A DNA stretch of 64,000 nt, taken from NCBI GenBank assembly GCA_028023455.1, contig JAQFVV010000008.1, positions 12,214,001 to 12,278,000 on the forward strand, in the 5' to 3' direction. The notes under the pieces were generated by a model. The model was not told where the DNA came from and made no database searches. It saw only the letters and a program-made list of their open reading frames with translations. Position numbers and translations under genes: made by a program. Position 1 is the stretch's first letter, and each line of letters starts with the position of its first letter. This DNA comes from Epiperipatus broadwayi (taxonomy: Eukaryota > Animalia > Onychophora). Below are positions 1 through 64,000 of the stretch, piece after piece.

Positions 1-239
1 ATTACATGAGCATTTTCAATTGCAGGTTGTTGAATAGATAATAGATCACTACAATCTAATGTTAAAGTCATAGTTATATTAATTTTTTTTTTTATTCCAA
101 TCATATTCATAAAAAAACTTGATTCATTTTTTAGAAGCATCAAGTATTCATGCTAAATTTCAATATCTATTACATATTTAAATTGCTAATTTATAATTTG
201 TTAGATAGATATACACGTTTTAGGTTCAATAAACAAAAG

Positions 240-2240
240 AGTCTTGATAGGTTCTCTGATAATGATTATATTATTGGTGACTTGGTTAAAATAAAACACG
301 GCATTTTTTGCTTGTTAGTATAATAAATTGAATGTAAAGTTTAATAATCAATATAAAAATCTAACGGTAGAAGTTCAAAAACTGACAAGGCTTAAAAATA
401 ATTAGAGGATTAAAGTCTTTCATTGTGTGATCATCTTTAAATTTTTTTTGATATTTTGAAACTAATATATGGATTTGAAAAATAAAATAATCCTAATGAA
501 TCCATTGATAGCCCACTCTTAATAATGGTGATAAATATTTTGAACAAGTAGAGGAATTATTTTGCTTGTCTTTTGAATGATGCTACAAAAATTAAGACAT
601 TTTCTGTAATCATTAAGATTTGGACTAAAATGTCCAGCTTAATGAAGTTCAAACAATTCTTTGTAATTACATATGAAAAGGCTGCAGGTCTTAATGAGAT
701 AATTGTAGAAGTTTTAAAATGTGGAGGTTATAAGTTAGCTTCAAAAATATTATAATTTTTTATGAATATCTGGACTTGTGAAATTATGCTGCCTGATCTT
801 AAGAATGCTTCTATTGTTTCAATTTTTAAAACTAAAGGATATTATTGTTGTTCATTACAACAAAGGTACTTTCAAAGAATTTATTGATTCCATTGTTTCT
901 ACTTATAGATGACTGGTTAGCAAAGACTCAATATGGCTTTAGAGAATCAAAAAGTTCTGTAAATATGGTTGTTTTTTTTTGGCCAGACAAATACAAAATA
1001 AGTATTCAGGGCAAAAAATAATTTGTATATTGCTTTTATCGATTTGGTCTAGGTATTTGACTCAATTATTTCAAAATATCTCTAGTAGTATTTTAAATTA
1101 GTTGAATTTTCACCAAATTTTATTTGTATTATATAGCTTCTAAATAATAGAATGAAAGGAAATGTTATTACTACAGAGGAAAAATTAGAAATATTCGAAA
1201 TGAAAACTGGTGTTAAATAAGGATACATACAAACTCAACTGTGTTTTTGGATTTTTATGATAATGGTTCTTGGAATTCTTCATAGGCGGCTTGATTAGGG
1301 ATCAAGATGCAATATAGGTTTCAGATAGAATATTTTAAGTTGGAATTTAAAAGCAAAAGATGTCATCATCTTAGATTTTAGATTTACAGTATACTGATGA
1401 TTGTGTTATCCTTGCCAATTTAAAAGATAATCTGTAGAATATTGTTAATGTTTTCTTGCAATATGTAAAAACTTTGGTTTAGTAAAAACACAATGATTGA
1501 CTTCAAGCAACTTTTAATTTGTATAATTATCGACTTTGAGAATGTGAGCCATTTTAAATATCTTGGTAGCTTTTTTAAATAGAAAGGTGAACTTAGGTTT
1601 TGAGATGCAGCAAACTCTAAATATTGCTGCTGCTTTTAACAAGTTGAAAAATTGAGTGTTTTATAATAGTGATATAATTATTACAAATAAATTAGTTGTA
1701 CAGAAAGATGTTATTTTACCTAATTTATTGAGAGTGAAATTTAGTGCAATTAAATTAGTTATATATAAAGCTGTTATTTTACCTAATTTATTGAATGATT
1801 GTGAAAATTGGATTCCTTATCATGAAGCATTAGAAAATTTTCATTTAATGTTGCTCTACAAATTTTTAAAAATATCATGGCAAAGATTATAAGATCAATC
1901 AATATACTCTGAAACTTGCTCAAAGTGATATGATAGAGACCACTATTGTAAAACTGTTCTTATTATATTAGTCATGAAACAAATGAACAATACAAGAGTT
2001 TCTAAAATGGTGTTTTATGGTAAATTTGAACATAGTTTTCATAGGCCTGTTTACATTATAAAAATTATTTCAAAGGCAGTATAAAAGGGGAATATTTATC
2101 ATTTTCACTGGAAAGCCACAATAATTAGGTATAGTGTTGAAGTATTTCAGAGAGAACATTTTTCCTGTAGCAGAAGTTAAAAAACAGCATATACTGTATG
2201 TGATTGTATTTGTGTTTTATTGATTGATTTGAATAATCAT
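240..2240 (+). mobile_element. Degenerate RTE-clade (BovB-like) non-LTR retrotransposon, RT region to 3' end
   Basis: Frame-broken RT motifs: QYGFRESKSSVNMV (~930), LYIAFIDLV*VFDS (~1025), LQYTDDCVILA (~1385, YADD equivalent), FENVSHFKYLGSF (~1537), KAVILPNLLNDCENW (~1770). Boundaries approximate. Confidence 0.8.
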
Positions 2241-2294
2241 CCCAACATGTACTTCTTATATATTATTATTATTTTATTTATATATATATATATT

Positions 2295-3154
2295 TTGAAA
2301 TTGGAATGAACATACTCATGCTGCTAATGATGATGATGAAAAAGATAATAGATTGACATATTTAGATATAGAGATAAAGAAATATTATAAGGGAAATATC
2401 TGTGAGATAAAAACTGGAGTGTATAGAAAAATGGGAGTAAAAATGGAGTGGGATGGGGTTCAAATATGGATGTAAGGCATAAAGTTAGTGCTATAAGTTC
2501 TAAAGTATACAGGGCAAAGTATTATTGTGATGAAGGAGATGAGTATGATAGGGAAATTGATAGGATAAAGAAGGATTTTAAGGAAAGTGGGTATCCAGAA
2601 GAGGTAGTAAAAAAGAATATAAAAAAAGTGGAAGAGAGGTATAAAAAAGAGGGAGAAGGAAAGAAGAAATCAAAGGATAGGGAGAGGATTATATAGGGAT
2701 ACAGGTTAATGATGGTAGTATAGTGAAGGGAATTAATAATATTATTAGAAAAATTAGTAAAGTTTTTAAAAAGAATATTAATTATAAAGTGGTAAATAAA
2801 AGAAAGAAAAATGTAATGGATATATTGCATGGTAGGTTTATAGGTGGGGAAAAGAAATATATTAATGGAGTTTATGAAATAAATTGTAGGAAATGTAAGG
2901 ATAAAGGAATTGTAAATAAATATGTAGGTGAGATGAAGAATTCAATATATACAAGGTTAAAGCAACATAGATATGATAGAAGATCACCAGTATATTTGCA
3001 TTCTTTGGAGACAGGTCATGAGTTGGAGAGAGAGGATGTTAAAATAATAAGTTTTGCAAATAGTAGAAGAGATAGAAAGATAAAGGAGGCAATTTTAATA
3101 AAAGAGATAAAACCAAATATTAATAGAGAAAATGGTTTAAGGACAATTATATAA
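2295..3154 (+). mobile_element. 5'-truncated Penelope-like element (RT thumb + GIY-YIG endonuclease), degenerate
   Basis: LTYLDIEIK (~2355), SKVYRAKYYC...FKESGYPEEVV (ORF 2448-2696), GVYEINCRKC...KYVGEMKNSIYTRLKQH...VYLHSLETGH...RKIKEAILI (ORF 2723-3154). Starts right after a (TA)n tract. Confidence 0.85.
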
Positions 3155-3179
3155 AGATGAAGAGAAATAGTAAAGTATA

Positions 3180-4010
3180 AAGTTCACTTCCGCTTTTGGC
3201 AGTCATCTTAGCAACTGGTCTTAAAAAAAGCGCCCCTTAGCGATTCAGTTTCAGGAAGACAGGGACGATTATCCCCTTACCTTTACGTTTTTTATTCGAG
3301 GTAAGTCGGTTTTAATCATTATATATTATGGAAAGTGATAATATAATCGATAACTCTCAAAATAATGTTAGCCCGATCTCAGCATTCAATCTAACAATGC
3401 AGTCGTCGGTCGTAAATTTTATAGTTTTAGATCTAATCTAAATGCATCTAAACTAACTTTTACAACGTATAAAAACCCACAAACCAATTAATCAAAAGAA
3501 AACATCATCGCAAATATCAACAAAAGTTTAGAAAATATTCAACTTACCCCTAATATAAACAATAGCATAAATACCTCATCAAGCAAAACTATTGAAATCC
3601 TTAAAAATACAAGCAAAAACCAATCATCTCCTCTCCAAAGACTTTACGCACCCTCAGAAGACTAATGAGCAATTTCCTTTGCCCAATAATTCCCTCAAAA
3701 CCATATCTGAAAATAATAGACAAAATTACCAACAAGATGATTTCGGCGAAATTTTTAAAGTTAAAACTTTTCCACCAGAGGTCGACAAAACCAGTGCTGT
3801 GAAATTACAGTTTGTCAACTGTAAATTTAAAAATCAAAAAGAAAAAATAAATTTTAAAACTGATAAATCTCATTCCAAAACAAACAAAGATTGTAGCACA
3901 GAACAATCCATTGCTACATCAGCCAACTTACAATCTAAACCAATTTCCTCAATACCAATAGTGAAAAATTCCTCTACGTACGCAAATATCGGCACCCATA
4001 TATATATATA
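3180..4010 (+). other. CpG-richer segment with a consensus splice donor followed by an A/C-rich ORF fragment: LINE 5'UTR/ORF1 start or a host non-coding first exon
   Basis: CACTTCCG at ~3186, GAG|GTAAGT at 3300/3301, abrupt switch from G/A-rich to C/A-rich composition, low-complexity ORF 3592-4026 ending in (TA)n. No diagnostic domain recognised. Confidence 0.3.
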
Positions 4011-4552
4011 TGAGTACAAGTTGTGATGTATAATATGTTACAGTGCGATTATATTTTTAAATCATTAATTTATTATAAATTTTTTGTTATAATTAATTTT
4101 AACCATCTTTTGCATTTGATGACTAGTTAGGCTTGAGGCATAAAAGTCCATTAGCTGGTTTACAGTTGTTGTTTTTTTTTTAATTTGAAAGTTTAACTTA
4201 ACACTTTCTTTTATCTTAATAAGACAAAGGCCCAATCCGAACTATAATTCTTGGAAATTATCTTACGTCATAGATACCTTGTGTCAGACCCAAGTACACA
4301 GTTTTAAAAATAAATTTGAAAGAGACCATATCAAGCTGCGATATTTCCTGAATAAATTAATTGTTTACTGGCGTCTTCTTTAAAATAATAAACCTAAATC
4401 TTAAAAGTATAATTTGATGTTTTGTGGTATTGCAGTAATGAAGAGGAAGAACCAAATTTAGCCTGAGCGGACGACCATCCATCCGATCGAGAGTTGGTAA
4501 TTTTTTTTAAATTCTTAAAATATTAGTAAAAAATTACTTAAATAAATGCTAT

Positions 4553-6250
4553 TGCAATGTTTGATTATGACTATATATATAAATTAGCGTTTTTGGTTTA
4601 TTTTAAAGTATTTTTTAATTTTCATCTCTTTTTCTTTTCCCGCTCTTTTTTTCCATAGTATAACCTTTGACTATTCAATGTGACGTTACAACTCAATGTT
4701 TGATTTATAGCATTAGTTTTTAAATATTGTTTTTTAAAATTATAATACTGATTTAGTATATAGCGTTGATAGACCGGACTGATATTTTTAAAATAGCATT
4801 TATTATTTTTCTAATGATCGCTATATTTTAACGGGTTTTTGTAAATATCATTTACGATTTTTTTTAAAAAAAATGCCTTATCATAGGGTTAATCTTTTGA
4901 GATTTACGATTACAATATTTGATTATCATGACTATATATATTAGCGTTTTTGGTTTATTTTAAAGTAATGTTTGATTACGACTATATATATAAATTAGCA
5001 TTTTTGGTTTATTTTAAAGTATTTTTTAATTTTCATCTTTTTCTTTTCCCGCTCTTTTTTTCCATAGTATAACCTTTGGCTATTCAATGTGGCATTACAA
5101 CTCAATGTTTGATTTATAGCATCATACTTTTTAAATATTGTTTTTTTAAATTATAATACTGATTTAGCATATAGCGTTGATAGACCGGACTGATATTGTT
5201 TGATTTATAGCATTATATTATTTTTCTAGTGATCGCTATATTTTAACGGATTTTTGTAAATATTGCAATGTTTGATAATGACTATATATATATAAATTAG
5301 CGTTTTTGGTTTATTTTAAAGTATTTTTTAATTTTCATCTCTTTTTCTTTTCCCGCTCTTTTTTTCCATAGTATAACCTTTGGCTATTCAATGTGACATT
5401 ACAACTCAATGTTTGATTTATAGCATTATAGTTTTTAAATATTGTTTTTTAAAATTATAATACTGATTTAGTATATAGCGTTGATAGACCGGACTGATAT
5501 TTTTAAAATAGCATTTATTATTTTTCTAATGATCGCTATATTTTAACGGGTTTTTGTAAATATCATTTACGATTTTTTTTAAAAAAAGTGCCTTAACATA
5601 GGGTTAATCTTTTGAGATTTACTATTGCAATATTTGATTATCATGACTATATATATTAGTGGTTTTGGTTTATTTTCCAGTATAACCTTTGGCTATTCAA
5701 TGTGACGTTACAACTCAATGTTTGATTTATAGCATTATACTTTTTAAATATTGTTTTTTAAAATTATAATACTGATTTAGTATATAGCGTTGATAGACCG
5801 GACTGATATTTTTAAAATAGCATTTATTATTTTTCTAATGATGGCTATATTTTAACGGGTTTTTGTAAATATCATTTACGATTTTTTTTAAAAAAAGTGC
5901 CTTAACATAGGGTTAATCTTTTGACATTTACTATTGCAATATTTGATTATCATGACTATAAATATTAGCGGTTTTGGTTTATTTTAAAGTAATGTTTGAT
6001 TATGACTATATATATAAATTAGCGTTTTTGGTTTATTTTAAAGTAAGGTTTGATTTATAGCATTATATTATTTTTCTAGTGATCGTTATATTTTAACGGA
6101 TTTTTGTAAATATTGCAATGTTTGATTATGACTATATATATAAATTAGCGTTTTTGGTTTATTTTAAAGTATTTTTTAATTTTCACCTCTTTTCCTTTTC
6201 CCGCACTTTTTTTTGATAGTATTACCTTAGGCTATTTAATGTGACGTTTC
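4553..6250. repeat. Complex modular tandem array (units ~300-410 bp built from shuffled sub-modules)
   Basis: TAGCGTTGATAGACCGGACTGATATT recurs at ~4761, 5172, 5477 and 5786. The module GACTATATATATAAATTAGCGTTTTTGGTTTATTTTAAAGT recurs about 8 times. Confidence 0.9.
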
Positions 6251-7021
6251 CCGCAATTTTTTTAAGTGTAGTCCCTTCCCAACACCTTTTTTAATTATAG
6301 TGCCTCAGGCGATTTACTTTTTTAAAAAATGAGTGTTTCTAGTCGATGACATTTATCGCTTGCATGTGCCAGCAGTGTTTTTGGCTGTTTTCAAATTCAA
6401 AATGGCCACCAAGCGCGTACTATATCAGCACCGACAATAATATCTCAAAGCAATGCGTGGATGCTCAGGGTTATAAAATAATATTACAAAGCATGACTTT
6501 TTAATAAGCTTATGTCATCTTTCATGTTCTAATTCATGCTATGTTTTATATTTGAAATCGGTTATAGTTAGCTAGAGTGATAGATTTATTGATGAATGAT
6601 AGAGATTATATTAAGTTCATATCATTGTTACTAAGCTTGAGTTTATATTATGATTACTAAGTTTAAGATTATATTATAAATATATTCAAAATCATATTAT
6701 AGAGACATTTGCGTGATATATAATTGTTATACGGATAAACACATTAAATCAGATTCTAGTTCGGATCAAAGCCGAAGTTACTTTCTAGGGAAGTTGAACT
6801 GAGACGTGATGGCAGTGGAACGTTAGATCCTAGTGCATTAGAAACTAGAGTATCAGATAAGTGCGACTCGAATGCATTCTTAATGGGGTTTATTACCTAG
6901 TAAACGGTTCCCTAACCGATCTGCTTGCTATAATGGAAGAGGCCTTTTAATTAAGTGAACAGAAAAATTGGCTTATGAGCCCTTTGGAAACGCTTTGGTT
7001 CCGTTATATACGAATAATTGT

Positions 7022-7105
7022 CACATTTGCCTAAACTTTCGAGGTGTGACTTGATGAAATACGAAGAACTGTCACAGTTGCCTAAACATTCGAGGCGTGA
7101 CTGGA
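7022..7105. repeat. Imperfect ~33-bp direct repeat inside a GC-richer unclassified segment (~6740-7130)
   Basis: CACATTTGCCTAAACTTTCGAGGTGTGACTTGA vs CACAGTTGCCTAAACATTCGAGGCGTGACTGGA. Confidence 0.6.
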
Positions 7106-7539
7106 CATTGAACAATCTTGAGATGGGCCATTATATATCTTGCAAGTAGATGTGCATATTTATGCAAATTAGCAATACATTCGCAACGCTAAATTAATAT
7201 TTTATAAATTAATTACGCCAATCTTAGCTTCTTCAGTGCTACTACCACCGGTCAGTTCATAAATGAGATTAAATTATAAAATAATAGCGATAATGAGAAT
7301 CTGATTTACGGTTATCTGCATAGCTATTATTCTCTAACTAAACGAACTTGAGATTTTTAGAACTGGGAACATTAGTTATATGTAGTATAACTACATCTAA
7401 TATAAACTGATTTTTAAATAATAAAATAAGAGTTATAAAATAGCTCACGCAAATTATTGATTTTTAAATAAATTACTCATCTTAAATAATTCATTAAAAT
7501 AGATCTTACTAATAATGCAAAATGTTTTGAATAGCGAAT

Positions 7540-7900
7540 GCAAACCTACATTTTAAATAGCTTGCGTAAAATATACTTTTTCAGATAACTGGCAAAATAC
7601 ATATTTTAAATCATTTACGCAAATATAATTCTTAATTAATCTGGGCACAATCTGAGTTTTAAATAATATACGTAATATATACGCTTTAACTAACTTTAGT
7701 AAACATTTTCATTTTAGCTAACTTGAGAAAAGATGCGTCTTAAATAATATACGCAAAATATACATTTAAATAACTTTAGCAAAAGAGTTTCATTTTAAGC
7801 AAAACATTTTCATTTTAAATAATTTGAGAAAAAGATGCGTTTTAAATAATATACGCAAATATACATTTTTAATAACTTTAGCAAAAGATTTTAAATAACT
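7540..7900. repeat. Degenerate AT-rich minisatellite
   Basis: Recurring TTTAAATAATATACGCAAA(A)TATACATTT...TAACTTTAGCAAAA and GAGAAAA(A)GATGCGT motifs. Confidence 0.55.
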
Positions 7901-8206
7901 TGTTCGGGCATTATAAATACCGATTCACTCTAGCACAAAATATTAGTTTTATTTCAGAAAGGAGTCTTGACTATATTCTTTATATCGCAATACTCTGGTA
8001 TACTAAAAGTGATTACTCACTCCCCTTCCCCCGATAATTTATTAACACACAAGACTCCGTTCTGATAAAAACACAGCATAAATCAATAAACATGAACTTA
8101 AAACTATAGATAGATGACATAAGAGTAAATTGCATAAACAATAAGATTTATAATTTAGAAATGAATTTCTGGTATGGTTTTATAGAAACTAGATGTTTAG
8201 GATTAT

Positions 8207-8307
8207 TTAAAATTATTAATGATCAACGACTACTTAAAATTAATAATGATCAACGACTACTTAAAATTATTAATGATCAACTACTACTTAAAATTATTAA
8301 TGATCAA
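8207..8307. repeat. 27-bp minisatellite, 3.7 copies
   Basis: Unit TTAAAATTATTAATGATCAACGACTAC at 8207, 8234, 8261 and partial at 8288. Confidence 0.95.
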
Positions 8308-8456
8308 GCAAGAATTTGGAGAGTTCTAAGATTTAAACAAATTTAAGATAAACATTTTAAGATAAACATTGTAATTGAACATTTAGAAAATAGGATTATG
8401 TGATTTAGTTAGCTAGCTGTCATTTAGAATACGTTTTAGTTAGGAGATTTAATATT

Positions 8457-8957
8457 TGTCAGAAATGATTTACCGGCAAAGTCTCTTTTAAGGCATTGTT
8501 TCCATGTGCTTCTCACTATATTCAGTCAGGCTGGGCTTCTCTTAGGTTTTAGTCTGGATGTAACTTCCGCAAATTTATTTCTGTGGCAGCTTTTTCCATT
8601 TCTCTGGTCAGGAACTCTCTGGTCTCTCAGGTACAGCTTCTTTCTTACTGATGGGCATGGTGGAAGTTTTCTGTCATCGGTAGCCGCTCGTGGAAGAGCA
8701 AACGGCTGTCTCTTTGTCTTCTAGCCAACGGTCATCTTGGTAGCAGCTTGGATGGTAGTTTTCTAAGGTTTAGCTTTTTAAAACTGCAGAAACAGCTTTC
8801 TTACTGAACTTCAGCTCTGTGGTTTTCGGAAATAATTTCGGCAGCAAATATAATTTTCACAGCAACAGCAAAAACTTAACACGGATGATGATAGATGATG
8901 GAAGAGGTTAGGTTATTTGGTGGCTATTTGGGCCCCTTTTTATGCTATATTTTGACA
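8457..8957. mobile_element. Possible solo LTR
   Basis: ~500-bp GC-richer block bounded by TGTCA (8457) and TGACA (8957). No target-site duplication seen. Confidence 0.3.
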
Positions 8958-9777
8958 GTAGTAACCTCCTACTTTGAGTCATGCCACATCACAAGATGAC
9001 TAGTTCAAACTAGCCTTTAACCAAATATCCAGTTAGTAAAAATATTAAGTATATCTAAATCTGGACTTGGTAAGACTCTATTGTTTTAATTGACGTCAGT
9101 TTTAAAAGATATATTTTTAAGAGAATGGTCACAAGCCATTTGTAAAGATTTTTGTATAGATTTATGCCTGACTGAATATTATAATTGGTCTTGGTTATAA
9201 TTTTTAAATAGGTCAAATTTTGGCTAAAGATTTATCTTTAGAACGAAGTGTTAAAACTGATAAAACTTTCTGCTTGTAATTTTAAGCAAACAAAAGAATT
9301 GAAAATTATCTAACTTGGAAATTAGTTAAAATGAATACTGACTTAAATAATTATTTAGAAAGAATATTGAAAAATAAGTAATATTATAAATTTAAACTTA
9401 TTATGCTACTATATAGATAAATTTTAATTATACAGTTATGTTTATTTCAGTTTTAACAAATCTAATGGAACATGCTCGTATATAAATATTTGAGACTATA
9501 ATTTTATATTTATAATTTTTAAGGACGTTTATATACGCACATACTCGCAATATTATAAGGCCAAAGTTTTTAAAATTTAAGAAATACACGCCATCTGAGT
9601 ACAACAAATATATACTATTATCAAAGATAATAGGTGAAACAGGTGTAACCATTTCAATAATAATAATGAATATAAAGATTGTTATGAATATTTGGTATAT
9701 TAAGGTATCAATATATTAAGGTATCAATAACAATAATATATATTTGTTTATAGTACCAGCATTGTCATTCAGTCATC

Positions 9778-9816
9778 ATGATTTCAAATTCATCAGAAAG
9801 TGAAACAAATAATGAG
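9778..9816 (+). CDS. Candidate first coding exon of the Deltex-like gene (MISNSSESETNNE)
   Basis: Acceptor TTTGTTTATAG| at 9753, ATG at 9778, strong donor GAG|GTAAGA at 9816/9817, phase 0 like the next supported exon at 22343. Too short for homology support. Confidence 0.4.
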
Positions 9817-12349
9817 GTAAGATTAATTTAAGATATAATTTAAATATATTTTACAAAAGAGAGAGAAAATTTTTAAAAGATAATAAAAAAAATAAAAATT
9901 AATTTAAAAATAAATAACTGACATTTTTAAGTCACTAAGCAAAGAAATAATAATGGTAGTCATTATAGAAGAAAGTAGCAAATGACTTAAATCTCTTAAA
10001 TCACTATTAGACTGCTAGATGTATTTTAAATAAACAATTTTAGATGTTAAAAAAAAAAGTAATACCAAACTAAGGTCCATCTTTACTAATAGCTATATTG
10101 CTATGCAATATTTATGTAAATTAGATAAACTTAATTTATGAAAGTCATATTTTTTAATCAGGTTTTTTTGAAAATATGGCACTTGTAAATTAAGCTTTAA
10201 TAAGTTATGGTACTGGTCTATTAGCCACCGTACATCATTTTGATGGTGCTGTTTATGTTCAAAAACATATTATTATAACTTTTCCGGGCCGGACGTTTTC
10301 TTTCAAATTTACGTTATTCTTATAATACTAAAAATTAAACTTTTAATCAGGGGAGAGAGAGAGAGAGAAAAAAAAAATTTAGGAAAGAATAATTATTATT
10401 TTTTAAAAATAAATTTATTAATCTTATATAATTTTATATTATTATCTATTGTTTTTTTTTTTTAATAATTGTTTTTATTAACTAATGTTATCTTAAGCAT
10501 ATTATTTAATAAATAAATTTATGTATACAAATATATAAACATTTATAGTCTTGGTTTGTGTCTTTATTCATTTGTAGTTACTTAAATAAGCATTCCTATG
10601 GATTGTTTTAGAAATTGGAACAAATAATTTTTTTATTTTATATTATAAAGCAATTATATTTTTATATAGGAAAATATCTGTCCAGATGTCACTATTTATG
10701 TATAGTATTTGTTACAATTTGTATCAAGTAAAATAATAATTCCTAAAAATAAATATATAATAAATAATACAAAATTTATAAAGCCAAAATTTCCAAAATT
10801 TTTAAATATTTATAAAATATCCTAAAAGTGTAAAATATTAAAAACTAAACTAACTAATAAAAATAAATAAACATTCAAAATTTTAAACTAGCCAAAATTT
10901 AAAAACTTTTTTTTTACCCCCTAACCAACTGGTTTCATTGGAAAGACAGACTTAATCAAATGCAAAAGAATACAAATATAATACAAATATATACTATATA
11001 AATTACCCATCGTTTTCAATTACATTCCAATTACCTTTTTAGGCAGAGTTCTTAAGTGAGAGGGAACGTAAATATATATTACTCAAATTACCCATAATTC
11101 TCAATCATGGAAAGTTTATGTAGTAAATATTTGTGTTGTGTTTGTTTTTTAAATTTTAGCTAGTTTTTTTTTGTGTAATTTATTTAAAATCTGATTTAGA
11201 TATAAATTTGTGTGCAAAAAGATTAGTAACTTCATTATATCTTTTATAAAGACATACTTTGTTTAACATTTGTAGTAATAAACTCTTAGTTGTTTATTTA
11301 AAAGAAAAGTATTTGAAGAATCTATATATTCAATTTCTCATTTATTACATTGTATTACTTTTGCTTGAAAAATAATATATATATATCAATAATTTCAGTC
11401 TCTTTGGTCAAGTTCAATCTTTAGAGTCTATATAAATATATGAGATCAAAAATAAAAGTGCTTTATTGTTAAAAGGATGTTACCTTGACATCAGATTGAT
11501 ATTGTTAGTGGTTATTGATATTGGGATTGTTTAAGTGTTGACTGATTTTAATGATTATATATATATATTTGTAACTTACATTAAATATACACATGCATTA
11601 TATCAAAAAGAAGGAATAAAAATTTATTGAATAATTGATATCCAATCATTGTTTTATTCAATTGAAATTGTTTTAAAACTGTTAATTTCATGTTGCATGC
11701 AAATTTGGAGATTAAATTGTTGTTTTTTCTCTCTCTTTCATGTAATTTTTATTTCTCTATGCATTTGTTTAAAAAAATATACTTTGGTGTGTCCTTGTAC
11801 AAATTTATTTAGAGATTTTTTTTATCTAACCCAACCTATTCTCATTTTACTACATATTCTTTAGAGTAGTTTTTTTTTACTTGTTTTTTTTTTTATATTT
11901 TATTATATTTTTTTTTAATATGAATATATATATTAATTTACTTATTATTCTATATTATTTTGCATGTGTTTCATAAATAAATCTTAATTCCTGCTAAGTT
12001 AGTAATGATGGTTTGTGAAAGATTAAATTCTTTTTTATAATTTTGTTCAGATAATAGAAGATTCAAATTATTGAGCAATTCAGCTTGCACTTCATATTGT
12101 TCAATAAATAAATGGATGAGGGTCATCCATTGAGTGAGTGATCATGTCTTGTTGCAATGTTTATCTCAGATGAGAAGAGTGTAACTTTTCTAAGCAATGA
12201 TTTTACCGTTTTATTAAAATTTAAGTTATTTTTAGCATGAGTAATGTAATCTTTTAATTAAACATCAAAAATTCTCATACAAAATTTTTTGTACGTTTCA
12301 AAATACAATAATAAATAGCAACTCATAAATGAGTATGGCTATTCCAATT

Positions 12350-15300
12350 CCAAAAGAAAAAGAAAAGAGAGGGAAAAAATTACTCTAGAATAACTACTAT
12401 GCAAACCAATTTGTGGGCTACAAATACATCCACATATAGAACATGCTGGGTCCATTATTCAATTTATTTGATAGTTTATGATGCCGTTCTTTAATTTTTT
12501 CAGCAGAAAACTTTTCTTTCTTAAATATTTCAACACCATGTTCTAATTTATAGCTCTCTAATGTATTCTATTCTCTGCCATATCTTTCCAACTGAAACAA
12601 TTGACATTACACTTCTTTAAAATATCTCTGAGATAATCTTTATATCGTAGATGGATTCTTCCTTTCCCACAAACACTATGCTGAAGTTCATCTTAAAATA
12701 TCCTTTTAGGAATCTTCAATTGTACATTCATTTTACATGTTCAATCTACTGGAGATGTGATTTTACAATAGTTTACTCAAGTTGATGAACATATTAATTG
12801 CTTTTATGATCTTGCCACTGTATTTTAAAAATTTTATGGAGCATTCATAAATGAAACTTTCTAATGCCTTTATATTGCAATGATATGGCATCCAAGTTTC
12901 ACTTCCATACAATAAATTAGGTAAAATAATATTTTCATATATAGCTAATTAAATTGCAGTAGTTATTTCCCTGTGGTGAAATATTCTATATTTTAACTTA
13001 TTAAAAGCAGTAGCAGTACATAGGAATCTGTGTTGTATCTCAACATCTAAATCCACTTTTCTACTTATAAAACAGCAATGTATTTAAACTGAATATCATT
13101 TTCAAGTTGATAATCATACAAGCTAAAAGTTGCTGAGAATTTTTCTTCAGTCATTGGTTGATGGAGCATTTGAGTTTTTTTGAACATTAATTAATGAACC
13201 AAAGTCTTTATATGTTGCATTCAAAACATTAAGAACATTCTATAAATCAAGTTTGAAAGTAGCAAAAATAGCACAATCATCTAAATCCAGAATCCAAGAA
13301 GTTCTTGTCTCTGCTCTTAATGTATTCAAATTAAAAATTTCGCCATCATTTCTGTATCATAGCCTTGATCCCTGCTTGATTAAGCCACCTATAAACAGTT
13401 CCAAAATCCACTGTCATAAAAATTGAAAACAGTATTGGAGCAACTACACATTCTTATTTAACACCAGTTTTTTTTTTTTCAAATGCCTCAGACTTTTCAT
13501 CTGTTATAACACTTCCTTTCATTCCATCGTGTAGAAGCTGTGAAATATGAATCAATTTTGGGGGACAATCAATTAATTTCAAACACTGCCATAGGCTTGT
13601 TCTATTAATTGAATCAAATGCCCTTACCAAATCAATAAAAGCAATATTCCTTTGAACCCAACATTTTTTTTTTTTTTTTGCCATTTGCCTGGCACCAAAA
13701 ATTATGTCTAGTATTTCTTGATTCCTTAAAACTACATTGAGGCTCCAGAAACCATTCATTTGCCTAGTGACAAAATCCAGGTCTGTAGTGCTTTATGATA
13801 CCCTAAAATCATATTGAGTCTCCGGTAACCATTTATTTGGAAGCAACCTATTTAACTAAATTCTTGAAAATATCTTTGCTCTAATAAATAATGATGATAT
13901 TTTATGATAACTACTGTAATCTTGTTTATTCACTTTGTTTTTAAAAATTGGAATAATAAAAGCATCCTTAAGATAGGATGGCACAATTTCATGGCTATCA
14001 CCACCATATTTTAAAACTTCTGTGGATATTTCATTACGTCCTGCAGTCTTTCTATTTTTAAGATTACAAAAAAGGTGTTTTGATTTCCCCTAACTGGATA
14101 ATTTTGACCAAATCTAAATTAGATAAAACTGATATATTGTTAAAAGTTGTTATCTTAATTCTTGAATCATCATTCAAAAGGTAATCAAAATCATCCTTTC
14201 ACCTGTTCAAAATACCATTCATTGTCTTTATATAAGAAAGTGCAATCATTGAATGTAATAGAATGTTGATAATCAGCAAATGTCCGTATCTTCTGTGGAG
14301 TTTTAATTAATCCACTAATTTGTAAACCTTCTTGCCAGTCACTGAACTTCTGTTTTCAGATCTTTATATTTTTTACAAAGTTCCACATTTAATCTAATGC
14401 CATATTTCTTTTAATTAACTCACTAATAAGATCATTATTAGTAAAGCAGTTTTGATTCATCTTTTTAATGAATCTGAGAATGAAATTACTTTTTGTCCAT
14501 AACACACTCTTTAAAACAATTCCAGGCTTCAGTAATATAGTCCTGAAGATCCTGATTAACAATTTTTGTTAATAGCTGCTGAAATTTACTATGTATAGTA
14601 GATTCTTCTAAAGAACAAACATCAATTTTCTTGGGAGTATGATTGAAATAAAGATCTATTTTTAAATGAAACTATTATTTTAATATTGGATCATACTAAT
14701 CTGTAGTATGTCCAACAATTTGTGCTTATGTAAAGTGAACTTCTCTTGTATTCTGATTCCTAACTACAATGTAATTAATTAAATACCATTATTTTGAGCA
14801 TGGATGTATCCATGTTCCTTTGTAACAGTTTTTCTAACTAAACCAAGTGTTTGTGATGGTCAATTCATGTATTGTGCATAAATTCAGTAACACCAAATTA
14901 TTTGAATTTACAGCACTAACACTTATTTCCATTAACTTTTGGGCAAAATCTAATTATCTGCATTAAAACCTCCAAGAAGAAAAATTTGATCTTTTAGTAG
15001 TATTTCTGTAATATTGCTGTCCAACAAGGAATAAAAGCTTTCCATCTATGAATTCTCTGAATAGAACATAGGCACTAATACAATGAGCACCAAGTCTCAT
15101 TGGTGGTCGAGAAGTCAGCGCGACTGCTTTGCACTTGCAGGCAGTTGCCCGGGTTGCGGGTTTGCATCCCGGCCGATGCTATGACACTTAAAAAAAAAAA
15201 AGTCTCATTATGCAACGTGAGTTTTAACATCATTAGCCTTTCATTGATACAATTAGGAATTCCAACAATAGAAGATATTGAATTTGACTTTACAGAAAAT

Positions 15301-16100
15301 CCGACTCCATGCATTCTTCTTTCACTGACTGATCTGCCTTTCCAGAAAATCTTGAATCCATCCATCTTACTTAAACTTTCTCTGGGAGATGACTTTCACT
15401 AAGAGCCGCTATATTGATGTTAAAGCTTGACAGATACTTTTGTTCTGATTTTGAAGAGTGTGTATCAAGTAAAGTTTGCACATTCCAATTACCTATGTTT
15501 AGGGGGAAAAAATACTATTATTCTTATTATTGCTACCATTGGATTGAGTAATTCATCAGATGCATTGACGTAGCCAGACTGCATGAGATAGGCCATTTTT
15601 AGACCACATTTTCTATGCTTTTGCGAAGGGGATACCTAAACAGGGCTGCATAAATATATAATATTCACTAGCCAAAATTCCTGCCTGGTGATTATACTAC
15701 CTCGAGCAAAAATTACAAACTGCTAACCTATTAAGCCTGTCCCATCATTGCTTTCTTAATACTCGAGGACTTGAGCTAATAAAAAAAGAGAATTGGAAAC
15801 AGAAATACTGCTGTATGTGTAATTAAAGATGGAAATATTGTTGCACAAACACACAATCTCATTGTCACTGATAATACAAGGAGGTCTTGTCCTAGAGGAT
15901 CATGATGACCAGGCTTTACAATAACTTAAGTGACTATCAAAGGAAAAGAGAGAAAGAAAAGATTGTTTTGGAAACAGTACCTAGCCTTTGATGAACCAAC
16001 ATCCTATCCTGCAAAGCAGTAGGAGCTTTTGGTTGACCCTGTTTATTTGTTATTCACAATTGGCCGTCATATCTAAAGGCCTTTCCACTAGTCTGAGCCT
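12350..16100 (-). mobile_element. Near full-length degenerate RTE-clade (BovB-like) retrotransposon (APE endonuclease + RT)
   Basis: APE: IFWKGRSVSERRMHGVGFSVK...INERLMMLKL (ORF 15075-15365). RT: IAFIDLVRAFDSINRTSLWQCLKLIDCPPKLIHISQLLHDGMKG (ORF 13454-13759). C-terminal CSICGCICSPQIGLHS near 12400. Related to the 240-2240 copy. Confidence 0.9.
15102..15199 (+). mobile_element. ~100-bp tRNA-derived SINE with poly(A) tail, inserted in the RTE endonuclease region
   Basis: Exact 10-bp TSD AAGTCTCATT at 15092-15101 and 15200-15209, A-tail 15190-15201, A-box/B-box-like motifs, diverged second copy at 61386-61488. Confidence 0.85.
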
Positions 16101-16619
16101 ATCACCCAACAAACTGGTATAGTTAATCAAGAGAAAATTTTATGGGCACTAGTTTAATGTTACTCAGGGGGGAAAATTCAAGGCGGTTTTAGTATTGTTC
16201 CACTTGAAGTACTTAGTAGTTTTTATTATGCAGAAATGATCAATGTGGCATTTGTAAATATGAATTTTTCAACAAATTTTTTTTTGAGACTATTTTATTA
16301 AAACATTGCAATAGCTATACTGTTTGTTAATGTATAATGATGGGAAAAAATTTTTCAACATGGCAGAACCTTTACATAAAAAATCTTTTTGCATGTGCAT
16401 TTGCTATTTTCTGCTTATGATGTAATTCTTTCACTAAATAAAAAGTTATTTTTTTTGATATTCAGTTGTAAGTTAATGAGAGTGTATAAACTTATGATTT
16501 TTATTTTGTGTTTGAAATTTCAGTGATTTCCATTGTTTTTGTAATTTGTTTCTGATATTTTTTTTTTGTGTATATTAAAATTTTACCTAATTAATCGATT
16601 GAAATATAAGTAACTGCTA

Positions 16620-18890
16620 CTCCTATTAAGCTATGTTTAACCAGTAGTCAAGTCAAACTATGAAAAGAATGGAATGCTACTATTCATTCTTTTAACTGTC
16701 AGTATTTAAGCTTAGTGTATTGACATTGTTATAAATCAAACAGTGAAGTCTATATATTAGTTTGATTTCTATACAGAGTAAATATTCTGGAATCACTATT
16801 TAATTATTCAGAGGATTATGATAGTACCTTCTGAATAGTTAAACAGTGATTTCAGAGCATTTATGCTCTACATAAATCAAATTAATATATAGTGAACCAG
16901 GTGGGAGAAAATCGCTATGATTATTTAATTTATAATCTCAATCTTAATTCCAGCTGCACTTTTACTATTGCAGCAGAACAGCCCTTCAAGCGGAGAAGTC
17001 TAATACCGTAGGTAGATGAGACCAACGGCACTTATAACCAGACCAAGGCTATACAAAGTATAACCTGTGGCCACATTTCCAGGCTATAGAACTCCTCGGC
17101 TGCTAAATTCAAACCCCTGCCATACAAAGAATTTTTATTTGTTTTGAGATAAGTCCTCAGGTACCAGCTAATCATAAGTTATATAATCAGCATGCCCAGA
17201 CAACAGATACAATCTAGCGCTTGATATATCCCAAGCTAGTTTGCTTTCTCAACTGTGGGAAAGAAAAAAACTTTAATATAACTTATAATTAACTGTAACT
17301 TAATCTATTCATGAAACAGTTACAAGGGAGAGAACCAATCAGGCAATAATTAAGCAAACAAATAATTTATTCACACATATTCATAGTTAAACATATTATA
17401 ATAAAATTTAAATATAAGCACACATGTTTTATATACAATATACTAACTTATGGAAGCAATATTAAAATTTTATATACACTCATAATGAGTTACTAATAAC
17501 ATGGCAAAATTTGCAGGAGCAACATTAAAGATTTCTATAGCTGGAATACCAAAGTTCATTAGAGTCTTTCATTCAGAAAAATGTTCAAATCTTTAGATTG
17601 GGATAATAAAGAATTTTTATAGGATTTTTGCGGATAATGCAGTGCACTTTTTATGGAAACAATTTGTTGCTTTCTTTTACTTTGTTGATCACCAACTGGT
17701 TGGCCTTTCCTTTTCCCGTCGTTGGTTTTGCTTCTTGCTGATTTTCCACATTTCAATGTAGGAGAGAGATTTTTATTATTTTCAGATCTCAAGGTGACCA
17801 TAACTTCTAGATGGAGGGTATTTGATGTTATGAAGGACTGCGATTGAAGGCTACTTCGGTTGCTGCCTAGCTCTGCATACTGCTAATTTTTTGCCATCTT
17901 CTCTTTAAAAGTTTTTATAATACAGTAATGTTGCTTGATAATGAAATAGTAATGTAATATAATAATAATGGTATGAATTTCTTGGTCTTTTTATATGCTT
18001 CTCCCTTATTGTTTTTTAGTTATCATTCTCCGATCTGATTTAATTAATTTATGTTTCCTTAATTAATTTTCTGTTATGTTTTAATCTAAATTCTTGCTTA
18101 GATTAATCTAATGTCTTGATGAGATAATGTCTTGAATCCTTTCTTTTTGTTTCTCTAATTAATGCAATGGGAGTTTTTTTTTCTTTATCAGCCAAGCAAT
18201 CTTTAAATGAGTCACAAATTTGATAATTTTCTTTTTACATATTATATTTTAGTTCAATTTCAATTTTTACATTTCTTTTTTTTACTTAATTTATAAAAAG
18301 AGAGCTATTTTTTTTTAAACTTTTACTTAGAGTTAACTTTCCCCACTTCCTATTTCCTCTTTATTACTAAACTTTCATTTTGTTAATTGACAAGATGAGG
18401 CAACACTTGATTTTTGGCAAGTTATATTTAAAACAAACTCTTTAAAACATTTTATAACTAATATTTCTCATTTATTCAAACTTAATTATTTCTTTTAAAA
18501 TTAATTTGATCTTTTACTAGTAAATGATTCATCATTTAATGCAGAGTATGTGTGTTGTCAAATCATACATTCGTTAGTGGTGCAATAGATATCACTCATT
18601 GATTTATAACATATCTATAAATTAAGCTTAAATACTGACAGAACTAAAAGAACAGGTAGTATCATTCCATTCTTTTTATAGTTTATTGATGTTTGATTAT
18701 CGGTTGATATTTGTGAGTTATTAAAATTAAGGCATATGCCTTGATCCTCTGAATAGTTATGAAGATGCAGATTTCATTCTTTGATTTATAACAATATCAA
18801 TAAACTAAGCTTAAATACTTACAAAACTAAAAGAAAGGGTGGTAGCATTTTATTCTTTTCATAGTTTATTGACATTTGATTATTGGTTTA
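16620..18890. repeat. Three copies of a ~130-bp repeat: one inverted (16620-16760) and two tandem (18590-18720, 18770-18890)
   Basis: Shared TTGATTTATAACA...TAAGCTTAAATACTGACAG...TAAAAGAA...GTAG(C/T)ATTCCATTCTTTT..ATAGTTT. The first copy is the reverse complement. Confidence 0.7.
16880..18400 (-). mobile_element. Possible LTR-retrotransposon gag/LTR remnant
   Basis: GC-richer block. Minus-strand ORF 17559-17801 has LKCGK (decayed CCHC-like), and a TGTTATTAG...AATAAA segment starts at ~17500 on the minus strand. Weak. Confidence 0.25.
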
Positions 18891-21800
18891 GCATAATTGA
18901 ATGGGAGTCACAATTATTTTCATTTTAATTTCATGTAATTATTATTATTTACATCTAATTAATAGATTGTATTTATTTATAGTATTACTTTTTTAGCAAT
19001 CAGTAAATAACTTTTTAAAAACATAAAAGATAAATTTCTTTATAAATTCTTAAATTAGAAGTATTTTCCTGTAGCGAAGCAATTTTTCATAATATTAGCA
19101 GCAAGCTTTCATTTAGAAAATTTCAAGATAATTGTTTAGACGATTCCAGGAACATTATTTAATGTTATTAGTGTATAATTTATTATACAGCATACTATAT
19201 TCATACTTGTGTAATATTGATTTGTTTTACATTCAAATTCTAACAATAAGTTAAATAAGATGTCATTGTATATATCGATTTTTATATATAAACAAAGTGT
19301 TTATGATAATCTGTTCATGTGTTGTATAAAATTTAAAGTAGATTAGTTTGATTTAACAAAGACAATACCATTATTCCTTATAACTTTTGAGTTATATTGT
19401 ACTGTTAGTAGCAATACATGCATCAGAGTTTTTGTAATTCTAGAATTCCATCACCTCCTTAAACAACTTGTATTCAAGAGGAGAAATTTAACATAAACAT
19501 GTTTAAGATATTTATAAAATTGTAGATTTTAATAGATCGATGCAAACTTGCAATTTAGAAATAAGAAATTATTAAATTTTATTTTGAAGCCTATAAGTAT
19601 AAAAAGTCATTTTTATAGTCACTCATATACATATTTAACTTAAATTAAATAAAAGTATTACAGATAGATTATCATTAATCTGAAAATTTCATTACAGAGT
19701 CTAAAAATTTTTTGAAATGAACAGAGGCACTCAAATACAGATTTGCAATTCTATCAATGAAACTAGAAGGTTTACAAATTAAATGTAATATATAGTATTA
19801 GTTTAACTTAAATATAACTTATTAGTGAATGTTTTTTTAAAAATAATTTACTAAAGAATAAAATTAAATAATTTAAATTCATTATGTATTTTTATTTGTT
19901 TGTAAAGAAATTTTGCATTGATAAGTGGTAGAAATTTGAATATTCTAAAAGCTGTTTCATTTCTGTATATCGAAAGTGATAGTAAAGAGAGAATGATTAA
20001 AAACTTTTTTAATTTATTAATAAATATCTTTGTTGCTTTTAAAAATTAATTAAATAAATAAAAAATACATACAAATCAATTACCTATTTAAATTTACTTG
20101 AAATTTTGCATTACTTTAAAAAAAATTCATAATAGAATTTGAAGCTTCTTTGTATGCTGTTTCAAAATGTTTAGCATAGAATTGCAGTCTTCTTAGTTTT
20201 ATATTTCATACAGAGTTGAGAATTAATAGTGAATAAACTAATATGATCTTTTTAAGAAATGTATTCTGAGAATATATTTCTTCATTGAATTAGATGTATT
20301 TAACTTTGTATATGCATTAAAACTATCACAATTTTTTAAAACGAACTTTTAGTGTAAATTCACAAATATTTTGTTTTCTGTTACTGTTCAAAATTGTAAA
20401 TAAACAATACACATTCATATAGTTTATGGAATTAGACTTTTTGAAAAAGAGTGTGTTATGAATATGATACGATTTGATTATGTTATACAAATAGTTGATG
20501 CAACTAATCTTGTTATTAAGACTAAGCCCTTTTTTTTTGCAATTTTTAATGTAGAAAATCTGAAGTTTTTAATGCTTTTGGAAATTATAGTTAGAAAATT
20601 GGAAATATCACATTGTTTAAGGATATCTTTAAATTTTTTTTATAGAAGTGTGTTATTTTTTCAATTAATCTTGTCTGATAGAACAATATAGCAGTTTAAC
20701 ATTAGATGCTTTTCACATATTCAGTTTCTATTTATTTGTTATTGAAAATAAACTTATAATGTAGAATTGAATTATTATTATTTTTTTTGCTTTTGGAAAT
20801 TATTGTATAGAATAATTGGGAATTTTATGCAGCTTCTTTCTAAAACTTCTTTAAAATCTTGATTAATATATAATAATTTAGAAATCTGACATTAGACATT
20901 AACCACTAGATAAAATTGATTTGTTTTATTTGTTACTGAAAAGAAAGTTTTAGCATAGATTGTTATTTCATTTGTTTTAAACTATTCTGAATATTGGAAT
21001 TCATGCAACTTAAGGATTTAGTTTAATTTCTTTATAAAATTGTATCTTGAATAGGAAATTAATTTATATATAAATCAGCAAGAGGAATAGCGATTTGTCA
21101 TTAGAAATTACAGCCACATTTTATCTCTAAATTTGTTATTGAAAATAAACTTTTAGGATAAATTTATAATTTTACTTCTATATTATGCAGACTATTGATA
21201 ATTTTAATTTCTTTATAAAAAATATATTATGGATAGAAAACTTATGTGGTTTTCCTTTTTCGATCTCATCTTAAAGAAATACTAATCCAACATTTTTTAT
21301 TTCATTTTTTAAATTAATGGAAATAAATTTTTAAAATGGAATCACCAATTTTTATTTTTATGTATGATATTTAAAGTTGAAAATATATATCTATTATATG
21401 TATTTATATATCAAATTTTTTTAACAATTTAATTTTTTTCATTAATGTATGATCTACTAAAGTTATAGTCTTATACATTTTACAACTTCTTGTTGACTGA
21501 CCTAAAAGAATTCAGAAAATGGTGTTATGTATCTTGGATAAATGATAGTACCTATATTATAATAATATAATATTTGTTCAGTTAATCAAAAATTATTTAG
21601 TATACATATTTATATATCTTTAGACATTAAAATTCATAATGATCCTATTTCAGATTTGTTTCAGTTTTACCTCCTTATTTTGAATATGTCGACAGTATCA
21701 TTAGTTTCTCTCCAAGTTTAATTCATTTTCTCTAGTCTATTATTTCTCTTCTTCATATCACTCCAGAAAACTTTCTATTTCATCCATTCATCTCATATAT

Positions 21801-22342
21801 GGTTTGTAATCTCTTGTGAGTCCTATTTAGAATTTTAACTTTTCATTTATTGTCATCTCTTCTAGCAATATCTGCAGCATAGCTTTATTTCAGTCTTTTA
21901 ATTTTTTTAATGATATCAGTTTTATCTATTTGTTATCTCATTCATATCTTCTGTTTTCAATTCCTCTATTTTATTCTAATATACATCTACGTAAAACATG
22001 TGAAATCTCTCACAATCATGACTTTTTAATCTATTTTAAAATAAAATAAACCTTCATTTAATGTTAAAATGTCATTTTTAAAAAAGAAAAAGGAGTATAA
22101 TTGTTTGTATTAGTAAATATACTTGAATGTTTTAAATCAAGAGTTGGCCTTCTTTTTTATTATACAGTATGGTTAGAATTACAGTAAAACAAAATTATTA
22201 TAATTTTTTTTAAAATCATGTTTATTTTTTATCTAATGTTTTTACTCTCTTTTTTGTAATTATAATATGTCAATAAAGGTTTATTGTTAAATTAATAATT
22301 TCAAAATTTATTTGATACTTACTTTTTGTTTTTTAATTGTAG

Positions 22343-23027
22343 GTGTTTAACTTTGTTCAAGTTTCTATAAATCCAACATATAAAAAATTTTATAATGATA
22401 AACAATGGGCATCAGTTCTTAAGGATATTGCTAGACAGGCCAAGGTCACATTGTCAGTGATAAATGGATTTGATTGTTTTGAAGGGGATTGGGAAAATGC
22501 TGAACATGCTCATGAATTATTAAAATTGAATATCTTTTCTGTAATGACTGAAGATGCAGAAGATTTGCCACCTACTGTGGTAAAAAAAGAAAAAGTGAAC
22601 TTGGAAATTAAAAAAGATACAACAGAAAAATCACATATAGCAACACTTATTGATAATTCTACCCTTCATTTTTCTGTAGAAGTTTTCAATATGGCCATTA
22701 TGTTAATTAAGGGAGATATTTTAAAAGAACAAGTTAAAGCTATTGTTTGTCCTATTGCTTCTAATTTTTCATCAAACTCACTTTTAACTAAAATTTGTCA
22801 AGAAACAGGTTATACAAATTTTAAACAGAATTTGAAAACGCCTTGTGATATAGATTCATTTAAGTCTAAAAAGCTTGGTGGTCAAATATTCATTATTACT
22901 TTAATTCCACCTGCTTCTTCTGATCCACAGAAAAATATGTTATATTTATGTAAAGTTTATGAAAGTATCTTTAATCATTGTCAAAACTCTGATATCGAGT
23001 CAGTAGCACTTTCTTCAATTAGTTCAG
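22343..23027 (+). CDS. DTX3L-like: Deltex/DTX3L-like gene exon: KH-like N-terminal segment + macrodomain (most of it)
   Basis: Acceptor TTTTAATTGTAG| at 22342, donor CAG|GTGAGT at 23027/23028, open 685 nt (ends phase 1). Macro motifs IMLIKGDILKEQVKAIV and LCKVYESIF...IESVALSSISS. Confidence 0.85.
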
Positions 23028-23732
23028 GTGAGTTTATTTTTTAAAAATCATAATATAGAAGTGATTATTATTAGTATTAAAGCTGAGATTCCACTGTATT
23101 TAATAACAAAATATATGAAAAACTATTATTAATAAAAACATTTTTATCAGGTTTTGGTATTAATTTCTAATCATAGTTTAGATAAGCATCTTGATGTAAA
23201 AGTTGCTTTAAAGGTTATGATATATAGCTTAAATATTAAGAAGCTAGAATTAATTGTGTTATCATAAGCAGTGGCAAACTGCTATTAAATATGATTCAAG
23301 TTCTATTGTTTGATTGTAATGCTTTATTACATATTCCTTAGGGCACAGAACTTGGCAAATACTTACATGCTTATATATATAATATTAAAACACTACAACA
23401 GAGAATAAAAATAAAATATAATTTAATAAACAAAGTATACTTTCGATGTGACAAACACTTACATGCTTATATATGTAATAATATTAAAACACGCAACAGA
23501 AAATAAAAAAAAAAAATTAAATAAGCCAAGTGCCCTTTCAAGGCATAAGCATCATAATTATGGTTATCAAACAAATAAACAGACAAACAAAAAACCAGTA
23601 CTTTTCCATTAAAAATTTTTAAAAAAACATTTTTTATTAACTTGAATGCTATTGGTGTCCTTATTCATTATGTGTTCATTTTGCATCACATGATCATCAT
23701 TTCCTATGCTTATGCAAACTACTAAAACAGTG

Positions 23733-23768
23733 ACAAATTCTCCATACAGTAGTGCCACTGGGTGACAC
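23733..23768 (-). mobile_element. 3'-end fragment of the hammerhead-headed element
   Basis: CAAATTCTCCATACAGTAGTGCCACTGGGTGACAC matches CAAAACTCTCCATACAGTAGTGCCACCCAGTGCCA at ~30250. Confidence 0.6.
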
Positions 23769-25369
23769 TACTATATAACGAGTTTGTCAGTCTAATGGAT
23801 ATAGAAAATATGTTAGTTGTGAAGGACAGAGTGATAACAAACATAAACACACATATTTAATGGACATGTTGGTTTTACAGAAAATAAATTGAATGAAGCA
23901 GGTAAGAAGTTGAAAAATGGGAAGACAAGAAATTTAATTAAATGGGCAGCAGAGATGATGATGAATTTAGGAAAAAACAAAATTAAATCTATTATCATGT
24001 TTTAATAAGATGGCACAGAAGACAGAATTTCTAGATATCTGGAATAATACAAGAGTGAGGCTATTATTTAAAGAAAAGGGTAAGGACCATAAAAAGATAA
24101 ACAATTATAGACTAGTAGCATTGATGTTGGTATTATATAAAATTTTTGCATATATGGTGACCATAAGGGTGGTAAAATGGATGGAAGAAAATAATATAGT
24201 GGGAGAAATGCAAGGAGGTTTTAGAATGGATAGGTGTATAGGAGTTTTATTTGTAGTCACACAATTTATAAATATGAGTAGGAATACAGTAGGCAGTTAT
24301 ATATGGCCCTTATAGATATAGAGAAGGCATATGATAGAGTAAATAGAAATAGATTATGGATAAGTTTAATAAATTTGGGAATGAATGGAGCTTTAGTGGA
24401 TCTTATTAAGAGATTGTATGAAAATAATTACTATAGTATCAATTAGGAAATATAGAATCAGAATTAAAAATGGGAGGGACTAAAGCAAAAATATCTTATG
24501 CCACCTATTTTGTTTTTGTTATATTTGAGAGAAATGGAGAGAGCAATAGAAAAACTAGGAAAAGAGGTAATAGATGGCAAGGGAATATATACATTATCAT
24601 ATCTTTTATTTGCTGATGATATCTTCTTGTGTACAGAAAGTAGGGAAGATGTGGAAGTTATGCTGAAGACTTGCACAAGAGTGGGTAAAGAGATGGGGAT
24701 TAAATTTAGTGAAGAAAAAATCAAAAATAATGATGATAAATGATGGGGAAAGAGAAGAAAAAGAATTTTTATTGGGGGATATAAAGTTAAGTGTGGTGAA
24801 TAGGTATAACTTAGGGAATTATCTTAAGTAATCAAAGGAATTGCTTGGATGAATGGGAGAAAAAATTGATAAATGAAGCAAAGAAAAGAAAGAGCATGAT
24901 AAAGAAATTAACAGTATTTTCATATAATAAATATGATGTAGCAAGAATTGTATGGAAGGGAGTGGCAGTAGCAGGGTTAACTTATGATAACAATGTGTTA
25001 CGTGTTAATAAAGGGGTATTAAATTACTTAGAAAAAGTACAAAGAGAAGTAGGAAGACATGCATTAGATGCAGATATGTGGATGGCAAAAGAGGCAATTC
25101 AAGAAGAAATAGGATGGTCATGTTTTTATATGAGAGATGCAAAAAGCAAAAATGAAAATGTTTGATAGATTGCAATTTATGAATAATAAGAGAGTAGCCA
25201 AAATAGATTTTTAATTGGGTTATGAGTAAAGGACAGGCAACAAGATGGGTGAGAAATATAATATGGTATTTAGAAGATTTGGATAAAGACTATATCAATA
25301 TACAAATAAATAATACTTCTGTATATAATATAAAAATAATATAAATAAAGAATATAGGGAAGTTTATCC

Positions 25370-26950
25370 ATCAGCAACTTTTATTCCGCAAATGTTTGCG
25401 AATGTAAAAACACATAAGCTTAATGCTCCTTTAAGATTAATGATGGATTTTACAAGGGCATATTATCAAAAGCTAGCAAAAATTTTAGTTAAGTGGATTT
25501 TAGATTTTGTTGGGTTTGGAAAATATACATTAAAATCGTCATTTGATTGTGTTACTATACTTAATAAAACAGCTATAATTAAGGAGTACGAGTTTGTTTC
25601 ATTGGATGGGGTGGAATTATATGGATCAGTGGATTGATCTGCATCTATTACAATTTTGAGAGATAAATTGTGTGCTAAAGAAATGCCACAGGATAAAATA
25701 TCTTTCATTATAGATGTTTTAATTTGGATAAGCAATGATATTGTTGCAGCACACGGTAGTAACTTATATAGAATGGAAAAAGGATGGCCAATGGGTTTGG
25801 CTATAAGTGGATTATTAAGTAATTTGTTTGTAGATAATATAGAACAGCGAATTGTGCATCTCATATTAGTAAGAAATGAGAATACATTATATTGTAGATA
25901 TGTGGATGATGTTTTGATATATGGGCTACCAGACATTATAAAGCAAATTTTTGATAGTTTGCAGAACCAAGATGGTTTAGTTTGGACAATAGAAAGAGAA
26001 GACAATTCTAGTATTAAATACCTAGATTTGCAAATATCAAGGGTAGATGGTAAATTAGTATATAAAATGGTTGTAATAGAGGTTACATTCATCCAACATC
26101 TAATGTTCCTTTAGTACACAAATTAGCTGGTTTTAGAGCTTTTTTAACACGTAATCAACAACTGTGTTCAAATGAAATGTTTATGAAAGATAATATAAAA
26201 TGTTATATGCAAGATTTAATACAAGTGGGTTATAATAAACAAATGCTATCATCTACTGTATTGAAGCATTATAAACGTCATAATAGTGACCATATAAATA
26301 TGAATAATAAACCATGGATGTCATTAGCTTTTATTCCCAATAATAATAAAAATATAATAAAAGTTTTAAGTCAAGATTTTCGATTAGCATGGAGAACTCC
26401 ACCTAACCTTAATAGGTTAATAAATAATTCTAAGGAAATAATAAATAAGGAGGATAAAAGCAGTGATGTATACTCTATTAGATGCCCACAAATAAATTGT
26501 AGTGCAATATATGTTGGAGAAACCAAAACAAATATTAAATATCACTTTCAACAACATAAATATACTTATAATAGAGCAAGAGAAGATGATACAGTTTATT
26601 CAGCTTTTTATGTTCACCAAAATAATACAGGCCATATATGTAGTCCAAAGGATTTTACAATATTAATGAATGAAACACATGATAAAAAACGCAAGATTAA
26701 AGAATCATATATTATACAAAATTCATCTTGTGCTATGAATTCAAAATTAACCAGCTTTCCGATTAGTTGTTCCTGGCCAATACAATGAAATGTTAGATTC
26801 ATCACCTAGGAGAAAATAGAATTGTTTACACTGCCTTGATAAGGACTCGTAAGAGTTGAAAGCGCTTGGAAATAATATTTGTTTTTAATTATTTATATTA
26901 AACTCTGTATTAACAATTGACACGAATTGTTATTTATATTATTTTTATAT
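25370..26950 (+). mobile_element. 5'-truncated Penelope-like element (RT + GIY-YIG), nested in the LINE
   Basis: KTHKLNAPLR, FVSLDGVELY, GWPMGLAISGLLSNLFV, YCRYVDDVLI, IKYLDL, then DVYSIRCPQINCSAIYVGETKTNIKYHFQQH...HQNNTGH...RKIKESYII (ORFs 25392-25637, 25656-26114, 26177-26788). Confidence 0.9.
26834..26869 (+). ncRNA. Minimal hammerhead-like motif (U3-A8 variant) in the Penelope 3' terminal repeat region
   Basis: CC-TTGATAA-G-GACTC-GTAA-GAGTT-GAA-AGCGCT-T-GG: stem II hairpin, GAAA, palindromic stem III AGCGCT, only 2-bp stem I. Confidence 0.55.
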
Positions 26951-27678
26951 CAATATACATGTACAAAAAGTGGGATGATTGTGTTAAGAGGATTGTTGAG
27001 TTTTATAGTGGTAAAAAATGGGATAGAAAAATAGGGAGCTGAAGAGATGGAGAACTAGTATGGATAGTAAAAAGAGTTTAAATATTTAAAGAAATAAACA
27101 ATAGTAAGGAAAATAGTTTACTGTTTAAGGCTCGAACAGGATCATTAGCAACAGGGGAATATATATATATAAAGGGAAAAATATGAGTGATTTAATCTGC
27201 AAGTTATGTAAGGAAGGCAGGCCATACAGTGGACAAAGATGATATTGTGGAAATTGTATGGAGCAGGAAGAAAAGAATATGAGAAAAAGTGTGGAGAATG
27301 GAAAGGGAAAATAAGATGGCTAATAGGTTTCTCAGGGCATAATAGCTGAGAGTTTTCTGACTTTGATAAAGGAATAGCCACATCACATTGTTTTAACAGT
27401 TTGTGTAAGCTTAGGAAATGGTAATCGTGATGTTTAGTGGATTAATACCATGGGATGATGGTATCTATGATTATTAAAGAACTAAAGACATCAAAGTATA
27501 TATATATATACTGAATAGAGTTCAGAGTTATAGGACTACACAAACAAATATGCTTGGATTGGAAACATTTGTTTTCATTTTGGATTTGTAGCTTTATAGT
27601 TAATTAAAAAAGGAAAATATGGCTGTTGATGAGTTATATTAGATTGTAAGATCTAGGTGCAGTGTTTTCTGATACAAG

Positions 27679-27724
27679 ATTCTTCACTGATGATAGCATC
27701 AAGCTAGAAACTAGTCTGGGGGAT
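27679..27724 (+). ncRNA. Minimal type I hammerhead ribozyme with intact core
   Basis: ATTCTTCA-CTGATGA-TAGC-ATCAA-GCTA-GAA-ACTAGT-C-TGGGGGAT: 8-bp stem I (three G-U pairs), CUGAUGA, 4-bp stem II, GAAA, palindromic stem III, GUC cleavage triplet (after 27716). Confidence 0.8.
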
Positions 27725-27813
27725 ATTGAATGAGTAGGCACTAGATAGAGATTTTATGCACAAACCTTGCATCCATTGATTATTATGGCTTATACTGGAT
27801 AGCACTACTGTAT
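27679..27813 (+). mobile_element. ~150-bp hammerhead-headed dispersed element, copy A
   Basis: Body GGATATTGAATGAGTAGGCACTAGAT...TTTTATGCACAA...CATTGATTA...GCACTACTGTATG is shared with copies at 30247-30368, 46843-46995 and 23733-23768. Confidence 0.8.
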
Positions 27814-28515
27814 GTTCAATTTGTGCAATAAACCAAGCCTCTTTAATCTTTTACTTTCTATCTTTCTTTTCCTTATACATTACTTTAACAATACCAGGAT
27901 CAAAACCCATGTCCATATTCCTTTTTATGATTATAAACATAGACATATTTGTTAAATCAATTTAGCATTTTTATACATTAACAAATGCATCATTCTGATT
28001 CTCCAATTTCCTTTCGTTTCATCATAATATATGTAAGAACTATCTGATTGACTTCACCCCACCACATATCCAGTGTTAGACCAGTCAAAATCTATATTAT
28101 CCTTCATATTATTTATTAACCTATTCAAATTCATGGGTGTCCCAAATACAACATTGAACTCATCTGCATAGATCTTTGCAATTTTATTTTTAACACATCA
28201 ATTCTAACTTTTTTATTCCCAAGCATAATATTTCTTTAAAATACTCAACATATTTATGTATATCAATTGCATTAAAACCTGATTTTATTATATCAGAAAT
28301 ATAAACTCAATTTTGTCAGACTCAAACTTACATAAATAGTTGTTTCAATGCAAAAACACTCAAAGCCATAAATTCATGAGTCATTCGCACTTGAGATCTC
28401 ACATTGACACACATTCTAATATTAAAAGGTTCAACAATCATTTTATAATACAATGAATTGATGGTCTGCTTTATTGTTAAATCCAAATAGCAAATTTCCT
28501 CATTCTGATTTTGTG
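27810..28515 (-). mobile_element. Penelope-like fragment (RT thumb + GIY-YIG), left arm of an inverted pair
   Basis: EEICYLDLTIK...YYKMIVEPFNIRMC (ORF 28328-28537); reverse complement of 28775-29480. Confidence 0.8.
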
Positions 28516-28560
28516 CACATACGAAAACATTATTCATTTAATATTGGAACAATTATATCT

Positions 28561-28616
28561 TCTTTGAAAGCTAACACTACACTTTTGTTTTGTAGTGTAG
28601 TGTTAGCTTTCAAAGA
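28561..28616. repeat. Perfect 23-bp inverted repeat with 10-nt loop
   Basis: TCTTTGAAAGCTAACACTACACT (28561-28583) and AGTGTAGTGTTAGCTTTCAAAGA (28594-28616). Confidence 0.95.
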
Positions 28617-28774
28617 GGATAATATAATCATTCCGATATTAGATGAATATAAAAACTATATGTTTATAGTGTGTGGATGATGTTTTTGGATATGCACGAC
28701 AAGCTGTTATTAATTATATGTTTGAATAATTAAGTACGAAATCATAATTAAATTGGACTATAGAGCCTGAAAAA

Positions 28775-29480
28775 GATGAGGAAATTTGCTACTTGGATTT
28801 GAAAATAAAGCAGAACATTGAATCATTATGTTATTATAAGATGACTGTTGAATCTTTTAAATATTAGAAAGTGTGTCAATGTGAGATCTCAAATGCCAAT
28901 GTCTCATGAATTTGTGGGTTTGAGAGTGTTTTTGCATCGAAACAACTATTTATGTAACTTTGAGTCTGACAAAATTGAGAATTGGTGAATTTATATTTCT
29001 GATATGATAAAATCAGGTTTTAATGCAATTGTTATACATAAATATGTTGAACATTTTAAAAGAAATATTATGCTTGGGAATGAAAAAGCTAGAAATGATA
29101 AAAAATGAATGGCACTATCATAATATGTTATATGTTGCAAAAAAAATTGCAAAGATCTGTGCAGATACATTCAATGTTGGATTTAGGACACCCATTAATT
29201 TGAATAGGTTAATAAATAATACCAAGGATAAAATAAATAAAATGGACCAGTCTAATGCTGTGCATGTGGTGGAGTGCACTCAGTTGGATTGTTTTTATAT
29301 ATATTACAATGAAATGAAAGCAAATTTGAGGACCAGAATGATACAGCATTCATTAATGGTTTTGATCTTGATATTGTTAAAATAATGTGAGAGGAAAGGA
29401 GTAATAGAAAGTGAAAAATTAAAGAGGCTTGGTTTATGGCACAAAATGAACACATAATGAATCAGAGAGCCAATAGCATT
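28775..29480 (+). mobile_element. Penelope-like fragment (RT thumb + GIY-YIG), right arm of the inverted pair
   Basis: EEICYLDLKIK; FRTPINLNRLINNTKDKINKMDQSNAVHVVECTQLDCFYIY...MKANLRTRMIQH parallels WRTPPNLNRLINNSKEIINKEDKSSDVYSIRC of the 25370-26950 copy. Confidence 0.8.
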
Positions 29481-30246
29481 CAAATTAGTAAAAAAAATAA
29501 GTTTTTAAAATTTGTAACGGAAAAGTACTGTTTTTTTTTGTTGTTGTTTATTTGTTTGATAACCATGATTATGATACATATTGAATCTATACTCAATTTA
29601 TTTAATTATATTTTATTTTTATTCTCTGTTACAGTCTTTTAATATTATTTATAATAGTGATAGAGGTTCAATCTATTATGTATAGTTATTGTGATAATAC
29701 AGATATTGCCAATCACACATGGTAGAGTGAGTTACTGAATTTTCAGCTTTCATATTATAAATGAGCATTTCCTTATTAAAAATCTTAAATAAGAATTATT
29801 AAATAAAATTACAAATAAGGTTTAATAAAATATTAATAATGCATATGTCCAATCCATTACTAAGGGAAAATGTTAAAGGGGGTGACTCAAGAATGAACGA
29901 TCGATATATTTGTTTAAAAGAAGGTTGAAAAATGAACAAATACACGCTTGATTTATTAATCTCTATATATGCTATTAAAGTTAAATATTTTGGCATAATA
30001 ATAAAAGTAAAATAATATCTAAAGTTAATATTATTATTTGTTTGTAAATTATAAATATTAAAATAGGTAAAAATATTGTAAATTTATAATATGCTCTAAT
30101 ATATGTAAAATTTTGGTCTTTATGAGTATAAATGAGTTCATCATTTGAAAGTTATAATGATTTCTAGGTAAAATAATTTAGTAAAATGAAAATTTGCAAA
30201 ATTTAAAGAAAAAGTATAAATTATTATTATTTTTTAAAATTAACAA

Positions 30247-30368
30247 AGGCAAAACTCTCCATACAGTAGTGCCACCCAGTGCCAACCAGAGTAATCATTG
30301 GAAACCAGAGGCTTGTGCATAAAATCATCATCTAGTGCCTACTCATCCAATATCCCCAGACTAGTTTT
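30247..30368 (-). mobile_element. Hammerhead-headed element, copy B (truncated within the ribozyme, keeps AAAACTAGTCTGGGG)
   Basis: Reverse complement aligns along its length with copy A. Confidence 0.8.
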
Positions 30369-32412
30369 TAAAGTTAATTAAAATTATAATTCAAGTTGTT
30401 TAGAGATGTTAATTCAATAAACAATTGAAGAGCTGAGGAACTAAGTTTGAAACAGATAATAAAACTTATTTGTGGATATACAAAAAAATATACACTTAAT
30501 TAATTAATAAAACTTTAAATCATAAAATAATGTGAGGTTATTGAAAAATGATTGTGATGTTTGGTCTCAGTTGCATTATAAATTTAAGAAGGTATATAAG
30601 GTCTAAGTTCATATATTAAAATCATTCAACTTTTTAACATTTAGTAGTTTCCTACTAAATTCATACGGGCTGTATTCACAAATGAGCTTAGTGATAAGTA
30701 AAAGTTCCAGCCTACAGTTTAGTAAATATTTACCATAAAATAAGAAGATCCTAGAAATTCATGTTGAGATTGAAGTTTTTTACATTATAGAAGCAGGGAA
30801 AAACTTCATTAAGTAACTGTAATGAGTGAAATGTGCAGTTAAACCCTACAAATTGTGGCCAAAACTTGCATAGTATATTCTCAGATTTCAAACCTACCCT
30901 ACTCTTCTATAATAAGAAGACTGAATACTGTAACACAGAAGGGAGTGGTGATTATTTGTTGGTAACCCTGATATCTATTGAGATCCCATGAATGTTGACC
31001 ATTTTTGTAATGAGTGGTACTTCCAAGCATTGTCGAAGTTAATTAAATATAACTATTACCACTGACTCAACCCTCTTGAGATTGATGATAATGATCAAAC
31101 TTCTATTTAATTTATCTTTAAGTATTTGAAACACAGGCTATATTTCCTGATCATCACTACTTTTGTGAACAATCAGTTTTAAGATCACAGTACACTGATA
31201 GTATATTTTGAGACTCCTGGCAACTGCCAGTTGTTTAGGGTCACCTTCCCTTAAAGAAGAACTACCAATGTACACATTCAAATAAGGACTGATTTCAACT
31301 TTATAATTCCCTTTTATTTCACTATCAATATTCCAAGCTGTAGCTCAGTTCAGAGAATGGAATTATACAAAGTTCAAATGATGGGGCGGTGAGATGAATA
31401 AAGATAAAATAATTTATGGATTGATAATCTAATTAGTGAAATCAAACAAATAACAGGAATAATGAACTATTATATATTTTTATTATAACAAAAATAAACT
31501 TCGTAATATGAAATCATAAAAAGAAATATGATATATACATAATAAATTAATTACTAAATGAATACTATTATTTTACCAAGTTATATGGATATAATAAAAG
31601 CAAATAAATATAAATGAACAACTAATAAAGTACATAGTATAAATTACTGATTGCTACTGGTATTTAAAAAAAAAAAAAAAATAAATTCACATAACATAAT
31701 AACTAAGGTATAAATAACTTAATTAATACCCATATTCTTTGTATTATATAAATTATGTTAGAAGTACATGTATTTTATTCATTTAAACATTATAAATTTT
31801 GTGGTAAAACATAAGCTTATGTGAGGCTGTTGAACCCAAACTATGTCCTTAACTTTAAAAGTTTTGTTTAATGCCATGGTATTTTTCTCCATTTGTGCAA
31901 TGTTTTTTGTAGATTATACATGTGTAACATTGTACAAATAAAGCACTAAATGCATCTCACAAGAAAGTAGTTTTCAAACCATACTTTTACTAAGTTCTGA
32001 CAATTGCTATTATAACTACCATAAGTTGCAACAGATTAAAATAATTAAAGATTAAATAGTAAAATAATTTAGTATATTTGTTAGGATAACATTCCTTGAA
32101 ATATTTATTATATTATATTGTTGGACAAAAAAAAATATTATTGTAGATAAATCTATTAATATTTTTTACAATAGTAGCAGAAATGTTTTGTACACATTTC
32201 ATTTTTTAATTTCAAATACTACCCTAAGAAATATTAATTCCTTGGCAATGAATTAGAATTTATTAGAAAATAGAATATACTTCAAACTGATACGTCTTTT
32301 AACCCCACCCCTCCCACAAGAGACGCATTGAAAAAATGAATGCTTGGACAATTCCTTAAAATGTATTCTACTTTATAAGAATTATATTTATAAAGCGCAT
32401 ATTTGTTCGTAA

Positions 32413-32584
32413 AATAATATTTATTAAGGCTATAACCATAAGACTATGCAACTGAAAAAATGACAGTAGGGACTTCTACAAATCTTGTCTTTTAAATAAA
32501 TCTTATATTAAAGATTTGTAGAGGTCCCTACTGTCGTTTTTTCAGGTGTGTAGTCTTAAGATTATAACCTTAATAAATATTATT
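32413..32584. mobile_element. MITE-like foldback, 74-bp inverted arms
   Basis: Arms 32413-32486 and 32511-32584 differ at 8 of 74 positions by my count. The 17-mer TATTCTACTTTATAAGA occurs at 32364 and 32581. Confidence 0.8.
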
Positions 32585-34029
32585 CTACTTTATAAGATAA
32601 ACTAAACAACATGACAGATTTTATATTTATCATGTTGGTGTTAATTATGATTCCATTAGTAGAAAAAATATCTTCTTTTTCTCTTAGTTTATACAGCTAG
32701 TGTCTATTTTTATCTAGCCAGTATCTATTTTTTATATCATGTGCTATCCATCCATAGAACATAAATATAAGCAACTTGCTCTTTGTAACTCAATAAATAT
32801 CAGCCAGCAGTACAAATTCAAGACATCTTTGTTTAATTAACATTAAGATTTATTATCATTTTATAAATTATGATAATAACATTACAATTCTATAATATTT
32901 TTTTTATAAATAAACATTTATCTTGACCTTTTTTACAAAGAGATTTACAAATTTATTGGTTTGAATCAACATAAACAAAACATTAAACAAATTCAAAGTG
33001 GCATAACTTAGAAATAGTACATTTCACTAGTATTTAATTTCACATTCATGAGATACATACGATTAAATTAAACTGAGGCATAAACATTCTAAGCTCATTT
33101 GATTTTGTCTGTACTCTATACATAATTAAGATTACAATATAGTATATTAATAGTTTAATGAGAGTAATTAGAGATGTGATTGCTAATCTATGCATGTAGT
33201 TCATGATTTAATCTTAATTCTAAAGTTCTTTATAACTGCAAACTAATATACCAATACATGCCCTATGATAATGAGAATGATTACCATAATCTCATTACAA
33301 TTATAAAATACCTATCTTCAAAATCTCCATATGAAATTGTGAAAATATAATAAAATTTTAACTGTCAAAACCTGTCAACATAAGGACAATGCTCATTAGA
33401 AAACAAGAATTGGAAAGAATTTAAATTTTTAGAAATCTTCTAGCACTTTGAAACAACTTTCTAATCCAAAAAGTCACATGTAAATTGAAATTCAGACTCT
33501 TAAAAGCCTAAATGAGGATGTTAGTATATATTTTTCTCTTTATTACTAATTTTAATTACATTTAAACGTGTTATTATTTTATTATCTATTTGTGCAACAC
33601 TTAGGATTTTATAAGTATTTAAAATATTATAATAGATTTTTCACGCTATCTTCATAATGCTTATTTGTATCTAGCAGGATTAAGACCCAGAATTCAACTT
33701 CAGGAGAGAATTGAGAAGAAACATTGATTGGGTTTATCCTTAATTCATTTTGTTTTTTAAAATGGATATATTAAAATAAAGTGTCTTTGTGCCAGTATAA
33801 GAATTTTTTTTTTTATGTAAACATTTTGAGTTGACAGTAGTTTAACCTATAAATATTTTTGTTTCAGTTTCTGTTTATGTCTGTCTTACATTTCATCCTT
33901 TTTATAAATAGCTGTCTTCAGAATTAACTGAAAAGAGACCCTTTTATTCCTCTTGGAGGCCTTAAAGGAATCGAACAAGGAAAATTCCTATGTCCACTCC
34001 ATACGTTTTTGTCTTTACAACTGTTATTA

Positions 34030-34760
34030 CTATGTGATTATTCATATAGTATACAAACATAGATAGGCTGCTCACCAACATGCATTAGCCAGCTTGGTGA
34101 CTTTATTGTTTTTTACCTTGGAGTTTAAGATCAAGAAACACCATGATCTTTCTTCTCAATTGCCTGATAGCTCTTAATGAAATATCGTTGTTTTTTTTGA
34201 AGGCAGAATGAATGTGTGTTGTGTGAATGAATTTTTTCTATTAGATATTTACAATCATGACAAACAAAAATAAATCATGGCCCTTATTCCCAGGAGGCTG
34301 TAAAGTTGCCAGCTAAGGCAACATTTGGCAATGCTAAGAATTGCTGATTGTGGGCTCAGGCTGTCATTTGATGAATATCTTTTATTTAGGTACTTACAAC
34401 TGCAGATACTTTCAAATGAAGGAAGATTGCAAGAATTGAAAGAAGAATTGTCTAATATTAAATGGGACGTTATTGAAATTTGTGAAGTTAGAAGTAAAAG
34501 AAGACAATTGATTTGGACATTTACTGTACTACAAAGACACAAACATTGGTAATACAAGTGAAATAGGATTCATTATTAATAAAAAGTGGAAGAACAACAT
34601 TGTGGAGATTGATATGTATTAATTCAAATTTTAATGACTTTGAGCAATTTCTATTTAGATTTATGAAGCAAACATCAAACTATGATATAGATTTGTTAAT
34701 AGTTTTTAATATGAAATAACTAAAAGTGAAAACAAGAATTTCATTATATTATTTTCTAAA
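34030..34760 (+). mobile_element. 5' UTR + APE endonuclease start of an RTE element (same family as 47030-50530)
   Basis: LSNEGRLQELKEELSNIKWDVIEICEVR (ORF 34325-34552). Upstream ATGTGATTATTCATAT...GCTGCTCACCAA and GAAGGCAG...GTGAATGAAT are shared with 47040-47220. Confidence 0.8.
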
Positions 34761-34769
34761 TTTACTATA

Positions 34770-35200
34770 TGATAATGGTTCTGTTATTCTTGCCATTTCA
34801 AATGATGGTCTACAGAATGTCCATATTAAAACTTTAATTTTTAAGAAATTTAGTTCCTTTATTAACACATAATGGAAGAAAAGTCTTCAGCACATTTTAT
34901 TTTGGATGGTTATCAATTTGAGAACATGAATCAATTTAAATATCTTAATAGCTTTTTAGTAGAAACATTAACTTTGACATACGACACAGACTTCTATAGG
35001 TTGCTGTTGCATTTAGCAAAAGAAATGATAAGATCTTGCATCATAGTGATATAACTGTATAATTAATTTAGTTGAATATACAACTGTTACTTTGCCAATT
35101 CATTGCATGGAAATAAGATTATAAAAGCACTGAAACTTTTTTTTTTAGATTCTTTATAATATTTTAAAGTTATGATGGCAAGATCAAAAACTTTCAGTAT
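34770..35200 (+). mobile_element. BovB-like RTE RT fragment
   Basis: SVILAISNDGLQN and FENMNQFKYLNSFL parallel the 1390-1570 part of the 240-2240 copy. Confidence 0.55.
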
Positions 35201-38200
35201 ATTTTTTAATCTGATGAATCTGATAAGCTCATTATACTTTCATAAGGGTACATCTTCAATGATTAGTGTGTGAAGTGAATGAGTACTAAGAGATTTTGTA
35301 AAAAAGGATTTTATAATAAAGCAAGCACAGTTCTCAAGAAGTGCAGTATTAATTAATTTTAACGCTACTTTCATTGAAATGACATAGCTAAAAATAATAG
35401 AGAGCTGCAAATACGCATTATGTTGACATTTTTTAAAAAGAAAATTTTCCTTTAGTTAAAAAACAAACAGTCTCATCACATAAAAAGACTTTGGGACCAT
35501 GTGAGGATATATTTGCATTTCTTATGGAGTGGTTTATAATCATCACAAAAGTCAGTTTTAACTTACTTTTTTTTACTGGAGTTAAAATATTCATACTTAA
35601 AATTCTATTTCATTTTACATTATAATAAGCTGGCAAGTTTTATAAGTAAATAATGAACCTTTTATAATATAGTTGAAATTAAAATTATAATTCTTATCAT
35701 GTACATTCAAAATTTTAGATGATATTTTAAAGGATATTTATTAACATTTTCCCTGAAAGTGTAAGTTGTTGCTGAAGTGATGGCTAATGCCTCATTGCAA
35801 GAGAAAAATTCTCGTCCTGTAAAATCATTGATATTTCAACATAATGTTCAATTTGTTAAAATTATACATATTATTAATAATAAAGGAGGATAAGATTCTT
35901 TTATTATAATGTCATGGCAGGCCATAGTCTGATTTTCCATTTTTAATTCATTTTTGGATAGCTTTAGTCTATGTTATTTTTCTGTAATTGATTATTAATT
36001 TTATTGAAGAAATTTATTGATGCCTGAGTATGAGAATTTCAAATGATATTGATACCATCAACTCAAAATTTTTGCTAAGAAATGACATACTGCGTTTCAG
36101 TGCCTAGTGAATAACTGCAGGATTTTTGAATCCATTATAATGAAAGAAATATGATTAGTCAGAGATGAAATTGGTTTCACTTTTTCATCATGTACATTGC
36201 AACTGTTAAACTGCTGGTACATGCATCATGTTTATAATTAAATATGGATAATATAAATGAAATATTCTCTGTATTACTGGCACTCATAAGGCATCTATAA
36301 GTAGAAGTTAAATCATTACCATATATTATCAATTATGTGTTTAATGACTAATTTTGAAAAGAAGTCTTTTTTCATTAAATTTTAAACAACTGAATAATAA
36401 TGAGGAACTCAGATTTTGCATATAAAAATGAATACTATTGTGATAGCCTAAATGACTTTATAAAATAACATAGACTATATTTGGCAATTAACTAAATATT
36501 ATGCATTATTCAACATAATAGTGGATATTATTACAATTCCAAGCACTGGCAAGCTATAAAACTTACTCTCACTTAGTGTTTTACCATATTGTAACATTAT
36601 TTGTAAATCACAAAAAAAAATTAGTTGAACACTTATTATTGGTAGGATTCTCATTTCACTCATTTTTCACAAACCATTAAATTATACAAGTTTGCATAGT
36701 ATGATTATATGCATTACAATGCATTGCTAATCATTTTTCTTAAGGGATACTGGAATTTAAATATTGAGAGATATTCAATATTAATTTTGCCGTTTCTTTT
36801 TACTTTATTTTCATTTATACTTATGTAAGATATTCAAAAAGTGAATTCATATTTTAAAATATTCACAATTTAGATTTGAAATATACTTGTGAAAGTTTTT
36901 TTTATTATATGAATAAGAAAATAAAGTGGTATATCTATATATATTGTTAAAAGGAGGTTGCCTTGACAACAGTTTGAGATTGTTATTGATATTGGGATTA
37001 TCTAAATGCTGACTGGTTTTAATGATTATATATTGAACTCGGGAAATTGCGGAGGTACACAAATATCAAAACTATATGAAGGGAATACCAAGGGAACTGT
37101 CAAAGGGATTAAGGATCATTGTGCAAATTATGGTGAATCAAGGAATCAGGCAATGCTCAGGGTGCTTTGCTACTACAATTTATGCTAAAAAATAAAGAGC
37201 TACAAATATAATAATGATAATCATTAAACATTACTAAATATAACTAAATAAAATTTTAAGAGGAGAAACCTCAGCTCACTCTTTCAAAACTTTTAAAGCT
37301 TCCAATATTGATAACATACATCACAAAGTAGCAAGGGTACAGTAATTTCTTTATTTATAATAAAATTTATTTGTTTATCCCTCCAATATAGTCTTACATC
37401 TCCAACTCCGTCTTCATCATCTTATTGCCAGGATCAGATTCACGTTGTAATAAAATAATCATCTTTTATAAATCTTACTGATTTGTTTATGCCACTTTGC
37501 CTTTTCTTTGATAATATATATATTCTTAATTTATAGAACTATGGTATTATGATCTCAGGGTCTTTCTATTATATTTTAATGTTAAATTTTCTCAATGTTT
37601 TACTTTATGGACATATTAATAAAATGAATGATATCCTACTAGTCTACAAGATAATGTCTACGTATTATATAATAATAATAATGGAAAATTTTAATAAAAT
37701 ATTTTAATTAAGAGAAAAATGCATAAACTCTAAATTTGGAATAATACGATCATCTTCTAAGATAGTATTCGTATACCAAGAGTGGAAAAAGAATTTTATG
37801 ACCACTCAAAATATTCAACAACATAAATAAATTTTTTTGAATGAAAATAGACAATGATTGATTATAAGAGCAGTCTTATTTAAATAATTTGCACTTTTAA
37901 ATTGCAGTGATCAATAGAATAAAATGGATAATATTTTATTTTAAATGAATTCTTCATATCTGCAAAATCATCATCATGAAATTGTTCTGTATTCATTTAT
38001 GTGTCTGTACCCAGAATAAATAACATGAAAAACATTTGCATTATAAATTAGACAATGTTTAGATTTCTGGATATGGATTGGTGAATACCAAGACATTATA
38101 GAGATACTACACAAAATTTAATAATAAAAATAACATTTATTTACAATAAACAAATTTAATAAACATGAACACCATGGAAGTCTGTTACAAAATTTTCAAA

Positions 38201-39499
38201 AACACTGTTACAATAATCCAATGCAGTTGCTTATAGATTATTTTTACAATTTTAAATTTATTTAAATGCATAAATTAAATGAATAAATTAAATATCCATG
38301 ACCTATGATGATCTTAAGTGGACAAGTATATCTGATAAGTAAGAGATTATTACAAGAAATTTTATCCTTCATGTTAAATAATAATTATCGCTATTATCAC
38401 AAATATTTTGTGCCTTTAAAGTGATAGAACTTTACTAAATTATAAACAAATTTATGGCACAAGCTTTACACCTTTCTGCATAAAATATATGTCTAAAACA
38501 ATTCTATAATCTATAGCTTTTTCTAATCTATGCCTTACTTATCAATTCTGTAGTCTTTAATTGCTGAAGTTGTACTAAATCTTTAAATTGTTTTCAGAGG
38601 TTATACATATACATTCACACACTATGATATTGTTCCAACAATGAGTAACTTGAATGATCTTACCAATTCAGCGATGACTTGCTTCTGGATGATGATGATG
38701 ATGCATATTGCTTATTTAGACTAAAGAATATAAATATAATTTTGAATAAATCATTCTCGTTTTTATCTTATGTAGTGCTGGCAAAGCACAGCAAAACAGA
38801 TTTATAAATTAAAACTCTCAACCTACACTTAGGGAGTTAAAAGTGCTCCTGAAGAAATGATGATAAACTTCAAAATAACAAATCTATCAATGGCCTACAA
38901 AGAGGAAAAGCTATGTAAAGCAATAAATCTAGTGATGGTATGAACCCAAAACATGCATCTACTTTCTGAGGGCATTGTCTCTAGACATATATAACAAAAT
39001 GGGAAAAGGAACCATCACAAATACAGCCATAAAACATGACGAAGATATTACTCAAGGAAAATATCAATGATACCGGAGAGAGTAACCTTCTAGCTCCTTA
39101 TAAAATATCTAAATTATTACAAGGCAACAATGAGAGAGCCAAGCTCCATCTCCAAACCATTAAAGTGGAAAATAAATTCACATATACAAGAGATAATTTA
39201 TTATAAACTCTCAATAAACATAATACTAAATTGATGCCTAAACCTGATAAAGTAATAATATAGTTGTCAAATATGACTGAATAAATGTAGCCTTAAGCAA
39301 TTAAAAGAAACAAGAAATATACATCACTTTTCATAAATGTATAAGCATTCATTATAAAATATGTCTCATAATAAAGAACAAAGCAATACTCTTTAAAATA
39401 ACAATACTAAATCATTATATAGTATATAATATCATTAATACTAATAAGTGAACCCCTGTCAGGCATGCTGTACCATAATATAAAATATTTATAAAAAAA

Positions 39500-40550
39500 T
39501 ATATTAATATTTAAAATAGCATATAATAATAATAAGTTATAAATGTATGACTTAAACCGAAGCACAAAATTTTACCAAAACTTCTTTTTCTTTTTTTTTT
39601 TTTATAAAAATATATATATAATGTTAAAGTTCTTAATCTTGCACAGCTCCTGGTTTGTAGAAAATTTAACAAGTAAGTATGTTGCTCCAAACACTGATAA
39701 TATTAATTCAAAAAGGTGCATTTCCATTGACAATTTTTTTTCTTTGTTCTATAAAGACTTCATACATGCATACACAAAGAAAACATTAATAAATTAATGC
39801 CATTATTTCACGAATAATAAAACTTAATTGACAGTTTTTGCACTTCTTACAGCATTACTCTGGTGGTTTTTCATTTTATTTAAGGCTGATAATTATTTTA
39901 ATATAACAATCATATATTCTTATTTTCCGATTTAAGCAAGGTTTTCCAAGCACGATATTTAATACAGTGGTTTGTCCATTAACACTTCCAAATTAAGTAC
40001 ACTTTCTAGGTAAATTAACTAATAGTAGTTTTCAATAAAAGAGCAAGCCTCTTAATCATTCGCACTCAATAGAATACATAAATTCTATAATAGTAATTTT
40101 TCAAAAATTAGGAATATTTAGTTCATAAGTAAGGGCATAATTTACTTTATCAAGTGGTTTTTTTATAGTCAAGATGATAAATAATCAATTAATTATTAAC
40201 GATAATAAAATGTCATTAGTGTCCCCAACAAATGGTTTTCTTTTCCTGAATAATTAGTTCTTTTAAATAAATTTATCCAAGACAAAAGATAATAAAACAT
40301 TTTTTTAAAAGTTTCTGATGAATTATTATCTGAATGAGTTATAAAAGAATGTTAAAACTATTATGGTAAACTTCCAATAAATTTCCTTTAAAATAAAAAA
40401 TTTGAACAGTTAGTAATAAACAGTCATTGTTCTTAAATGAAATAGAATAACTTAAGCTAGATTCCTGTGATGTGTTAGTTTTGGAGAATAATGCTTTATT
40501 CATCAGTAAACTATTAACATTTTTTCTAAATTCTTTCTTCAATATTGCAA
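39500..40550 (-). mobile_element. Highly decayed CR1/L2-type RT remnant
   Basis: Minus-strand LDYKKPLDKVNY (cf. LDFKKAFDTVNH) near 40170 and VNGQTTVLNIVLG (cf. VNG..S....V..GVPQG) near 39970. Confidence 0.35.
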
Positions 40551-40691
40551 ATTTATATTTTCAATTAACTTGGTTTAGAAAACTCAACACTTGATAGTTT
40601 TTTTATGTGCTCATTTCACTTGGAAGAAAAAAAAACATTTTAACATTTTGTACTTTTAATTATCAAAGTTTTAAACTTTTATTAGTTCTTG

Positions 40692-40750
40692 CGAAGATGA
40701 TGGACAATGGAAAATAATCCTACGAAGATGATGGACAATGGAAAATAATC
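40692..40750. repeat. ~31-bp tandem duplication
   Basis: CGAAGATGATGGACAATGGAAAATAATC occurs twice in tandem. Confidence 0.9.
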
Positions 40751-42190
40751 TCTTTTCCAACATTTGTGTGTTCACATTTTATAGCTTTCTAACGTCAATC
40801 ATTTTGATTGGCAGAAAACATCCATTTCCTCTTAATTTTTCCACCTTTAAATTAACATTTAATTAGTATCTATGATCTGAATCTGAAAATAGTAACAATT
40901 TAAATATTTGCTAGACAATCAGATAATCATGTGGTAGTCTAGGAATGTTAAATAATTACAATACACATTGATTATAACATTATTAAAATAAAATAAATAT
41001 TACTTAATTTTATTAACTTTTTTTAAAAACTTAAATTATATTATTGAATAAATTTAGAGTTTCACTAATATTGTATTTAATTTTTTAATTAAACAAAAAT
41101 ATTATATTCTAAAGAAATATTCCCATTAATAAAAATAAAAATAAAAATACTGATGCAGGCATGCACATTCACACATTTAGAAATTATCCCATATCTTTTA
41201 AACTAACTAATTTAATTCTTTCTTTTAAATAGCAATGATTACCTATTTTCAAATCAATTAATTTAGTTTAATCTCTAAACTCAATTTTAATAATACTATT
41301 TCAAGAAATGGATTGATTATTATTAAGAACAAATTTAAATAAAATACTTTATTTTAATTATGACAACTACACATTAACTTCTAACATTAAATTAAATTTA
41401 ACTAGTATTATGGTGTATTAGAATAATCTGAACTTCTATAATATTATTAGCTACAATTTGGGATTTAAAATTAATAAAACCTATGTTAATCAAAAGCTTC
41501 AAGTACTTTAGCAAAATAATAAAGTAAAATACAATGATATTTATTCATAACAGAAATATTTTAAATTTTGCCTATGCTTATTTAATCTTAATAAATATGA
41601 TTTACAAAAATAGTTTAACTTGAATGAAAATTTCCTCTTATAAAATTTTTTTCATATTAAATATCCACAATAAATGAAATACCAGATTTCTTGGCAAAGC
41701 CAAAGGTTACAATATATATATATATAGGATCATCTCTTATATAATGCCACTGAAAGAATTGATTACATGTAATATAATTAATAAATGTCATAATAAAAGT
41801 CGGTCACTTCCTATTGACAAGCTTCTGCAAATCCTTAAATACATAATGCAACTGCTTCTATTCTTTAAATATTAGCAAATTTATTCTACAAGATATAAAT
41901 TTACATTACATTAAATGAACAATCTTCTTTCAGCTTCTCTTCACACCATTCTTTATCACATGATCTCCACTAAGCTCACTTCTTTTTGTGATTTATATTC
42001 TATTTGATTTATCAAACTTTCAAAATAAACTATCAGAAATTCATAGCTTTTTTTTGTAATTCAAACAATCACATAGCATATTTGGATGACTTAGTCATCT
42101 TAACTAGTCAAAAAAATATATCGACTGGTTGTGTTTATTCTACATTACTCATATAAATACAAACCTGCCCTAGATTTCTAATATACATAA

Positions 42191-44314
42191 TGATGGCTAC
42201 TGTCTAGCAGGGTACAGCTATCAGTTTTAATGTGATCTGTGGAAGAAGGGACTGTATGTGCCCTTATAGATTTCTCTACTCATTTCCAGCTTTACTAGAC
42301 AACCTCTCATGAGTAAGTATGATGACTCTTCAGGTTATATTTACAGCTTGCCTGGAGTAGGCTTTGTTTCTGGTAGCTTCCAGTCCTGAAACGTGGACTT
42401 ACCTCTCTGTGTTAACTGTTAGTTTAAATAGCTATAATCTGGAGAAACTATCACTGCTGTTCAAGTTAGAGGTTCTTTTGACCATATGTGGAGAACTAGG
42501 CTATTGTTATTCCAGTTTAACAGTTGTTCTCTGGAGAATGCATACTGTCTTTCTGGTTTGACTGTTCTCTGGAAAACGCATACCGTCTTTCAAGTGTGAC
42601 AATCATTCTCTCTCTTTTATCTTCAAAAAGACTGATTATTTATTGCCAGATTCTCAACCTTAACAGAAACATTCAGTAAGCATCATTGCCTATTGGCCTG
42701 TTCTTGCCATAGGTTGTACATTATCTTTACATGTATGCATTGATTAGTGGCATCACGGTAAGAAAGGAATCTGGACTAATTCATTATTTGAAGGTAAGGT
42801 GAGGTATGACATTCCCTCCCCTTGGTTAAAATTAGCCCTGGAAGGTGTGTTGGAAGACATTTCCTTTGCTTTGTTCCTTCTTCTGGCTTGGTGATGTTCT
42901 CAGTAGATTATCATTTGAAGTTTTTTGGAGGTTCATTACAATTGGCTGATGATTTATTACTGTTTGATTGCAACAGTTTGAAGCCCTTTAAGTCCAATCA
43001 CCTCTTCTGGAACCCATTTGGTAGTGTCCTTGAACAAACGGCATAGGATATGAGTACTAATCTGCTTTTTTGTACTCATCGTTTTGTGTATTATTTTAGA
43101 ATTAAAACCTGGATTATTAATTATTTCTGGGTAAACTCTTAATTTATTTCTAGTTGTCAGCTGGTTCACTTTTGTCACTGCAAATCCTAAGTAACTGAAT
43201 CAGTCATGGACTAATAAATTGCTATATTCACCTGATACTACAACCTGCAGTAGATATATAGTCTTATTAGGCATCATAACTTTGACTCTTGTCTGTACCA
43301 AGAGTGTTTTGTAACCAGCTATTGATTTACTGCTAGAATGCAGCCGAAATTTATTACTCTTACTAATGGTAGACCAGGTCTTGTTTGACACTATGGTCAT
43401 TGCAGATCCTGCGTCGTTTTATTGCAAGCCATCATATCATTAATAATAACTCTGTGTTTGAAAACAGTCACTGTTTCTCATTGTTGTTTATACAGGCAAT
43501 TTGTTGTTGTTGTTTTTTTACTTTAAATTGCCTTTTTTTGCTTTTTGGAAAGGATTCATCCATCCTGTCAACTGTGTCAAACTGTTGTGTTTAGTCTGAT
43601 TATAAATACAAATGAGTATACGTATTTTTTAATAATATTTATTAATAATATGTAGATACAAACATACACTTGATTTCTAATATATTTACAGATTTAAGTA
43701 ATGGTAGCTATACTCACCTGCTACTATCTAGCAGAGTACAGCCATCTGTTCTAATGTGAACTGTGGAAGAAGGTACTGTATGTGCCCTTATAAATTTTTC
43801 TATCCACTTCCAGCTGTACTTGACAACCTTCCTCTTGAGTAGGTACAATGAATCTTCTGGCTGTATTTATAGCTGCCTTGAGTCAGCTTTGGTTCTGGCA
43901 GCTTCTGGTCCCAACATTGACTTGCCTCACTGCATTAAGCATTAATTTAAATAGCCATAGTCTGGAGAACTATCATTGCTGTTCAGGTTAGCAGGAGTTT
44001 CTTTCGACTGTGTATGGATAACTAGACTATTGTTATTCAGGTTTAATGGTTCTCTGGAAAACGCATACCGTCTTTCAGATTTTACAGCCATTCTCCCTTA
44101 CCTTCAAAAAGACTGACTATTTATTGCCAGATCGCCAACTTTAATGGAAACATTCGACTTCAGTGAGCACCATTGCCTATTGCCCTGTTTTTGTTATTGG
44201 CTGTGCATTATCTTTATATATACACATTAGTTAGCTGCAATGAATGCTCAATCCAATCGCGATAAGAAAGGAATCTGGACTAGTCCATTATTTGAAAAGA
44301 TGTGAGATATGACA
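42191..44314 (-). mobile_element. Internally deleted Gypsy-like LTR retrotransposon (two ~620-bp LTRs, ~0.9-kb interior)
   Basis: Diverged direct repeats ~42191-42811 and ~43702-44314. On the minus strand both start TGTCATA, and PPT AAGGGGAGGGAA precedes the 3' LTR. Interior has protease-like DAGSAMTIVS...VVSGEYSNLL and integrase-tail-like TTKWVPEEVIG. Confidence 0.8.
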
Positions 44315-44369
44315 ACTAATTTGACATTCTAAACAATTGTAAAGAAAAATACTATAAAATTCAATAATA

Positions 44370-44950
44370 ATTTTTTTTTTTTTTCTGGAACCTTCTCTCA
44401 GTAAAGTAAACTATTTTCACTGACTCACTACATAAATTCTTAATTTTCTCCTTTTGTTTTTCTACAAATGCTATGAAATCTGAAATCCAAAGTATAACTT
44501 CTTATCTCTATAGAAAATACAATTAATTCATAATCTAAAGCATATTTATCTATACTTGCAAAACTATCTCCCATCAATACTTTTATCTTCTCAAAAACCT
44601 CATATTATATTCCACCATCAAGCACACTATATTCTTCATCAAAATAATAAATTCACTATGCAATAAATTAATCTCGGACAAGAAAACTATATCAAATCAA
44701 TGCAAAAACATGCTAAACACACCGGGCTCTCATTACACTGTACCTGAATATATTGTCTTCAGGGAGCAATAAATGAGATTACCAGGTTTATAAACTTGTA
44801 CCCTGAAGTACTAAACACACCACCACAAGACTAATCACATCCATAGCTAAATACACTATATCAGATCAAAAATTATTTTCAACAAAAATTAAATACTGGG
44901 ACACATGTAATAGTACATAAAGAAGAACTAATTAATCCTTCACAATCTAG
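44370..44950 (-). mobile_element. Possible LINE fragment with poly(A) end
   Basis: Minus-strand VLQGTSL (cf. VPQGSVL), purine skew like the 23.8-27.5 kb LINE, T14 run at ~44370. Confidence 0.3.
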
Positions 44951-46000
44951 ACTTAAATTTACTAATAAACTGATAATTCAAAGATTTAAATTTTGATATT
45001 TAGAACTGAAATATTTGGCTTTTTTAATTAAAATCAATCTTGACTTTCTAACCAAAAAAAAAAAAATGTTTTTTGCAACCATAGACTTGATATGATTGTT
45101 ATGTCACAAGGAACAAGAAATTATGGAGGCACTTGTTTGGTAATTGTTCAGCATTACAAACATACCATAACATAATAGTTTCAATTACTAGATTTCAAAT
45201 CCTTTCTCTCACTTATTTAATAGTTAGTCTAAGTAGAGAACCATTCCCAAACATACAAATAATTACATTTTTTTTTTTTTACCCTATCATTTCTAAGGTG
45301 TTATTTTTTTATTCCAACATCTTGGAAGTCACTTTTCTATAACAAACTAGCTAAAATAAAAAACAGAGAATAAGCCCTCACTTCAACTGACATTTTTTAA
45401 ACTACATGGAATTTAGTCAAGTTTCCAATATAACTGTAATTGTTAAACCTTAAAAAAAACCTCTTTGTATTATATATTCCTCATGTAAAATGTTCTTTCT
45501 GTAAACTCTTACAGATATTCAACACTTTAGTTGGATTTTATCTTATTTTTAGAACATGAAAATATGTAATGTTCTAATCTTTATATAACACTTTTAAATA
45601 TGTATCGTGATATAATATAACTTTCTATTTGCAGTGAAGTTTATGCTTTAAAAAAATGTCTCTTTGTTATAATAAATAAAAACATATAAATCTTTAAAAA
45701 GAAATCATCTGTAAATAATCCAAAAATTTATTATGATTTAGTAAAGATTTTATTTTTAATATAATGTGTACATTCTGTATAGTCTTTTTTTGTAGATTTT
45801 CTTTAAGTTTATTAAGTAATAATATTTAAGTTATCAAAATAAAATTTCTTTAATATTTGCTGTGTTGCATGAGTTATAGAATATATTGAAGCTTAGATGT
45901 TTACTTTCAATAAAAGGAGAATCTGTATTCATGTAAAAAGAAGCTAAGATATTTTTTTATTTTTCAAATCATAATAGTTTGATCTCTCTTTTTTTTAAAG

Positions 46001-46542
46001 AAATTTCTGAATTTACTCCCGATGTATGTGCAAGTGCTGCATGGAAAAGTATCCAGAAGTATGCTACTACAAAATTTCCAAAAGGCCAAGCTTTGAAAGT
46101 TGTTCGTTTTGTTCTTGATAACAATGATCATGTATCATATTTTAAAACAATTTTTAATAAATTATTACAAAAGCGTGACAGTCCACCATCATTTGAAAAT
46201 AAATCCAAGAAGCAGTCAAATATAATTTCTAAAAGTCTTCCAGAGAAAGCATCAAAAGCTGATAGGAAGATAACACCATTAAATAAATGCCCTCTTTGTG
46301 CTTTTGATATGTCTACCAAAAATGTTACTTTGGACTGTTCTCACAAATTTTGTGAAAAATGTATAACTGACCACTTTCGTTATAGTAAGACCTGTCCAGT
46401 TTGTCACAGATTCTATGGAATCCAGTTGGGTAATCAGCCTTTTGGTAGAATGAATAATTATATTATTGACTCACCTTTATCAGGATATGAAGAGTTTGGA
46501 ACAATTGTCATACAATATGAATTTGGCAATGGGATTCAAAAT
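46001..46542 (+). CDS. DTX3L-like: Deltex/DTX3L-like gene exon: macrodomain C-terminus, linker, C3HC4 RING, DTC N-terminus
   Basis: Acceptor CTCTCTTTTTTTTTAAAG| at 46000 (phase 1, matches previous exon), donor AAT|GTAAGT at 46542/46543. CPLC-x12-CSHKFCEKC-x10-CPVC, then YGIQLGNQPFGRM...GYEEFGTIVIQYEFGNGIQ. Confidence 0.9.
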
Positions 46543-46842
46543 GTAAGTTTTTTTTTTAATATGATTTTTTAATTAATATTATTTAACAAGATATATATTG
46601 CATATTTAATTCTAATGTCTTATAAAAATAGTTAAAACTATTATTTCTTGAACAAAAAAAAAACATTAAAGGAATAATAATTTATTAATATAGTGTGATA
46701 CAAAAAGTAGTTTGTTATAAAGTGAAAAGAAATCCTTTGATTGTTCTTTGAGATCTTAAAAGTACTGAGCTAGTAAAATTCCTAATGTCCACTTCAAATA
46801 TTCTCATCAATACCACTATCTTTACAATATGATTATCAAAAC

Positions 46843-46995
46843 AGGCAAAACTCTCTATATAGTACTGCCATTCTGTGCAAGCCCGAGTAATCAATGGATG
46901 CCAGAAGACTTATGCATAAAATCCCCATCTAATGCCTACTCATCCAATATCCCTAGACTAGTTTTTGGTTTATGGCCTTCATCAGTGAGATCTGT
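46843..46995 (-). mobile_element. Hammerhead-headed element, copy C (GAAA mutated to AAAA)
   Basis: Reverse complement reads TCA-CTGATGA-AGGCCATAAACC-AAAA-ACTAGT-C-TAGGGATATTGGATGAGTAGGCATTAGAT. Confidence 0.8.
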
Positions 46996-47029
46996 TTTAA
47001 TAACAGTTATGAGCAAGCTTAAGAAGTGG

Positions 47030-50000
47030 TGATCATGTGATGCAATATGATTATTCATATGATAAACGAACATGGATGGACTGCTCACCAAGATAAATAA
47101 GATAATATGGTAAGTTTACCATAGTTATTCTTTACAGATACCTAACAATTTTTATTTGATATACTATTAGGTTTACTTGAAGGCAGGATAAATAGATATG
47201 TGTATGTGAATGAATGCTAGTATTCTTTTATATTTATAATTATAATGGACAAAAAAAAAAAGGCTTTTATTTTCTAAAGGCTATAAATTTGTCAGCTTAA
47301 GTAGTGGTTAGCAATTGAAGGCAAAGATACTAACATTCTAATCATGATCTTTTATTTAGCAAATTTTATTTGAAAATAAAAATATTTTTAATATTTTATT
47401 TTCAAGTGAAGGAAGTTTTCACTAATTGAAAAAAGAATTGTCAAATATTAAACAGAATCTTGTCAAATTTTGTGAAGTTTCGGGGGGGGGGAGGTAATTG
47501 ATTGACTTGAAAAATGGTTACATACTTTACTAAGTGGGATTTATTATAAATAAAAAATTAAAATATAATTTTACAAAGATTGATGAGAAAAGCAGAATTG
47601 ATTATTCATCTTAATGGAAGATACTGAATGCAAATAATTAAATTTAGTCGTCAGCAAATTCTCAATGTGATGAAGAAATATTAAACTTTTATTTAAATTT
47701 TTAGAAAACTTAATTAGAATAAACAATTACAAAATTCTCATGAAAGATTTTTAATTTAAAATTGGAAAACAATTTATAAAAATTAAAGTGCTGTGAATGA
47801 ATTAGATTATAGAAGAAAAAATAAAGAGAAAATAATTCAGGAATTCAAAGAGGGGAGGAAATCATATATTATGAATTCCTTTTTCTGAGAAAATACCAAA
47901 TGGTAATGGGCATGGAAGCATCTAAGTGATGGTATAGCAGATTGGATAACAGAGAATATTTTTATTCAAAACTTACATACTTAATACATTCGATTTTGGA
48001 GATAATCACTAATTACTGAGATGTATGATACATGTTAATGTTAAACTAGAAAGTAAAAGCAATTAAGGAAGATATAACATTTAATATCTCCAACCTTCAG
48101 GAACACTTCAATGAATTAAAATTTTCAAAATTTTAAAAATATTAAAAGGCTGAAAATTGCTTAGACTTGGGTCAGATTATTTGGATTTATGTCCAAACAA
48201 GTTTTCATTGTGATGAAGAAGTAGAGGTTTTTTTTATATAATTGCACATAATGCTTTTGATCAGACCAAACATCTTAAAATTATTATGGGAGACTAATAT
48301 TAAAACTAATAAACAATTGAAAGATGAATGTACTATGGCTAAATTTGGTTATGGTGTTAGAAATGAGAGAGGATACAAACTTATGGAGTTTGCAGAAAAA
48401 TAAAACCTATATATTATGAATTCTTTTTTTGAGAAAAATGCTAAATGGACATGGAAGCATCTAAATGAAAGTACAGTAAAATTGGATTATATTTTGATTA
48501 ACAGAAAACATGTATTTCAAGATAGTAATGTTCTTAATAGATTTGAAACAGGTAGTGATTGTCAATTAGTTAGATGTAAAATATATGTTAATATAAAACA
48601 AAATATTAAGAAAAATGGTATTAACAGTTGATAATATTCAGAAACATTACAGTTAATTTAAACAAGAACTTTCAAATCATTTAAAAATATTAACTGATTT
48701 TAAAGATTGTTCAGACTTGAATGAAATGAATAAGGAAAACCAAAAAGTAACAGTTGATCAGTGAATTTTTTACTGAGACAATAATGTATTAAGAAAGAAA
48801 GAATATGAAAATATTTAAAAGTGATTCATTAAGAAGAATTGAATATCTAGAATTTTGTAAAATGATATGAAAAAGAATTAATAATGATACTATATAAGAA
48901 AATGTAATTATGAATTAACAATGAAAGCTATAGAAGAGAATATGTCTCAAAAGTTTAAAACAACATCTTGATATTGGAAGGAAAGTTATTTCTACAATAT
49001 GAAGAAAAAATGGAATTATTATTAAAAAAATAGATATATATCATGAAATGTGTGAAAAAAATATGTAGTAAGGAATAAGAAAATAAAGTATCTCATATAC
49101 TTATTACAATTTTTGAATTGCCTAGCATTTTAAATAAAGAAGTGAGACATGCAATGATATTTATGAAGAAGGAAAAGCTCCAGAAAATGAAAGAATTATA
49201 ATTAATATTTTTAAAAAAGCAGTTAAATAAATAAAAAATTGTTTGGCAAAGTTAGTGCTAACTGTCTAAATAATAAAGATGTATCCGATAATTGGAATAA
49301 AGTAGTATTTATATTGATATTTAAAAAAGGGGATAAAGAAGATATTAGAAATTACAGATCTATAAGTTATCTACAAAATCTTTAATAAAATATAATTTCT
49401 AAAGTGAGTTTTAACTAACCAAAAAAAAAAACATGCTGGATTTAAAAATGGTTTTAGCACAGTGGATTAAATCCAGATATTGAGAGAACTTACAATAAGA
49501 CTAATGGATATGAGTTGTTATGATTTTTATTTGTCCACATTATGAAAAATGTATTTGTTCTACAATCATTTCTACAGCAATTAAAGCATTGGATCAAAAT
49601 ATAGATCCAGGATATTGTCATATTCTGAAGAATGTTCATCAAAATACCACAGCAATAATTAGGTTATGTTATGATACTATGAGGACTAACATTGAGGAGT
49701 ACAATAGGGATTTATATATCTCCAAAACTTTTTACAGCAATTTTACAAGAAGTGTTTTGTAGATTAAAATAGGAAGCTAAGAAAGTAAAAGTAAATGAAG
49801 ATTATTTAAGACATTAGATTTTGGAGATGATGTGGTTGTTTCTACAAGTAGTACTTCAGAGCTTCAGGAAATATTGCAAGAGTATCAGTGAAAGTAAAAA
49901 AAATAGGACTTAAGATAAATGCTAAAAAAGACTAAAATAGTGTTCAGTGGATTTTCGTAGAAGTAAAAGATTTAATAATCATGAATTAGCAATAATTAAT

Positions 50001-50530
50001 AACTTCTAATAGAAAGAAACATAATTGATTAATCTTAGAATTAAACTTGGATTAAGTGCTTTTGGCAGGTAAACTTTATATTAAAAGGAAAAGATATATG
50101 TAGTTATATATTCGAAAAGGAAGGTTTTTAATAGATATGTTTTATCAGTTCTTAATTATGAATTTGAGACTTGGAAACTTAATAGAAGAGCAATCCAGAG
50201 ATTTCAGATCATTCAACAAAGTAAGGAAAGATATATGTTACAAATAACAAGAAGAAATCAGAAATGAAATACAGAGGTGAGAGAAGAAATGGGTATCACT
50301 AACATAATTAAAAATAATTAAGAAATTTAAATATGGCTGAGCTGGACATATTTCTAGAAAATATTTTTAAAAGATCTAGAAAGATATCACATGTGAGATG
50401 GGTATATAAAATAAGGATGTTACCAAATGTGTTGTGGAGAAAAGAGACTAGAGATAAAAAAAAAAAAAACTGGATTAAACTTGAATCCTGCAGTGAATTG
50501 ATAATGATTAAAAATAATGAAGTATATTAG
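47030..50530 (+). mobile_element. Full-length but heavily decayed RTE retrotransposon (APE + RT)
   Basis: FGYGVRNERGYKL (~48350), KLDYILINRK (48480), GDKEDIRNYRSIS (~49335), RHLDFGDDVVV (~49815), VLSVLNYEFETW (~50145), WLSWTY (~50335, cf. KWSWAGH). Confidence 0.85.
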
Positions 50531-52569
50531 TGAACTCACTTTTATGCCAAATGTATACACCTTTCACCTTTAGCCAGAAATGTACATAGTAATATAATAT
50601 CTTATGATTTTCTAAGCTTGACTAATAAATTTATGGATGCTAGATGGTCATACTATTTTATCCATTTCAGATAATCATCCTGTAGTTATTTAGTATTGGT
50701 TAATAATGGAATATAGCTATTAACAAATCTCAGCTATCTTCCCATTAAAAATATGTTGTCCAGGACATTTACTGACTAATTAAATAATTGTCTTAACAAA
50801 TTCAAGATTGTTTATTTTTTTTAATTTCTGTTGCTACACATTTTGATTCTTGGATATACAGAATGTAATACCTCCCCACCCCCCTTTTTTTTTTGGTAAA
50901 TATTTATTTATAAATTGTGTAAATAATATAGAATATTATAATTAGCACATATGTTTTTAGGACCCACAAATCAGATGAATTTTTAAAATATGTACAAGTC
51001 TCAAGCAAATTTACAATTTTTCTTTCTACTAATCATTTGTTTGTCAACCTAGTTAACCATTCTTATTGGTTAGTAAATAGGCATTTGGCTATTATTAGTT
51101 GGTGAATATAAATCTCTGCTAATCTGGATTGGTCAAATGAATGTTGATGCACTAATTGTAAAAATAAAAAATACAATTGTTATATGATTTGCTTTTTGAA
51201 TAAGTATTTTATTTTAAACAGAAATAATAGAATATTAAGAATAATTAATGGTCTTTACATAGATAATTTTTATAAATACTAATTGGAAAAAATAGAATTT
51301 GTTGAAACTAAATGTGAAGTCAGGATTAAATGTGGATGTCTAAAGACACCTTTATCAATGATTTTGTTTCTAATAGATTTAATTGTTGGTGCTCATTCCC
51401 ATTGTAGAAATTTGAAGCAAATGGTGAATTTTTTTTTTGAGAAGAATGTGGCTGTATTTTTTTTTAGCAAATACTTTCAAAAATATGGAGATATTACTAG
51501 TGAAGTGTTATAGAGTTATGAAGAAATCAGAAAATTAAACTCATTAAAGAAAAATCTAAAATATTAAAATTTAATGGAAAAGGGTAAAGCAGAAGGATTG
51601 AAACTGAGAGATATTGTCTTAAAATGGAGATATATAGTTATTTTGTTACTTTGTCAAATGTAAAAAGGAATTATATAGATATTTATCAATTAGTTAAAAT
51701 AGTACAAAATTGATTAAAAATCTGGTATATTTCTTATATAACAAATATGAATTACTTAAAAATAATTTGGAAATAATTATGATATCTATTTTAATCACTC
51801 CCATGCAAAAGCTGATGAGAATATTACCATTAGATCTGTTACCTCAGTTATCTTTCCACCACAAGCAGCATATAATAATAATAAACTGGCCAAGACATAT
51901 TTATACACTGATTGAACAGTTATCTTGACCCAGTTATCTCTTAATTTTTTTTTTATTATCACTAAGTGACTTTTTTAATACTTCAGTATACAAGATTTTT
52001 TTTAAAAAAAAAATCTATCATTTGTTTGCCTCATTTGATAAAATTCCTCTTTTCATAACTACTCTTTTGGAAGGATAATATTGAATTCTATAAATAGCAC
52101 TTCTGCTTTCAATGCCCACAATTCAGATTTCAAGTCAGAACCAGGTGAAACTTTTACCACTCATATGCAAACTTAAATTTTTTTTACCTTGTATAATGAA
52201 ATGAATTTTCATTCAGTGGATATGTACACAGTATATCATTTTTCTGTATTCATCTCCTTTTATTAGTTACAAATTCAGAGTCCTGGAAATATATATCCAT
52301 TATTTTTCAAACTATCATTTTTATTTTATTAAAAATAATATTAAAAATCATTATTTCTCTTTTAATTTGCATATTTCTGTATTACAGAAATGGTGTCTTT
52401 TATTATTTTTACTTTCAAAATAAGTTAACTTCAATATCCATCATTTTACTGCAGTGTTCAAGGTCAAGCAAGGAATATATACATGTGTGCAACAGTAAAT
52501 GTATAATAATTGTGTAGAATAAAAATAATAACTTTGTATAATGATTGTGTGAAATAATTATATATATAT

Positions 52570-55500
52570 TGTGCCCTTTTGTATGGGTCACCATCTGATT
52601 TTTGTGCTAATATCTTAAAAATTTTAAATTTAAGCTATATTTGAATATGTGATGTTAATTTTGCTTATGGTAATATTTCAAAAAGTTTAATTAAAGCAAT
52701 CTATGAGTATTTGATATGTGAAATTGTGCTGATATTGAGAGAGACATTTTAAATGATGATGATTATAATATATGGTTGGGAAAAAATGGCCATAATCAAT
52801 ACTGCATTAATATATTTAATAAATAGGTATTTAAAGCTAAAAGTGTTTAAAAGACAAGTAAGAATAAATGCATATATTTATTGTTGATAAAATAATAATA
52901 TAAAAGAATATAAATATTTTAATTATTGTAAGTACTTAAATAAAAGACTAATATTTGATTTTAATAATATTGGATAATTATTTTAAAATCTATTATAATA
53001 TCTTATTTATTTAAAAAATATTTATTTTAAAAAATGCAATTGTTGGTTTATTTTTAGACGATAACAAGCGTTTCTTGTGTTGTAGTAGAAACAGATGTTA
53101 GTTAAATATACACAAACATGCTTGGAAGTTATTTAGCAAAGTTGCAAAACTATTTTAAAAATCATGTTGTAAAATTTATAAATAATACGTGAGCTATCAC
53201 GAGATAAAAATAAAGATATTCAATGTGAAATATTAAATCTGATTTTAAAATATTGTTTTAAAAATATGACGTATAAAAAAATACTTAGTTTATTTTAAAT
53301 AATCTTATAAAAGTTAAAATTAAAATCAAGTAAGTAAGAATATTTTAAAAGAATGTTTAATAAATTTAAATGAACGATAAAGATTATTTTAGAAATTTAA
53401 TAATGTAATAAATATTAAATATTAAATAAGTCATTATTTATTTTTAATTTTGTGTTGTTGGTAAATATGTAAATAAGCCAGCAAATTGATTGTTTAAATG
53501 TACCAATCAAATGGGAAGTTTCTTCCGGTATAAAAGCTCAGTTCAATTGTTAGGAGAGGACTCTGTGATTGATTTTTCAAGTTAATTGTGTTATTAAAAA
53601 TAGCTACGTAAATTTTGTAGACGCTTTTAAAATCATTTTTCAAAATTATAAGAGTGTCTTGTAAATAAGTTATAAAAGTTTTAAATGATAGACATGCAGT
53701 GTTAATTTAATTTTCCCTATCGATCGTCTCTATATCAAGCTCAATTTACAAGCAAATAGTCATGGGAACATCATATATAGTGAAAATATATCGGAAACTT
53801 TATACTAAAAGTATGACAAACGCTGGATTAGTTCGGATAATTACGAGATGGAGAAAAGTAATATTTTGGATAGTATATAATTTTAAAAGCTAATTGCTAT
53901 TGACTATTAGAAAATTAAATACTTTAAAGAATAAAATACTTCTTTATAAAGAAAGTATTTTGTAAGATATAAATTTATATATATTTTAAGGAAAGATATT
54001 AGAAATGAAAGTAGCTTTGAATACTTGCCTTGTTAAGTCTTTATGATTAAAAGACTGAATGTGGACAATTTTAAAAAGGCAAATAGATTAAAAATATATT
54101 TAGCTAGAAATCTTAATATAATAAAGATTATTATATTGAAATAATTTAAACGCTGGTTGTTTAGATGAAAAAGCTTATTCTTACCTGGATATTTTGTTAA
54201 GAGATGCGCAAGTGGACGTCCCAGTTAATTTAAAATAATTAAATGATAGTTTTTCATAAAACTAAAGACTAAGCTAAAATAATAACTTTTGAATAATATT
54301 TTAAAAATAACTAAATCAGGATCCTATAAACTATTTTAATTTATTTTATTTTCTTGTGGGGAACTTATTTTAAAAAAAAGAACATTTTCGTTTTCATAAA
54401 CTTTTAAAAAACACGTGATGGACCGGAAACAGGAAATGGTGTTCTAGTAAATATGTGCCTAGTATTAAAGAACTGTATGGTGAAAAGGAAACATCGCTGG
54501 AATTACGTAATATGAATTCTGTTTATCTATCTAATATAAAATTTAAATATTATTAATTTATTAAAACAAGATAGGTACATTTTCTTAAAATAATAACTAA
54601 AAAATAATATAATGATTAATTGCATAAGTTTATTTTATAATTAATATAATACGGAATATGTTAAAGAATGATCGTGAGTGTAAATGTGAATTATTTTTTA
54701 TGAAGCTGTAATTCCGAAGATTATTGGAAGATGGACTGTACATTAAATCATTATTGATGGTAAAACTTGTATAATAATAATAATTTTGATGTATTGATAT
54801 GTTTTCTTTAGATCAACCAAATATTGTGTTGTTTTGAATGAATGTATGATTATTTTAAAAATACACACACATTATATTGGCAGTAACAGTTTTATTTAAA
54901 TATGCATAATTTGAATTTATGATATAAATATGACACAACATTACATAAGAAGCTTAGAAATAATTATATGATTCTTTCGTAAATAAATTTTGATTTTGAT
55001 TTTTATTATTATTATGTTGGAGTATTAGAATTATATTTATTATTCATATAAGTAATTATTTTATTTCAAGTTAGGAAGAGATCTCAAAGTCTATATTTTA
55101 TTTTTATTTTATTGGATAAATTAAGTTAGGTTTTATGTAGAAGTTTATGTTTGAATTAAAGGTTTACTGGATATAAATGACGTAGTATAAATAATTTGGA
55201 TAATTAATATTTATTTAGAGTTGAAGGTTGTTTTCCCGGAATTTAGATAAGTTTTAGAGGATGTTTTGTAGATAAAAGTTTAGTAAAAAGGAGTAGAATA
55301 ACACATAAAGTAAAGTAATAATTTCACACAGAAAAGAATCATAAAATTTATCTAATATAGTGCTTTATGAATTTGAAATTGATGAATACTTTAAATATTA
55401 TTATTTTAACAGTACATATATGTAATGCATATTTGATAAAACATATAACATAAATTGCAATAAGTGAAATATAAAATTATAATCAATTCTTTGTTATTAC

Positions 55501-56604
55501 ATTACAAGGATACATTAGTTTCTATATTATGCTATTAAAGTAATGCTGATAGTAAAGTAAACACATACTAGTACATGATGAAATGAATAACAGTAATACT
55601 TAAGTGATGTAGCAATTTAATTAATAAAGTTTAATTGTTTACATATGCTACATAAATATTGTTTACATAAATCTTGATTTGTAATAATTAAGGTTCAATG
55701 ATATTTATTTAAAGCCTAAGTTTTAAAAACATACTTCAATGTTATTAGTATATCATTTTAAAAGAATGTATAGATTATTTAGTAGGAGTATGAGCTAATA
55801 ACAGTGTAAACATCTTGTATTATTATTTTCTTATTTTTTATTTTCTTTTGTTTTCCTAATTTGAACTGTAAATATTGTAAATAAATTCTTAGTCAAAGTT
55901 AATGTAAATAAATTTGTTTAATTTGTTTTAAAAGTGTGTCGAGTTCATTATTTTGCACCACAGCATTTGACAGCAGATAATTTGAAGAAACATAATATTT
56001 GCACAATGTGAATTTATTAATATTATTTTAGAAATAAATATAATATTTTCCTGATTATCATTTATGAGAATTGATTGACATTATTACATTATATTACAAT
56101 GGTCATAGAGTAATTATAATGCATAATATAAGAGTACAATATTATTTATTACCACAGATTATTAAATTATAAAATTTTGATCTATTCCAAAATTAAGATA
56201 CTATATGAAAATAAAAGATAGTCATGTTATTATTATTTAATGATTGATGATATAATAGGAATAGATAAGGTTAAGTTATACCCTAAGAGTATTATTATTA
56301 TTATTATTATTAAAATAAGTTAGGTGTATTTAAGTTTGATATAAAATCCCATATCATACTTATTTACATGAGTTATCATTACTTTAAGATAATTAGAAGA
56401 ACCTGAGATTATTTAATTATATTTTAAAAATTAAAAGTTAAGATTTATTTATTTTATTATTAATAAAGATAATTTATTTTATTTTAAAAAGCAAAAATTA
56501 AATAATAAGAAGGAATTAAATTAGGTATAAAAAATTAATTATTATAATATAAATTAAAAATAATGAAATTATATTAATAAAATATAAAAAAAAAAAAATA
56601 AAAA
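52570..56604 (+). mobile_element. Unclassified ~4.0-kb poly(A)-ended insertion in the 5' LTR
   Basis: The 3' LTR is contiguous at GAAATAAT-TATATATATA-ATGATTATATAAATAAC (59785-59820). In the 5' LTR the same halves lie at ~52550-52569 and 56605-56630, with (TA)n on both sides and an A-rich tail at 56577-56604. Confidence 0.65.
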
Positions 56605-57037
56605 TATATATAATGATTATATAAATAACTGTGTAACAATGTTATTAGGTTATACAGTTGCACAGCTGGCCTATATGGTTAGGGAACTTTAAAAAACATC
56701 ATATATGGTAAGGTATATGTCAAAAGTGTCATATATGGTAAAGTATGTAAAAAAACACCATATTTGTTAAAGTTTGTAAAGACTCCAGAAGTCTTGAGGT
56801 ATATATAAACCCCCAGAACCTAGTCTATATATTCTGGTATAAATGTAATTCAGAGAATCTTGGCTCTGTAAGTCCAAAAGCAGGACTAGGGTTTATTATG
56901 TGCAGATCATTGCAACCTTTTATTATTTTAATGCACTTAAATAGCCTATGTACATTTGTAAATATGCTCGTACGTTATTTAAATTAAACTATTAGCTTAT
57001 CATCTCAACTCTGTCTTTGTCAATGGACACAGGAAAT

Positions 57038-57170
57038 TGGCACAGTCATTATAGGAATCAAATCTTGAGTAATTGACTGAACAGCAAATTGGCGCAATCA
57101 TCATAGGAGTTGAATGTTAAGTAATTGTTTGAACAGCAAACTGGATCAGTTGTCACTGGATTTGAACTAA
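57038..57170 (+). promoter_or_regulatory. Degenerate primer-binding site (tRNA-Ser-like) within three ~52-bp tandem units
   Basis: TGGCACAGTC...TAGGA 3 nt after the 5' LTR end, TGGCGCAATC...TAGGA one unit later; resembles TGGCG(C/T)AGTCGG(C/T)AGGA, the complement of tRNA-Ser 3' ends. Confidence 0.45.
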
Positions 57171-59907
57171 CAGAGAAAATGGCGGGCATATGACAAGTTG
57201 GTATATGCAAATTGAATGTGGATAAAGTGATTGGCCACTGTATGTTCAGTGAATAAAATATTACACAAAGTAGTATAACTAAGAATACTGTAAAACTAGC
57301 CTCTTTACTTCGCAGGCCAAAGAGTAATCGAGATAGCTATGAAGATTCGTCGGAGACACAGAAATATGATGAACTTGTAACAAGGCTAAATGATTATTTC
57401 AACTCCCAGTCATTCAAGTTTATTGCTCGATTACATTTTAGAGGCAAAAGACAAAGGAAAAATGAACAAATAAAAGATTACGACATGAACCTAAGAGAGA
57501 TGGCAAAATCGTGCCTTTATGACAAATTTTTAGAAGAAGCTCTCCTCCAGTAACTATTATATGGGCTAATAGATGATCAGGCTTAGGCAAATATTATTAG
57601 GAGTAAAAGACTTAACTTATGAGGAAGCAATTGGACATGGAACAGCTCATGAACTACTACTTGATCAAGCGGGAAAGTTCAGAAGTTTCACAAGACCTTC
57701 AAGCTATAATTTATAAAATGCCGGCAGTTGAATCTAAAACAGACAAACAAGTTAAAGATTTCTGATGCAAAAAAAAATTGGTCACAAGGCCCGTGACTGC
57801 AATAAGCAAGAAAGTGAAAGTTGTAGGAAAATAACTGATAACCCGAAAGATGGCACCACCATATGAAGCCGAACAGAAAAATTACTTGCAGTACAATGGA
57901 AAGTAGCTACATAAAAAATGCTACCATAGATGAATCAGATCAAATTATGCTAAATATATAAATAATCGGCAAACCAATAACCATGGCAATCGATAAATGG
58001 GGTAAGAGTATCACTGATGAAAAGCAGGAATTGGAAAAGTCTAGTTAAGAATTTAAAATTCATCCCAAAAGTAGAGAAAACTCACATCAAGGCCTGGGAT
58101 GCTAGCAAAAATCCTATAAGAATATTAGGAGCTGCAAAACCTAAAGATAGAAACAAAGAAGTGTAAAGAAATACTACCATTATACATAGTGAGCGGAGAA
58201 ATTAACCCAATCGTAGACCAAGAATGATTTGCACCCTAGGAATAAGGATTCGCATCATTAAAAAAAATCAATATAGAATCACAGGATAAAATTATATCGC
58301 ATGCGGACACATCTAGATGCCCAGAGAAAGCCGAATTGCCTAGGGCAGAAGCCTATGTAAATTATATTGATTAGCTAGCATAAAAACTATCAATAGACTA
58401 ACAATAGCAGAATGGACTAATGCAGATGTTGTCTACAGAATTCATAAAAAAATTGAATAGGGAGCAAAGTACCCTTTAGATGTCCTCCCTACTTAAATAA
58501 AGGACTACGGAAAGTATGCGAGAGGTTGTCCATAAATAAAGGCTGTATATTGATGGACGACAGTCATGCATGAGTACTTAGATTATTAGATCAGGATTAT
58601 CTAGGAATAGTTAGAGCTAAAATCCTGGCAGACAACTATGTATGGTGGCCATGAATAAATAGAGATCTCAAGCTGTATATTAAAAAGTGCAAGGAGTGTC
58701 AAATCACAGCTGATCAAGCACCAAAAAAATATATCTCATGGCCTATCCCAGAGAAAGCTTGGGAAATAATTCACATTAACCATGCTGGTCCATTTAAAGA
58801 ACATTATTAGTAGTGATGGATTCATATAGTCGTTGGACTGAATACTGAATTATAAAAAATATTAGTTTGTCTGCAACTATCGAGAAACCTAAGGAGATAT
58901 TCACTACACACGGAACACTAAAAATCTTTGTATCAGATAATGGTATTGCTTTCTGCTTGGAGAAATTCAAAGATTTTATTAACGAATGGGGATAGAACAT
59001 ATAAAATCACCAACATATCACCCCGAGTCAAATGGAATTGCCAAGGAAGTCCAAAACAAGAAAAAAAACTTAAGCAAGGTTAATGAAGCCTTATTTGAAA
59101 TAGTGTTTGAACATTGTATGCTATCTAGTACTACTGGGATTTCCCAGCTTTCCCAGCTGAGCTTTGTTTCAAAGAAAAATGATGAATAAATTGTCAATCT
59201 TGTTACCTACCAGACAAAAAATTAATGAGCTACTAATGATGAAGAAAATTTGAAATAGGTGACAATGTTTCGTCAATGAATAAATTTTAAAAAAGTTGGG
59301 TGAAAGCAACCATCACTAGAAATATTGCAATGCAACTGGCAGAAATTGAAACTGAAGAGGGCATAAAACTTTGAAAGCGTAATAACCAGCTGAGAAGATG
59401 ATATCTGTTGACTTAAAATAATGGAAACAGTGAAGAAACAATTGGCAACAACATTGAAGCATGAACTACAGCATCAACCAGACTGGAGATCTATGATCCC
59501 AAAGGAAAAGAATTGTTGATGATTGGAGACTTTCGAAAATGAGATAGCTATTCTGAAATCACTATCGAGGAGCATCAAAGAACACCAGCATCCAAAAGAA
59601 CCAGAAACCATCCTGCTCATCTCAAAGATTATGTTAGGTGAAGAATCATACTTGTGGAGTTGGGGAGGAGTGCAGTGTTTAAGATCAAGCAAGGAATATA
59701 TATGTGTGTGCAATAATAAATGTATAATAATTGTGTAGAATAAAAATAATAACTTTGTACAATAATTATGTATAATGATTGTGTGAAATAATTATATATA
59801 TAATGATTATATAAATAACTGTAACAAGAAATATGTATGTTGTTAGGTCATAGAGTTGTGTAGCTGGACTTATATGTCGGAGAATTGAAAAAATGTCTTA
59901 TATGGTA

Positions 59908-60743
59908 TTTGTGGATTAAAATGGGAAACTAAAGGAGTGAAAGTAAATGGAGATTATTTAAGTCATTTAGATTTCGCAGATGATGTAGTTGTTTTTGCAA
60001 ATAATGCTTAAGAGCTGCAGGAAATGTTGCAGGAGTTATCAGATGAAAGTAGGACTAAAGATAAATGTTAAAAAGACTAAAGTAATGTTTAATCGATTTG
60101 CTCAAAATATGAAAATAAAGATTGATTATGATGAATTAGAAGTTAACAGTTATAAATACCTTGGTCAGATTATTAATACAGATGGAAACATAATGGAGGA
60201 AATTAATCATAGAATTAAACTTGGCTGGAGTGCTTTTGGTAGAAATAACTTGATGCTAAAAGGAAATATGCCTATGTGTTTGAAAAGGAAGGTTTTTAAC
60301 AAATGTGTTTTACCAGTTCTTACTTATGGATCTGAGACTTGGACACTTAATAGAAGAGCAATACAGAGCCTTCAGACCACTCAAAGAAGTATGGAGAGAT
60401 TTATGTTGGGAGTAAGAAGAAGAGATCGAAAATGCAATATATTGGTAAGAAAACAAGCAGGTGTTACTGACCTCATTGAAAAAATTAAAAGATTGAAATG
60501 GAGTTGGGCTGGTCATATTGTTAGAAGAGATGATAACAGATGGACAATTGGAATTTTAAACTGGATTCCAAGAGATTGTAAAAGACCCAGAAAGAGATCA
60601 CATGTGAGATGGATGGATGAAATAAGAAAGTGTGTAGGGGTGATGTGGAGAAGGGAAGCTAAAGATTGGAGAAGATGGATTGGACTTGGAGAGACCTTCA
60701 TCCTGCAGTTGATTGATAATGGTTGATAATGATGATGATGATG
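59908..60743 (+). mobile_element. Relatively young 5'-truncated RTE retrotransposon inserted in the Gypsy 3' LTR
   Basis: KVNGDYLSHLDFADDVVVFA, YKYLGQ...RIKLGWSAFG...CVLPVLTYGSETW...LKWSWAGHIVRRDDNRW...RPRKRSHVRW (ORF 59989-60726), (GAT)n tail; LTR sequence resumes at ATGTAAAAAAAAC. Confidence 0.9.
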
Positions 60744-61385
60744 TAAAAAAAACCCGCCATATTTGGTAAAGTTTGTAAAAACTCCAGAAGTCTTGAGAGG
60801 TATATACACCCCCAGAACCTGGTCTATATGTTCTGGTATTAATGTAATTTAGAGAATCCTGCCTCTGCAAGTCCAAAATCAGGATCTGGGTTTATTATAT
60901 ACAGGTCACCATGACCTTTTATTATTTTAATGTGCCTCAAATAGGCTATGTACATTTGTAAATATATTTATACGTTATTTAAATTAAACTATTAGCTTAC
61001 CATCTCAATTGTCTACTTGCTGCTCACAGGACACAGCACATAGTATTTATAAAAGATTTTTTGGGATAATTTGAAACTATAAAATCTGCTTCAAGCAAAT
61101 AAATAACGTTTTTTAATAATAAATTAATTTTATAAAGTTATTTATTTCAAAAAACCTAATAACTAATACTTGATTAATATTAATATCGATTTTTTTTTTT
61201 AATAAACAAACTATCAGTTAAGTTATAATTTATGTGCACTGTAATTTAGTAAATAATCATTAAATTGCTTCTTATTTCTAATTTTTAATAGACTTTGATT
61301 CTATTGCTTTTACTTATCTATCATTTATTTTATCTGGTTTCTTGAAAAATAACAGATCATTGGAGTCATCTTATAGTCAACCTAA

Positions 61386-61488
61386 TTTTTTTTCTTTCTC
61401 ATGTGTCATAGCATCAGCCGGGAAGCGAACCCGCTATCCCAGGACAACTGCTTGTAAAGCAGCTGCCGCTGACCTCTCGCCCACCAAT
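61386..61488 (-). mobile_element. tRNA-derived SINE, second copy
   Basis: Reverse complement TTGGTGGGCGAGAGGTCAGCGGCAGCTGCTTTACAAGCAGTTGTCCTGGGATAGCGGGTTCGCTTCCCGGCTGATGCTATGACAC plus A-rich tail; B-box-like GGTTCGCTTCC. Confidence 0.75.
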
Positions 61489-63147
61489 GCATGGTTATTG
61501 TTAATCAACCAATATGGGTATGTAAATAAATGCTTGATTATTGTTAGTTAGAGAATAAAATTTCCAGACTAATCTGAGTTGATCAGATGATTGTCTTACT
61601 AACTGTAAAAACAAAAGAAGCAATTATTGTGTTGGGAAGTGATGTAATACTCATAGTTCATAATTAAATATTTATAATTATACTCAACGTTTATAAACTT
61701 TTATTAATAAGCATATATGTTTTTCTCATGTACATTTGATTATCAATCATTAATAATTAACTTTATTTATTATTATGACATTAATAATATTTTATGAACT
61801 ATTAATGATGTTGAAATGATTAGCTTTCAGATTTAATTGTTGATAATGATATATCCATTGAAATGGCTGTGAATTAATTTCACCTATGAAATAGTTTCGT
61901 TTAATTTGAAATAATATTGATGATAAAAGCTACTTTACATAAAGAATGACATCTAAAAGATGAACTGTCAGTTAAAAATGATTAAATCAATAACAAAAAC
62001 AGTCGTCATTATTTGTAATAATTACTGGCCATTATTTTTCATTTTTCTAATAATTGATTTTTCTATATTATTGATACTTTTTTTACTCAAACCATAGAGA
62101 AATGCCATAAGTTTCTATAATCATGAACCAAAAGTTAAACTGTTGTCAAAAAAGCATGTCACTTTTTATTTTATGACTCATAGAGTAAAGATGAAAGCTA
62201 TTAAAGAAAAGCCTTGCTTTACAGTCTCTAATAATAAACAGTTTAATAATCAAGAAATGCAAAAACTCTCTACAATTATATTCAAAATTTGGAAAATACT
62301 GTATACATATACACAATTTTCAAAGATATGTGGAAGAATTTGTCTTCAAGGTCAATGCAGAAAAAAATATTTAATTGCAAGAAACTTATAGTGAAAAGCC
62401 TTGGGAAATACTAGGCATTAGTGGAATTAGTATGACTAAATTAAAGTTTAAAGAAGCCTTTTTGTGACTTCAGGATTTTTATTCTTCAACATATTAAACC
62501 AAACATACAGCGCAAACATCATATTTATAAACTTATTGCTCTTAAAGAAGTGTCAGGCATCAAAAATATGATTTTTATTATATTAGTATTATCGTATTAT
62601 TTTTTTAATTTAATGGTAAGCTTTTGAATGAAAGTTTTTATTTCTATTTTCAGCTTATAAATAAATTAATTTATCACTTTGTTGTTATTACATCACAAAT
62701 TGTGTAGAAAAATAAAAAATAATGACAATTAGTTCTTAGCAGTGATTAATGCATAAATTTGATCTGCTTTGTTTTTCATTCTAGTGAAGCTTGACAGTTT
62801 TTTTAAGCAGATAACTCAGCGAATTATCTATTGATTAAACATGTTTTTTGGATGTTTTTATCTGGAGAATAAAGGGTCTTAGGGTAATCTGGATTTGTCA
62901 TATATTGTCTATATGATATAAATTTTCATCCTTCTAAGATATCTTACAATATAGACATTGTATGGTTTGTTTTTATTTTTGCTCACTTTTCTATAATATT
63001 ATAGCGGAATAATATTGTGAAAAACTTCGCTAGTAATTTGTTATGTTTAGCTAGATTTAGATTTATTGGTAAAATACCAGTCAAATTAATTTGATTTTTG
63101 AAATATAAAAATTTTGTAGTCTCTACATTTACTTATTTAATATTTAG

Positions 63148-63365
63148 ATTGGTCATCCAAAACCAGGTTTATCCTACAATGGAGGCTGTTACTCTGCTTA
63201 TTTGCCAGCTAATGCTGAAGGTCATAAAATTTTAGAACTACTTCGAAAAGCCTTTGAGCAAAAATTGATTTTTACAATTTCAAGAGCTATGTATTCTGGC
63301 GATCAGGAATATGTTACATGGAATGGTATTGATCATAAAACATCAATGACAGGAGGAAAATTGGT
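63148..63365 (+). CDS. DTX3L-like: Deltex/DTX3L-like gene exon: DTC domain core
   Basis: Acceptor TATTTAG| at 63147 (phase 0, matches previous exon). IGHPKPGLSYNGGCYSAYLPANAEGHKILELLRKAFEQKLIFTISRAMYSGDQEYVTWNGIDHKTSMTGGKL. Donor GTAAG at 63366 (alternative GT at 63364). The expected GYPD terminal exon is not seen in the window. Confidence 0.9.
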
Positions 63366-63498
63366 GTAAGAATTTTTAATTTTTTTTTGTAGTATATTTA
63401 AGAAATTATTTTATCAATATTAAAAATCATTGTAATGTATCTTACTCTTTGAAAACTACACACATTCTTTTTATAGATTGTGGCAAAAGTTTTCCAAG

Positions 63499-63965
63499 AT
63501 GACATTAAAAAGGCTTTGGGAATCAATGTGTGGAAATCTTCAAGAATGAAGAGAATCTCATGATCAAAACCAAGCAAATTGGGTTAATGAAAATGTGTAA
63601 AAAGTCTTATTTAATAAATATAAAAAAATTCCCACAGAAATGAAAAGCTGATACTTCAGTAATGTCTCGTTCATCCTTCTCAGGAGTTTTAACTATGAAA
63701 AAATTTGCTACAGTGTTTTTGACTTGTATAAAGAAGATATTATTGTTTTAGAAATGATTGTAACTGTTCTTAAACATAATACTAGCTCCAAGTAGGATAA
63801 AAGGGACTTCATCAAAATATCAACTACCAAGGAAAAATTTTCTAATTGTTATCAGATTCTTTTAAAAGACTTTGAATTAGAATCCATATAGTTCTGATTA
63901 TAATAAATTTCACCTGTTGTTAAGAATATCTATGCAATGTTCTCCAAAGCCTTTTTAAATGTCAT
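63499..63965. repeat. ~30-bp inverted repeat pair bounding ~470 bp
   Basis: ATGACATTAAAAAGGCTTTGG (63499) vs CCAAAGCCTTTTTAAATGTCAT (ends 63965). Confidence 0.55.
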
Positions 63966-64000
63966 ATATATATATATTATGGTACATATATACATTGTAC

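Follow-up and report, generated by a model that had tools for sequence, protein, structure and literature searches.

A putative DTX3L-like ligase gene from the velvet worm Epiperipatus broadwayi with a macro-like domain and an altered DTC pocket

Described relatives of the gene

Human DTX3L (BBAP), the RING-DTC E3 ligase that partners PARP9, carries RRM and KH-like domains and a C3HC4 RING placed directly before the DTC domain; it has no macrodomain and borrows those of PARP9. A 2026 preprint (Picard et al., bioRxiv 10.64898/2026.04.23.720386) reports macrodomain-bearing DTX3L orthologs in non-tetrapod animals, most of them with an RRM, and states that DTX3L lost its macrodomain upon the emergence of PARP9 and that the entire axis was lost in insects and copepods. 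Across the Deltex family, a His and a Glu of the DTC pocket, both catalytic, have been described as conserved. In DTX2 these are H582 and E608, equivalent to DTX3L H707 and E733, and they form the catalytic pair for ADP-ribose (PMC10810221). In DTX3L, the H707A mutation abolishes Ub-DNA formation, a non-lysine ubiquitylation; the Y719A mutant is defective, and in E733A the formation of non-lysine ubiquitylation product is considerably impaired (PMC11460948).

The window analysed here is a stretch of 64,000 nucleotides of E. broadwayi DNA, with a GC content of ~26%. It holds three of the known exons of a gene that we read as a velvet-worm member of the Deltex family, closest to DTX3L among the solved chains, of the macrodomain-bearing, pre-PARP9 type and with an altered pocket (probability about 0.65). 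As in human DTX3L and as expected of a Deltex protein, a RING directly precedes the DTC, but the chain also carries a macro-like domain of its own. In this it is similar to the orthologs of Picard et al., which combine macrodomain and RING-DTC on one chain. Unlike most of these, its known exons contain no detected RRM, and neither the RRM nor the KH-like domain of human DTX3L was found there. The pocket residues differ as well, H, Y and E in human DTX3L being replaced by D, N and Q.

A protein cluster and a single protein share all or part of this organisation. Among the named clusters of the ESM Atlas, the one closest to exon B, "E3 ubiquitin-protein ligase" (representative of 407 aa; DTC in 100%, zf-RING_2 in 82% and Macro in 70%), comes mostly from Nematoda, another ecdysozoan phylum, and has the same three-domain single-chain architecture; its feature score of 0.80 to exon B is a lead and no proof of kinship. 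P0001, a protein of 2319 aa from a public read-set assembly, is what the exon A profile matches best (2e-8). It contains several macro-like domains with the AIVC motif also seen in our gene, followed by a DTC in which E stands in place of the His and the Glu position reads QQL, a pattern resembling that of the velvet-worm gene, from which it differs by its much greater length, its at least three macro-like domains and a reduced Cys motif in place of a full RING. The original prediction had mentioned similar architectures among invertebrate predicted proteins. The preprint orthologs, the nematode cluster and P0001 were already on record, and the fusion is not a novel one: Macro+RING+DTC or macro+DTC proteins are present in public collections, and the preprint has reported the architecture as ancestral for DTX3L.

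Exon structure and the tandem paralog

Three exons joining in phase into ~481 codons had been predicted. Consensus-like splice sites and open frames agree with this (phases 0/1, 1/0 and 0/2), and a further exon lies past the end of the window. The segments are as follows.

22343..23027, + strand: exon A, phase 0 in and phase 1 out, acceptor ..ttgtAG, donor GTGAGT; N-terminal alpha/beta segment, acidic linker and first three quarters of the macro-like domain
24010..26788, + strand: retroelement debris in intron 1, outside the gene product (RVT_1, 2.2e-9 and 3.9e-7)
46001..46542, + strand: exon B, phase 1 in and phase 0 out, pyrimidine tract and AG, donor GTAAGT; end of the macro-like domain followed by a linker, the C3HC4 RING and the first 38 DTC residues
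63148..63365, + strand: exon C, phase 0 in and phase 2 out, acceptor AG, donor GTAAGA; DTC positions 42-110
67229-67298 in window-equivalent numbering (L005:3229-3298, that is C8:12281229-12281298): exon D; last 22 DTC residues and stop

Translation of exons A, B and C gives 228, 180 and 72 full codons, all stop-free, and the codon split at the A/B junction (G+AA) reads E. Together the three exons amount to 1445 nt, or 481.7 codons. The exon A ORF, with 233 codons, is the second longest among only 18 window ORFs of at least 90 aa, the remaining ones being mostly transposon fragments. Exon D was located by a search of the E. broadwayi genome for the DTC family, as a match to DTC positions 113-133 situated 3.9 kb downstream of exon C, outside the window. 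Its acceptor (ttttAG) is in the fitting phase and completes the split codon GT+T, and its product aligns with the C-terminus of DTX3L. The known coding extent is thus at least four exons across 45 kb, encoding 504 residues; introns in the published E. broadwayi assembly are typically huge and inflated.

No 5′ exon or exon with the start codon was found in the 42 kb upstream of exon A. Comparison of these 42 kb with the 30 kb upstream of the paralog described below (tblastx) returned shared LTR-retrotransposon gag-pol only. When open segments were ranked by codon usage and the top eight were scanned with Pfam, no candidate emerged. Word searches were run with exons A and B one at a time, under a length filter that leaves out full-length kin. 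Under these conditions exon A had no match, and exon B matched one RING-DTC fragment of 285 aa (39% identity). No same-species transcript fragment spanning a junction was present among the matches for exons A and B.

A tandem paralog is found about 170 kb upstream (C8:12043181-12125149). It has the same four-exon layout, A′-B′-C′-D′, with order, boundaries and phases alike, all frames open and an identity of 35-51%; its exon A′ has boundaries and phase identical to those of exon A at 35% identity, and an equivalent of exon D is present. Such a layout, kept open at this level of divergence, points to long-term selection on the four-exon unit, and the low identity of the copies indicates that the duplication is old. 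From these sequence features we infer that exons A to D form one protein-coding gene. The locus lacks the adjoining macro-PARP gene of the PARP9/DTX3L two-gene module: contig C8 has no PARP catalytic exon closer than about 3.4 Mb, and the nearest is located at 15.67 Mb.

Domains of the predicted protein

The domains map to the exons as listed here.

22343..22552, + strand: N-terminal alpha/beta segment of ~70 residues, conserved between the paralogs (AF2 pLDDT 71.5)
22670..23027, + strand: N-terminal part of the macro-like domain (exon A residues ~110-228; HMM 13-134)
46001..46170, + strand: C-terminal part of the macro-like domain, its last helix-strand-helix (exon B residues 3-56; HMM 139-190)
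46282..46410, + strand: C3HC4 RING finger with all eight zinc ligands present (exon B residues 94-136)
46429..46542, + strand: DTC, profile positions 2-39 (exon B from residue 143; Pfam, and matches to DTX3L, DTX1 and DTX2 chains)

The N-terminal segment has 28 columns invariant between the gene and its paralog. It had been called KH-like, an identity that may hold but is not borne out here: Pfam gave no KH match there, Foldseek gave E values of at least 0.38 and the best VIA score was Z 4.4. No Pfam match to an RRM was obtained in exon A.

The macrodomain was predicted to be completed across the 23-kb intron, and the alignments to a custom macro HMM, based on 15 segments from independent proteins, are indeed collinear. 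Exon A residues 110-227 match HMM positions 13-134 with 53 bits. Exon B residues 3-56 match positions 139-190 with 10.6 bits, a score reached by 0 of 500 shuffles. Between the two matches there remain exactly four HMM positions for the four residues available at the junction. When the 1903 ORF segments of the window were ranked with this HMM, exon A came first and exon B second, and no other one was able to complete the domain. A profile of exon A and its paralog counterpart, run against 1.84 billion proteins, gave six matches, all six carrying Pfam Macro (best 2e-8). Exon A alone scores 12.3 bits with Pfam Macro (PF01661), under the cut-off of 22, the domain being split over two exons, and its profile found no solved structure by sequence. 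The AF2 model of exon A is of low confidence (pLDDT 57); its residues 117-228 superpose on the DarG macrodomain with Z 8.6 (rmsd 2.8 Å over 106). The predicted fold also matches macrodomains of PARP14 and PARP9 within Z 7.0-7.7: in PARP14, macro 1-2 at Z 7.7 as well as macro 2, and in PARP9, macro 2 at Z 7.2 and macro 1 at Z 7.0. PARP14-type clusters with KH and macro domains are among the Atlas leads. Unlike PARP14 and PARP9, the gene has no PARP catalytic domain, nor does one lie nearby, and its ligand loops are degenerate.

Macrodomains bind ADP-ribose through two loops, loop 1 with the motifs NAAN...GGG and loop 2 with GxxG. Loop 1 of the macro-like domain, AIVCPIASNFSSNS, has neither NAAN nor GGG, and loop 2, SISS-E-ISEFTP, has no glycine and hence no GxxG. 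The adenine-contacting Asp is retained in a GDI motif of exon A. The loops of the paralog are degenerate to the same degree, bar one Gly, and the SASAAWKS motif in the macro end of exon B is identical in both copies.

That the RING is an intact C3HC4 finger holds for eight of eight ligands (Pfam zf-RING_2 3.5e-8, zf-C3HC4 1.9e-7; RNF4 6e-13 and RING2 1.8e-12 among solved RINGs). The DTC, announced as intact within three exons, in fact needs the fourth. Its Pfam profile (PF18102, 133 positions) is distributed as 2-39, 42-110 and 113-133 on exons B, C and D, which leaves no space for additional exons. Exon C scores 2.3e-24 with Pfam DTC and finds DTX3L (3pg6, 1.3e-18) ahead of DTX2 (2.9e-13) and DTX1 (1.8e-11). 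The exon D piece is weak by itself (E = 2) and correct in place, phase and order; against DTX3L it gives 1.1e-3. DTX3L is accordingly the best solved relative of this DTC, DTX3 having no solved chain to compare.

The DTC pocket and possible activities

Two solved chains (3pg6, 6y22) and two papers (PMC10810221, PMC11460948) served to check the mapping of the pocket residues. In the exon C motif WNGIDHKTS, D occupies the position of DTX3L H707, and in exon D, N and Q occupy those of Y719 and E733, so that the conserved Deltex His and Glu are D and Q here. The gene retains the GYPD motif and, within xHKT, the second His. The tandem paralog keeps H, Y and E at the three positions and shares IHHKTS and YGYPDP.YLKRVK.EL with human DTX3L, and the C6224 Deltex gene retains H and E.

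The original prediction went further than architecture and proposed an immune effector in which the macrodomain would bind ADP-ribosylated targets and the RING-DTC would ubiquitylate ADP-ribose in cis. Its single-chain macro-RING-DTC part stands, with a macro-like domain, a RING and a DTC nearest to DTX3L; the functional ADP-ribose reader-ligase part is not supported for this copy. In its favour are the domain architecture itself, the retained Asp of the GDI motif, the second His and GYPD of the DTC, and the acidic residue/QQL variant of P0001, which hints at selection on the pocket. Nevertheless, the three substitutions fall exactly on residues whose mutants are defective in DTX3L, two of which correspond to the DTX2 catalytic pair, and the macro loops have lost NAAN, GGG and GxxG. 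The combination of a D/N/Q pocket with degenerate loops makes a reader and ADP-ribose ligase in cis unlikely for this copy. Judging from these residues, canonical ADP-ribose binding is probably absent from the protein, as is, probably, canonical ubiquitylation of ADP-ribose or of nucleic-acid 3′ ends, even if it is conceivable that an Asp in place of the His still serves as a base.

Two further explanations do without such a protein altogether. Exon A might end a macro-only gene, or splice elsewhere, and exons B to D form a separate RING-DTC gene; the 23-kb, retroelement-filled intron between A and B would allow this, the junctions being deduced from the genomic sequence. We consider it very unlikely, as exon A halts in the middle of a domain at a consensus phase 1 donor, exon B resumes in phase 1 with the missing macro elements, no other segment of the window fits, the paralog has its exons in the same order with matching boundaries and phases, and an intron of this length is nothing out of the ordinary for the genome. 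Nor does it seem at all probable that the gene is a copy of the canonical paralog that is unexpressed and falling into decay, with the substitutions at functional residues as first signs of pseudogenisation. Functional residues have been lost from both the macro-like and the DTC domains while the neighbouring copy keeps H, Y and E, as such decay would predict; yet, for a duplication this old, all 504 of 504 known codons are open in a stop-prone genome of 26% GC, every splice site is consensus, and neither the RING ligands nor the DTC core show any damage.

We therefore retain the reading of a macrodomain-bearing, DTX3L-like gene with an altered pocket. The RING would still recruit E2~ubiquitin. 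More likely roles for the protein would be those of a common RING ligase acting on lysine, or of a partner to the canonical paralog, non-catalytic or regulatory; its macro-like domain would then be a module for protein interaction or for an altered ligand. Because P0001 has a similar E...QQL pattern, the variant pocket may reflect not a loss but a functional alternative that has been conserved. The more specific proposal that it is a conserved alternative DTC active site, not a decayed one, which co-travels with AIVC-type macro-like domains, is tentative, and we hold it to be more doubtful than probable. If true, the alternative pocket would mark off a subfamily within Deltex whose acceptor chemistry differs or whose role is purely that of reader or scaffold, and a panarthropod would have kept such a gene beside a canonical DTX3L-like one, while its insect and copepod relatives reportedly lost the entire axis.

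The two neighbouring paralogs, one with H/Y/E and the other with D/N/Q, offer a ready natural comparison of the roles of the DTC pocket and of a degenerate macro-like domain. The onychophoran pair adds to the record of macrodomain-bearing DTX3L-like ligases, and supports the view that reader and ligase started in one chain and were later split into PARP9 and DTX3L in tetrapods.

Gene model and tandem paralog

The original prediction described three exons of 481 codons encoding a macrodomain-RING-DTC fusion. Splice sites and the open frames of exons A, B and C agree with its exons and phases, as does the codon split between A and B, which encodes E. The gene does not end at exon C: this exon stops 2 bases into a codon, so that the gene must continue, and a DTC family search of the species' own genome located a fourth exon 3.9 kb downstream, outside the window. 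The gene has at least four exons, and A to D sum to 1512 nt, or 504 codons.

Exons of the window gene (window positions)
Exon A: 22343-23027, + strand; AG acceptor, GTGAGT donor; 228 full codons; phase 0/1
Exon B: 46001-46542, + strand; pyrimidine tract and AG, GTAAGT donor; 180 full codons; phase 1/0
Exon C: 63148-63365, + strand; AG acceptor, GTAAGA donor; 72 full codons; phase 0/2
Exon D: window-equivalent 67229-67298, outside the window (L005:3229-3298, a stretch cut from the assembly); ttttAG acceptor, 1 codon-completing base, 22 residues, stop

The window, at C8:12214001-12278000, is AT-rich (GC ∼26%), and the introns (22,973, 16,605 and 3,863 nt) carry reverse-transcriptase fragments and other retroelement debris. 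The published E. broadwayi assembly comprises 18,588 scaffolds and 5,601,407,943 bp, with a mean intron length 5 times that of most arthropods (PMC9985152), so that introns of 17-23 kb are unsuspicious here. Searches and folds were run exon by exon, each exon singly. Positions 2-39 of the DTC profile fall in exon B, 42-110 in exon C (2.3e-24) and 113-133 in exon D, so nearly seamless a series that no further exon can be hidden between B and C or between C and D.

Word searches with exons A and B as queries found no protein fragment from the same species. The predicted joining of exon A to exons B-D, and past selection on both gene copies, find their best evidence, short of RNA reads, in a paralog that lies ∼170 kb upstream in the same orientation (C8:12043181-12125149, + strand; stretches L009-L012), because the two strongly diverged copies retain the four-exon order and open frames. 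Exon boundaries are identical, including the phase-1 split within the macro loop.

Exons of the paralog (contig C8)
A': 12043181-12043855, + strand; 35% identity to exon A
B': 12071823-12072335, + strand; 38% identity to exon B
C': 12095529-12095732, + strand; 51% identity to exon C
D': 12125084-12125149, + strand; counterpart of exon D

A third exon-B-like stretch on another contig (C9:13007608-13008178) holds a RING and the start of a DTC at 34% identity, with stop codons within the matches; this could represent either a pseudogene or a third copy with different splicing.

The macro-like domain and the segment preceding it

Taken alone, exon A scored 12.3 bits for Macro, under the Pfam threshold, and a sequence-profile search of the PDB with this exon gave no match. 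A profile combining exon A with its paralog matched 6 of 1.84 billion proteins (best 2e-8), all of which contain bona fide Macro domains (Pfam E-values 5e-14 to 4e-86). In an HMM built from 15 macro segments taken out of these six proteins, positions 13-134 correspond to exon A residues 110-227 (53 bits) and positions 139-190 to the first 56 residues of exon B (10.6 bits; best of 500 shuffles ≤4.8). The 4 HMM positions in between are filled by the junction residues S, split-codon E, I and S. Exons A and B were the top two matches among 1903 open segments on both strands of the window, none of the others being able to complete the domain. AlphaFold modelled exon A poorly (pLDDT 57); structural matches to residues 117-228 of this model were almost exclusively macrodomains, namely DarG (Z 8.6, rmsd 2.8 Å over 106 residues), rubella macro (Z 8.1), Af1521 (Z 7.8), PARP14 macro 1-2 (Z 7.7) and macro 2 (Z 7.5), and PARP9 macro 2 and macro 1 (Z 7.2 and 7.0). 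The predicted macrodomain spanning the 23-kb intron, divided over exons A and B, is well supported.

The KH-like identity proposed for the N-terminal segment remains unproven. The first ∼70 residues of exon A are kept between the paralogs and fold with moderate confidence (pLDDT 71.5). On these residues Pfam gave no match, Foldseek nothing below E 0.38, and a wide structural search a top Z of 4.4 to generic alpha/beta sandwiches; Atlas leads to PARP14-type KH clusters scored only 0.76-0.77.

Functional residues and predicted activity

The RING in exon B (Pfam, 3.5e-8) is intact as predicted, with 8 of 8 C3HC4 ligands; the DTC is present, with altered functional residues. Human DTX3L is the closest solved structure to exons C (1.3e-18, versus 2.9e-13 for DTX2) and D (1.1e-3 versus 0.077). 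In DTX2, His582 and Glu608 (DTX3L His707 and Glu733) form the catalytic pair activating the ADP-ribose 3′ hydroxyl (PMC10810221). Of the DTX3L mutants, H707A forms no Ub-DNA, E733A is considerably impaired in this reaction, and Y719A, at the position of DTX2 H594, is defective (PMC11460948). Pocket residues were mapped on chains 3pg6 and 6y22, where all three numbered residues fell on the expected letters.

DTC pocket residues (His, Tyr/His and Glu positions)
Window gene: D (WNGIDHKTS), N (NGYPD), Q (VRQQL)
Paralog: H (WNDIHHKTS), Y (YGYPD), E (VKMEL); pattern of human DTX3L
Third Deltex gene (contig C6224): H, H, E; pattern of DTX1/2/4

Canonical macrodomains hold ADP-ribose by a loop Asn and glycines. 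The window gene retains the GDI Asp, and its loops 1 (AIVCPIASNFSSNS) and 2 (SISS-E-ISEFTP) are without the canonical Asn and glycines. The paralog's loops are as degenerate, though its DTC is H/Y/E.

The proposal of an ADP-ribose reader and ligase in cis is not borne out for the window copy: with a D/N/Q pocket and such macro loops, this activity appears unlikely. Since the RING is intact, we prefer to read the window protein as a putative lysine-directed ligase, or as a partner acting beside the canonical paralog. The variant pocket itself may be an alternative that is conserved, and not a sign of decay, because P0001, a distant 2319-aa protein from a public read-set assembly and the best match of the exon A profile, shares the combination of acidic residue and QQL: its DTC has E in place of the His and QQL at the Glu position. 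This DTC follows several macro-like domains with the same AIVC motif as exon A. The DTC region of P0001 (residues ∼2150-2310) has only a reduced Cys motif, replacing a full RING.

Genomic surroundings and known architectures

The sole similarity between the regions upstream of the two genes is an LTR retrotransposon. One copy, with a 545-aa open gag-protease-integrase frame, lies ∼18 kb before the window start (C8:12195418-12197055; L008:1418-3055) and a 35-78% similar one upstream of the paralog (C8:12031074-12031731). Retroelement debris with RVT_1 reverse-transcriptase fragments occupies window positions 2299-3151 and 24010-26788; it also includes ORFs with a YVGE..K....R..QH motif that, by its sequence and with no Pfam match, resembles the GIY-YIG endonuclease found in Penelope-like elements. 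At 245 aa, the longest window ORF (59989-60726, + strand, intron 2), also without Pfam match, resembles the end portion of ORF2 from a non-LTR retrotransposon.

Elsewhere in the genome, an uninterrupted 1618-aa open frame that matches Macro twice and the PARP catalytic domain once (C6209:1252444-1254366, - strand) resembles a PARP14-like macro-PARP without introns, which is unusual among giant introns. Five strong Macro matches within 0.8 Mb (C8:16710281-17539640; open frames of 313-471 aa) suggest a local expansion of macrodomain genes, and three PARP catalytic exons cluster on contig C193 (1.19-1.54 Mb). No PARP catalytic exon was found near the window gene, which therefore has no PARP9-like neighbour.

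Proteins with this single-chain architecture have been recorded before, as shown by P0001 and by the closest named Atlas cluster to exon B (50 members, mostly nematode), which has DTC in 100%, RING in 82% and Macro in 70%. A preprint describes DTX3L orthologs that carry a macrodomain, which was lost as PARP9 emerged, and states that insects and copepods have lost the entire DTX3L-PARP9-PARP14 axis (bioRxiv 10.64898/2026.04.23.720386). Onychophora may be a phylum not previously sampled for such genes. With corrections at both ends of the gene, to the KH segment and to the functional DTC residues, the original observation was largely right and its interpretation partly supported; the most useful feature of the locus is a natural pair of canonical and variant paralogs.
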